DNA from: Azolla caroliniana
Taxonomy: Eukaryota > Plantae > Polypodiophyta
Assembly: GCA_043228905.1 (NCBI GenBank)
Contig: JBHGNT010000004.1
Coordinates: 12,834,001-12,898,000 of the forward strand
Direction of reading: 5' to 3'
DNA length: 64,000 bases
In this document: piece after piece, positions 1-64,000 of the stretch
Layout of the letters: every line of letters starts with the position of its first letter
Position numbering within the stretch: the first letter of the stretch is position 1
Notes under the pieces: generated by a model
Told to the model about the DNA's origin: nothing
Databases searched by the model: none
Seen by the model: the letters and a program-made list of their open reading frames with translations, nothing else
Program-made: the position numbers and the translations under genes

Positions 1-530
1 TCCAAACGTCGTTTGAAAAGGTGGTTGTCGCATCTCACTGCGCGACTGATTGCTTCTGTTAATGACTTTAATTCTTCGAGGAAAGTCAAGAGTAAATCCT
101 TGACATCATTGCGTAAACCATATCAAAATTGCTCCATCAATGCTTGATCATCCCAAGGGATATCGGTGGCAAGTAGGTGGAAATCTGCAGTGTATGCGGA
201 GGTTGGACGATCACCTTGGCGTAATTGTCAGATTTTGTTGATTGTTGTCCTTATGCTGTCAATATCTCTAAAACAAGCTTTAAACTCACTTATAAATTCT
301 TCAAAATTGTTTAGTAATGGAGATTCCTTTTCTAACAACAGAGCGAACCATGCCAATGTTGAGCCACTAAGTAGAGTGCCTACTAGTCCCACTCGTGATG
401 CATGGGGTGGAATATCGAGAAGGATGCATTTGAATCACTAAAAGTACCTGATTCAAAAAACCTCTAAATTGTGATCAGGTCCCATCCAATTTTGTAGGAA
501 GACCAATCTTGGCTTCTTTGTGAATTCCTT
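1..530 (-). pseudogene. Ty3/gypsy (Tcn1-like chromovirus) gag relic, runs off the window start
   Basis: Minus strand reads, across stops and frameshifts, KEAKIGLPTKLDGT*SQFRGFLNQVLLVIQMHPSRY...LAWFA...LRQGDRPTSAYTADF...IPWDDQALMEQF...GLRNDVKD, a retrotransposon gag (capsid) pattern. Confidence 0.8.
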
Positions 531-783
531 GAGTGCTTGATCCTTGTTGTTGTAGTGATACAATAGTCGCTTCAGGTTGTTGTACACGTAACGTCAGCTC
601 CCCGTGTTGTTGTTTTTCCAGCGCTATTTGTTGAACATCCCCCAACAAACAGTGATTTTCTTGTTCTAGTGCTAAAAAATGGGTAAGAAGATGAGGGAAA
701 CCAGAAAGAAGACCGAAAAAAAAGGGATATGTAAGAAGATAGAAGGAAGTGGAGGAGACGGAAGGAGGGAAATCGGTTCAAAC

Positions 784-864
784 TGTCAGGAATAGTATTG
801 AGACAGAGAAGAAATTAGTACTAAGAGATGAATATTAGTACTAAGAGGAATAGAGGGTGTAGAA

Positions 865-926
<62 letters not shown>

Positions 927-1140
927 TGACGATGACAACGATATATTATGTGAGAAGAATATACAAGGCTAGGAGGCTTAAGACTGGTGTTGAACCGATT
1001 GGGTTTGAACTAATGCCTTGTGCCTCCTTTTATAGTGTTCTCAGGAGTAGTCTTGAAGCTTCTAGAATGTTCCAGAGAAATCTGGAATATACATTAATTT
1101 TCTATAGTAAAACTTAAATAAAAATAATATTCTATGTATT
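784..1140 (-). mobile_element. 5' LTR of the Ty3/gypsy relic (upstream boundary approximate)
   Basis: Ends ...CCTGACA on minus at 784; TATAAAAGG on minus at 1026-1034; contains (GA)n at ~868-923; followed by a self-complementary PBS at 771-781. Confidence 0.6.
868..923. repeat. (GA)n microsatellite
   Basis: Direct reading. Confidence 0.98.
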
Positions 1141-1145
1141 ATAAT

Positions 1146-1210
1146 AGATAGTGTAATGGTTAAGAGCTCAACCCATGTAACATAAGATCATGGGTTCGAG
1201 TCTTGCCATA
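1146..1210 (+). other. Degenerate tRNA-like sequence (possible SINE head)
   Basis: A-box-like TAGTGTAATGG (1149-1159) and B-box/T-arm GGGTTCGAGTC (1192-1202) at tRNA-like spacing; no complete cloverleaf. Confidence 0.5.
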
Positions 1211-4200
1211 TCATGACGGTGGGGCATACCACTTGACAAATTCTAACACATTTTGCCAAGATGATAATAATTGATTAACAACCCAAGACATGGAACACTT
1301 CACTTGCCTTTTGGAATTGACTACATTCCACCAATGTATTTCTACTCTTATGTTTCCAAACTTGATGCCAATTCCCTCAACAAAGAAAATCACCATTTCT
1401 ATGCATGAGTGTGTGTTTGCAAACATAGAGATGAGTAATGAAAACCTCCGAGCTACCATATGCTCATATACATTCAATAATGCTGCTCCACCAAGCCATT
1501 TTGGAGTACAAATATGATCCCATGCCAACGAAGAAATGCCATGTTTCCCTTTTTTCTTCAATAATAAAGAACGCATTGATTGGGTAACCTTTTCAACAGC
1601 CTTCTTAGACCATGGCAACAATGGGAGATAATAAGAAACCATGGGTATCATAATGGATTGCACAACTTAACCTGTATATGAAATGGCCATGACTGAGATC
1701 TCCAATAGATGAACTTATTTTCAATCTTTCTCGACACCCAATCAACTAGTTTAACATCTGAAACTTGTACTCCAATATGGTAACCCAAGTGTCGAAAAAT
1801 TTCCCCACGACTAACAATGTTTCTAGATTGGACCCAACCTCTAATATATTTTGCTCAGTACAGAGTAGGGGCTCTTGGCACCCAATCCGCGTGGTGGCAC
1901 AGGTTGGTAACATCTGGAAAACAGACCCGGATGTTGCTAAGGTGGAACCCCATTGGAAGTTATGGGTATATGGTGGCTGTCCCCTCATCGAGCTAGAATG
2001 GGACCCAGGGGATTTCAGGTGGAAACAGGATGGCAGACTTCGCCATTTCTTCGAGTACAGCACTAAATTGGGTCGGACTTTACAATTGCAGCTAGATGGC
2101 CCCTTACGCAATGGCTGGCGTACATTGGGCATCCCTGATGAGGTGCTCATTACTTTTTGGAAAGGTCTCTGGCGTCTCCACATGCCTGAAAAGATCAAGT
2201 TTTTTTGGTGGCAGATCAGTCATAATGTGGTTCCCATTGGCGAATGGTTAGGTAAACGTGGCGGCCCGTTAGGCTGCCCACTCTGCCCTTCACCTATTGA
2301 GACTCTGAGGCACTGTCTATGGGATTGCTCTCAAGCTCAAAAGGTATGGGATAGAGTGACTCGCCTCCTTATGGCTTGTGAAGTGGAAGGAACCGCATCG
2401 TGGAGTACTGCGGCATGGATTGATCACTCCGACGATAGGTGGACGGACGCCTTCAATGCGGATAGCTGGTGCTATGTATGCATTGGAGGCAAAATCGCCA
2501 AGATTCGTTATGGAAGAGGCTTGCAGTCCGCATCCCCTAGGTTCTCGGAAATTTGGATGTTGATCGCAGGCTTCACCATGTGGTATATATGGAAAGTGAG
2601 TTGCCTGAAGGTTTTTCAAGATCTGGTGTGACCCCCGGAGGAAGTGATCATGGACATATGGTTTGCTCTTATCAGCTGCCTACAAGGGCAGTTGGACGAG
2701 GTTTGCAGCCATTCCAACGATGTGGTTACTGCCCGTTTGCGCTTTTGGCAAAAATGGCGGAACACGCCTATGGTGACACAAGGAGGAAGTGGTCCGAGGT
2801 GGAACTACCAACCCCCACGCTGGCTGTTTCCGAGTCACTTGCCGCCCTCCCTGCGGTGTAGGCCCTAGGAGGTGTCTCGTACTAGCCAAAATTGACGGGC
2901 ACCATTTTTAGCTATAGGTATCTGCTTATATTGAGTAGTCAACCCGTTATGCTAAGTAACTAATCTCATTTTCTTGTACTTGTTCGGAGGGAGATTTCCC
3001 GATTTGTATATAAGCCCCGTGTACAGTCTTTTTGTAATAATCCTTCCTAACTAATGGGAAAGTAGCTTCATTTTGGAAAAAATAAAATAAGAACTGATTT
3101 ATGCATTTTAATCTTTAATCTTGATACAAGTGAAAACAATTCCCACACCTATGTAGCCAATCTTCCAAGATTGTGGCATGTGCCCTGTGGGCCAAACATT
3201 CTGGAATAGAATTGTAAAGGACCTCTTCATGTGTGTATTATATTTCTTAAAGAATTCATTTGTTAAACTATCCCAACCAGGACACTTACCATTCACAAGA
3301 TGAGAAATCACATTTTCTACCTCAACCTCCAAATATATGCATCCAAAACACTAGAAAGCTCTGTTGATACATGATTTGTAACTTCCTTCAAGAACACCTC
3401 TTGAGCATAATTAACAGTTTCAGCAACATGAGTTTCTACATCTAACAATTGCTTATAATAATCCACACATTTTGTCACAATCATATGCGGATCCATAATC
3501 ATCCTCCCATTTTCTTGTAATCGCACCACATTATACCTCGCATGTGATTCATGAAGCGCATGAAGGAAATTGTGTGATTCACAATTAGAGTCATCCATTT
3601 CTTATCTCAAAGTATGTAATCTAGGTTGTTGATAACTCTTAACTTTCATATCACATAAAGAGGCTGATAATATTTTGTGAATATCCAATAATTGCTCATC
3701 CATTGGCCAATAACTTAGTAATGCATTACATCGTCCCAACAATGTAGCCAAAACCTTTATTTTTCTTCTTCTCTTAAAGGCATTATACGTTCCATAAAAT
3801 CTGGATAGCTTTTGCACATTTACAACAAATACATCCCAAGCCTCAAACCCAACATCTTGAACATGTAAATTGAATTCCTCAATCAATTGACACATGTAAC
3901 CATGAAATACTTCATGGTCTAAAAAAGATGAATTAAAACGAAGAGGAGGTTGTCTTAAGAAATATTAAAATTGGTCAACTGATTGATGCGCAAACTCAAA
4001 CACTAATGGAAAATGATTTGAAAGAACCAAATCATAAGAAATGGAAATATCTAAAATCTCTGGCAAGAAAGAATTAGTATGCATAATATACATACGATCT
4101 AACCTACTCCAAGTAGATGTGTATTGTTCTGATTGAAAAGTATAACCTGGATCATCACTATGGATCTAAGGCCACACATCACAATGTAGAACATCCATTT

Positions 4201-4677
4201 ATAATTGTTCCCAAGATTGATTCTCAGATCTTTCCATTATAGAATGTATAGAAGTTGATTGTGCTTCCTCACAACAAACATTGCAATCCCCCATCATTGC
4301 TTAAGAAGCGAAGCCAAATTTTGCCACAACAACTTTCGTTTTTGAGAAAGATTTGAAGCATATACACCAACCAACCACAAAATTTGTCCTTCATAAGAGA
4401 TTTGTACAACCAAAAATCGACCAAGATCATCACTAAAGATAACTTGAGGACAAAACACATTTCTTATAAACATAACAACTCTTGAATAATCACCTTTCAC
4501 TTTTCTTGAATAACATAGCATATAACCCTTAATGTTAACCATTAAACCTTCATTTTTATGTTCTTTATGCTCCACTGCACATAAAACATCCCACTGATTG
4601 TGTAACAAAGCACTCCACATGTCATGCATCTTAAATCGGGAACAAATCCCTCTTACATTCCATGTTGTCACCTTCAT
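1211..4677 (-). mobile_element. Degenerate L1-clade LINE ORF2 (endonuclease, linker, RT remnant, post-RT), RT core deleted, interrupted at ~1865-3088
   Basis: Endonuclease start MKVTTWNVRG (4677); GKCPGWDSLTNEFFKKY..WKIG joined directly to WELFSLVSRLKIKMHKSVL (~3100); resumes at ~1864 with FRHLGYHIG and LAWDHICTPKWLGG. Confidence 0.85.
1865..3088 (+). mobile_element. 5'-truncated L1 LINE 3' end (zf-RVT region, 3' UTR, A-rich tail) nested antisense in the older LINE
   Basis: WRLHMPEKIKFFWW...CPLCPSPIETLRHCLWDC zf-RVT motif; more GC-rich than the host; ends in an A-rich run at ~3077-3090. Confidence 0.85.
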
Positions 4678-4796
4678 ACTTTAGCCTTTCCTTTAGATGA
4701 GGGAACCTGTTTCTCCCTCTCACTCAATGTATCTACTAAATCTTGAAAAAAATCTCCTAAGATTGCAAACGAATTTTGATGGGAAGGGAAAAAAGT

Positions 4797-4822
4797 TCTC
4801 TCTCTCTCTCTCTCTCTCTCTC
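4797..4822. repeat. (TC)n microsatellite
   Basis: Direct reading. Confidence 0.95.
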
Positions 4823-4827
4823 ATCGT

Positions 4828-4880
4828 AATTAGCTTAATTGTTAACACTACAAGTGCTGCATCTTGGGTTCGAAACCCAT
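4828..4880 (+). other. Degenerate tRNA-like sequence
   Basis: TAGCTTAATTGTT (4831-4843) and GGGTTCGAAACCC T-arm hairpin (4866-4878). Confidence 0.4.
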
Positions 4881-4943
4881 TTTTTCTCACTTCTCTCTAT
4901 TATATACTTCATATATATCTCTTAATTCACTAGATGCCACTAT

Positions 4944-5007
4944 GGAATGTAGGGGTTGAACCCATGACCACCTGGTCTCCATTGGGCAACCTTACCAACT
5001 GATCTAC

Positions 5008-5012
<5 letters not shown>
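4944..5012 (-). other. Degenerate tRNA-like sequence (possible SINE head)
   Basis: Minus strand reads GTTGTAGATCAGTTGGTAAG...GTCATGGGTTCAACCCC, i.e. tRNA A-box and B-box motifs. Confidence 0.5.

Positions 5013-5049
<37 letters not shown>
5009..5049. repeat. (TC)n microsatellite 5' of the RTE-like LINE
   Basis: Direct reading. Confidence 0.97.
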
Positions 5050-5051
<2 letters not shown>

Positions 5052-7983
5052 GAAAAATGATACAAAGCGGCGGATCATACTTGAAAATAATTGGGTATAC
5101 CTCAAATGTACACAATGCATTGTGAGTGAAGATTGTACTATCTCACAACAAAATGGTCCAGACCAATTTGGGAAGTTACTCCTACACATGTGCAATAGTA
5201 CCAGATTGCTTATTGCAAATGGTATTTCCTTATGGCCCAACACTAATGGTTTTACATGTAGAAAACACAATGGAAATAGTGTGATTGACTATGTGCTACT
5301 TTCCGAAGGCATTTTGGATTGTATACATAAATTCTCACTTGGTGAATGGACACCGGAATCCGATCATAGGCCTGTATGTATTGATCTCAAATGTATGCAT
5401 AGGTTTGATTGTGAGAAGGCTATTGAAGATAATAAACAACTGCACTTGAGCATGACCCTTAAGCGAGAGCACCCATGTATTCCAAGATGGTTGAGGATAT
5501 GTTACAAATGACAAAGATACAACATGGTGCCACACTAGAATGCAAATGAGAAGCTTTCAAGAAAGTCATTCTCTCCTGTACAAACAAATGTTTTTCGATC
5601 AACTGCACATCTTGGAAATGCGCCAAGAAACTTAGGAAAAAATGGTTTGATAAAGAATGTCGTGAAGCTCGAAAGTGCCTTATGGTTTTGGATGTAGTTA
5701 AGGATAAAGAGAATTACCAAAAGTATTTGCATGAGTATAAAAGGCTTATTCAAAGAAAGCGCAGAATATGGGAAGTTACTCAACAATTTATCCAAACACA
5801 AGAGAAAGCACATGCATGTGCTAAATTTTGGGGAAATCTAAAGGGGAAACGTGATGAGAGTTATGGTGACTTAACTCTTCATGACATGTCTATGCATTGT
5901 AAGAATTTATATGAGTTATCTCTTGCCGAAAAGATAATGTGTTATGGTTCTCTTTCACATATGCCTCCCTTCTTTACAATTGAAGATATATGCATAGGAC
6001 TTAAGAAATTGGCCTCTCGAAAGGCAAGCGATCTTCAATGTATAAAGGCTGAAATGCTCAAATGGACGAGAAAGGAAGCACATATATGGATAAGCAATAT
6101 GTTTAATGATGCATTGCAACGTGGTATGCCGTACGATTGGACTAAAAATTGGATTAAACCTTTACATAAAGGTGGAAATATAAATAATGTAAACAACTAT
6201 CGAACCATCATGGTTGGCTCATTAATGGCAAAACTATTTGGATGTATAATGGAATCAAAGATAAGTGTATGGGTTGAAAAAAGTGGTAAGACAGCTTATA
6301 GACAAGCTGGCTTTCGGAAACACCATAGCACCATTGATCACCTTATCACCCTTCGAGTATTAATGGAGGAAAGTCGCCTTAGAGGTAAAGGTTTATATTG
6401 TTGGTTTGTAGACTTCAAGAAAGCTTTTGATATGGTACCTCGTGAGCATCTTTGAAGGCGAATTGAAGAACTTGAGGTGCCAAGTGAATATATGCTTGCA
6501 ATTTCCCGAATTTATGAGAAGGTTATATGTTGTGTGTGCATGAGAGATAAACTTTCAGATTTTTTCAAAAGCACTGTTGGTGTTAAGGAAGGATGCCCAC
6601 TCTCATCAACACTATTTGGTCTATACATTGATGAATTGGAAGAAATGGTTACCAAGTTTGCAAAGGAAGAATGTGTTGAAGAAATTGCCATTGGGAATGT
6701 TGTGATTATGCTTTTGCTATATGCATATGATGTAGTGCTTTTTGCAAATACTTTAGGAGATGCACAAAAGCTTATGAAGGCATTGGAAATTTTTTGCATG
6801 CATACTAACTTAAGTGTCAATAGCTCTAAAACAAAGATCATGCTTGTGAAGAGCCAAAAAAGAGATAAACCATGCATTATGTACAACAATAAGCCACTTG
6901 AATCTGTGGAAAGCTTCAAATATCTTGGCCTTGAAGTTCCTTCAAATTATAGATGGAATGAGTGTGCTACACGCCGATTAGAGGTGGGTAAGCGAGTATA
7001 CTATGCATTTGAGAACATATGGAACCTTGGAGATATTAAGTGTTGGGTCCTCAAGAAATATCTTTTCGACACTTTGGTGACACCGGTTCTTCTCTATGGG
7101 GGTGGAAGTATGGGGCAGTAGCATCCCTAAATCTATGTGGAAAGAGTTTGAAAATGTTCAAAAACATTTTCTTACAAAGTTTCTACAAGTTAAGAAACAA
7201 ACGCCCTACACCCTCCTCCTCCTTGAGACGGGATCACTTCCCATTGAGACCATGGCCATGGAAAGGGTTGTTGAATACATGTTTAAGGTTCAAAAAAGTC
7301 CCTCACATCGACTTCCTAGAATTGCGTGGGAAGCAAGCAAAAAGATTCAAAAGACGCATAAAAGCAAAATTTTGTGTTCCGGTTGGATGTAAGATATAGA
7401 AAAATGGTTTGGTAGATGGGATGTGAGACACTTGCTTCATGATGCATCATTAGATTCCTCTGTAAATGAGGCCTTTTTGCAACATCAATGTATCATGACA
7501 TGGGACAAATGTGGAGGCACACGCTTCACACATTATACTACAGATGTTGCACCTAACTACAAAACCATATTCTTTGCAGAACGGGGAAATCGTACACATC
7601 AATACATGTTAGAGCCCATACCGTTATCTGCCATTCGAACCATTGCTTCCATGTGACTTAGCTCACATGCATTGCGATGTGAAATAAGGCATTGGGGCAC
7701 AAGTGATAAAAGTGGTCAGCTAAACAAGTTCGCGAGTCTGAGTATCACACTTTGATACAATACTCTACCTTTGATCATATTCGACCATGCTTTCCATATC
7801 TCTTCAACCGAGCCCAATCTTTGCATGAATTCCTCTCACAACCACAATGTGCACTCTCGATTGCAACATTCATTGGTAAAGTTCTTGAACATCGAGAGTC
7901 AGTACTCACTTTCACACGTATCATGTGAAATGTAATATTTTTGGTCTCATAGGTCATATTTGACCTCCGAAGACGATAATATA

Positions 7984-7986
<3 letters not shown>
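5050..7986 (+). mobile_element. 5'-truncated RTE-like LINE (APE C-terminus, RT, C-terminal domain), frameshifted
   Basis: SVIDYVLLS..SDHRP (APE); PLHKGG..NNYRTI, QAGFRKHHST.DH, FVDFKKAFD, GVKEGCPLS, LLYAYD, FKYLG (RT); (TC)n on both sides. Confidence 0.92.

Positions 7987-8021
<35 letters not shown>
7987..8021. repeat. (TC)n tail/target of the RTE-like LINE
   Basis: Direct reading. Confidence 0.97.
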
Positions 8022-8023
<2 letters not shown>

Positions 8024-9079
8024 ACCCCCCCTCCCCCCCCTCGGGAGGGGGTGGAGCCATTCTAGGAACTACCCCCACCCCAAAAGATTATTAATATCTT
8101 CGCCATCACCATAGCCATCAACCTCACAATGCTTATTATCTCTTTATCATAACCCTATTCTAACATTAGCATTCATGATAATAATCATCATCAACTCTAA
8201 CCCTAGCCCTAAACTAGCAACAATATGAAACAAATTACTATTGCTTAATACAGAACATGATTTTATGCGAACAAGCATTGGCATCCTCGTGTATTTAACC
8301 CAAGACAGATGGCATTTATATTTAAATTTTTAAGACTTTGTCTATGAGTAAGTGTGTTAAATTAACTCCGCAAGTTTGTAGGTCTTTCATAGTTTTCTAA
8401 CATATTGGTTTATTTTCCTAATTTATCAATCTTTTAGTTGGAAAAGCACATCAAAACACATTTCCCTCAAACAATCATTGCAAGAGTGCAATCTTTTAAA
8501 GTGGGGGAGTAGGTTACATGCATAACCATCACTACTCATGAGATAGGTTTTCTGTAGTTTTTCCTAATCATATGATGAGTATGTGCGGGTTGATTATGAA
8601 AGGAACGGGGGTATGAATTGTAATGTTCAATTCTACGGTGTGGGATAACTATTAAGTGTGTTATCACTTGACCACTTCAAATAAAGTAGTCAAATGTGAA
8701 GTACTAGGGCCTAGGTTTTTTGCCTATATGGAAGCTAGCTACCATCTTATCAAGGGAGGCTTGACGCATGTTGAGACTATGGCAATGTGGCTATTGGTCT
8801 TGTTAGCTAAGCATGTCTGTTGCTTGCAAGACCCAAGGTATGAATCGCTTCAACCCTCGATGGTATGGGATATTGAGGAGGTTCAGGTTTGTCTCACATT
8901 GTTGCTAAGGGATGGTCGGGTGGTTTGACACCCCTCCTTCCTTTCTTTGGTCTAAAATTCCTTATGTTTTGCTTAATTAACTTGTTAGACTCCAACACCT
9001 TCCCCCTTTTTCTTCATATGGAAGGAAGGACTGAGTAAGATAGATAGGAGATTGAATGACATATACATTTTGATCTTGG

Positions 9080-10005
9080 AAAAAAATTATGCACCTAACT
9101 GAACCACACAATTACGATGTTTTTGTAAAAAATCTTGGGAATACAATACACACTTAGCCTTGGATTTTCATGTTACCTTTTTTGTGCAAAAAGTTTTTAT
9201 CTGCATCATTGGAAAAAGCACGGCCCTAACAACCATTCTAATCGCTTAAAATTTGTGATCAAACCCCCACAACCTCTCTAATTGCTCTCACGTTGATGCT
9301 TGAATTAGCAAGAACTTGAATCTTCCTTCTATTTGAGTAAATCGGAAATCAATTTAGCATTAGATAGATGAATTAAACCCACTAGCGAGGTGTTGGACCT
9401 CGTTTTAATGATAAACAAAGGCTAAAACTTTTTAATGGAGCAATGATCATCTCCTTCTCTTCCCAACATAGGTAACAATTTGGTAAAAGTGAATTTGCAA
9501 TCAGATGTTTGACAAGGAAGAAGGATGCGGTATGGATGCTTGGGAAAAATTTGTGCACCTAACTGAACTACACACTTAGGGGCTTTTTATGAAAAGAGTG
9601 GACTTTGATCTTGGGAAAACAGTGTACGCTTAGCTCTAGATTTTCATGTGATCTTGTGTGAAAAGTTTTTATCTACATCATTGGAAAAACACCCCCACAA
9701 CCATTCTAATAACTTCAAATTTCCGATCAAACCCCCACGACCTCTCCAATTGCTCTCACATTGCTGCTTGAATTAGAAAGAACTTTAATCTTCCTTCTAT
9801 TTCAGTAAATTGGAAATCTATTTAGTATTATAGAGATGAATTAAACCCACCCGCAAGGTGTTGAGCATCATTTTAGTGATAAACAAAGGCTACAGGTTTT
9901 TAACGGAGCAACGATCATCTCCTTCTCTTCACAACATCGGTAGAAATATTGGTATAAGTGAATTTGCAATCAGAAGTTTGATGAGGAAGAAGCATGAGGT
10001 ATAGA
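9080..10005. repeat. Diverged tandem duplication, two units of ~465 bp
   Basis: TGCACCTAACTGAAC at ~9090 and ~9554; ATCAAACCCCCAC, GATGAATTAAACCCAC and GTGAATTTGCAATCAGA each recur in the same order. Confidence 0.85.
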
Positions 10006-10527
10006 TGTGAACAACAAGATGAAAACACAAGAAAAAAAACTTCTAGAGGATAAAAAAGTAAACACCTAAATGGGAGGAATGTGTATGTGCTTGGACTGAT
10101 GCATCTTGTCAACTGCTAATTGCACATATGAATATTTATGATGATGATTTCAAGGAAACTTGGGGTTGGTATACGAAATTCCGTCATTGCCAATGTTTGA
10201 AAGATGTGAGTTTTTATTGTGAATGAGAGGCAGTTGATCGAAATTACCCTGAATCTTTGGCTTCTTTAGGAAGGGTCTATGTTACAGTCAATGGATATGA
10301 TCCTAGTTGTGTTTATAATATGGATGGAACAAGTTTGTCTTTTCAATTAATTCCAAGATACAATATGCTTTTGCTTAGCGAAGATCCTACAACAATTTGA
10401 GGAAAGAAAAAAAATCTTAGATAGAGCTACATTAGTTGTTTGTCGTAATGCTATTGTGTTGAGATAATAAGCTTTAATAGAAGTCAAAATCACAAAGAAC
10501 AGGTAGCCATCAAGCAACAACGGAAAC

Positions 10528-10678
10528 ATGGATAGAGGTATGTGAGCACTCTTCCAATAAAAAGTTGGATAGGAACAACGATGCATCTTGGGAGTACAAG
10601 ATGCACTAGTACCTGCTCGGGCATGGATACTAGAGTTATACAGAGCCGACATTACAAGGAATTTCCAACTTGGGAACA
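10528..10678 (+). pseudogene. Copia gag N-terminal fragment of the MDRG-family
   Basis: atggatagaggtatg...gcatcttgggagtacaagatgcac..tacctgctcgggcatgg matches the gag starts at 42166 and 48018. Confidence 0.75.
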
Positions 10679-11252
10679 TGTTGAATATGGGTGTATAATG
10701 GACATATTCACACTGTCCCATTTGAACATACTATGCTTAGGAAAATCATGTAATTACAGTTATAAATAATTAGTTAGAGTAATTATGTTATGTGGAATTG
10801 ATTAGAGATGTATGTGTGAAAGAGGAGAGAAGAGACACAAGATAGATAAGAAATAAAGAACTCAAATGTACATTAACAAGCAGTAAGAAATACAGAAGAA
10901 AACAACCAAAATACAAGGGAAAGAGGTAGGTGCTTTATATAAAGTCACCTTCTCTCTTCATTAAAATGCCCACTCTATCACATCTAAACTCAAACCTCTA
11001 ACTTAGAGCACACCCACTACTTAGTATTAGATAAAACATTTGGAAACCTTTAAGTTACATGTGAATTATATATGGTTTAACATTGTATAGTCTAGAATAT
11101 AGTACATTCAGAATATTCTAGTCATTAGTATATTCTAGAAATATTCTATGGTATATTCTAGAGATATTTCATAGGTATATTCTAGAGATATTCAATCTCA
11201 GAACTTGTATAAATATGTGTGTTCACCTAGATTACAATTAAGGTGAACAACA
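10679..11252 (-). mobile_element. Probable solo LTR
   Basis: TGTTG...CAACA ends; minus-strand TATA at ~10932-10941; shares GCTTTATAT..AGTCACC.TCTCTCTTCATTAA with 62342-62680; no TSD seen. Confidence 0.5.
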
Positions 11253-11614
11253 CCAGTTATAGAGTCTTTCAATTAATCAACTCATCCCTTTGATTATCTT
11301 CTACTCTCTTGTGCACTATCCGTGAAAATTTATTCACCTTCCCATCCTCGTAGCTCTCCCTCCCACATTCTCGTGGTTCCATTGCCGGAACATCATGCAC
11401 TTTCACATTGGAGGTATCCCTTTCTTTTAATTCCAGTTCCATTTAGTTTGTCGCTTTACTTGATTCTGGAGCGTCTTCTTGCTTCATTGAGGTTGCATTC
11501 GCTCAAGCACATGGGGTACTCGTCGTCTGCTTCGCCAAAACCCATTCCCGTTGAAGCCATTGACGGGCGCGTCCTCTCATCAAGAGAAATTATCCAGACT
11601 ACAATCCCATTAGG

Positions 11615-14600
11615 AACACTGGGACATTTGAAACAGGTAATATGTCGCATTTTGAGAACTGTCCATCAAAAAATGACACAAATTAGGGTGATTCACAAAA
11701 AGGGGTGCCGCATGCGTAAAGGAATTTTAAAAATGACCCAAAAATATATTGATTTTTAACATGTACGGAAATTTAGGTGTTCAAAAAAATGCCTAAATAA
11801 TGGACATGCCAAACTTACAAATGAATGTCCAAAATGACTAACCCCAATATTTATAGAAATTCTGAATCCAAATCTTGATGTGCAATACAATATTTATAGT
11901 TAACGTATCAGGACAATCATTTTTCAAGTTTATGTCATCATCTTCATACCCATTAGATGAACTAGTACGAGTTTATGAGGTCTCATCCTCATCATCAATG
12001 GCAACTAATGCATTGTGTTGATCCAATTGCAATCCAACCTCATCGAGTTTATGAGTCATGCTTCTTGTTTGTCTTTGTGTTGTGTCTGAAGCCACATTCC
12101 AGATCCTCTTTTAGTATCTTCATTGTGGTCTGTCACAGATAACTTGTTTTGGTCAAAGATAAGTCATACACTAATATATAAACATTATCCAATGTAAGAG
12201 TAGATGTGCTTGATGCATCTTTCCTCCTCACTTTTTGGTTATGATATTTCATTATGTACTTTCCATTTACAAGATTAGATTATGTGAGAGAAGCTTTCTA
12301 CCAAAATCATTAGAATCTAAAAAATGTCTTAAAGATGTTTTCCATTTTTCTTAGATTCTCATAGTAAGCCTTTGATGTCGTACAGAAATCCGATTCATTC
12401 CATCTAGATTTGACGCAACATGTCGAATTTTACTCTATACATCTAGAATTGGATATAATGCATCAGATTCCTGTAAGTCTTGGAATTTTTCTAAAAATTT
12501 CCATTAAAAAAATACTCTTGCATTTTAATGCATTGCATTGAATTCTAGCTACATAGACTAAAATATGATACATTGCATGGATTTCCCGAAAATACATAAA
12601 TAAATACAAATTGAAAAAATAAAACATTTTCCCATAAATAAATAAATAAACATTTTTTATTTTACTCGTAAATAAATAAATAAAAATTATATTTCAATGG
12701 AAATCCAATTCCATGCATCAGATTCAATTGAAAATCCAATTTCTCTTATTTTTTTGAAAATTTTCTTATTTTTTGAATTTGTTTTTATTTTTCCCATAAA
12801 AAAATTAATAAAAATTGAAAAAATGGATTTTCAACGGAAATCCGATGCACTGCATCGGATTTTGGTTGAAAGTCCACCTTTACGTATTTTTTTCCAAATT
12901 TTCTTTCTTTTTTGAATTTTTTTGAATTTGTTTGAATTTTTTTGAATTTTTTCTATAAAAAATAAATAAATATTGAAAAAATAGATTTTCAATGGAAATC
13001 CGATGCACTGCATCGGATTTCCGTAGAAAATCCACTTTTTCTTATTTTTTTTCAAATTTTCATAGTTTTTAGAATTGTTTTGGTATTTTGTTTGTCTATT
13101 TGCTCATAAATAACTATATAGAAATTGAAAAAATGAATTTTGAAAGGAAGTCCACTTTTTGCTATTTGTTACCAAATTTTCATATTTTAAAATATTTTTT
13201 TGTATTTTTTAATTTTTTTTTCATTTTCTCCCATAAATAAATAAATAAATATTGCAAAAAATGGGTTTTCAATAGAAATCTGATGCACTACATCGAATTT
13301 CTATTGAAAATCCATTTTGTCTTATTTGTTTCCAATTTTTCAGATATTTTGTATTTTTTTGAATTTTTGTTGAATTTTTTTTGTTTTTATCATAAATAAA
13401 TATATAGGAATTGAAAAAAATGGATTTTCAACGGAAATCCGATGCACTGCATTGGATTTCCATTGAAAGTCCACTTTTTCTTGTTTGTTTACAAATTTTC
13501 TTATTTGTTTATATTTTTCTCTAAAAAAGTGTTAAAAATAAACAAATTGTGATTTTCTCCATTTAAAATGATGTGTTTTCAACGGGAATCCAATGTAATG
13601 CATCGGATTCCCGTTGAAAACAGATCATTTTCAACAGGATTTTCAATGGAAATCCGATGCACTGCATTGGATTTCCGTTGAAAGTCCAATATTTTTCTTA
13701 TGTTTTTTCATAAAACATTAATTTGTAATTGAAATCCGACTCAATGGTTCAGATTTTGTTGAAAATGTAATATTTTTTTATTATCTCATTGTTTTATGAA
13801 AAACCTAAAAGAAATTTGGATTTTTAATTGAAATTCGATGTAGTGCATTAGATTTCAGATGGAAATCCACTTTTTTAATATATTTTTATTTATTTTTTGA
13901 AAAAATGAAAAACAATTGAAAAGAAAGAGGATTGCCAGCTAAAATCTGATGCAATGCATTAATGTCTAGCTGTATAGACTACGATCTGATGTAGTGTATC
14001 GGATTTCAGTTGAAAAGCCATTTATTATTTTTTTATATGGAAAATAAATAAATAAATAACATTGGAAAAAGAAAAAAGAAAAATAGATTTTCGACTCTAA
14101 TCCAACGCATTGCATTAGATTCTAGCTATATATACTAAAATATAATGTAGTGCATAGTATTTTAGCTAAAAATCCATTTTTTATTTTTTAATGGAAAAAA
14201 TTTTAAAAATTACAAAAAAAAAAAAAACTTGGATTTTCAACTGAAATCTAGTGCATCGCATTGGATTCCAATTAAAAATCCAAGATTTTTTATTTTTTCA
14301 AATTTTATTGTTTCAAATTTTCAATGGGTTTTAGATTAGTTTTCTGACACAGGTATATAATATAAAACTTACATCAATTTAGATTAACGTTATATTCTAT
14401 TCTTCAGTTTGATGTTACCTGTGCAATTTCATTCTATTGTCATGTACTACTAAAACATACGCCTTAAAGATTATCAGGAACTCTGTTGCATTAGAGAAGG
14501 ACCTTGAGCAAGTTAATGTCATCAAAATGAGGATCCAAGGTATCTGGGGTTGTCTTGATCAAGACCAAGAAGTTGGGACAAAGCATATCAATAAAACTTA

Positions 14601-15463
14601 GATGTTCTAGATGACTTTTAGGAAACTTGTGGAACTATAGATGAAGACGCAGGGCAACTTGTTGAATTAGAAGACGTTTCAGAGTCTGAACATACTAACA
14701 ATTCAACTTAGCGTACTGACGAAGCCAATGAGGACAATCCTGATGAAAGAGCTAATCCTGAGTAGACGGCTTTACCAGACTTATTATTCGATTGAATGGT
14801 TATGGCTTATTGTAAATTTTGAACAATATGAATTGTTAAATTTTGACGTAATATATAAGTTGAGCTTACTTATAATTTTCGAGTAACAATCATTGAACTT
14901 AGAAATTAAGTATACTTGTATGTGTACATGTTATCTAAACTCTCCTTTATCATTTGGGGTATATCGGAGATAAGTTTATACTCTATCATTTACTCGTATG
15001 ATTGGAATGTTATTGTAGACTAGTTTATTTATACATTGACAGTGTCATGTATCACGTGTCAATGGAAATTTTCTCTTGACATAGTAGTATCTCTTAATTG
15101 CAAGGTTCACAATTTGCTTTAAGATGTATTATATTTAAATATACACACATAATTAGAAGAAGTCACTTATTCAATGGGGCATGCTTTTTAGAATATGCAC
15201 AAGGACCCGTGTTACTATTATACTTGTGTTGACAAATACACCTCTGTCTAAGATTTGGAGAAAAACATGGTAGATAGAATATACGTCAGATGATTTTGTT
15301 GACGTGATATTAGTTAGTTCTTTTTTTCGCTATGTTTTCATAAACCACATACACATGCGTCGTGCCTTGTTGAAATTCTGCTTAAATAAGGCATTTTTTA
15401 ACATCTCACTAAGATATGAAAAAGAGAATGCGACATATTACCTATTTCAAATGACCCGGTGTT
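11615..15463. mobile_element. Non-autonomous TIR (DNA) element, unclassified
   Basis: ~38-bp imperfect TIR: AACACTGGGACATTTGAAACAGGTAATATGTCGCATT vs reverse complement AACACCGGGTCATTTGAAATAGGTAATATGTCGCATT; TAGG duplicated at 11611-11614 and 15464-15467; cleanly interrupts the gypsy protease frame. Confidence 0.88.
12440..14290. repeat. Array of ~15 palindromic repeats (core AAATCCGATGCA-C-TGCATCGGATTT) in AT-rich spacers
   Basis: Best copies at 12838, 12994, 13434, 13585, 13650; decayed copies on both sides. Confidence 0.9.
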
Positions 15464-16764
15464 TAGGGCTTTGTGTGGGCTCCCACTACGAGGAGCTTCC
15501 CTCGGCATACGATCGTCTCCTCTGCATACGATCGGCATACGATCATCTTAGGACTCTCGGGGTTGGAGGCGCACAATCCCATAGTGGATTGGTGCAATCA
15601 CTCGATCACATTTAGCAAGCCAGGATGTTCGTGCACAACTATGAAGGCAATTCAGTTTAACATCCTCTAGAGAAGGCCAATTCCGACTTGGTCATCCCAC
15701 CCTCGGTCTAGGATGGGGATCTTTACACCTTAGTTCATTACCCGATTGCCGTTTGTGGAGCTGCTTCTAACACACTCCAAGTTGTTCCCCACAAGTATAA
15801 AGACTTCTCTGATGCATTTGAGAAACGTAATGCAGATCGTTTGCCCAAACACCGGTTCTACGACTGTCAGATCGATCTTCAAGAAGGCGCATGTCGACCC
15901 TTTGGTCCTCTATATGAGTTGTCTACACCAGAGCTAAAGGCCCTTTGATTGTATCTTGATGAGATCCTCGCAAAAGGATTTAGTCAACGTTCTAAGTTCA
16001 CGGCCGGGCCCCCCATATTATTCGTGAAAAAGAAGGATGGCTCTCTACACTTATGTGTAGACCACCGGGGTCTAAACCAACTCATTGTGCGCAACCGCTA
16101 TCCGTTCCCTCTAATTCTCGAACTCCTCGATTGGCTCCGCATTGTTCGTGTCTTCTCCAAAGTTGATCTGCATGGCGCGTACAATCTGGTACGCATCAAG
16201 CCTGATGATGACTGGAAAACTGCATTTTGAACACGGTATGGGCATTTCGAATACAAGGTAATGACTTTTAGCCTTACTAACGCCCCAATTGTTTTTCAAC
16301 ATATGATGAACGATATATTCCAGGAATATCTCGATCCTTTCGTGGTCATCTACCTTGATGATATCCTCATTTTTCCGCCAAACATGGCTGAGAACACCCG
16401 CCAAGTTCAATTAGTTCTTGCTAAACTTCGGGAGCACGACCTTGATGCAAAAGGTCAGAATTGTGAGTTCGACCATACCTCGATTGAATTCTTGGGCCAC
16501 ATCATCTCGCCCATTGGCATTGCCATGGATACGAAGAAGGTCTTAGTTTTTCAGGAGTGGGAGACTCCAAGTGACTAAAGATATGCAACCCTTCCTCGGC
16601 TTCGCAAATTTTTACTGTCGCTTCATCAAGGGGTTTCCCACCCTAGCCCAACCTGTTATTGCCCTCCTCCACAAAGGTACTACCTTTTTATGGACCTCGA
16701 CTGCACAAAATGCAATCAACTCAATCAAATACACATTCATCACTGCCCCAGTAGACCCTTCCAA

Positions 16765-16985
16765 GGTTGATGATACCAACATAATGCACCCAATGGCTTA
16801 CTACTCTCTCAAATTCACGGAATCCGAAATCAATTATCCAGTATACGACAAGGATATTGCTACTATCATCTTATCCTAGGTCGACGACACCAACATAATG
16901 CACCCAATGGCTTACTACTCCTGCAAATTCATGGAATCCGAAATCAATTATCCAATATATGGCAAGGAGCTTGCTACTATCATTG
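16765..16985 (+). repeat. Tandem duplication (~113-bp unit) in the gypsy RNase H region
   Basis: ACCAACATAATGCACCCAATGGCTTACTACTC...GCTACTATCAT occurs twice. Confidence 0.85.
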
Positions 16986-17725
16986 CTGGCTTTGAAGAAT
17001 CGCGCCCCTACTTGGTCGACGCACAATACCATGTCCAGGTAGTAACTGATCGTAAGAATTTAGTCTATTTTTCCACCACTTGTACTTTGAATCGAAGGAA
17101 GGCCCATTGGTTGACATTTCTCATTGACTATGATTTTGAGATTGTATTTCGACTTGGTGGCCGACATGGAAAGGCCGATGCCCTTTCTCGTCAAGCCGAA
17201 CTTGCTATCCGCCTTGGGGATGTGACTCATGCTCAACAATCTCACTGTTTGTTGAAACCCCGCCAATTGCATCTTTTTGCCACTTGTATGTTGCAGGATG
17301 ATTGGTTACTCCAATAGATCACCGATGCATCCACGATTGATGCATTCGCCAACGAGATTCGAGAGAGTTTGCGAAACCCCTCCATGACACTCAAACGGAC
17401 GGACCTTGATCATTTCACCATACAAGGTGGTTTTCTATTCCGAGATAATCTCTTATACGTCCCGAAGGGTTGCGGGAATGCCACGATGACCCCCTTGCGG
17501 GTCATTTCGGGATTGCAAAAACCCTCAAATTAATCTATCGGGGGTACTAGTGGCCACAACCATGGAAGTTGGTCAAAGAATACATCGAGACTTGTGAGGT
17601 TTCCACTTTCTCCAAAGCTGCTCTTCATCGGCCATATGGTTTACTACAACCACTTCCATGCCTTGGAGCTAAATCAAAGGAGCTCAAGAAAACAACCCTG
17701 ACCCAAAGGATGCCGACTACTCAAC

Positions 17726-20700
17726 TGATGGAAATGATCGACACTTTCCACACTTCACCTCTCGGCCACAACCAAGGAAACACACGAATCGTTGTTGCAG
17801 AAAATAGGAAATGCGAAAAATAGAGTGGACACACGATTTAACGTGGAAAACCCTGTACGGGAAAAACCACGGGAGTACAAGACTCCGAACCAAAACTATG
17901 CACAGAGAAGTATACAATGGCGAGCTGCAAGGCGACGACCTTGAGCTCGCCGTCCTCGCCACAGGCGGCGGAAATACACAGAGGCGTCGACCTCTTCCTC
18001 TCTCACGCTCTATCTCTCTCACGGCTGCTCTCTCTTCACTCCTCTTGAGTGGAAAAACAGAAAAATGATAAGCAACATTAAAACTGTTTGCCCTAAGTCA
18101 TATTTATACACATATGACTTTGGGGCTATTTACAACTATAGCCTCAAGGGCCCTTGGCAAACATATTCACAGATATGTCCCCGCATCCGGATCTCTCTCC
18201 GGGTACATTCGTCATCCGGCTCCAAAGCCGGGGTCTTCATCATCCGGTTCCGAAACCGCAACCGGGCTTGTCGGCATTCATCTCCGATATCCGACCATCC
18301 CATCCGAAGGGACCGTAATCCCAACAAACTCCCCCTTCACTTCGGCATGGGATGTCTCTCCAATCCGATCCTCTTCCGGCATGCTTCCAGCTTGTCGGGT
18401 GTGAGTACCTTGGTCAGCATATCCGACCCGTTCTCGTCCGTGTGGACCTTCGTCAGCACGAACTCCTTGTCTTCTATCCTTTCCCGGATCCAGTGATATC
18501 TTCGCTGGATGTGCTTCGTCCGGGAGTGATAGGCCGCGTTCTTCGCAAGGTGGATTGCACTCTGACTGTCGCAGTAGAGTCGGTACTCCTCCTGCCGGAT
18601 ACCGAGCTCTCTAGTGAAGTCCTTCATCCATATTATTTCCTTGCCGGCTTCAACAGCCGCCATGTACTCCGCCTCCGTGGTTGACAACGCAACCGTCTTC
18701 TGCAGCCTCGACTGCCATGAAACAGCTCCCCCTGCATACGTCATCACATACCCTGATGTGGACCGGCTGGTATCTGCATCAGCCGACATATCCGAATCGG
18801 TGAAGCCATCGAGTTCGGGCTTACCGGAGCCGAATCGGAGGCACACGTTTGCCGTGCCCTTCAGGTATCGGAGTATCCACTTGGCCGCGTTCCAATGCTC
18901 TTTGCCGGGATTGCTCATATACCGGCTCACCACTCCGACTGCGTATCCAATGTCCGGTCTTGTACACACCATTGCGTACATCAAGCTTCCGACGGCAGAG
19001 GCATATGTCACTTTCATCATGTCCTCCTTCTCAGCCTTTGTCTTGGGGCTTTGCTTGCTGGACAGCTTGCAGTTTGCCGGGAGGGTCGATCCGACCGGTC
19101 TTGCTTCCGACATGTTGAACCGTTTAAGCACCTTTGTCACGTACTTCTCCTGTGACAGCCACAACTGCTTCTTGCTCCGGTCCCGGATGATGTGCATCCC
19201 TAGTATTTGTCTCGCCGGACCCAAGTCCTTCATTGAGAAGGTTCGGTGAAGAGCCTTCTTCAGCATCCGTATCTTGACCTAGTCCCGTCCGACGATCAAC
19301 ATGTCGTCCACGTACAGGAGGAGTATTAGAAAGTCTCCTCCTTCGAACTTCTTCACAAACACGCAGTGGTCGGACTGCGTTTTGAGGTACCCTTCGTCGG
19401 TCATGAAGGAGTCGAACTTCCGGTACCATTGCCGGGGAGCCTGCTTCAGTCCGTAAAGGCTCTTCTTCAACCGGCATACCAGGTGCTCCTTCCCTTTCTT
19501 CTCGAATCCTTCCGGTTGCTGCATGTAGATCTCTTCTTCGAGGTCACCGTGAAGGAATGCCGTCTTCACGTCCATCTGTTCTACCTCGAGGTCCATGCTT
19601 GCCGCTATGCTCAGCACCGTCCGGATGGAGGTCATCTTCACTACCGGGGCAAATATCTCGTCGAAGTCGACGCCCTTCTTCTGCTGAAACCCCTTCACCA
19701 CGATCCTGGCTTTGTATCTCGGGGGGTTTCCGGCATCTCCCGGTTTCAGCTTGAACACCCACTTGTTTCGAAGTGCCCGCTTTCCTTTCGGCAACTCCAC
19801 ATGTTCATATGTGTGGTTCTCATGCAGGGAATCTATCTCGTCCTGCATGGCACTCAACCACCTGCGGCTCTGGGTGTCATGCTTTGCTTCTTCAAAGCTC
19901 TCCGGCTCCCCCTCGTCGGTTAGCAGCACGTGCTCTGGTTCCGGAAATCTCCGGGGGGCCCTTCTCTCTCTTAGAGGATATCTCCGTTCCGGAGCTTCGG
20001 TAACCGGTTCTTCCGATTCTTCTTCATCCGAATCCATTTCGGGATCGGGGCCGGTTCCGGTATCATTTTCATCTTCTTCGGCCGGTTCTGTTTCTTCACC
20101 GTCTTCGGCCGGATCCTCGAGTGCTAACCGGTCCCTTGCCGGTCGGGACTGCTCCTCGTAGAGTTGATCCTCACCGGTCGACTTGGAGCTCTTCATCTTC
20201 TTCTCCGACTCCCAGTCGGCGAGTGTCTTGTTCTCCATGAAGATGATATCACGACTCCGGAATATCTTCTTGTCGACCGGGTCCCATACTCGGTAGCCGA
20301 ACTCGTCATCGCCGTAACCAAGGAATATGCATGGCCGGGTCTTTGGATCTAGCTTTCCTCTCCGGTCCTTTGCCACATGCACGTATGCGAGACACCCGAA
20401 CACCTTCAGATGCCGGTAGGATACTTCCCTACCGGTCCACACTCTCTGCGGCGTGTCTCCGTCCAAAGGTACTGAGGGTGATCTGTTTATCACGTATGTC
20501 GCCGTCGACATCGCCTCAGCCCAAAACCCCTTGGGTAATTCCGCATGCGCCAGCATACTCCGGACCCTCTCCATTATGGTCCGGTTCATCCTCTCGGCCA
20601 GCCCGTTCAGTTCCGGCGTCTTCGGCACAGTAAACTCGAGCCGGATTCCCTTCGAGCGACAGTACTCCGCGAACTGCCCCCGGTATTCCCCTCCGTTATC

Positions 20701-23041
20701 CGCTCGTATCGCTTTCAGCTTCTTGCCGGATTCCCTTTCCACTCTCGCATGGAGTTCTTTGAAGACGCACAACACTTGGTCCTTTGTCTTCAACGGTGCC
20801 GTCCATAGCTTCCGGCTGTGATCATCAATGAATGTTACGAAGTACTGGGCTCCGCCATGTGACTTCGTTTCTACCTGACACCCATCAGTGTGCACCAACT
20901 CCAATGGTGCGCTACGTCTCGTCGGTGGCCTTGAATGGAAGGAGGTTCGGTTCTGCTTATCGGCCAGGCAATCGGTGCACTTCTCCAGGTGCACATGCTT
21001 CACTGGAATAAGGTTGTCTTCTGCAAGCCTCTTCATCCCCTTCTCACTCATGTGGCACAGTCTTTTGTGCCACAGCTCACCGGCAGTGTCGGCTGCCACA
21101 TTCAGCTCTTCCGGACATAACCGGGCATTCATCAGGTACAGTGTGTTGTCTTTCCGGGCCCGAGCCACTATCAGACTCCCTTTGTTGAACTTCATTACGC
21201 CGTTCCGGATACTACCTGTGTAGCCTTCATCGTCTAGCCTCCCGGCCGAAATCAGGTTCAGTCGAACCTCCGGAACGTGTCGGACATCCTTCAGCAGCAT
21301 TTTGCATCCGGTCGAGGTTGTCAACCACACATCTCCTATACCGGCAATCCGGCACGTACCTTCATTTCCCATCCGAACACAGCCATGTTCACCGGCTATG
21401 TAGGATGAGAAGTATCTTCTTTCCGGGGTCAGGTGGAACGACGCTCCGGAATCGACCACCCAGGTCGTCTCATCGCTGGCAATGTTTAGTTCACCTTCTT
21501 CGGTGATGAGCATGATTTCTTCCTCACTTGCCGCGAGTGCCGTCGTTCCTTTCCTGTCCTGCCCTCGCCGATCCGGACCTCTCCGGTCCGTGGCTCCCCG
21601 GTATGCACCGTTTCTCTCCGGTGACTTCTTCAAATCGGTGTCGTCGGCTCCGTTGTCCTTTCGGTAATGCCGACAATTCTTCCGGAAGTGCCCCGGCTTC
21701 CCACAGTGGAAGCATGTGGGTCTTCCTCTTGACTGCGACCGGGTCCCCGACTTCTCCCGTCTTTGCGGACTCCGGTTCCATTGTCTTCCCCGTTCCGATT
21801 CGGTAAGCAGCGCCTTCGAGTCGGAGGCCGGTTCTTTATCTCTCCGACGCGCTTCTTCGTTCAAAATACTTGTCTTTACCGTTTGTAGGGACAAGTTATC
21901 TTCCATGTAGGAGATGCTGAGAGTCACCACCAAGTTCTCCCAGCTTTCCGGCAATGTACACATCAGAATGATGGCTTGCATTGCATCCTCCAGCGGGAAC
22001 TTGATCGCCGCAAGCTGGTTCACGAATCCCATGAACGTGCTTACGTGTTCCACCATACTCTCGCCTTCCCGGTACTTGAGGTTCACTATCTTCCTCATCA
22101 GGGAGGTCCGGTTCAACGCATTCTTCCTCTCGTAGAGGCCCGACAGCTTCCGCCACATCTCATATGCGTTGATGTCGTTCGCCACATGTTGTAGAACGCT
22201 CACGTCTACGTATTGCCGAATGGTTGCAACGGCTTTCCGGTTCAGAAGCCTCCATTCCGACTCAAGTACTCCCTTCGGTATTTCCGACCTGTCAATCGGT
22301 TCGTACAGGTCCCGAACAATCAGAAGATCCTCCATCTTGATCTTCCAGTCGGCGTAATTCTGCGCATTCAGCACCATCATCCCCGGCTGCCCGCTGTCGC
22401 CGCCTTCCATTTTCTGCAGCAGCCCGCTCTGATACCAAATTGATGGAAATGATCGACACTTTCCACACTTCACCTCTCGGCCACAACCAAGGAAACACAC
22501 GAATCGTTGTTGCAGAAAATAGGAAATGCGAAAAATAGAGTGGACACACGATTTAACGTGGAAAACCCTGTACGGGAAAAACCACGGGAGTACAAGACTC
22601 CGAACCAAAACTATGCACAGAGAAGTATACAATGGCGAGCTGCAAGGCGACGACCTTGAGCTCGCTGTCCTCGCCACAGGCGGCGGAAATACACAGAGGC
22701 GTCGACCTCTTCCTCTCTCACGCTCTATCTCTCTCACGGCTGCTCTCTCTTCACTCCTCTTGAGTGGAAAAACAGAAAAATGATAAGCAACATTAAAACT
22801 GTTTGCCCTAAGTCATATTTATACACATATGACTTTGGGGCTATTTACAACTATAGCCTCAAGGGCCCTTGGCAAACATATTCACAGATATGTCCCCGCA
22901 TCCGGATCTCTCTCCGGGTACATTCGTCATCCGGCTCCAAAGCCGGGGTCTTCATCATCCGGTTCCGAAACCGCAACCGGGCTTGTCGGCATTCATCTCC
23001 GATATCCGACCATCCCATCCGAAGGGACCGTAATCCCAACA
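17726..23041 (-). mobile_element. Full-length young Ty1/copia LTR retrotransposon (Tnt1/Tork-like)
   Basis: 601-bp LTRs 22441-23041 and 17726-18326 (one mismatch seen by eye); TSD TCAAC; PBS TGGTATCAGAGC 22426-22437; PPT ~18327-18340. Confidence 0.97.
18337..22410 (-). pseudogene. gag-pol polyprotein with one in-frame TAG at 19279-19281
   Basis: Probable start MEGGDSGQ at 22410; CFHCGKPGHFRKNC knuckle, VDSGAS, LWHKRLCH, FIDDHSR/DNGGEY/NGLAERMNRT, YVDD, then RNase H FTDSD..TEAEY..CDSQSA..DMLTK in the same frame. Confidence 0.93.
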
Positions 23042-23241
23042 TCAACATGGGAGCAAGCGGCTAGTCGAGTAATGTATTTTTTGGCAACATGTGTCCATGA
23101 CCACATGCTTGGTTACATTTGAGAAGCCAAGGCACTGAAGGAAGCGTGGGAGAATCTAAGGAAGATTTTCGTAACCCACACAACTGCAAGAAAGCTTCAA
23201 CTCCGCCAAGAGTTGAACAACATCACAAACTACACCTTTAA

Positions 23242-24510
23242 TGTTACGGGCATGACCATATAATATCCCGTGGTGAGAATGTACCGTAGTATTCTATACA
23301 TGTGGATAAAGTGTGAGGGTTAAACGAGAGTGAAAAGAAAGGGAGGATAATTTACTTTTAATCCTCGGTATTGAGACAACCGTAGTATTTCCTGGGGGCC
23401 TTGGGTTTGGCAATAAATATGAGTCCTAGCTACCCTCATTTGATCATCTCTAGACTACGTCGAGACTCTGTTCTTGTGGTGGGTCAACTCTTGTAGCAAG
23501 CGTGCCAACACTAGGTTCGACTCGACGTCACGACGGTGGTATAGGACGTTGATCGAGGCTCGAGTCTGTCTCCATCCCTTCGCTCAGGGGTGGTCGGGTG
23601 GATCGGCACCCTTCTTTCTCTCTCTCCTTTCTTATAATCTATCTTTGTTATGCTTATCATATGCTTGCTTTAGATCTAAGCTCTAACAGTTGGTAACAGA
23701 GCCATGTTTCTAATGTTTCATTTGTTTATTGTTTTCTTTTGATGGATGGTGATCGATCGGTGTGCGGTCGACTGTGATTCAGAAAGGCATTAACAAGTGA
23801 ACTTCAGTAACTCTTTTTTATTTTTTTTCTATTCTTTCTTCTCCCAATCTAATCATGTATAGTCAATATGTGTTTTATTTCAATGATTCAATGATGTTGT
23901 AGTGGTAATTAATTGGTTGTATAAAACGTTTACATACGTGTATGAGGTCAATACCTCATTTGACGTATATTTGATATGTGATTGGTGTCGTATGCATAAG
24001 AGATCAATACCTCAATTGTGTATTACGTTCACCCTTATTTTTGGATATTTCGTGTGCGTAGGTAAAGGCTATATGCCTCGATTACATGTCTCGATTTCAT
24101 CATTTGTTGGCTCTTTTATGTTACAATTCTTTTTAATATACGCATGTTTGGTCACATGTATACGTATTTTATCGTATACATGTGATAAACATACATATGT
24201 GTATATTAGTTATTACGTGATTTTGTATATCGAACGTTGTCCTTTTCAGGAAAAGGATCTTGGTGGGCATCGTCACATTTTTGTGAGAATGACATCATCA
24301 CCATCCTTTTTTCAACAAATTTTTTTGTTGTCATCGTCGTTAGTCTCTTTGATTACACTACATGTTATAATGAAAGAACCATAGCCACAATGATGTTGAG
24401 AGTGTGGGGCTTGACCGACATCAAGTGAGGTCGCTCCTATGAAACACGCATCAACATCCCTCCCTTGCGACATGGATAGGATGCCACCATGAGATCATCA
24501 TTACGGAAGG
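23242..24510 (+). mobile_element. LTR (23242-23688), Met-type PBS and non-coding leader of a truncated LTR element
   Basis: TGTTA...TAACA followed by TGGTAACAGAGC (~23690-23702); motifs shared with LTR 27965-28437. Confidence 0.7.
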
Positions 24511-26370
24511 TGTTGAACAGACAAGCTCAACCGGATCCAGATTGGCTAAATAAGCTAGAGCCAGATTGGTGTCTAAAGTGAAGAACCGGATCAGTGTCCG
24601 GATCGGTATCCGGAACCAGGAGCCGGATCAGAGACATGGACTGAATTGTAACCGGTAGGCCATTAGATGCCTATGAATTTAGCCTAGTACGTAGGCATAT
24701 TTTTGGGAGTTAGTGTCAATCGCTTGTATGAGCATTGAAGTACTTGTCAATACTTTTGTTAGTCCTTTATAAGGACTTGTAAAAAGTGCTTACTGAGCAC
24801 ATTGTATGTACAGAGTGTTATTATTTTGAATTGAGCTTATGCTTTCTGCTCTCTGTGTGTCTCATGTGTATTCTTTGTTCTTAAGCTTCCATTAAACCTT
24901 CTTCTTTTGTTTTATTGTTGTAATATGGCTAAGCCAGTTTGTTTACAATCTTGCGCACGCTATTCTCTACATGGTATCAGAGCGAGAGGGTTGAGAACCT
25001 CTGCGGTCAAAAACTACTCGAAATAGACAAACCCTAACTTCCGGAAAAGGACAAACGGAAGAGAAAAGAAATGGATAGAAGCATGGCGAACTCGCTTCCT
25101 ACAGAAATGCTCGACCAGAGCAACTATGCATCTTGGTCATATAAAATGCACGAGTACTTGTTGGGGCATGGATATTGGAGCTACGTGGAAGGAGCGAATG
25201 AAGCAACGTCGGATTCAGCGCACAAGGACTTCTCGGTATAGGAGAAAGGAGCGAGCATGGTGTTATATTGCCTCACGTCCTGTGTGCACGACCAGATGCT
25301 TGGCTACATCAGAGATGCAAAATCACCGAAGGAGGCCTGGGAAAATCTTCGGAAGGTTTTCGCCATAAGTACCACGACTCGGAAGTTGCAGCTTCGACAA
25401 GAGCTCAACAATATCCGGCAACGGGACATGTCGGTCACCGATTACACCACCAAGATCAAGGAAATCTGCGACGTGCTCAGGCTATCAACGTGGCGGTGGA
25501 TGAAGACGAGATGGTCCAAATCTGCCTCAGTTGTCTAGCACACCGGTACAGGCCAATCCAGACGGCAATTTGCACCCAAGAGAAGCCATCATCCTTCTTC
25601 GACTTGCAATCGATGCTCATGGTTTAAGAAAACCACGCGAGTGGGTCCAAAACTAGTCAATCGAACAACCGGATGTTGTACACGGAGGCGGATCGGCCCC
25701 GTGGTGAGTCGGCACGCAATAGCGGCGGTTGGCAAGAGCAAAATAGGAGGCACAAAGATAGTGCTGACAGCAGTTCCAAACCCTCCACAAGCAGTTGGGA
25801 AAACCGGAAAATGAAGGCCGACTCAAAATGTTGGTATTGTGACCGAAAGGGCCACAGCGAGAGCGAGTGCTGGAAGAAGTGCGCTGATTCGGATAAATCC
25901 AGATCTGGCAAGACCGCACAAGGGAACCTGCAAAGCTCGTACTACGTTGAAGGATCGAAAGGATCCGGAATCGGAAATACTAGACAAGGGTCAGCCTTCG
26001 TGATGAAGCACAAGGCAAACTCAATGAAGAAGACCACTTCCGGATCGGAGGAAGTATGGTACATTGGCTCTAGAGCATCTAACCACATGATGAGCCACGA
26101 AGAGTGGTTCTCGTTTTTGGAAAAGCTGGAGCAACCGAGAGTTGTCGAAATCGGAGACGACACTCCTCACTCGATTGTGCATGTCAGAGAAGTCCCTTTA
26201 AGCCATGTCCGAAAAACGGGAAAGGTGATGAACATACTACATGTTTCAACAATCACAAAGAACCTAGTGTCGGTCGGGCAGATCGTTGATCATTGGATGT
26301 AGGTGCAATTTACGCACCTCGGGTGCTTCATTGAGGAAGAGGGCTAGATTATTGTGCAAGGGTGCCCAAG
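24511..26370 (+). mobile_element. MDRG-family copia 5' part (LTR 24511-24971, PBS, gag-PR), degenerate
   Basis: TGTTGAAC...CTACA, TGGTATCAGAGC 24972-24983, CWYCDRKGHSESEC, WYIGSRASNHM. Confidence 0.9.
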
Positions 26371-28437
26371 AAAGCACGTCACGTCTTTACCCCTCTAGAC
26401 ATATGAGATGTGATTTGAGATCCGATAACTATGGTAACACTATGGTGTTTTAAAAACCATGGGGGAAAACATAGCTAAGATGTCTTTCTCGGATCTCTAT
26501 CTTGGATAATCATGACGGCTCCCCGAGGCTCGACCATGGTTCTAACATCAACGTAGTTTCCTAGTTAGCCTTATATTAGAATGTCAACCCAACATGTATT
26601 GATATGGTCGAGAAAGTGTATTACGTGAAAAAACAAGTGCACGCGCAAGTAATATTCTAGTCTTGCTAGTAACAAGCAAATGTTATGACAAAAACGATAA
26701 AATAAGGCACTACCCATAACAATCAAGCAGTGACGAGAACAAAGGTCAAAAAACCTATGTGTTACCTACTTAAAATAAAAATGTCACAAATAAATGGATG
26801 GTGCGAGGTATGCACATATACATCCCAATATGGTGGTTGAAATTTGCACAATTGTGACATAAGCCACAAATTGATACAAATGGTGGTGGTATTGTGCGCA
26901 AAGATGTAGTACTCAAATTTATGAGTAAAACATCAATAGGGGAACTCATATGATTTCACTTGTGTTCTAAGGCTCAATCATATGAGTTAAACCTAGATGA
27001 GCCGTTGGAAAAAATCGTTCAAAAAACGGCATGATGCCCACTCAATATTAAAAAATAGTCTACATGAATCGTTACACCATTAAACGTATGTAAATAGTGT
27101 AGATGAACTTAAAATAGGGGCACGAAAGAGAGTTAATTGTGGGTGGGTAAATGACAATTACTAGAAAATCATACAAAAGTGAAACGAAAATTTATGTAAT
27201 TAGAAATGAATTAGAATAATAATCAATTAGGTGTATGAATCATTAAGCATGCCTTAAGGTATGAAACCCTAAGGTAGTCAACATGCACCTCCTCAAGACC
27301 ACCACATCTCCCTAGAATCGGCCAATTGATGGCTCAATAAAGAGTAAAGTGGCATAGGTAAGTGACATATACCTCGTTAAGGCCACAACATCCCATAGAA
27401 TCGGCCAAGTGATGGCTCAATTAAGAGTAGAGTGGCATAGGTAGGCGACATACACCTCATCATGCCCACAACATCTCATAGACTTGGCCAAGTGACGGCT
27501 CAATAGAGGGAAGAGTGCCATACTCAACATCATATGCAAAAAGGGCCATGAGGTGAGCGTGTGCGATTAGGGCAAACAGGCTCGACCCGATGCACAAGAA
27601 TAATTAATATCGTAAGAGAAGGCTCAAGAGAGAGGAGAGTGGGAGATACATCGCAATATGCAAAAGGCCATGAGTTGAGCGTGTGCGATTAGTGCAAACA
27701 CGCTCGGCCCGATGCACAATAATAATTAAAATCGTATCGTGATAGAAAGAAGAAAGAAAAGAAAAGAAAACATAATACAAATTTGATTCGACCATAGAGA
27801 ATGCATCATAGAAAGAAGAGAGAGATCGAGAAAGAAGAATACCGGGTTAAGAATGTTGTTTTGATCCTGTGAAGAGCATGACGAGCCTTGTTAGATCCAC
27901 ATCGCTCACACGCAAAAAACATCAAAACAACAAAAAAAATTGTTAGTAAATGCTCAGATACCACTGTTAAGAGTCTATTACTAATCAATAGACCAAACTA
28001 AAGCAAAAGAAGGAAAATAGAATGGATAGAAGAACCCATTCCACCCGACCACCCCCGAGCTATGATCTAGACATAGCCAACCTACCACCGACGTCCCATA
28101 CCGCCAGATATTAGGATGACTAATACCTTGGAAGAGATAAACACGATCGTTGAGACGAAAGCCTAGCCCGCACCACCGGTGTCTAAGACAGCAGCCTTCC
28201 GACGTAATGTCCTTATGAGGGTAGCTAAGCCTCATATTTATACCTTTTCCTAGGCCCCTTGAATTGATGGGCCTTTCTAAAAGGCTCTCCATTCATTGGT
28301 TGTCCAAATCATGATAGTGCATGCACCTATCATTCCTTCTATCCAATCATTAGTCCTCTTTTTAACATTAGTGAACATACCCTTCACTAATGTAAATATT
28401 GGTGACCTACCCTCACGAACATTATGTGTACATAACA
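26371..28437 (-). mobile_element. Truncated LTR element: 5' LTR 27965-28437, PBS 27952-27963, non-coding leader with tandem repeats
   Basis: Minus PBS TGGTATCTGAGC; ~75-bp unit x3 at 27280-27520; ~120-bp unit x2 at 27530-27730. Confidence 0.7.
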
Positions 28438-30293
28438 TTTCCAGACTGCCGAAGTTCAGTAGCCAGAAAGGCCACATATGTGAAGCTTCCCAACTTGGGA
28501 AGCAACATAGGATTCTGTTCCCCAATGAGAAGAATTGGAGCCAGAATCAGCTCAATCTCATCCATTCGGATATGTGGGGATTGGCACAAAGCGTGAGCAT
28601 CGGTGGGAGTCGGTATTTCGTCTCCTTCATCGACAATTTCAGTCGACCCTCTTGGATCTATTTGATCGAGAAGAAGAGCGAAGTCTTCTCTTGCTTCCGA
28701 GACCTAAAGAATCATGTAGAATGAGAAACTAGAAGGAAAGATTAAGTGTCAGAGATCGGATGGCGAAAAAGAGTACTTTTCCGGCTAGTTCACTAATTAT
28801 TTGTAGACCAAGGGAATTCGTCGAGAGTTCTCCTGTAGATACATGCCGGACCAGAACAGCGTGGCCGAATGTCAAAATCGGACGTTGGTAGAAGCGGCTA
28901 GGGCAATGCTGGAGGAGAAGAGCTTGCCCAAGGACAAAGGTGTCGCCGCACAAACTGTATTTCGAGCAGAAGCCAAATTTAGCGCACTTTCGGGTATTCA
29001 GCAGCACTGCGTATGTGCATGTGACAGATGAAAGTGGAAGAAACTGGATGCAAAATCCAAGAAGTGCATCTTGGTTGGCTACTCCAAGAAGCAGAAGGGG
29101 TATAAGTGCTTCAACCCCCGTTCGAAGCAAGTCTGAGTAAGCCATGATGTCATCTTCGACAAATCAGGATCTTGGTACCTTGCATCATCCGAATTTGAGC
29201 CTATTGCTGCGGATGGGGCGACAGATTCCAGCATAGAGGGAAGTGTTGTGGAATCTGAATGATTGGATAGTCCGACTTCCCTCCAGATCAATGGACTGAA
29301 TCCGGATTGGTTGAGCCAGAGCGGTTAACTAGATGACGAGCCGGCGAGTAGCGAAGACTCGGTCGTGCTCTCCCCGTGCAAGGAATCAAGGAGACGGTTC
29401 ACACGCAAAGAGAAAGGGAAGAAGAAGATGTCGGAATATGACACCGGCAGGCAAGAGTCGAATCAGAGCAAGAAGACGAACCTTCGGAGAAGAGGTCAGA
29501 GTCGGCCAAGAGGGCCATCAAATCGGTAGAGCAGAAACTACGCTGATCTACCCGCCAGAAGCACCCCGTAGTTTGGTACGGATATAACGAGTATATGGGG
29601 CATCATTATGTGTACATGGCGAAGGTGGCAATTGTGCGTGAGCCGGAGAGCTACGTAGAAGCAACTAAGGATACGAATTGATAGAAGGCCATGGAGGAAG
29701 AGATGCATGCACTCACGGATAATGAGACGTGGAACTTGGTGGACGTACTGAAAGGAGTGAAGCCGATCGGTTGCTGGTGGGTATACAAATTCAAATACAA
29801 CATCGATGGCTCCGTCAACCGGTACAAGCCCCGATTAGTGGCAAAGGGCTACGCACAACAGCACGACATCGACTATGATAAGACGTTCATGTTGGTCGCA
29901 AACATGACGACCGTTCATGTCTTGCCTGTGGTGGCTACGGCGAAGGGGTGGCATCTACATCAAATGGATGTAAAAAATGCGTTCCTACAAGGTGATCTTG
30001 AGGAACAAGTATACATGGTTCATCCTGTTACCCGTAAGAATATAAGGGGAGGCATAAGGGTATGTGTAATGATGTGGTTGATGTGTATGTGTAAAGTAAA
30101 TGAGTGTGTGAGAATGAGTATGTGTGAGCACATGCACAATTATGTGCATGTGACAAGAGTGTAATAGTCATTATTTACCGTTAATTATGTATTATATAAA
30201 CCCCTTATGGGACATCTAATGGATAGACATTTTCCCCCCTCTCATTTGATGTCATTTTTATTTGCCTTTCTCTCTAGCTCTCTCTTTAACTTT

Positions 30294-33200
30294 TGTTGAG
30301 CGAGCAAGCTCAACTGGATCCGGATCGGCATCCAGAAGGATGAGCCGGAATCGATATCCGGATGGTATCCGAAAACAACCAGCCGGATCGGGGAGCCGAA
30401 TCGGAGAGCCGGATTCGAGTGGGAACCGGAAGCCTAGTAGTAGCCTAGACTACTAGGTAATCATTGTCTCGTAGTTAGTGTCAGTCGCATATGTGAAGAA
30501 TTAAAGTACCTGTCAGTACTTCTGTCAGTCCTTTATGCACTTATATAAATAGTGTTGTTTAGCACATTGTATGCACAGAGTTTTAGAGTTAATTTTTGAA
30601 TATAGTTTTATGTTCTGCTCTCTTTGTCTCCTCTGTTTTTTAAGCTTTTCCATTAAACCTTCATCTCATTTTTTGTTGCTATCCGACTGAACCGGTTTTG
30701 TCTGACACTTCCGCACATTAACATTCACATGGTACTAGAGCGCGAGGGTTGAGAACCTCTGCAGCCGACATTTGCTTCCGTAGACAAACCCTAGAACCCG
30801 GTAACAACAAATAGAGAGAAGATATGGAAAGAGGAATGGCGAGTTCACTTCCAACCGAGAAGCTCGATCGGAGCCACTTTGCATCCGGGGTCATATAAAA
30901 TGCACCTATACCTGCTGGGGCATGGATATTGGAACTTCGTGGAAGGAACAAATGAAGTAGCACCGGAGCCGTCACACGAAGAATTTCCGGTATGGGAGCA
31001 AGCAGCGAGTTGGGTACTGTACTATCTCGCATCTGGTGTGCATGATCAAATGCTCAGCGACATCAAATATGCAAAGACGTCGAAGGAGGCCTGGGAAAAT
31101 CTACAGAAGCTTTTCGCCGCAAGTACCACAGCTTGTAAGTTGCAGCTCCGGCGAGAGCTGAAAAACATCCGGCAAAGAGACATGTCAATTATGGACTACA
31201 CCACCAAGATAAAGGAGATCTGCGACGCACTCGGGTCCATCAACGTGACAGTGGACAAAGATGAGATGGTACAAATCTGCCTCGGTGGTCTAGCGCAAAG
31301 GTACGGGCCAATCCGGACAACGATCTGCACCCAAGAGAAACCACTGTCCTTCTTCGACTTGCAATCGATGCTGATGGTCGAAGAAAACCACGCGAGTGGG
31401 TCAAGGACCACTCAATCGGATGGCCGGATGTTGTACACAGAGACAGATCGACCCCATGACGTGGTGGACGAGGTGGGTCGGCACGCAATGGAGGTGGCCG
31501 ACAAGAGCAAGACTGGAGGCACAGAGGTTGTGCCGACAGCAGTTCCGGACCCTCCACAAGTAGGGGGAGTCAAAGCGGCGTCGGGAACCGGCAAGGAAAG
31601 GCCGACACGGAATGCTAGTACTGTGGCAAAAAGGGCCACCAGGAAAGCGAGTGCTAGAAGAAGCGCGCCGATTCGGACAAATTCGGATCTGGCAAAACCG
31701 GTTGAGAGATCCGGCAAAGCTCGCACTTCGCGGAAGGATCGGAAGGATCCGGAACCGGGAAAACCGGTAAAGGGGCCAGCCTTCGTGATGAAGCACAAGG
31801 CTAACTCGATGAAGAAGACTACTTCTGGATCGGAGGAAGTATGGTACGTTGATTCCAGAGTGTCCAACCACATGACGAGCCATGAAGAGTGGTTCTCTTT
31901 TTTGGAGAAACTGGAACAACAGGGGATTGACGAAACCGGAGACGACACCCCTCACCCGATTGTGCATGTCGGAGAAGTCCCTTTAAGCCATGTCGGACAA
32001 AAGGGGAAGTTGATGAACATACTACACATTTTGACTATCACAAAGAACCTGGTGTCAATTGGGCAAATCGTTGACCAGGAGATGCAGGTGCGGTTTACAC
32101 ACCTAGGGTGCTTCATCGAGAAAGAGGGCCGGATAATTGCGCAAGGGCGTAGACACGGGAGGATGTTCATCCTCAACACTAATGATGTCGGCACCGCTAT
32201 CTTTGCGAAAGGGTAGAAGGTCGAATCGGACATCGACCTATGGCACAAGCTAATCGGCCACGTCACTATCGGAGGCTTCAAGACTTGCAATCGAAACAAG
32301 TCATTTTCAGTTTGCCGAAATTTAGCAACCGAAAGGCTGAAATTTGTGAAGCCTGCCAACTCGGGAAGCAACACCAGCTTCCATTCCCAACCGATCGAAA
32401 CTGGAGCCATAACAAGCTCGATTTAATCCATTTGGATGTATGGGGACCAGCACAAAACATTAGTCTTGGCGGGAGTCGGTATTTTGTCTCCTTCATCGAC
32501 GACTACAATCGGCACACGTGGATCTACCTCATCGAGAGGAAGAGCGAAGTCTTCGAGTGTTTTCGGAACCTTCAAAACTTGGTTGAATGGGAAACGGAGA
32601 GGAAGATCAAGTGCCTACGGTCGGATGGCGGGAAAGAATACATTTCCAGCCAATTCAACAGTTATCTACAACAGAACGGAATTCGGAGAGAATTCAGCTG
32701 TAGGTACACACCGGAGCAAAACGGTGTGGCCGAAAGGAAGAACCGGTCGATTGTCGACGCGCAAGGGCAATGTTGGAGGAGCAGAGCATGCCCCATTTCT
32801 ACTAGGTCGAGGCGGTCCGGACGGCCATCTATATCCAAAACCGGATTAGTGACAAGGTGTCAGCACATGAGCTGTATTTTGGGCAAAAACCGAATTTGAG
32901 ACACCTTCGGATATTTGGTAACATAGCATATGTGCATGTACCGAATGAGAAGTGGAGGAAGCTGGATCCGAAGTCGGAGAAGTGCATTCTAGTCGATTAC
33001 TCGCATAACCAAAAGGGGTATAAGTGTTATAACCCCCGGACTAAGCAGGTTCGAGTAAGTCAAGATGTCGAGTTTGATTAGACGGCATCATGGTACTCCT
33101 TACCAACTCCAACTCCCGACGAAGACCCGATTCCGGAAGATGAGGCTAGTGAGCCCGAGGAGGTCTACGTAGAAGATGAAGATCTCGGCACTCTAGAAGA

Positions 33201-36200
33201 GAGTCTGATCTCATTCCGACTAAGTGGACCGAATGAGCGGCTGAGTCGGGATGACCAGCCGGAGAGAAAGAAAGAACCAACAAAGGGGGAGACAAGAGGA
33301 AAAAGTAAGCCAAGCCGAGCGAAGGAGTCGGCACATCCGAAAAGGTCGGAACAAGTGGCAATGGACGCAGAGTCAAGAAGGATAGAGCCGACCGGAAGAA
33401 AATGGCCAAGACCCAGGCGTGGTCCGATGTGGTGAAGGGCCTGAAACTGAAAGACGAGTTGGAGAACACCGACTCGGACAAGGGCTTAAAAAAATCAAAG
33501 GAAACCGATTTGATTCAAGATTCAGAGAGGCCAGATCAACTAAAGGCCAAGCGGACACGGACGCAGCGGAAGTCGACGCCAACACGAAGGAACCGACGGG
33601 TCGACAAGCACCAGATTCACAACAGTGAGGGAGCTTGTAAAAAGTAACATGCGGAAGAAAGTATGAAGACCGAACAGAAGGAAGAAAACTCAGGTTTAAT
33701 GGAGAGCTTGAGCTTACGCAGTATACGCGGGAGAGACCAAGAGAGTGAAAACACAAACAAAAATATATTCAAGAACTATTCACCATTCTATACATGTGTG
33801 TGTTCAATGAACACTTTGTACAAGTCCTAGAAGGACTGACCGAAGTACCGACAGTACTTCAATGCTCATTAAGAGCTCCAACACTCACTCCCAAATATAT
33901 TCCTCACGGAATATCTTTCCTAACGGCCTCCCCGTTTATGCACCGCTCTGGCCCTACCTACGCACCGGTCTGCGTGCCGGTTTACGCATTCGGCCTAACC
34001 GATCCGGTCCTCGGCTTCTTCAGTCAATCCGGACGATGTTGAGCTTGTCTCTCAACACTCCCCCTCAAGCTCAACTTGAGGCTCTTCGGGATCTTCGGGC
34101 TCACAGCTCCGGTTCCTCCTGGCTTCACGCCTCGCTCGCGCTCCACGACCTATTCGACTCCGCGCGCTTCGACCCTTCCGGTCGGCTTGTCTGCTCATGT
34201 GGCCCTTATCAGCTCTTCTGTTGTTGCGATGTTGACGCTTCTCCTGCTGCCTTTTCCTCCGCTTGGGCCTCGGTTGATTCAGTGTATCTGAATCAAACAT
34301 CCGAACTGACTCGGTTGCCTCCGATCGGTTTTCTCTCTCATCCGAGTTGGCTGTCTCCAACTTGTCTTCGGTCTTCTCGCCCTCGATGGCGTCATCTTCC
34401 CCATGCGTGGTTGGCTTCGGCTCTCTCCTTCAGCTGCTCCCCTTCTGTCCGCTTCCGGACTTTTCCGCGGGTCCGCCCTCGGCTTCTTCAGCCGATCCAA
34501 AGTCGAACTCGACAACCGAGTCAACCGACTCGGTGTCGCGGTCTCCGCTCCTTTCCTGCTACCTTGCCTGGTTGTTTGGGACTGTTCTCCCCCTCAAGTT
34601 TGGCACGTCGAGGTGACGCAATCCGAGCGCACCCGAGAATTGCCGCAACTTGTCCAGACCAAGAGGCTTGGTGAAGATGTCGGCAGTCTGCCGATCCGTC
34701 GAAACGTACTGAAGTTTGACTTCACCGGAAAGGACACGCTCGCGGACGAAATGGTAGTGCACCTCAATGTGCTTGGTCCGTGCATGGAAAACGGGGTTTT
34801 TCGCGAGCTGGATGCTGCTTAGGTTGTCGCAGTAGATTGTCGTCGGATCTGACACCTCCTCTTGCAGGTCCTTAAGTAGCCGCTTCAACCATATGGCTTC
34901 GCATGTCACGACAGCCGCTCCTCGGTACTCAGCATCGGTGCTCGACAGTGCAACTGTCGGCTGCTTCTTCTGCTCCACGCGATCGCGGCACTCCCGAGGG
35001 AGAACACGTATCCGGACGTGGATCGGCGATCGGCGGCGTTGCCAGCCCAATCAGCATCGGTGTAGCCGACTAACTGCGTGGCTGCACCGGTCCAATATAA
35101 CAGTCCCCGGTCCTTAGTGTCGTTGACATACCGAAGTATGCGTTGCGCACACTGAAGGTGCTCCTTGGTAGGTCGCGCCATGAACTGACTCATCACTCCA
35201 ACCGGATAACTGAGGTCGGGTCAGGTGATGGTCAAGTATATGAGGCTTCCGACAATTTGTTGGAACCTCGTCGGGTCGCATACCTTTCCCGTATCGGGAC
35301 GAAGCTTGACGGTTCTGTCCAGAGGAGTCGAGACGGACTTACAGTCGGCCATCCCGAATTTGAAGAGCATACTCAGCACGTAATGACGTTGGCTGATCAA
35401 TATGCCTTCGGGGGTACGGATCACTTCGATCCCGAGGAAGTAATGAAGGTCCCCCAGATCCTTCATGTCGAACGATGCCGCAAGCTGGAGCTTCACGCGG
35501 TCGATTTCACCTAGGTCGGCGCCGGTGATGACCAAGTCATCAACATATAGTAAAATACTAACCGGTCTGAGTCGACCTTTCCGGATGAACAGGGAAGAGT
35601 CCGATTTTGACGTGACGAAGCCCATCCGACGCAGTTGTTGCATGATCTTCGCGTTCCAGGCACGCGGGGCTTGCTTCAGTCCGTAAAGGGACTTCTTCAG
35701 TCAGTATCCTGCCGAGGAGTTCATTCCAAGGTGAAATCCAGGGGGCTGTACCATATACACCTGTTCCTCAAGGTCACCTTGTAGGAACGCATTCTTTACA
35801 TCCATCTGATGTAAGTGCAACCCCTTCACCGCAGCTACTGCGAGCAAAACACGGACGGTCATCATTTTCGCGACCGGCGCAAACGTCTCATCGTAGTCAA
35901 TGTCGTGTTTCTGCGCATAGCCCTTTGCCTTTGCCACTAGCCAAGCCTTGTACCGGTTGACCGAGACATCGGTGTTGTACTTGACTTTGTACACCCACCT
36001 ACACCCGATCGGTTTTACCCCTCTTGGTGCGTCAACTAGGTCCCAAGTCTCGTTCTCTGCCAATGCGTGCATCTCTTCCTCCATCGCGGCACGCCAATTT
36101 GCGTCTTTAGCCGCTTTTGCGTAGCTCTCCGGCTCACGCACTTCCGCTACACGGGTCATGTACGGATAATGATGCACCATGTACTCGTTGTATCCGAACC

Positions 36201-39195
36201 GCAAAACAGGATTCTTCTGGCGGGTAGATCGGCATAATCTCACATTAGCCGATGTCGAGGCCTTCTCGGTCGACGTGGACTTCACCTTTAAAGACCCATC
36301 ACCGATTCCCTCGGAGTCGGACTCGCGTCGGTCTGACTCGTACCTATCCGTGCCGGAATCCGACACCTTTTTCTTCCCTTTCTCTTTGCGCGTAAGCCGT
36401 CTCCTCGGCTTCCTGCACTGGGAATGCACGGCCGAGTCTCCACTACTCGCCGGCTCTTCATCGGACTGATCGTACCGACTCAGTCGTCCAATCGGTCCAC
36501 TTAAACGGAGTTAAATCGGACTCTCTTCGCGGGTCTCGATTTCGGGCTCATCCGGAGGCATCTCGGCCTCGCTGACCTCATCGTCAGAGCTCAGATTGGA
36601 GTCGGGGGCTGGTACCAGGACGCGGACTCGTCAAACACAACATCGCGGCTAACACGCGCTTGTTTGGTGCGAGGGTTATAGCACTTATAACCCTTCTGCT
36701 CGTCCGAGTAACCGACCAAGATGCATTTCTCGGCCTTTGCGTCCAGCTTCCTCCTTTTCTCCTTTGGTACATGCACATACGCAATGCTACCGAACACCCT
36801 CAAGTGTCGCAAGTTCGGCTTCATTCCGAAATATAGCTCGTGCGCCGACACCTTGTCTCCGATCCGGTTCTGGATGTATACCGCGGTCCTTACCGCCTCG
36901 GCCCAATAGAACTTGGGCAAGCTCTTCTCCTCCAGCATTGCATGTGCCGCTTCCACAACTGACCGATTCTTCCTCTCGGCCACTCCTTATGGCTCGTCAT
37001 GTGGTTTGACGCGCCGGAGTCTACATACCACACCTCGTCCGATCTCGGGGTGGTCCGTTTCATTGAGTTCGCTTCATGTCTCGTCACGAAGGCAGACCCT
37101 TCTCCGGCTCTCCCGGAGTCTTCGGCGTAGTGCGATCGCTCCCGATTTCCCTTGTCGGTATTTCCAGAGCCGTTTCCGGAACCGGTTCTCTCCGAATCGG
37201 CGCGCTTCTTCCAGCACTCACTTTCCCTGTGGCCTTTCTTGCCACAGTACCAGCACTCCGCGATGGCCTTCCCTTGCTGGTTCTCATCGCTTCGACTCCC
37301 CCTGTTTCCGGAGGGTCCGGAGTTGCTGTCGGCGTCTCTTCGGTGCCTTCTTCCTTGATCTCGTCGGCCGCCTCCATTGCGCGCCGACTCGCCTCGTCCT
37401 CCACGTCCACGGGGCCTATCTCCCTCCGTGTACAACATTCTGATGTCGGTGTGCATGCTTGTAGATGCACCCGCGTGGTTCTCCTCTACCAGGAGCATTG
37501 ATTGTAAGTCGAAAAAGGACAGCGTATTCTCCCGGGTACACACAGTCGTTCGGAACTCTCCGAACTTCGACGCCAAACCTCCGAGACAGATCTGGACCAT
37601 CTCGCTCTCCTCGATGTTCACCTCTATGGAGGCGAGGGAGTCACAGATATCCTTGATCTTCGAGGTATAGTCCGCCACCAACAAGTCGCGTTGTCGTAGG
37701 TTGCTCAACTCTTGTCGGAGCTGAAGCTTCCTGGCTGTGGTGCTCGCGGCGAAAATCTTCTTCAGATTTTCCCACGCACCCTTCGGCGTCTTTGCATCCC
37801 GAACATAGCTCAATAGTTGTTCGCCCACACACGACGCAAAGCAGTATAATACCCTGCTCACCGATTGCTCCCTCGACGGGAAGTCTCTATGTGTCAATTC
37901 GGGTGCCGCGTCATTAGCTCCTTCGACATAACTCCAGTAGCCGTGCCCGAGCAGGTACTGGTGCATCTTGTAGGACCAAGACGCGTAGTTGGTTCTGTCG
38001 AGCTTCTCTGTTGGAAGCGAGCTCGCCATGCCTCTATCCATCGTTCTTCTTGTTTTTCTTCGTCAAGTTGTGTCGGCTGCAGAGAGGTTCTCAACCCTCG
38101 CGCTCTGATACCATGTAAAAAGTAACGTGCGGAAGCAAGTATGAAGACCGCATAGAAAGAAGAAAACTCAGGTTTAATGGAGAGCTTGAGCTTACGCAGT
38201 ATACACGGGAGAGACAGAGAGAGTGAAAACACACACAAAAATATATTCAAGAACTATTCACCATTCTATACATGTGTGTGTTCAATGAACACTTTGTACA
38301 AGTCCTAGAAGGACTGACCGAAGTACTGACAGTACTTCAATGCTCATTAAGAGCTCCTACACTCACTCCCAAATATATTCCTCACGGAATATCTTTCCTA
38401 ACGGCCTCCCGGTTTACGCACCGATCCGGCCCTACCTACGCACCGGTCTGCGTACCGGTTTACGCATTCGGCCTAACCAATCGATCCCAACCGATCCGGT
38501 CCTCGGCTTCTTCAGTCGATCCGGTCGATGTTGAGCTTGTCTCTCAACAGAGCTTAAATGGGCTATTGAGCAGACAAGCCGATCGAGGAGGTCGAGGTGC
38601 GCAGAACCAGAAGGGTTGCGGCAAACAAGACCGGACCGAACAAGGAACGCGAGCGAGGCGGAGCAACGCTAGAAGGGGCCGAGTAGAAGAACTGGTTGCC
38701 ACGACCACTAACATCACGATCCGACCTCAAGTTGAGCTTGAGGGAGAGTGTTGAGCGAGCAAGCTCAACCGGATCCGGATCGGCTTAATAAGCCTGAGCC
38801 AGATCGACATCCAAAAGGATGAGCCAGATCAATATCCGGAAACAACCAGCCGGATCGAGGAGCCGGATTAAAGAGCCGGATTTGAGCGAGAACTAGAAGC
38901 CTAGTAGTAGCCTAGACTACTAGGTAATCATTGTCTCACAGTTAGTGTCAGTCGCACGTGTGAAGCATTAAAGTACCTGTGAATACTTCTGTCAATCCTT
39001 TATGGACTTGTATAAATAGTGTTGTTTAGCACGTTGTATGCACATAGTTTTAGAGTTAATTTTTTAATATAGTTTTATGTTCCGCTCTCTCTGTCTCCTC
39101 TATTTTAAAGCTTTTCCATTAAACCTTCATCTCATTTTCTGTTGCTATCCGGTTGAACCGGTTCTATCTGACACTTCCGCACATTAACATTCACA
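30294..39195 (+). mobile_element. MDRG-family copia lacking RT-RH, inserted in the left LTR of element A
   Basis: LTRs 30294-30729 and 38749-39195; PBS TGGTACTAGAGC; gag-PR-IN motifs, then a jump at ~33260 to the 3' region. Confidence 0.9.
33636..38549 (-). mobile_element. MDRG-family copia with a PR-IN internal deletion, nested
   Basis: TSD GAGCT; LTRs 33636-34057 and 38114-38549; PBS 38102-38113; ASNHMTSHKEW joined to AERKNR at ~36985; RT YVDD and RH present. Confidence 0.93.
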
Positions 39196-39284
39196 AGCTT
39201 AACCCCCTTGGGCACCCCCCACCCCAACAACACTTTTGGCACGCTTGAACGGCCAACCCTCCCTTGAGAAGAAGTCATTCATAG

Positions 39285-39322
<38 letters not shown>

Positions 39323-39912
39323 CAAATTGTTCTTACATCTCCGCATATTCTCTCTCTCTCGCTCAGGAAAACGAAGCTTTCAAGATGTCTTCTTTTGACG
39401 CAATGTCTCTCTCCCGAATTAGGTAGAGAACGACCAGTTCCTATTCTCGTTTCCTGATACCTCATCATCCGTCTCCATTTTTCTATGATGCTCCATGCTG
39501 ACTCAGAACTCTTCGTGTTTTCTTGCTCGGCAATGATGAGAACGATGATCCCATGGCTCTGGTTGGGAATCTTCATGTACACCCTCCCATCATGGAGCAG
39601 AAAGCTGAGAATATTGCTCTTGTGAAGCTTCCGACCAAGCCCTTGCCTCTGCGCAAGCCCTTGCCCCTGTGCAGTCTGATAAAGAATCTCACACTGATGG
39701 TGTTTGTTAGAGACATCGTGCACATTGATGTTAGAGAGCTCCATGCTCCATCAACAAGAATCTGATCTCTGCACATACTCGCGCACTAGTATTTTCCAAA
39801 AGCCTCACAGAAACCATCGCCATCTAATACACTTCTGTCTCTTCTATCCTTTTCCTGTTTGTTTTTTTCCTACTTCTTTTCTAGGTATTCTATCTTGCTA
39901 AGCTCTCTGGTT

Positions 39913-40345
39913 ATGGCGGCCGAAACTGAGACCTTTGCCTCCCGAGCTGAGATCAACCAGCTCCTCAGCCTCATCATGGCACCTGAGGAAGTTGTTGGTA
40001 AAATGAAACATAATGATGATGAGGAATTCATTTGGGAATCCCAGGTCGATGGCTCCTTTTCAGTCACCAGAGATGATGGAGAGCCCCTTGGTAGAGGTAC
40101 CAAGATCACTCTCTACCTGAAGGAGGATCAGCAAGAATACCTTTAAGAGAGGCGTCTGAAAGATTTGGTGAAGAAACATCTGAATTCATTAGTTACCCCA
40201 TCTCTTTATGAGTGGACAAGACAACAATTAAGGAGGTTTCTGATGATGAGGAAGAAGAGGAAGGGAAGGTTGATGATGTAGAATAAGAGAAAGAGAATAA
40301 GAACATGAGGAAGGCGAGTATGAAGAAGAAGACGATCAAGGAGTA
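39913..40345 (+). pseudogene. HSP90: Captured cytosolic HSP90 fragment, internally deleted
   Basis: [21 protein letters not shown] / [57 protein letters not shown], frameshift, SEFISYPISL..KEVSDDEEEEEGKVDDVE. Confidence 0.93.
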
Positions 40346-40469
40346 TAATCCGATGACGAGGTGTAGCCTCACCAGCAACATCAGAGATAGCACATGACAA
40401 CGACTAGACTGACAACCGGCGGGACAGAGATATCCATCGGCGGCAGAGGAGGCCAGGACATGTGGGTGA

Positions 40470-40900
40470 GACGCGCGACCGAGAAGTCGATCGAGACGCA
40501 CGGCTGAGACGCATGCTCGAGAGTGCGGCCGAGACGTGTGGCCGAGAGCACGGCCAAAACGTGCGGCTGAGACGCGTGGCCGAGAGCACGACCGAGATGC
40601 GCGGTTGAGAATACGGTCGAAACGCGTGGCCAAGAAGATGGCTGAGACGCGTGCCCGAGAGGACGGCCGAGAAGCGCGAGATGCACAGTCGAGAGGACAG
40701 CCGAGACGCACGACCGAGAGTATGGCCAAGAGGCGTTGTCGTACTATGGCCGAGAGATGTGTGGTGAGAGTACGGTCAAGTGATGGCCGAGAAACGACGG
40801 CCGAGACGCGCGGCCGAGAAGACGGCCAAGACGTGCGACCAAGAGCACGGTCAAGACGCGCGGTCGAGAGTATGGCCAACAACCTGTGGACAGACGACCA
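40470..40900. repeat. GC-rich degenerate tandem repeat (GAGACGCGTGGCCGAGA-like units) inside element A
   Basis: Direct reading. Confidence 0.8.
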
Positions 40901-41732
40901 TGGCCAACTGGTGGAGAGCACCAATGGACGACAACAGCCGAACAGGCGGTCCGGTAGCTGACAGTGACGGCGACAACCAATCAGATAGAGATGGCCGAGC
41001 GAGTGATGGTCGTGGTACAGAGCCGGTCTGACGGTTCGACAACCGACAGACGGTGGCCGCTGGACAGACCGGCCGCCGAACAGTGCCAGCCGGCTGGTGA
41101 CGGCCCCGAACAGATGTCCGACGACAGACGAACAGTGACAACCGATAGGCGGCGATGACTACCGTCTGAGATAGTCGGTCGTCGGTCATCAGCGCCAAAC
41201 CGGCTGTCCACGGAGACAGCGGATAGGGTTGTCCGGACAGAAGCTCCGACCCGACGACAAGCCTCCGTCAACGAAGAGCCGGACAGAAAGAGAGGAGCCG
41301 GACAGAAGCTCCGACAAAGAAGGAGAAAATGAAGAAAAGGGAGAGTAAGAAGAAACTGAAGCCATGGAAGAGGCAGTGCAGTGGTTGCTGCAAGAAGGAA
41401 AGAGAAGGAGAAGAAGAAGAGGAGAAGATCGAGGAGGGAGAGGACGAGGATCGAGTAGAAGAACGCAACAAAAGACAGAGAAGAAAGAGAAAGGAAGATA
41501 GACAAAGAAGAGGAGTATGGAGAAGAAACAGAGAGAGGACGACGACAGATAGAAAGAGAGAGAAGAAAACGTCTGGGGGCATCCCATAAAATTTTAGAAA
41601 CATAAGGGCAAAGAAGACGAAATTTCAAAAGCCTGAGGACTTCCAAGTGAATTTAAAAAACGGGAGAGAGTAGAAGAGAAAATTTCGGAAACTCAAGGGC
41701 ATAAAATAAAATAAAATAAAAATTTACAAAAA

Positions 41733-44700
41733 TGTTGAGAGACAAGCTCAACATCGGCCGGATCGGTTGGGACCGATCGGTTAGGCCGAGTATGTAAACC
41801 GGGAGGTCGTTAGGAAAGATATTCCGTGAGGAATATATTTGGGAGTTAGTGTAGGGGCTCTTGATGAGCATTGAAGTATTGTCAATACTTCGGTCAGTCC
41901 TTCTAGGACTTGTATAAAAGTGCTCACTGAGCACGTCTTATGTACAGACTTGAGTATTATTATTGAATATAGTTTTTGTGTCTACTCTCTCTGTCTCTCC
42001 CGCGTATACCGTGTAAGCCCAAGCTCTCCATTGAACCTGAGTTTCCTTCCTCTGTTCTGTCTTCATACCTGCTTCCGCACGCTACTTTCTACATGGTATC
42101 AGAGCGCGAGGGTTGAGAACCTCTCTGCAGCCGACACAGCTTGACGAAGAAGAACAAGAAGAACGATGGATAGAGGCATGGCGAGCTCGCTTCCAACAGA
42201 GAAGCTCGACAGAACCAACTACGCGTCTTGGTCCTACAAGATGCACCAGTACCTGCTCGGGCACGGCTACTGGAGTTATGTCGAAGGAGCTAATGACGCG
42301 GCACCCGAATCGACACACAGAGACTTCCCGTCGTGGGAGCAATCGGCGAGCAGGGTATTGTACTGCTTCGCATCGTGTGTGGGCGAACAACTATTGAGCT
42401 ATGTTCGGGATGCAAAGACGCCGAAGGGTGCGTGGGAAAATCTGAAGAAGATTTTCGTCGCGAGCACCACAGCCAGGAAGCTTCAGCTCCAACAGGAGTT
42501 GAGCAACCTACGACAACGCGACTTGTCGGTGGCGGACTATACCTCGAAGATCAAGGATAGCTGCGACTCCCTCGCCTCCATAGAGGTGAACATCGAGGAG
42601 AGCGAGATGGTCCAGATCTGTCTCGGAGGTTTGGTGTTGAAGTTCGGAGCGTTCCGAACGGCTGTGTGTACCCGGGAGAATACGCCGTCCTTTTTCGACT
42701 CATAGTCGATGCTCCTGGTAGAGGAGAACCACGCGGGTGCGTCGACGAGCACGCACACCGACAGCAAGATGTTGTACACTGAGGGAGAAAGCCCCGTGGT
42801 CGTGGCGGACGAGGCGAGTCGGTACGCAATGGAAGCGGCCGACGAGATCAAGGAAGAAGGCACCGAAGTGATGCCGACAGCAACTCCGGACCCTCCGGAA
42901 ACAGGGGGAGTCGAAGCGATGAGAACCAGCAAGGGAAGGCCATCGCGGAGTGCTGGTATTGTGGCAAGAAAGGCCACAGGGAAAGCGAGTGCTGGAAGAA
43001 GCGCGCCGATTTGGAGAGAACCGGTTCCGGAAACAGGTCCGGACATACCGACAAGGGAAATCGGCAGCGATCGCATTACGCCGAAGACTCCGGGAGAGAC
43101 GGAGAAGGGTCTGTCTTCGTGACGAGACACGAAACAAACTCAATGAAACAGAACACCCCGAGATCGGATGAGGTGTGGTATGTAGACTCCGGCGCGTCAA
43201 ACCACATGACGAGCCATAAGGAGTGGTTCTCGTACCTTGAAAAACCGATACAACCTGGAGTAGTCGCAACAGGAGACGACACTCCGCATCCGATCGCGAA
43301 TGTCGGAGAAGTTCCCCTTAGCCATGTCGGGCAAAAAGGGAAACTCATGAACGTGTTGCACGTTCCGACAATCACGAAGAACTTGGTCTCGGTCGGACAA
43401 ATCGTCGACCAAGGGATGGAGGTTCGGTTTACACACCTCGGGTGCTTCATTGAGGAAGAAGGCCGTGTGATTGCGCAAGGGCACAGAGACGGGAGAATGT
43501 TCATCCTCGACTCCACTGACGGCGGCACCGCAATGTTCGCGAAGGGACAAAAGACCGAGTCGGACATCGACTTGTGGCACAAGCGGATAGGCCACGTCAA
43601 CTACCAACGGCTTCAAGATCTACAATCGAAACAGGTAGTGTTCGGATTGCCCAAATTTAGTTGTCGAAAGGCACAAGTTTGTGAAGCCTGCCAGCTTGGG
43701 AAGCAACACCGACTTCCTTTCCCCAACAAGCGAAACCGGAGCCGGAACAAGCTCGACCTTATACACTCCGATGTATGGGGGCCGGCACAAAACGTTAGTC
43801 TTGGCGGGAGCCGATATTTCGTCTCCTTCATCGACGACCACACGCGACACACGTGGATCTACCTCATTGAGAGGAAGAGCGAAGTCTTCGACTGTTTCCG
43901 GGACCTCAAAGGGTTCGTGGAAACGGAAACGGGACGAAAGATCAAGTGTCTGCGGTCGGATGGCGGGAAAGAGTACTTTTCCGGTCAATTCAACGGTTAC
44001 CTACAACAAATGGGAATTCGCCGCGAATTCAGTTGTAGATACACGCCAGAGCAGAACGACATGGCCGAGAGAAAGAATCGGTCAGTTGTGGAAGCGGCAC
44101 GGGCAATGCTGGAGGAGAAGAGCTTGCCCAAGTTCTACTGGGCCGAGGCGGTAAGGACCACGGTATACATCCAGAACCGGATTGGAGACAAAGTGTCGGC
44201 GCACGAGCTATATTTAGGAACGAAGCCGAACTTGCGACACTTGAGGGTGTTCGGTAGCATTGCGTATGTGCATGTACCGAAGGAGAAAAGGAGGAAGCTG
44301 CACACAAAGGCCGAGAAGTGCATCTTGGTCGGTTACTAGGACGAGCAGAAGGGTTATAAGTGCTATAACCCTCGCACCAAACAAGCGCATGTCAGCCGCG
44401 ACGTTGTGTTTGACGAGTCCGCGTCCTGGTACCTACCCCCGACTCGGAACCCCGTCTCCAATACGAGCTCTGACGATGAGGTCAGCGAGGCCGAGATGCC
44501 TCCGGATGAGCCCGAAATCGAGACCCGCGAAGAGAGTCCGATTTCACTCCGGTTAAGTGGACCGATTTGACGACTGAGTCGGTACGACCAGTCCGATGAA
44601 GAGCCGGCGAGTAGTGGAGACTCGGCCGTGCATTCCCCACGCAGGAAGCCGAGGAGACGGCTTATACGCAAAGAGAAATGGAAGAAGAAGGTGTCGGATT

Positions 44701-46704
44701 CCGGCACGGAAAGGAAGGAGTCAGACCGACGCGAGTCCGACTCTGAGGGAACCGATGACAGGTCTTTAAAGGTGAAGACCGCGTCGACCGAGAAGGCCTC
44801 GACATCCGGAAAGGTCAACTCGAACCGGTTAGTATTCTACTATATGTTGATGACTTGGTCATCACCGACGCCGACCTAGGTGAAATCGACCGCGTGAAGC
44901 TTCAGCTTGCGGCATCGTTCGACAGGAAGGATCTGGGGTACCTTCATTACTTCCTCGGGATCGAAGTGATCCGTACCCCTGAAGGCATATTGATCAGCCA
45001 ACGTCACTACGTGCTGAGTATGCTCTTCAAATTCGGGATGGCCGACTGTAAGACCATCTCGACTCCTCTGGACAGAACCGTCAAGCTTCGTCCCGATACG
45101 GGAAAGGTATGCGACCCGACGAGGTTCCGACAAATTGTCGGAAGCCTCATATACTTGACCATCACCCGACCCGACCTCAGTTATCCGGTCGGGGTGATCA
45201 ATTAGTTCATGGCGCGACCTATCGAGGAGCACCTTCAGTGTGCACAACGCGTACTTTGGTATGTAAGCGGCACTAAGGACCGCAGACTGCTATATCGGAC
45301 CGGTGCAGTCGCGCAGTTAGTTGGCTACACCGATGTTGATTGGGCTTGCAACGCCACCGATCGCCGATCCACGTCTGGATACGCGTTCTCCCTCGGGAGT
45401 GCCGCGATCGCGTGGTGCAGTAAGAAGCAGCCGACAATTGCCGTGTCGAGCACCGAAGCTGAGTACCGAGGAGCGGTTGTCGCGACATGCGAAGCCATAT
45501 GGTTGAAGCGGCTTCTTAAGGACCTGCAAGAGGAGGTGACCGATCCAACGACGATCTACTGCGACAACCTCAGCAGTATCCAACTCGGGAAGAACCCCGT
45601 CTTCCATGCACGGACCAAGCACATTGAGGTGCACTACCATTTCGTCCGTGAGCGTGTCCTTTCTGGCGAAATCGAACTTCAATACGTTCCGACGGGTCGG
45701 CAGACTGCCGACATCTTCACCAAGCCTCTTGGTCTGGACAAGTTGCGGCAATTCTCAGGTGCGCTCGGGTTGCGTCACCTTGACATGCCGAACTTGAGGG
45801 GGAGAACAGTCCCGAACGACCAAGCAAGGCAGCAGGAAAGGAGCGGACACCGCGACACCGAGTCGGTTGACAAGTTCGACATCGGATCGGCTGAAGAAGC
45901 CGAGGGCGGACCCACGGAAAAGTTCGGAAGCAGACAGAAGGGGAGCAACTGAGGGAGAGAACCGAAGCCAACCACGCATGGGGAAGATGACGCCATCGAA
46001 GGCGAGAAAACCGAAGACGAGTTGGAGACAGCCAACTCTGACGAGAGCGAAGACCGATCGGAGGTAGCCGAGTCGGTTCGGATGTTTGATTCAGACACGC
46101 TGAATTAACCGAGGCCCAAGCGGAAGAAAAGGCAGCAGGAGAAGCGTCAACACCGCAACATCAGAAGAGCTGATAAGGGCCGCATGAGCAGACAAGCCGA
46201 CTGGAAGGGTCGAAGCGCGCGGAGTCAAACAGGTCGAGGAGCGCGAGCGAGGCGTGAAGCCAGGAGGAACCGGTGCTGTGAAGATCCCGAAGAGCCTCAA
46301 GTTGAGCTTGAGGGGGAGTGTTGAGAGACAAGCTCAACATCGGCCGGATCGGCTGAAGAAGACGGGGACCGGATCAGTTGGGACCGATCGGTTAGCCCGA
46401 GTATGTAGACCGGGAGGTCGTTAGGAAAGATATTCCGTGAGGAATATATTTGGGAGTTAGTGTAGGGGCTCTTGATGAGCATTGAAGTATTGTCAGTAGT
46501 TCGGTCAGTCCTTCTAGGACTTGTATAAAAGTGCTCACTAAGCACGTCTTATGTACAGACTTGAGTATTATTATTGAATATAGTTTTTGTGTCTACTCCC
46601 TCTGTCTCTCCTGCGTATACCGTGTAAGCCCAAGCTCTCCATTGAACCTGAGTTTCCTTCCTCTGTTCTGTCTTCATACCTGCTTCCGCACGCTAATTTC
46701 TACA
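41733..46704 (+). mobile_element. MDRG-family copia with an RT N-terminal deletion, nested in element A
   Basis: LTRs 41733-42093 and 46319-46704; PBS TGGTATCAGAGC; imperfect A-rich TSD; gag, PR, IN, deletion at ~44808, YVDD, RH. Confidence 0.93.
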
Positions 46705-46860
46705 CAAAAAAATTGAGGGCAAAATTTTAAAGACCAAAGGGTAAAAAATATAAAACTCACTTCACATTATGAAAGAAAGAATACACAAATGCACAACACG
46801 ATTTTACGACCCATGCCACAGTGAACGAACCAATTGGTGTATGATCCAATCGCGACTTGT

Positions 46861-47690
46861 GCTGACTGAACGAGAAGGTTCGAGTCAAGCAAAGCTCCAA
46901 TCGAAGTTATCGATCGTAGAGTAGTGATTTGGTCGAGGGATTTCCGACCGTTGAGATGACTGATGAAGTTCCGGTCGAGAAGAGTTGCCATGGCGAGTGG
47001 GTTCACCGTGCAATGCACTGTCCCACAGGTGTGCCATGTGTTACCCGTAAGAATATACAGGGAGGCATAAGGGTATTGTTGAGATACAAGCTCAACATTG
47101 GCCGGATCGGCTGTGCAAGCAGAGAACCGGATCGGTTGGGACCGATCGGTTAGGCCGGACCGGTGCGTAAAACGGATACGCAAACCAGTGCGTAACGAGA
47201 GGCCGTATCAGTGTGTAAACCGAAAGGCCGTTAGAGAGATATTCCTTGTAAGGAATAGTTTTGGGAGTAAGTGTCGCTGACTGAACGAGAAGGTTCGAGT
47301 CAAGCAAAGCTCCAATCGAAGTTATCGATCGTAGAGTAGTGATTTGGTCGAGGGATTTCCGACCGTTGAAATGACTGATGGAGTTCCGGTCGAGAAGAGT
47401 TGCCATGGTGAGTGGGTTCACCGTGCAATGCACTGTCCCACAGGTGCGCCATGTGTTACCCGTAAGAATATACGGGGAGGCATAAGGGTATTGTTGAGAT
47501 ACAAGCTCAACATTGGCGGGATCGGCTGTGCAAGCCGAGAACCGGATCAGTTGGGACCGATCGGTTAGGCCGGACCGGTGCGTAAAACAGATACGCAAAC
47601 CAGTGCGTAACGAGAGGCCGTATCGGTGTGTAAACCGAAAGGCCGTTAGAGAGATATTCCTCATAAGGAATAGTTTTTGGGAGTAAGTTG
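46861..47690. repeat. 415-bp tandem duplication spanning an insertion junction
   Basis: GCTGACTGAACGAGAAGG at 46861 and 47276; the unit includes element A PBS, its LTR start and ~200 bp of copia LTR. Confidence 0.93.
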
Positions 47691-50114
47691 TCGAGGCTCA
47701 TTTATGAGCAATCAAGTACTGTCAGTACTTGTGTCAGCCTGATTGTCAGGGCTTGTATAAAAGTGCTCACCGATCACATCCTATGTACAGATCGAGTATT
47801 ATTTTTTAATTAAGTTCTCGTGTTTTACTCTCTCTCTGTCTCTCCCGTGTGTACTGTGCAAACCTAAGCTTTCCATTAAACCCGCGTTTTCTGTTGTTCG
47901 GTTTCCTATATTGCTTCCGCACGCCATTCTTTTCATGGTATCAGAGCGCGAGGGTTGAGAACCTCTACAGTTGACTTTGCGTGAAGGAAAAACCAACGAA
48001 GAAGAACAAGAAAACCGATGGACAGAGGAATTGCTAGCTCGCTTCCGACGGAGAAGCTCGACAGAACCAACTATGCATCTTGGTCCTACAAGATGCACCA
48101 GTACCTGCTTGGGCACGGTTACTGGAGCTATGTCGAAGGAGTGAATGACGCGGCACCCGAATCGACACATAAAGACTTCCCGGCGTGGGCACAATCAGCG
48201 AGCAGAGTGTTGTACTGTTTCGCGTCTTGTGTGGGCGAACAACTATTAAGCTACGTTCGGGATGCAAAAACGCCGAAGGGTGTGTGGGAAAATCTAAAGA
48301 AGATCTTCGCCGCGAGCACCACAGCCAAGAAGCTTCAGCTCCGACAGGAGTTAAACAACCTATGACAACGCGATTTGTCGGTGGCTGACTATACCTCGAA
48401 GATCAAGGACATATGCGACTCCTTAGCTTCCATCGATGTGAACATCGAGGAAAGCGAGATGGTCCAGGTCTGTCTCGGGGGTTTGGCGTCAAAGTTCGGA
48501 GTGTTCAGAAATTGTTGTGTGTACACAGGAGAATACACCGTCGTTTTCAATTCATGGCGCGACTGACCGAGGAACACCTTCAGTGCGCACAATGCGTACT
48601 ACGGTACGTAAGCGACACTAAGGACCGGGGGCTACTATATCGGTCCGATACAGCCCCGCAGTTGGTAGGCTACACCGATGCCGACTGGGCCGGCAACGTC
48701 GCCGATCACCGATCCACGTCCGATTTCGTGTTCTCTCTCAGGAGTGCGGCGATCGTGTGGAGTAGCAAAAAGCAGCCGATAGTTGCGTTGTCGAGCACCG
48801 AGACCGAGTATAGAGGAGCGGCTATCGCGACATGCGAAGCCATATCGTTGAAGCGGCTAGTCAAGGATCTTGCAGGTGGAGGTATCTGATCCAACGACCA
48901 TCTACTGTGACAACCTCAACAATATCCAACTCGCAAAGAACCCCATCTTCCACACCCTCACTAAGCACATTGAGGTGCACTACCATTTTGTCCGTGAGCG
49001 TGTCCTCTCCGGTGAAGTTGAACTTCAGTATGTTCCGACGGATCGGCAGACCGCCGACATCTTCACCAAGCCTCTTGGTCTGGACAAGTTGCGGCAATTC
49101 TCGGGTGCGCTTGGGTTGCGTCACCTCGACGTGCCGAACTTGAGGGGGAGAGACGTCCCTGATGACCATGGAAGGGAGCAGGAAAGGAGCGGAGAAGACC
49201 ATAACGCTGAGTCGGATGACGAATTCGATTTTGGATCGGTTGAAGAAGCCGAGGGCGGATCTGTGGAAGAGTCCAAAAGCGGACATAAGGGGAGTAGCCG
49301 AAAGGAAGAGCCGAAGCCACCAAGCATGGGGGAGATGACGCCGTCAAGGACGAGAAGACCGAAGACAAGTTGGAGACAGTCAACTCGGACGAGAGCGAAA
49401 ACCGATCGGAGGTAGGCGAGTCGATTCGAATGTTTGATTCGGATACACTGAATCAACCGAGGACCAAGCGGAAAAGAAGGCAGTAGGAGAAGCGCCAACA
49501 CCGCGACAGCAAGGGAGTTGTGAAGGGTCGTGGGAGCAGACAAGCCCACTAGAAGGGTCGAAGCGCGCGGAGTCGAACAGGCCGAGGAGCGCGAGCGAGG
49601 CGTGGAGCCAGGAGGAACCGGAGCAGTGATTTGGAAGATCCTGAAGAGCCTCAAGTTGAGCTTGAGGGGGAGTGTTGAGATACAAGCTCAACATTGGCCG
49701 GATCGGCTGTGCAAGCCAAGAACCGGATCAGTTGGGATCAATCAGTTAGGCCAGACCAGTGCGTAAAACGGATACGCAAACCAGTGCGTAACGAGAGGCC
49801 GTATCGGTGCATAAACTGAAAGGCCGTTAGAGAGACATTCCTCGTAAGGAATAGTTTTGGGAGTAAGTGTCGAGGCTCATTTATGAGCAGTCAAGTACTG
49901 TCAGTACTTGTGTCAGCCCGATTGTCAGGGCTTGTATAAAAGTGCTCATCGAGCACATCCTATGTACAGATCGAGTATTATTTTTGAATTAAGTTCTCGT
50001 GTTTTACTCTCTCTCTGTCTCTCCCATGCGTACTGTGCAAACCAAAGCTTTCCAATAAACCTGTTTTTTTTGTTGTTTGGTTTCCTATATTGCTTCCGTA
50101 CGCCATTCTTTTCA
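47492..50114 (+). mobile_element. MDRG-family copia deleted from mid-gag to late RT, inserted in the right LTR of element A
   Basis: TSD GGTAT; LTRs 47492-47935 and 49673-50114; PBS 47936-47947; junction at ~48548. Confidence 0.93.
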
Positions 50115-52442
50115 GGTATGTCTAATAATGTGGTTGATGTGTATGTGTAAAGTAAATGAGTGTGTGAGGATGAGTATGTGTATGGACACATGCACAACTA
50201 TGTGCATGTGTACAAGAATGCGTAACGGTCTTATTTATAATGGTCATGTAGCTGTTACATTGGATGTATTATATAAACCCCCTATGGGGTATGTAATGAA
50301 TAACTTTTTCCCTCTCATTTTGGTGTGTTTCTTTGTTTCACTCTCCTTCTCTCTCTATCGTAATTCCCTTGGGAGAATGGCTTCACCCCCCACCCAACAA
50401 CACATCCTCCCAGATTTAAGTTTGGAATGAGCACGTCGACCATTTTCCGACTGAAGAAGTCCCTATATGGACTCAAGCAAGCCCCGCATGCCTAGAACAC
50501 GAAAATCACGCAACGACTGTGTCGGATGGGGTTTGCTGTGTCGAGGTCAGACTCTTCCCTATTTATCTGGCGACATCGGAATGGGCCGGTAAGTATTTTT
50601 CTTTTTACGTTGATGATTTAGTCATCGCCAACAACGACCTGGACAAAATCGACCGCATCAAGTCCGAACTTGCAGCATCGTTTGACATGAAGGATCTTGG
50701 GGACCTTCATTACTATGTGTTGAGTATCCTCTTCAAATTCGGTACGATGGAACGCAAGACCGTCTCAACTCCTCTGGATACGAATGTGAAGCTCCACCCC
50801 TACTCTGGAACGGCATGCGACTTGCCACGGTTCCGACAAATAGTCGGAAGCTTCATATATCTTACCACCACCCAATTGGACCTCAACTATCCGATCGGAC
50901 TGATTAGTCAATTTATGGTGCATCCAACCGTGGAGCACCTTAAGTGCACGCATCGAATACATAGATATGTCAATGGCACTAAGGACAGGGGGTTGCTATA
51001 TCAAACCAATGTGGTCGGACAACTTGTCGGCTACACGGATGTCGATTGGGCCGGAAATGCAGGCAATCGTAGGTCTACATCTAGATATGAGTTTTCACTT
51101 GGAAGCGTTGCAGTCACCTGGAGCAGTAAGAAGCAACCAATAGTAGCATTGTCGAGCACTGAGGCCGAGTACTGAGGAGAGGTTGTCATGACATGCGAAG
51201 CCATTGGCTCAAGAGGCTCCTAAAGGATCTGCAGTTGGAGGTGTCCGATCCGATGACGATCTACTGTGACAACCTCATCAACATCCAGTTGGCGAAGAAT
51301 CCTGCTTTTCATGCTCAGACCAAGCACATTGAGGTGCACTACCATTTTGTCTCTAACCATGTCCTCTCTGGTGAAGTCGTACTTGTGTATGTTCCGACGG
51401 ATCTGCAGACTGCCGACATCTTCACCAAACCTCTTGGCTTGGACAAGTTGCAACATTTTTTGAAGATGCTTGATCTTCAGCATCTCGACATGCCACACTT
51501 GAAGGGGAGAAAGGAGGAAACCGGAACGAGAACTGGGAAAATAGGTAATGGCATCGAACAAAGAACCGGAGACATACGGGGAGACAAGAAGAAGAAGGAA
51601 GCCATGTCGATTGAAGAAGTCGGCACATCCGATAAAGTCAGAACAAGCGGCGATGGCGGCAGAGTCATGACGGATAGAGCCGACTGGAACGAGAAGGCCA
51701 AGACCCGGACGTGGTCTGACATGGTGAAGGGCCTGAAGTTTGAAGACAAATTGGAGACAACCAATTCAGACAAGAGTCAGAACAAATTTGTTGCCTCCGA
51801 TTTGGAAGAGGAGTTCAATTCCAAGGAATCGAATCAACAAAAGGCCAAACAGACGAGGAGGCAGTACCGGAGTCGTAACAGCGAAAGACTTGAGAAAGGG
51901 CCTTATGAGCAAACAAGCCGACCAAGAAGGTCGAGGTGCGCGGGGCCAGACGGGTCAAGGAGCGCAAGCAAGGTGGGAAGACGCTAGGAGGAGCTGGAGG
52001 AGAGGACCAGTGGACACACAGTGTGATCCGACCTCAAGTTGAGATTGAGGGTGAGTGTTAAGCGGGCAAGCTTAACCAGATCCGGATCAGTTGAATAAGC
52101 CAGAGCCGGATCGGTATCCGGAACGGAGAACCAGATAAGTACCCAGATTAGTGTCTGGATATATCAGTATGTGGAACCTAGAGTTGGACCAGAGAAGCGG
52201 ATCATACTCCAGAATAGTGAGAACCAGTAGGCCGTTGGAGCCTATGATCTGAGCCTAGTACATAGGCATATTCCTTGGAGTTAGTGTCAGTTGCTCGTAT
52301 GAGCATTGAAGTACATGTCAGTCCTTTTAAGGACTTGTATAAAGAGTGTTCTATAGGACATTTGTATGAACATAGTGTTATTATTTTGATTTTTAAGTTT
52401 ATTGTTATGCTCTCTCTAACTCTCTCGTGTATTCAAGCTTTA

Positions 52443-54791
52443 TGTTACCCGTAGGATTGTACGAGGCGATATAAGGGTAAAATACGTTAAAGGGGTTGTC
52501 GTATTTGTGTAATGTATACGAGTGTGAGTGAGAATAAATATGTGTGTGAACACATGCACAATTATGTGCATGTGACAAGAATGTAACGGTCTTCTTTTTG
52601 TTAAGAGTCATGTTATCAGTTACATAATGTACTATGTGTCACTTCTTATTTCTCTCTTTGTTCTCTCTCCCTCCCTCCCTCCGAGGTAATCCCTCTTGGG
52701 AGGGGGGGTGGACCATTCTAGGCTTCACCCCTCACCCACCAACGCCATGCCATGGGAAACAACCCTCCCTTTAGAAGAAGTCATTGTCTCCCTCCCTCAC
52801 TCTCCCTCTCCATCACTAATCTCTTTCTCTCTCCCTCTCCCTCTCCCTCTCCCTCTCTGCCTCCCTCTCCATCACTAATATCTCCCTCTCTCCCTCTCTA
52901 CGTGTCTATCAATCAAAGAGTGGTTTTGTGCGTGGATTGTCTGTGTGGGAGCCAGCTGGCGATGGAGATCTCAACACTGCCTATGAAGCTTGACAAGCAA
53001 AGGAAATGGTTTGAATCACAGTCTCGTTGTGGAGTATGCCTTGAGAAGATGATTAGAGACACTATGCAACAATGCATAGTATACAAGGAACAAGCAAGAA
53101 TAAACCAAGATGCATGTGCTGCTCTGGTTGCAAGACTTGAGTTTCAAAGAAAGATTTGTGACCTAGATGAGGAAGAAGCTGAAGGGACTGACGAAAGAAG
53201 CACCCAAAAAGGTTATAGAGAACTAGTTTCAGGTTCTATTACACAAACCGGAGGAGATGGAGAGATGTCATAATGAAAATCTTCAGAGTATGAAAACATT
53301 GCACCATGAGTGAGTTTCTCGTGAAGAGAGGGAATACTGTCAATGGGATTCTCAAGAAACTCAGATTTAGCCAAGCTTAAGAATCAAGTGAGATGAGAGG
53401 AACGGTACCCTCTACCACAAGCAAGATCAAGACACAGTCACGAACAGCGGTGAACGAACGAACGCCGCCGGCACAGTCCGGCAGCCAGCCAGCAAGCAAC
53501 CGAAAAGGCTCGGCCGAGCCGACTGAGCGACGGCCTATGTCCGGTAGGGGTAGGGGTAGGGGTAGGGGTAGGGAGGGCCGGAAAGGCACGACCGAATAGA
53601 CGATCGTGATCGTGGCCAGCCGGCGAAGACCACCCGACAACATCGGCAGACAGTCACAGGCGTCGAACAAAGGGTCCCACAGGCGGCCGCCGGAACGAGC
53701 CGACAGCCGGCAGACGACGTCAGAGGTAGCCCACGGAGAGACGGCTATGGACAACCTACGAACCGAGACGGCCACAGACAGACAGATAGGAGGCGGGAGA
53801 AGAAGATGATCATTAGAGAAAGAAAAGGAAGAAAAAGATGACCATCACCACCGCCACCACAGAAGACAAAGACAAAGACAGAGGAGAGGGCATGATAGAA
53901 GAGAAGAAGAAGAGAAAGAACGCAGAAAAAGACACATACGAAGAAGAAGATATAAGAAATAAGGAGCAATCGAAATAGAGGAAAGAATTACAACAAAAAG
54001 GAAATCAAGGAAGCAGGAAGACGACAAAGAAGTGGAAGAAAACTACGAAAGATACACAGAGAAAAAGGAGTATAAAAAGAGAGAAGGGCATCAGATAAAA
54101 ATTACAATAACGCGAGGGCACGCAACCGAATTTCAAGAACCGAAGGGCAGCAACCGAAATTTTGAAAATGAAAGGGCCGAAAATCAAATTTCAAAAAAAT
54201 TGAGGGTAAAAAAATGAAAAAGAACAACGGGTACAAAATGTAAAACTCACTTCACATAACAAAAAACAAAAATACAGATACACACAACATAATGTTAAGG
54301 CTCATGCCACAATAGACGAGCCAATTGGTGTGTGATCCAATCAAGTGACATGCTGACCGAACAAGAAGGTTCAATCGAGTCAAGCAAAGCTCTGATCAAA
54401 GTTATTGATCGTAGAGTTGTGTTCTGGTCGAAGGATTTCCGACCGTTGAGACAATAAATGTAGTTCTGGTCACTAAGAGTTGTCGTGGCGAGTGGATTTA
54501 CCGTGCGATGCACTGACCCATAGGCGTGCCATGTGTTACCCGTAGGAGTGTACGGGGCGGTATAAGGGTAAAACACATTAAAGGGGTTGTCGTATTTGTG
54601 TAATGTATACGAGTGTGAGTGAGGATAAATGTGTATTATTAACCCTTTATGGGGCATGTAATGCAATAGAGATTTTTCCACTCTCATTTTGTGTCACTTC
54701 TTATTTCTCTCTTTCTTCTCTCTCCCTCACACGTAATCCCCCTTGGGAGGGGGGTGGAACCATTTTAGGCTTCACCCCCCACCCACCAACA
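52443..54791 (-). mobile_element. Non-autonomous LTR element copy B (2.35 kb) with a different cargo
   Basis: LTRs 52443-~52744 and ~54534-54791 (TGTTACCCGTAGG...CCACCAAC); TSD CTTTA/CTTTC; minus PBS TGGCACGCCTATGGG at ~54517-54531; 54190-54533 homologous to 46705-47038. Confidence 0.88.
52962..53273 (+). pseudogene. Probable captured host-gene fragment (coiled-coil-like protein)
   Basis: KQRKWFESQSRCGVCLEKMIRDTMQQCIVYKEQARINQDACAALVARLEFQRKICD is protein-like, has no TE motif and is absent from copy A. Confidence 0.5.
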
Positions 54792-55429
54792 CTTTCCATT
54801 AAACCTTCGTTTTGTGTTCTATTGTTATCCGGACTAGCTGGTTTGGTCTTCGCTTCCGCACATTATCTTTTACACTTTTTCGTTATTTTTTGGGCCAAGT
54901 TCAATGTGAACTTGGCCAACCCTAAATGGGTCATATAAAACATAAGTTAAAAACTTTTGGATCTCACTTCAAAGGTCAACTCCTCCAACTACTGCTCTCT
55001 CTATCTTTTCTACCATAGCTCCACTGTTGGATCTAAAGAGCCTATACTAGGGTGAATCCCGAGTATTCCTTAGCCATATTGACATAATTCCTAACCCTTA
55101 AACATCTTGTATTCCCAAGATGTGTAGTTGTTCTATCCAACTTTTTTGTCAGAAGAGCACCGTTGGGACCTATTCTTCTATCCATGTTCCTGGTCTTTTC
55201 TTTACCAGAACCCTATTGATAATTCGTGTCAGATGGCTAAGCCGGATGTAGAGGATTCTTCTCAACCCTCGCGCTTTGATACCATGTGAACAAAGTGATG
55301 CGGAAGCTTAACGATAGACATCGAGCACAACCGGCTTAGCCAGACAACAAAAAACAAAAAACAAAAGGTAAACACTGAGATAGATTCACTGTACGCAGAG
55401 GAGGGAGAGAACACAGAGAGAACAGAGAG

Positions 55430-55460
<31 letters not shown>

Positions 55461-55465
<5 letters not shown>

Positions 55466-58400
55466 AATATATATTAATGCCTTCTAAGGCCAAAATTGGC
55501 CCATGAGATAAATGGTTTACAACAAAAATGGGATATTTACCCATTCATCGAATGTAAAAAATAAAAATAAAAATAGAGTTTTAAGCTAAATAGTTCTAGT
55601 AAAATAACAAACATGTTCTACAATGAAAATGATGTTATACTAGGCCTAATTTCATTTCCATCCAAGTCTCTCGAAGAAAAGCGGGAGGTCAAAGGGTTTC
55701 GATGTGGATGTGGCCCATGGCCCCAATGTAAAAGGTACCCCAACCATAGCTTCTAGTCGACGTAGCTCACGTTCCCTTATCTTCTTAATCTTTTCTACTC
55801 CGTGTCGACTTGTTTTGAAGCCCAACATCCGAGGGCATTTGGTTGTTCTTTGCATTTCGCCTTCCTCAAGAGAGAGGCCGAGTGGCGTAAGTGTATCCAC
55901 ATTCATCGTCTCCCCTTGTTCTTGAAAATTTACACTAGTTATAAGTTGATGAATAGTAAAAGGGTTATGGTTAACACTTTGTAATTTATTCTCACTATGT
56001 TGTTTTAGTTCTAAGATATACTTACCTAGTCTCTGTACATCCGGGGTATCTAATAGTTTGGAGAGGGTGGGAGAGGGTCCTAATATGTCTTGGTATTCCA
56101 CTCGTATCTCGGCATAAGTTGGGCATTTGCATGTGAAGTGATACTCATCCTCTATCTCTATGTGGCACAACCTACATAGCCTTTCCTCCCTAGGGACTCT
56201 ATTAGCCCGACCATTCTCAATCTCAAGTTGGTGAGATGATATCTTAAGTTGTCCAATGGCCACCCTTAGTGCATTTGATAAGAATGTATCTAGATATCTT
56301 GGTTGTGTAATAAAACCTAACTAAGACAAGTGCAAGAAGTGTTCCTTATAGTACAACATTTTAGATGGGAGTGGCTCTCGTGGGGTGATCCATTTATATC
56401 GAGTGTAAATTTGCCATATTTCTTGGCGTATCATTTTATTACGGTTTTCATGAGATATTAGAGTTTGGATAGGGGGGCAGGTTATTAATGTCTATGCCGT
56501 TTGCAAGTAACCAACTCACCATAGTGTTATACCAAGTGCTAGTGTCTCCAGACGCATGTAGGGATCGAGATGCCTCAAAGGCTCGACGGGATATCCTATC
56601 TTGTGGTTCGCTATGTATCCGATGAATAAAAACTACCACTTGAAATAGTGCTTCTACTAACATCGGGGGCAAACTGAACTTTGCTCTAATAATGTCATGT
56701 GGTACTGTCAATTTGCTTTGGAGTTGACGTGATAACATTGTCACCAAAGGTCTCTCTAATTGCATCCACATGAAAGATGGTAGACCTGGAGCCCATACTA
56801 CGGATGCATACATGAGGGAAGGGGTCACTAATGAGTCGAAGAGCCATCCCTTAGTCCGTGGCTCTTGAAAGTATGCCTGGTGGCATTGTCTCTCTAAGAG
56901 TGAGAGGGATGCATAACCTCTCGTTAGCCTATCTTTGGTTGCCTGGGTGATCGAGAATTTACTTGAGCGAGCACTAAAAGTGACTCCCAAGTATACATAT
57001 GATCCAACTACCTCAACTAGTTTATGAGAGAGGATTAGGTGACATTTACTCCTAACTTGGAACGATGTATGAAAGATTCACCACCAGTCCTCGTTGTGTA
57101 CAAAAGTCATCTAGGGCATTAAGATGCTTTTGTAGGTCGTGTTCCAACTCTGAGAGCAAGACAATGTCGTTTGCGTAGAGTAAGAGATTAACTTGCATAT
57201 CCCCAATAGCTACTCCCTTGCCTCCCTTACAAGCAATAAAATTAGTGATCTCATCAATATAGATCCCAAAAAGAGTCGGTGATAGGGGGCAACCCTGTTT
57301 TACACCAATGGTGCGAGTGAAACAATCAGATAGACCACCTGGGCATCTTATGCACCCAGAGACTTGCTCATATAAGGCATAAATGGCCTAGATCATGTCA
57401 TTTGGTATCTCCAAGATCTTAAGTCTATCAAACAATTTCTCCCTAGGAAATGTGTCAAAGGCTTTGCGGAAGTCCACAAAGCAACGATATAGTTTCTTCT
57501 TGTTGAGCGGCAAGCTCAACTGGATCCAGATCGGCTGAATAAGCCTGAGCCGGATCGCCATCCGGAAGGATGAAGCCGGATCGGCGAGACAGATCGGCGA
57601 GCTGGTGAGCAATTGAGCCGGTGAGCTGGATCAAACAGTAACCGGAAGCCTAGTAGTAGCCTAGACTACTAGGTAGTTAATAGTCTCGTAGTTAATGTCA
57701 GACGCTCGTATGAGCATTGAAGTACACAGTACTTCTGTCAGTCCTCTTAGGACTTGTATAAATAGTGTTGTTGAGCACGTCTTATGTACAGAGAACCATT
57801 ATTGTTTGGTAATAGATTTAACTATTCTGCTCTTCCTCTGTCTCTCTCGCGTACTGTGTATATTCAAGCTTTCCATTAAACCTGCGTATTCGTATTTTTT
57901 GTGTTCGGTTTTCTATTGCTTCCGCACGCTATTCTTTTTATGGTATCAGAGCATGAGGGTTGAGAACCTTTGCAGCCAACTTTAGCTCAAGAAGAAAACC
58001 TAACCTTCGTAAAGAACAAAAAAAAACAAAATGGACAGAGGAATGGCTAGCTCGCTCCCGGTGGAGAAGCTCAACAGAACCAACTACGCATCTTAGTCTT
58101 ACAAGATGCACCAGTACTTGCTTGGGCATGGTTACTGGAGCTATGTCGATGGAGCTAACGACACAACACTTGATGCGACACACAAGGACTTCCCAGTGTG
58201 CGAACAAGCGGCAAGCAGAGTGATGTACTACTTTGCGTCAAGTGTTGGAGACCAGCTGCTAAGCCATATCGAAGATGCCAAGACACCAAAAGAAGCTTGG
58301 GGAAACCTGAAGAAGGTTTTCGCCACAAGCACAACGGCCAAGAAGTTGCAGCTCAGACAGAAGCTCAGCAATGTCCGACAAAAAAATCTGTCTGTGGCCG

Positions 58401-61400
58401 ATTACACGGCTCGAATCAAGGAAATTTGTGACTCACTGCCTCCATCAATGTGAACGTCGAGGAGGACGAGATGGTGCAAGTGTGCTTTGGTGGGCTAGCG
58501 TCCAGGTTCGGAGCTTTCCGAACGGCGGTCTGTACGAGGGAGAATACGCCGTCATTTTTCAACTTACAGTCGATGCTCCTTGTAGAGGAGAACCACGCCG
58601 GTGCGTCAACAAGTGCACCCACCGACAGCCAGATTCTGTACACGGAGGCGGATTGGCCCCATGGGCGTGGTGGACGAGGCTGGTTGGCTCGCAATGGTAG
58701 CGACTGGCAAGAACTAGACCGAAGGCACAAAGAACGTGCCGACAACAGTTCAGGACCCTCCACAAGCAGGGGGAGTCAAGGCGGCGTCGGAGGCCGACAA
58801 GCAAAGACCGACAAAGAATGTTGGTACTGTGGTAAAAAGGGCCACAGAGAAAGAGAGTGCTGGAAGAAGCGCGCCGATTCAGACAGATCTAGATCCGGCA
58901 AGGCTGGTAGAGAGAACCTGCAATACTCGCACTACACAGAAGGATCGGGAGGATCCAAAACTGGAAAAGCCGGTAAAGGGCCAACCTTGGTGATGAAACA
59001 CGAGGCTAACTCGATGAAGAAGACCACTTCCAAATCGGAGGAAGTGTGGTACGTTGATTCCGGTGAGTCGAATCACATGACGAGCCACAAAGAGTGGTTC
59101 TCCTTCTTGGAGAAACCGGAACAACCGGGAGTCATCGAAACAAGAGATGACACTCCTCACCCAATTGTGCATGTCGGAGAAGTCCCTTTGAGCCACGTCG
59201 GACAGAGGGGGAAGCTGATGAACGTATTACACGTTCCAACCATCACGAAGAACCTGGTGTTGGTTGGACAGATTGTCGACCAGGGGATGCAGGTATGGTT
59301 TACGCATCTAGGGTGCTTCATCGAGGAACAAGGCCAAATTATTGTGCAAGGGCGGAGAGATGGGAGGATGTTCATCCTCGACACCAATGATGTTGGCACC
59401 GCTATGTTCGCCAAAGGACATAAGATTGAATCGGATATCGATCTCTGGCACAAGCGGATTGGCCACGTCAATTATCGGAGGCTTCAAGACTTGCAAACGA
59501 AACATGTTGTTTTCGGTTTGCCGAAGTTTATTGGCTGGAAGGCCCAAGTATGTGAAGCCTGCCAACTCGGGAAGCAACACCGGCTTCCATTCCCCACCGA
59601 ACGAAACTATAGCCGTAACAAGCTCGACCTTATTCATTCAGATGTATGGGGACCGACACAGAACATGAGTCTTGGCGGGAGTCGATATTTCGTCTCCTCC
59701 ATCGACGACTACAGCCGACACACATGGATCTACCTCATTGAGCGGAAGAGCGAAGTCTTCGAGTGTTTCCAGAACCTGCAAAGGCTGGTTGAACGGGAAA
59801 CGGAGAGGAAGATCAAGTGCCCGCGGTTGGATGGCAGAAAAGAATATTTTTTCGGCCAATTCAACAATTATCTGCAGCAAAAAGGAATTCGGAGAGAGTT
59901 CAGCTGCAGATACACACCGGAGCAAAACGGTGTGGCCAAAAGGAAGAACCGGTCGATTGTCGACGCGGCAAGGGCAATGCTGGAGGAGAAGAGCATGCCC
60001 CATTTCTACTGGGCGGAGGTGGTCCGAACGTCCGTCAACATCCAAAACCGCATCGGTGACAAGGTGTCTGTGCATGAGCTGTATTTTGGACGCAAGCCGA
60101 ATTTGAGACACCTTCGGATATTCGGTAGTATTGCATATGTGCATGTGCCGGATGAGAAGCGGAGGAACTTGGATGCAAAGTCGGAGAAATGCATCCTAGT
60201 CGGTTACTCACATGAGCAAAAGGGGTATAAGTGTTATAACCCCCGGACGAAGTAGGTCCGAGTTAGCCGGGATGTTGAGTTTGATAAGACGTCATCATGG
60301 TATGTCTTACCGGCTTCGACTTCCGACCCCGACCCAATACCGGAGGATGATGCTAGTGTGTCTAAACCGGTCCAGATAGAAGATGAAGACCTCGACACTC
60401 TAGAAGACAGATTCGGAAGAACCGGATCAAGTCAAGGCCAAGAGGACGAGAAGGCAGCGGAAGTCAATGCCAGGGAATCGACAAATCGACAAGCCCCGAA
60501 GTCACAGCAGTGAGGGAGCTGAATTTGGCCTGTTGAGTAGACAAGCCGACCGAGGAGGTCGAGGTGCGCAGAATCAGAGGGGTCACGACAAACGGGACCG
60601 GACCGGACGAGGAGCGCAAGCGAGGCGGAGTGATGCTAGAAGGAGCCGGGTGGAAGGACCGGCTGCCATGGAGACTAACACCACGATCCGACCTCAAGTT
60701 GAGCTTGAGGGGGAGTGTTGAGCGGCAAGCTCAACCGGATCTGGATCGGCTGAATAAGCCTGAGCCGGATCGACATCCGGAAGGATGAAGCCGGATCGGC
60801 GAGACGGATCGGCGAGCTGGTGAGCAATTGAGCCGGTGAGCTGGGGAGCCGGTGAGCTGGATCAAACAGTAACCGGAAGCCTAGTAGTAGCCTAGACTAC
60901 TAGGTAGTTAATAGTCTCGTAGTTAATGTCAGACGCTCGTATGAGCATTGAAGTACACAATACTTCTGTCAGTCCTCTTAGGACTTGTTTAAATAGTGTT
61001 GTTGAGCACGTCTTATGTACAAAGAACCATTACTGTTTGGTAATAGATTTAACTATTCTGCTCTTCCTCTGTCTCTCTCGCGTACTGTGTATATTCAAGC
61101 TTTCCATTAAACCTGCGTATTCGTATTTTTTGTGTTCGGTTTTCTATTGCTTCCGCACGCTATTCTTTTCACTTCTTACGAGCCTTCATCTATTCAATTA
61201 CGCACCTAAGTGTGAAGATATGGTCAATAGTGGAGAAGGCTCGTCTAAAGCTAGCCTGCTCAGGTGCTCGAAGACTTAATGTTTTCATATAATCGCTGAG
61301 CTCCGCTTCCATTATTGCACCATATAGTTTAGCGAGCATATGACCTATCATAATGGACCTATATGTATTTGGGTCCATTGGGTCCCCTCCTTTATGTATA

Positions 61401-61730
61401 GGGGCCACTGTGTTCATGGTCCATTGTGGTGGAAAACTCTCGGCAAGGGCACGACTGAAGATTAGAGTGAGAAAGGGGGATAGGCACTCTTGAGTATATA
61501 TGATGTGCTCGGCTTGCAATCCTGTGTGGTCCATGGATTTCCTATGTTGTAATTTTTTTATGACCTTCTTGATCCTAGAGGTCGTGAAAAGTGTCCCCAT
61601 GGTAGGTCGGGGTGTGGAAGGCATTGGAATGGGTGGTTGGTTCGGGACATGGTAGAGTCTCTCGATATATGTGTGCCAAATATTGGGATCTTCGATGGGT
61701 GTCTGTGGTCGCGGTTCCTGTAGTCCCTTC
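55461..61730 (-). mobile_element. 5'-truncated RTE-like LINE (RT and C-terminal zinc finger), split by copia 57501-61171
   Basis: APIHKGGD..YRSIMIG, QASFRRAFSTIDH, FVDFRKAFD, GVKQGCPLSP, YLG, ERLCRLCHIEIEDEYHFTCKC; 3' end abuts (GA)n 55410-55460. Confidence 0.92.
57501..61171 (+). mobile_element. MDRG-family copia lacking RT-RH
   Basis: TSD CTTCT; LTRs 57501-57940 and 60716-61171; PBS 57941-57952; 601-aa gag-PR-IN ORF 58450-60255; deletion at ~60408. Confidence 0.95.
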
Positions 61731-62341
61731 CAGAGAGAGAGCAAAAAATACATAGAGAACTCAACTCAAGAAAATAACACTCTATATATACAATGTGCTC
61801 AATGGGCACTTTTTATACAAGCCCAGAAGAGTGGGTTGCACAAGTACTTTAATGCTCATTGACTGAGCCTAACACTAACAACCTACAATATTCCTATTTA
61901 CTAAAATAGGAATATAGGTCCCTAATGGCCTATTCGATTCCATTTGACTCGTCCTAGCCAAACTGTCTTCATCTGATCCGGCTCTCGGTTTCTTCAACCG
62001 ATCCAGCCCATGTTGAGCTTGCTTCTCAACAACCATCATGCTTAGTAGAAATCATCCCATCCCATGCACAAACTGATAAACAAAACCCCCTAATTGCAAA
62101 GCCGACCGCAGACCCAGTAATGCCTAACTAGCTAAACCTCATGTCTATGTTAACATTCATGGAACTTTCATTGAAGGACCCCAAAAAGAAAAAAGTGTTG
62201 TGTGGCGAGTATGCACAAGGGTGACACAAAGGCACTGCCCAGTTTTGGGTACCCAAACATTGTGGTATGTGCCTCTTAACCTTACCCTTGCCCAACCTGC
62301 ACCACCCTACAACGTTACTGTAAAGAATCGGATATGATTCT

Positions 62342-62680
62342 TGTGAAGCGGAAGAGATGTGAGTTATGTGTGTGTATGAGAGAGAGAGTGTGTGTGAGAG
62401 AGACAATGAGTAAGACACAGAGAATACACAAGGTAAAAGTGTATTAACAAAGGAGAAAGACTTAATGTTTTACAAAGAGGGAGGAGGGTGCTTTATATAG
62501 TCACCCTCTCTCTTCATTAACTACAAGATTCATGGAGCATGGGGAATGTGAAAGCTCATAAGTTATGTGTCATAGAATATGATTCTATGACTCATACTAA
62601 ATGCTAGAATACAAAGTGGTGACTTAATGGTGACTCTTGACGGTTGGAGTGTTTATTCACTCTCAAGGTGAGTTCACACA
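62342..62680 (-). mobile_element. Probable LTR related to 10679-11252
   Basis: TG...CA ends; shared GCTTTATAT..AGTCACC.TCTCTCTTCATTAA motif; no TSD. Confidence 0.45.
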
Positions 62681-64000
62681 CTAGACCAAGTTGAGCTTGA
62701 TTCTCAACACACCCCCTCAAGCTCAAGTCGGGTCGGTTTTAGACGGTATCCGAAATCTGCTTCGACTCGCGTTCCGGAGTCCGCGTCGACTCGCTTTATA
62801 TGGAATTGCGGAATCCGTGCTCCAACTTGCGTTGTTCATAGTTGCAAAGTCTGTGCTTCGGCTTGCGTCTTTCTTCACGGCTTCGTTGCGTGGTTGCAGA
62901 ATCCACGCGTTATTGCGTAGTGCGCGATTGCAGAATCTACGCGTTATTGTGTAGTGTCTTCAATACTCCCCCTCAAGCTTGGCAGGTCAGAGATCGTCAA
63001 TCCGAGATCGGTCTTGAATTGCCATAGCTTGTCGGCTCCTAAGGCTTTAGTGAAGATGTCGGCGGTTTGGAGATTTGTGCTAATGTGTTGTAGGTCGATA
63101 TCGCCAGCTAGAACGCGCTCTCTGATGAAGTGATAGTGCACTTCGATGTGCTTTGTTTGCGCATGGAACACCGGGTTCCGAGCCAGATAAATATTGCTCA
63201 TGTTGTCGCAGTAAAGGGAGGTTGGATCCTTGATGGGTATGCCCAGATCCTTGAGTATCCTTTTGAGCCATACGGCTTCATATGCGGCCACTATCGCGCT
63301 CCTGTATTCCGCCTCTGTGCTCGAAAGAGCGATAGTTGGTTGCTTTTTGCTGCTCCAGGAGATTGCTTTGCCACCGAGGAAGAAAACAAATCCAAAGGTT
63401 GATCTTTTATCGGCTATGTAGCCGGCCCAATCGGCCTCTGTGTACCCCTCGAGTCGTATTGGCATCGCGGTCTTGTAGAGGATGCCGCAATCCATTGTGC
63501 CGCTCACGTATCGTAGAACTCGCTTAGCGCAATCCAAGTGAGTATCACGCGGTGCTTGCATGAATTGGCTAAGGAGACCGACCGAATAATTGAGATCGGG
63601 TCGTGTGATCGTGAGGTAGATGAGACTCCCGATGAGTTGCAGATATTGAGTCGGCTCACACGCTTTGGTGCCGGAGTTCGCATCTAGTTTGAGATTGCGA
63701 TCGAGTGGGGTTGCCGCGGATTTTCACTCAACCATCCTGAACTTGTATAACAAGTTGAGGATGTAGTGCCGTTGAGAGATCATGATTCCGGTCGGAATCC
63801 GAATTACCTCGATGCCGAGGAAGTAGTGGAGCTCCTTCATGTCCATCATGTCAAACTTGTCAGAAAGGAGGGATTTGACCTTATTGATTTCGACGAGATG
63901 CTCACCTCCAATGACTAGGTCATCCACATATAAGATGATGACGATCGGACTTGCGGAATCGCTTCATATGTAGAGGGAGTTGTCCGAATTTGGCATACAG
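62681..64000 (-). mobile_element. Copia 3' part (RT-RH, two PPT-like tracts, start of 3' LTR); divergent relative of the MDRG family
   Basis: YVDDLVIG, HYFLGIEV, SSTEAEY, CDNMS, ADIFTK, PSLRG; LTR start TGTTGAG at 62709. Confidence 0.92.

What the first reader, a model, noticed from the sequence alone, without database searches (positions are those of the whole stretch)
30026..54791. Non-autonomous LTR family with a variable host-gene cargo slot ('Pack' LTR element)
Seen: once nested inserts are removed, copy A (30026-50402, TSD CATCC) and copy B (52443-54791, TSD CTTTA/CTTTC) share ~260-320-bp LTRs, the LTR-adjacent motif CAACCCTCCCTT(G/T)AGAAGAAGTCATT plus a TC tract, a GC-rich block, an AG-rich block, a ~340-bp conserved leader and a PBS. 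Neither has gag/pol. Between the TC tract and the GC block they carry unrelated sequence: HSP90 plus another fragment in A, a coiled-coil-like fragment in B. Established: a TGGCACGCC..GTGGGAC PBS matches the 3' end of tRNA-Arg, as used by Tat-group Ty3/gypsy elements, some of which carry antisense extra ORFs near the 3' LTR. Inference: this family repeatedly captures host mRNA fragments at a fixed site and spreads them, like Pack-MULEs but RNA-based, and might produce antisense RNA or siRNA against the donor genes.
Basis: partly seen in the sequence, partly recalled or inferred. Interest (0 to 1): 0.8.

Follow-up and report, generated by a model that had tools for sequence, protein, structure and literature searches.

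The report
Gene-less retrotransposon ferrying spliced host mRNAs
In a plant genome, a family of over a hundred gene-less jumping elements carries, at one internal position, varying intron-free pieces of host genes, likely picked up from messenger RNA during copying and then spread, and like its likely helper element it has a copy of a tRNA's tip where the usual second-strand start signal should be.

Summary
Confirmed, with the orientation reversed. Copies A and B belong to a non-autonomous LTR family with at least 121 intact 3' ends. 47 compact copies fall into 26 cargo lineages: pieces of HSP90, EF1A, EF1B, RPL6, HSP70, tubulin and others. Ten GT-AG intron positions of the donor genes are precisely missing. 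Copies with the same cargo have different TSDs, so cargo was captured from mRNA and re-transposed. The true PBS lies on the + strand after the left LTR (39237), so cargo is sense, not antisense. Likely mechanism: template switching onto co-packaged mRNA, as in Bs1 and LTR-mediated retroposition, but family-wide and repeated. The scan noted the tRNA-for-PPT site before in autonomous elements of this genome. Expression and siRNA were not shown.

The parts
30021..30025 (+). TSD of copy A, left (CATCC), in a copia RT region
   Evidence: sequence
30026..30293 (+). Copy A 5' LTR, first part (TGTTACCC start; TATA-like box on +)
30294..39195 (+). Nested copia-type element in the 5' LTR (holds a second, minus-strand one at 33636-38549, TSD GAGCT); not part of the family
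   Evidence: copia label from sequence reading, not from a family scan
39196..39232 (+). Copy A 5' LTR, last part (ends ...CAACAACA)
39237..39254 (+). True PBS of copy A (tRNA-Arg(TCT) type, template form)
39254..39325 (+). Family motif CAACCCTCCCTTGAGAAGAAGTCATT plus TC tract (5' module before the cargo)
39330..39745 (+). Cargo, first pieces: donors not found; weak Stm1_N hit (E 1.9e-4, below the curated cut-off); shared with copies L138/L139
39746..40297 (+). Cargo: HSP90 mosaic. 5' UTR and start from the C9 paralogue (85.5%), internal deletion, then a part closer to the C1 paralogue (89%) with one intron precisely missing near 40131
40400..41250 (+). GC/CpG-rich repetitive block of A (limits approximate)
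41250..41732 (+). Purine-rich block of A (limits approximate)
41733..46704 (+). Nested copia-type element; not part of the family
46705..47019 (+).
47020..47036 (+). 17-nt copy of the tRNA-Arg 3' end (CCA included), 2 nt before the 3' LTR, where a polypurine tract normally sits
47039..47491 (+). Start of the 3' LTR, with a 415-bp tandem duplication (46861-47276 / 47276-47693) that repeats trailer end, tRNA site and LTR start
47492..50114 (+). Nested, internally deleted copia-type element in the 3' LTR (TSD GGTAT); not part of the family
50115..50397 (+). Rest of copy A 3' LTR
50398..50402 (+). TSD of copy A, right (CATCC)
52443..52743 (+). Copy B 5' LTR (inserted in a copia LTR; left TSD CTTTA); its end and the PBS are decayed
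52760..52900 (+). Family motif plus TC tract of B
52985..53425 (+). Cargo of B: host gene on C9 (no Pfam family), 124-nt intron precisely missing at 53071/72, plus a 330-nt internal deletion; at least 7 other copies carry it
53430..54190 (+). GC-rich then purine-rich blocks of B (limits approximate)
54192..54531 (+). 3' trailer of B ending in the tRNA-Arg 3'-end copy (54515-54531)
54534..54791 (+). Copy B 3' LTR; right TSD CTTTC follows

Best explanation
This is a multi-copy, gene-less LTR element family whose copies hold varying intron-free pieces of host genes in the sense direction behind the primer site; the pieces were likely gained by reverse-transcriptase template switching onto co-packaged mRNA, in particles likely supplied by a Ty3/gypsy helper that has no polypurine tract. 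Shown: the family, its TSDs, cargo diversity, precise intron loss, re-transposition of cargo lineages, + orientation, and chimeras with the helper family joined at the PBS. Inferred steps: (1) the 5' LTR transcribes the element; (2) tRNA-Arg primes the minus strand at the left PBS; (3) RT leaves the element RNA for an mRNA and returns, often near the mRNA 5' end, where CT-rich 5' UTRs resemble the TC tract, so cargo piles up behind that tract; (4) recombination between family RNAs and deletions reshuffle the cargo; (5) the 17-nt tRNA-end copy 2 nt before the 3' LTR sets the plus-strand start in place of a PPT, either by binding a second tRNA or as an RNase H-cut RNA primer. The cargo is mostly decayed and is most likely neutral freight.
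For: Family: 911 first-look candidates with 40 scored; 121 exact matches to the 3'-site/LTR junction pattern, control 0; 40 of 67 sampled copies match that pattern. Independent insertions: of 31 copies with both LTR starts, 21 had both ends resolved; 15 have an exact 5-bp TSD, 4 have 4 of 5, 2 are worse; LTR-LTR identity 91.7-99.0%, median 97.1. Cargo: 26 clusters among 47 slots. Of 516 six-frame segments scanned, 16 copy-by-family host Pfam hits came up, 15 sense and 1 weak antisense. Ten GT-AG intron positions in HSP90, EF1A, RPL6 and two unnamed genes are precisely absent, all on the element's + strand. Re-transposition: the same cargo under different TSDs (L033/L051, L045/L113, L126/L137); B's cargo in at least 7 other places; the RPL6 chimera in at least 6 others. 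Orientation: TATA-like box 61/69 vs 0/69; tRNA-type 18-mer at the left site in 9/43 and at the right site in 0/69, Fisher p=1e-4, as expected if progeny inherit the primer's sequence (PMC4549124, abstract). Helper: L097/L101 have 5-bp TSDs, gag-RT-RH-INT, the same PBS start and the same 3' site. The last ~58 nt plus LTR start are ~80% identical to the family's. L036, L117 and L216 carry helper-type sequence in antisense starting exactly at a tRNA-type PBS; L057 and L204 carry helper 5' sequence in sense. 5'-end bias: the HSP90-C9 piece begins about 30 nt after the donor TATA box; the HSP90-C1, EF1A and one unnamed piece begin in 5' UTRs.
Against: The LTRs of the family and of the helper do not align, and no sense gag-pol element with the family's own LTR was seen among 102 fetched copies, so the helper is inferred from chimeras. 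Many slots have no identified donor. Two mapped pieces (B's cargo; EF1A in L037/L118) start inside coding sequence, against a strict 5'-end rule. Microhomology at junctions was read by eye in a few cases only, with no statistical test. Five of 44 copies with a located PBS have an almost empty slot (L057, L059, L109, L111, L136). One removed GT-AG segment (108 nt, in L124) is in frame and is retained in a contig of run X1, so it may be an alternative intron. One weak Pfam hit is antisense (VWA_3, L194). The samples are best hits or exact pattern matches, not random draws.
Confidence: 0.8

Rival explanations
1. One reading: the element runs on the minus strand, and its cargo is antisense to the donor genes and yields regulatory antisense RNA or siRNA.
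For: A 17-nt site complementary to tRNA-Arg does lie on the minus strand next to the right LTR in 69 of 69 copies. Antisense extra ORFs near the 3' LTR are known in Grande, RIRE2 and Retand (PMC7264820, passages). Small RNAs from LTR-captured genes are reported in rice and sorghum (PMC3726574, passages).
Against: In the autonomous helper the same site lies downstream of gag-pol, before the 3' LTR. The TATA-like box is on + only. Primer-type conversion is seen only at the left site. No purine tract would exist in that orientation either: the longest pyrimidine run after the left LTR is 5. Cargo is 72-91% identical to the donors, which limits perfect siRNA matches. siRNA from silenced copies remains possible and untested.
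Confidence: 0.05
2. Capture is by template switching, but the slot is not special: cargo accumulates wherever the internal region is dispensable, and the TC, GC and AG blocks are themselves old cargo debris.
For: The GC and AG blocks do not align between A and B. Some pieces start mid-CDS. Some copies repeat the 5' module or lose the slot. Tan et al. state that microsimilarity can occur anywhere (PMC5131818, passages).
Against: The motif and TC tract precede the cargo in nearly all copies with a located PBS. Several donor-mapped pieces start in CT-rich 5' UTRs near the predicted start site.
Confidence: 0.3
3. The cargo pieces are ordinary processed pseudogenes (LINE-type insertions) or cDNA patches at DNA breaks that landed in existing copies and were later re-amplified.
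For: Intron loss alone does not name the enzyme. Nested insertions are common in these copies.
Against: No A-run of 9 or more in any of 36 slots. Pieces tend to keep 5' UTRs and lack 3' ends, the opposite of LINE 5' truncation (established knowledge; PMC5131818 passage). Near-uniform sense orientation (15 of 16 Pfam hits; 10 of 10 intron positions) is not expected of random insertion. Multi-gene chimeras are joined directly.
Confidence: 0.07

Closest known systems
LTR-mediated retroposition (Tan et al. 2016, PMC5131818; part of abstract and passages seen)
   Same: Partial, intron-less host pieces between two LTRs replace the element's ORFs; multi-gene chimeras; further rounds as non-autonomous elements.
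   Different: There, single events with one to a few copies. Here, one family of at least 121 copies holds 26 or more cargo lineages at one position and reshuffles them; no PPT.
Maize Bs1 (seen through PMC5131818, PMC13317346 and PMC7264820 passages)
   Same: Plant LTR element carrying exon pieces of several host genes, re-transposed.
   Different: Bs1 has 1-5 copies that all share the same switch points and forms one chimeric gene; here the cargo varies between copies and is mostly decayed.
Pack-MULE / Pack-CACTA (PMC13317346 passages; definitions partly recalled)
   Same: Non-autonomous families with conserved ends and variable host-gene cargo.
   Different: Those are DNA transposons with TIRs that capture genomic DNA; this family has LTRs, a PBS, 5-bp TSDs and spliced cargo.
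TRIM Katydid / long Veju / LARD (PMC13317346 passages; size definitions recalled)
   Same: Gene-less LTR elements moved in trans; occasional uptake of foreign sequence.
   Different: Size is intermediate (mostly 2-3.5 kb), cargo is the rule rather than the exception, and a tRNA-end copy replaces the PPT.
Non-chromovirus Ty3/gypsy clades Phygy, Athila, Tat (Neumann et al. 2019, PMC6317226; passages seen, supplements not seen), for the helper
   Same: gag-RT-RH-INT order, no chromodomain hit, 5-bp TSD, tRNA-Arg PBS, extra 3' ORFs as in OTA elements.
   Different: No aRH hit (defines Tat); long extra ORFs (unlike Phygy/Selgy); no PPT.

Membership tests
Non-autonomous LTR retrotransposon | Two direct LTRs with TG...CA ends and a TSD | tested here: met
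   exact 5-bp TSD in 15 of 21 resolved copies, and in A
Non-autonomous LTR retrotransposon | PBS after the 5' LTR | tested here: met
   tRNA-Arg(TCT) type in 44 of 72 loci; decayed in B
Non-autonomous LTR retrotransposon | No gag/pol | tested here: met
   no tblastn hit in 36 compact internal regions; one copy holds a copia gag piece (L113)
Non-autonomous LTR retrotransposon | Polypurine tract before the 3' LTR | tested here: not met
   longest purine run within 60 nt is at most 7 in 69 copies; a tRNA-end copy abuts the LTR instead
LTR-mediated retrocopies (Tan 2016; Bs1) | Intron-less partial host mRNA between LTRs | tested here: met
   10 intron positions
LTR-mediated retrocopies (Tan 2016; Bs1) | Multi-gene chimeras and secondary transposition | tested here: met
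LTR-mediated retrocopies (Tan 2016; Bs1) | Microsimilarity at switch points beyond chance | tested here: inconclusive
   seen by eye at a few junctions; no simulation
LTR-mediated retrocopies (Tan 2016; Bs1) | Co-transcription from the LTR | tested here: inconclusive
   only contigs of a run guessed to be RNA
Tat clade (helper element) | Extra aRH domain in the polyprotein | tested here: not met
   no RNase_H/RVT_3-type second hit in 15 ORF segments of L096, L097, L101; the copies are frameshifted, so a small decayed domain is not excluded
Tat clade (helper element) | RT/RH/INT phylogeny with REXdb references | not testable with these tools
   no reference set on hand
Phygy / Athila (helper element) | Phylogenetic placement; Phygy short without extra ORFs, Athila with extra ORFs and no aRH | tested here: inconclusive
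   extra 3' ORFs present, no aRH hit; no tree
Pack-MULE | Terminal inverted repeats, 8-11-bp TSD, genomic (intron-bearing) cargo (recalled) | tested here: not met
   direct LTRs, 5-bp TSD, spliced cargo

The most novel reading that the evidence does not exclude
A dedicated 'Pack-LTR' shuttle. Its TC tract is a reusable landing site for mRNA 5' ends, so the family samples the abundant transcriptome, builds and reshuffles multi-gene chimeras under its own LTR promoter, and spreads them. It keeps from its helper only the tRNA-Arg PBS and a ~45-nt end that mimics the tRNA-Arg tip, which would define a minimal PPT-free plus-strand priming signal.
Probability: 0.45. Interest if true: 0.8.

Novelty: new variant of a known kind. 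Interest (0 to 1): 0.62.

Why it matters
mRNA capture by LTR elements is known, but from one-off or low-copy cases. A single family with dozens of different, reshuffled cargos would be the RNA-based counterpart of Pack-MULEs and a natural data set for the rules of template switching (which mRNAs enter particles, where RT leaves and returns). A gene-less element keeps only what it needs in cis, so its retention of the tRNA-end copy at the PPT position narrows the candidate plus-strand signal to about 45 nt. The asymmetry in primer-type conversion and the antisense jump chimeras add DNA-level evidence on how this PPT-less lineage replicates.

Tried and rejected
Minus-strand orientation: rejected. 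My first idea that the LTR-adjacent motif is a remnant of antisense pol: rejected, since the match to the helper ends just before it. Search for a donor of A's first cargo pieces: all hits examined were other family copies (the supposed donor L182 is one), so the Stm1-like label rests on one weak Pfam hit. Naming B's donor: no Pfam family; Atlas hits at 0.76-0.77 are too weak to use. Pfam on short decayed segments is insensitive: it missed EF1A pieces that DNA search found. Search for an autonomous element with the family's own LTR: none among 102 fetched copies; L193 is a PBS fused to mid-gag, not an intact element. Expression: no RNA holder listed. Contigs of run X1 (RNA is a guess; several per cent different from the assembly) cover LTR, module-cargo junction and trailer, and one carries the B-type deletion; DNA in the run is not excluded, so I do not count this as evidence. 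TSD of L036 not resolved. L128 was mis-anchored and L129 and L140 lacked a located 3' LTR; all three were dropped from the 3'-site count. Literature: searches listed no paper whose title or abstract describes a multi-cargo non-autonomous LTR family or a tRNA copy replacing the PPT. Most listed papers were seen only as listings, and the REXdb supplements (PMC6317226), which may list such elements, were not read.
Full report
Observation. Self-comparison of the window and junction reading confirm both copies. A runs 30026-50397 with TSD CATCC inside a copia RT region. It is interrupted by nested copia-type inserts (30294-39195, holding 33636-38549; 41733-46704; 47492-50114) and a 415-bp duplication. 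B runs 52443-54791 with TSD CTTTA/CTTTC inside a copia LTR. A and B share LTRs (71-78%), the motif with TC tract, and the 340-bp segment (80%). Their GC- and purine-rich blocks match only in composition. Six helper ORFs find nothing in 36 compact internal regions.

Family. The 340-bp segment gave 911 first-look candidates, 40 scored at 90-93% besides A; B's gave 392. An exact junction pattern has 121 matches against 0 for the control. 40 of 67 sampled copies match it, which suggests roughly 200 intact ends (rough; the sample is best hits). I fetched 69 trailer-anchored loci, 3 HSP90-anchored loci and 30 PBS-anchored loci. Of 31 copies with both LTR starts, 21 were resolved at both ends: 15 exact TSDs, 4 with one mismatch, 2 worse; LTR identity 91.7-99.0%. 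Copies with nested inserts, no located PBS or no trailer in range were left out of slot clustering.

Cargo. 47 slots (34 from the first set, A and B included, and 13 from the second) form 26 clusters. Five of 44 copies with a located PBS are nearly empty. Pfam on 516 segments of both strands gave 16 host hits, 15 of them sense: HSP90 ATPase, WD40, RPL6e, MCM_N, EF1_GNE, FAE1 twice, Nramp, tubulin, GH1, HSP70, SpoU, DUF7135, and weak Stm1_N and Tower. One weak VWA_3 hit is antisense. DNA searches found intron-bearing donors for HSP90 (two paralogues), EF1A, RPL6 and a second gene and B's cargo. Ten GT-AG intron positions of 93-2854 nt are precisely absent from the cargo, all on the + strand; one 108-nt case may be alternative. 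No slot has an A-run of 9 or more. HSP90 was captured twice (C9 type in L138/L139, C1 type in L140), and A is a mosaic of both. The C9 piece starts about 30 nt after the donor's TATA box, and the EF1A piece includes 5' UTR exon 1. B's cargo and one EF1A lineage start inside the CDS.

Orientation. Both internal ends carry a tRNA-Arg(TCT)-like site (tRNA genes). The left, + strand site occurs in two forms of equal length: a template form (34 of 43) and the tRNA-complementary 18-mer (9 of 43; 7 of 30 in the second set). The right site has the 17-nt form in 69 of 69. Progeny inherit either the primer's or the template's PBS (PMC4549124, abstract), so the left site is the minus-strand PBS. The TATA-like box lies on + in 61 of 69 LTRs and on - in none. 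No purine run over 7 nt lies within 60 nt of the 3' LTR.

Helper. Copy L036 held 6 kb of antisense pol, which led to a family with 715 candidates. L097 and L101 are two-LTR elements with 5-bp TSDs, a PBS that starts like the family's, gag-RT-RH-INT and 3' extra ORFs, and the same 17-nt tRNA copy 2 nt before the 3' LTR. No aRH or chromodomain was hit, so Tat membership (PMC6317226, passages) is not met. The LTRs do not align with the family's. Only the PBS start and the last ~58 nt (about 80%) are shared. In L036, L117 and L216, which differ in extent or subfamily (L036 and L117 also in cargo), a tRNA-type PBS is followed at once by the reverse complement of a helper's 3' end. I infer that plus-strand strong-stop DNA annealed to the tRNA-end copy of a co-packaged helper molecule and copied it backwards. 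L057 and L204 carry helper 5' sequence in sense. These chimeras are the evidence for shared particles.

Mechanism. Shown: structure, diversity, splicing, re-transposition, orientation, chimeras. Inferred: co-packaging of mRNA, double template switching as in Tan et al. (PMC5131818, passages), return to the element at the TC tract, and plus-strand priming at the tRNA-end copy. I put the overall account at 0.8. The chance that the slot is only dispensable space rather than a landing site is about 0.3. The cargo has stops and frameshifts and looks neutral; no function is shown.

Comparison. It works like LTR-mediated retroposition and Bs1, and meets the testable features except a statistical microhomology test and transcription. 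It differs in scale and turnover: Bs1's 1-5 copies share their switch points (PMC5131818, passages), and the rice and sorghum survey counts captured genes genome-wide, with no such family in the passages I saw (PMC3726574). A 2026 review (PMC13317346, passages) names Bs1, a TRIM, Veju and BARE-2 as the plant cases. Searches listed no closer case; supplements were not read. Earlier notes of this scan describe the PPT replacement in autonomous elements of this genome; I had reached it before reading them, and they are not independent support. Notes on single-cargo families and one landing-site case exist for other genomes; none was found for this family.

Verdict. Interest 0.62.

Noticed in passing
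L036 (G000:C13:7711300-7721100), L117, L216: Family copies in which a tRNA-type PBS is followed directly by up to 6 kb of the helper's 3' part in antisense; likely products of a misdirected second strand transfer onto the tRNA-end copy.
   Followed up: partly
L083:2107 and 9186; L091:6521; L053:6430: Other gypsy families in this genome also have a tRNA-Arg-end copy 2 nt before the 3' LTR, with small variants; some have LTRs starting TGTTACC like the cargo family.
   Followed up: partly
window 46861-47693: 415-bp tandem duplication that includes the start of the nested copia LTR, so it arose after that insertion (or is an assembly duplication).
   Followed up: no
window 24510-52434: An old copia-type element hosts copy A in its RT and copy B in its 3' LTR; at least five levels of nesting in 30 kb.
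   Followed up: partly
L047:9294-9677: Two family LTRs joined tail to tail in inverted orientation right after the 3' LTR.
   Followed up: no
L124, L061, L048, L108: The 5' module (motif plus TC tract) occurs twice in tandem, in L124 with an EF1A start piece between the two; suggests recombination between family RNAs at the module.
   Followed up: partly
L181:3023-3130 (G000:C9): In-frame 108-nt GT-AG segment inside a long exon of B's donor gene, removed in cargo copies but kept in a contig of run X1: possible exitron.
   Followed up: partly
G000:C839 vs C1:32.63 Mb; C849 vs C1:29.00 Mb: Small contigs repeat the HSP90 and EF1A loci nearly exactly; probably haplotigs.
   Followed up: no
window 12653-14298: Array of AT-rich ~140-160-nt units, each with an internal palindrome-like core.
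   Followed up: no
window 17723-18326 and 22438-23041: 604-nt direct repeats 99.7% identical, probably LTRs of a very young element.
   Followed up: no
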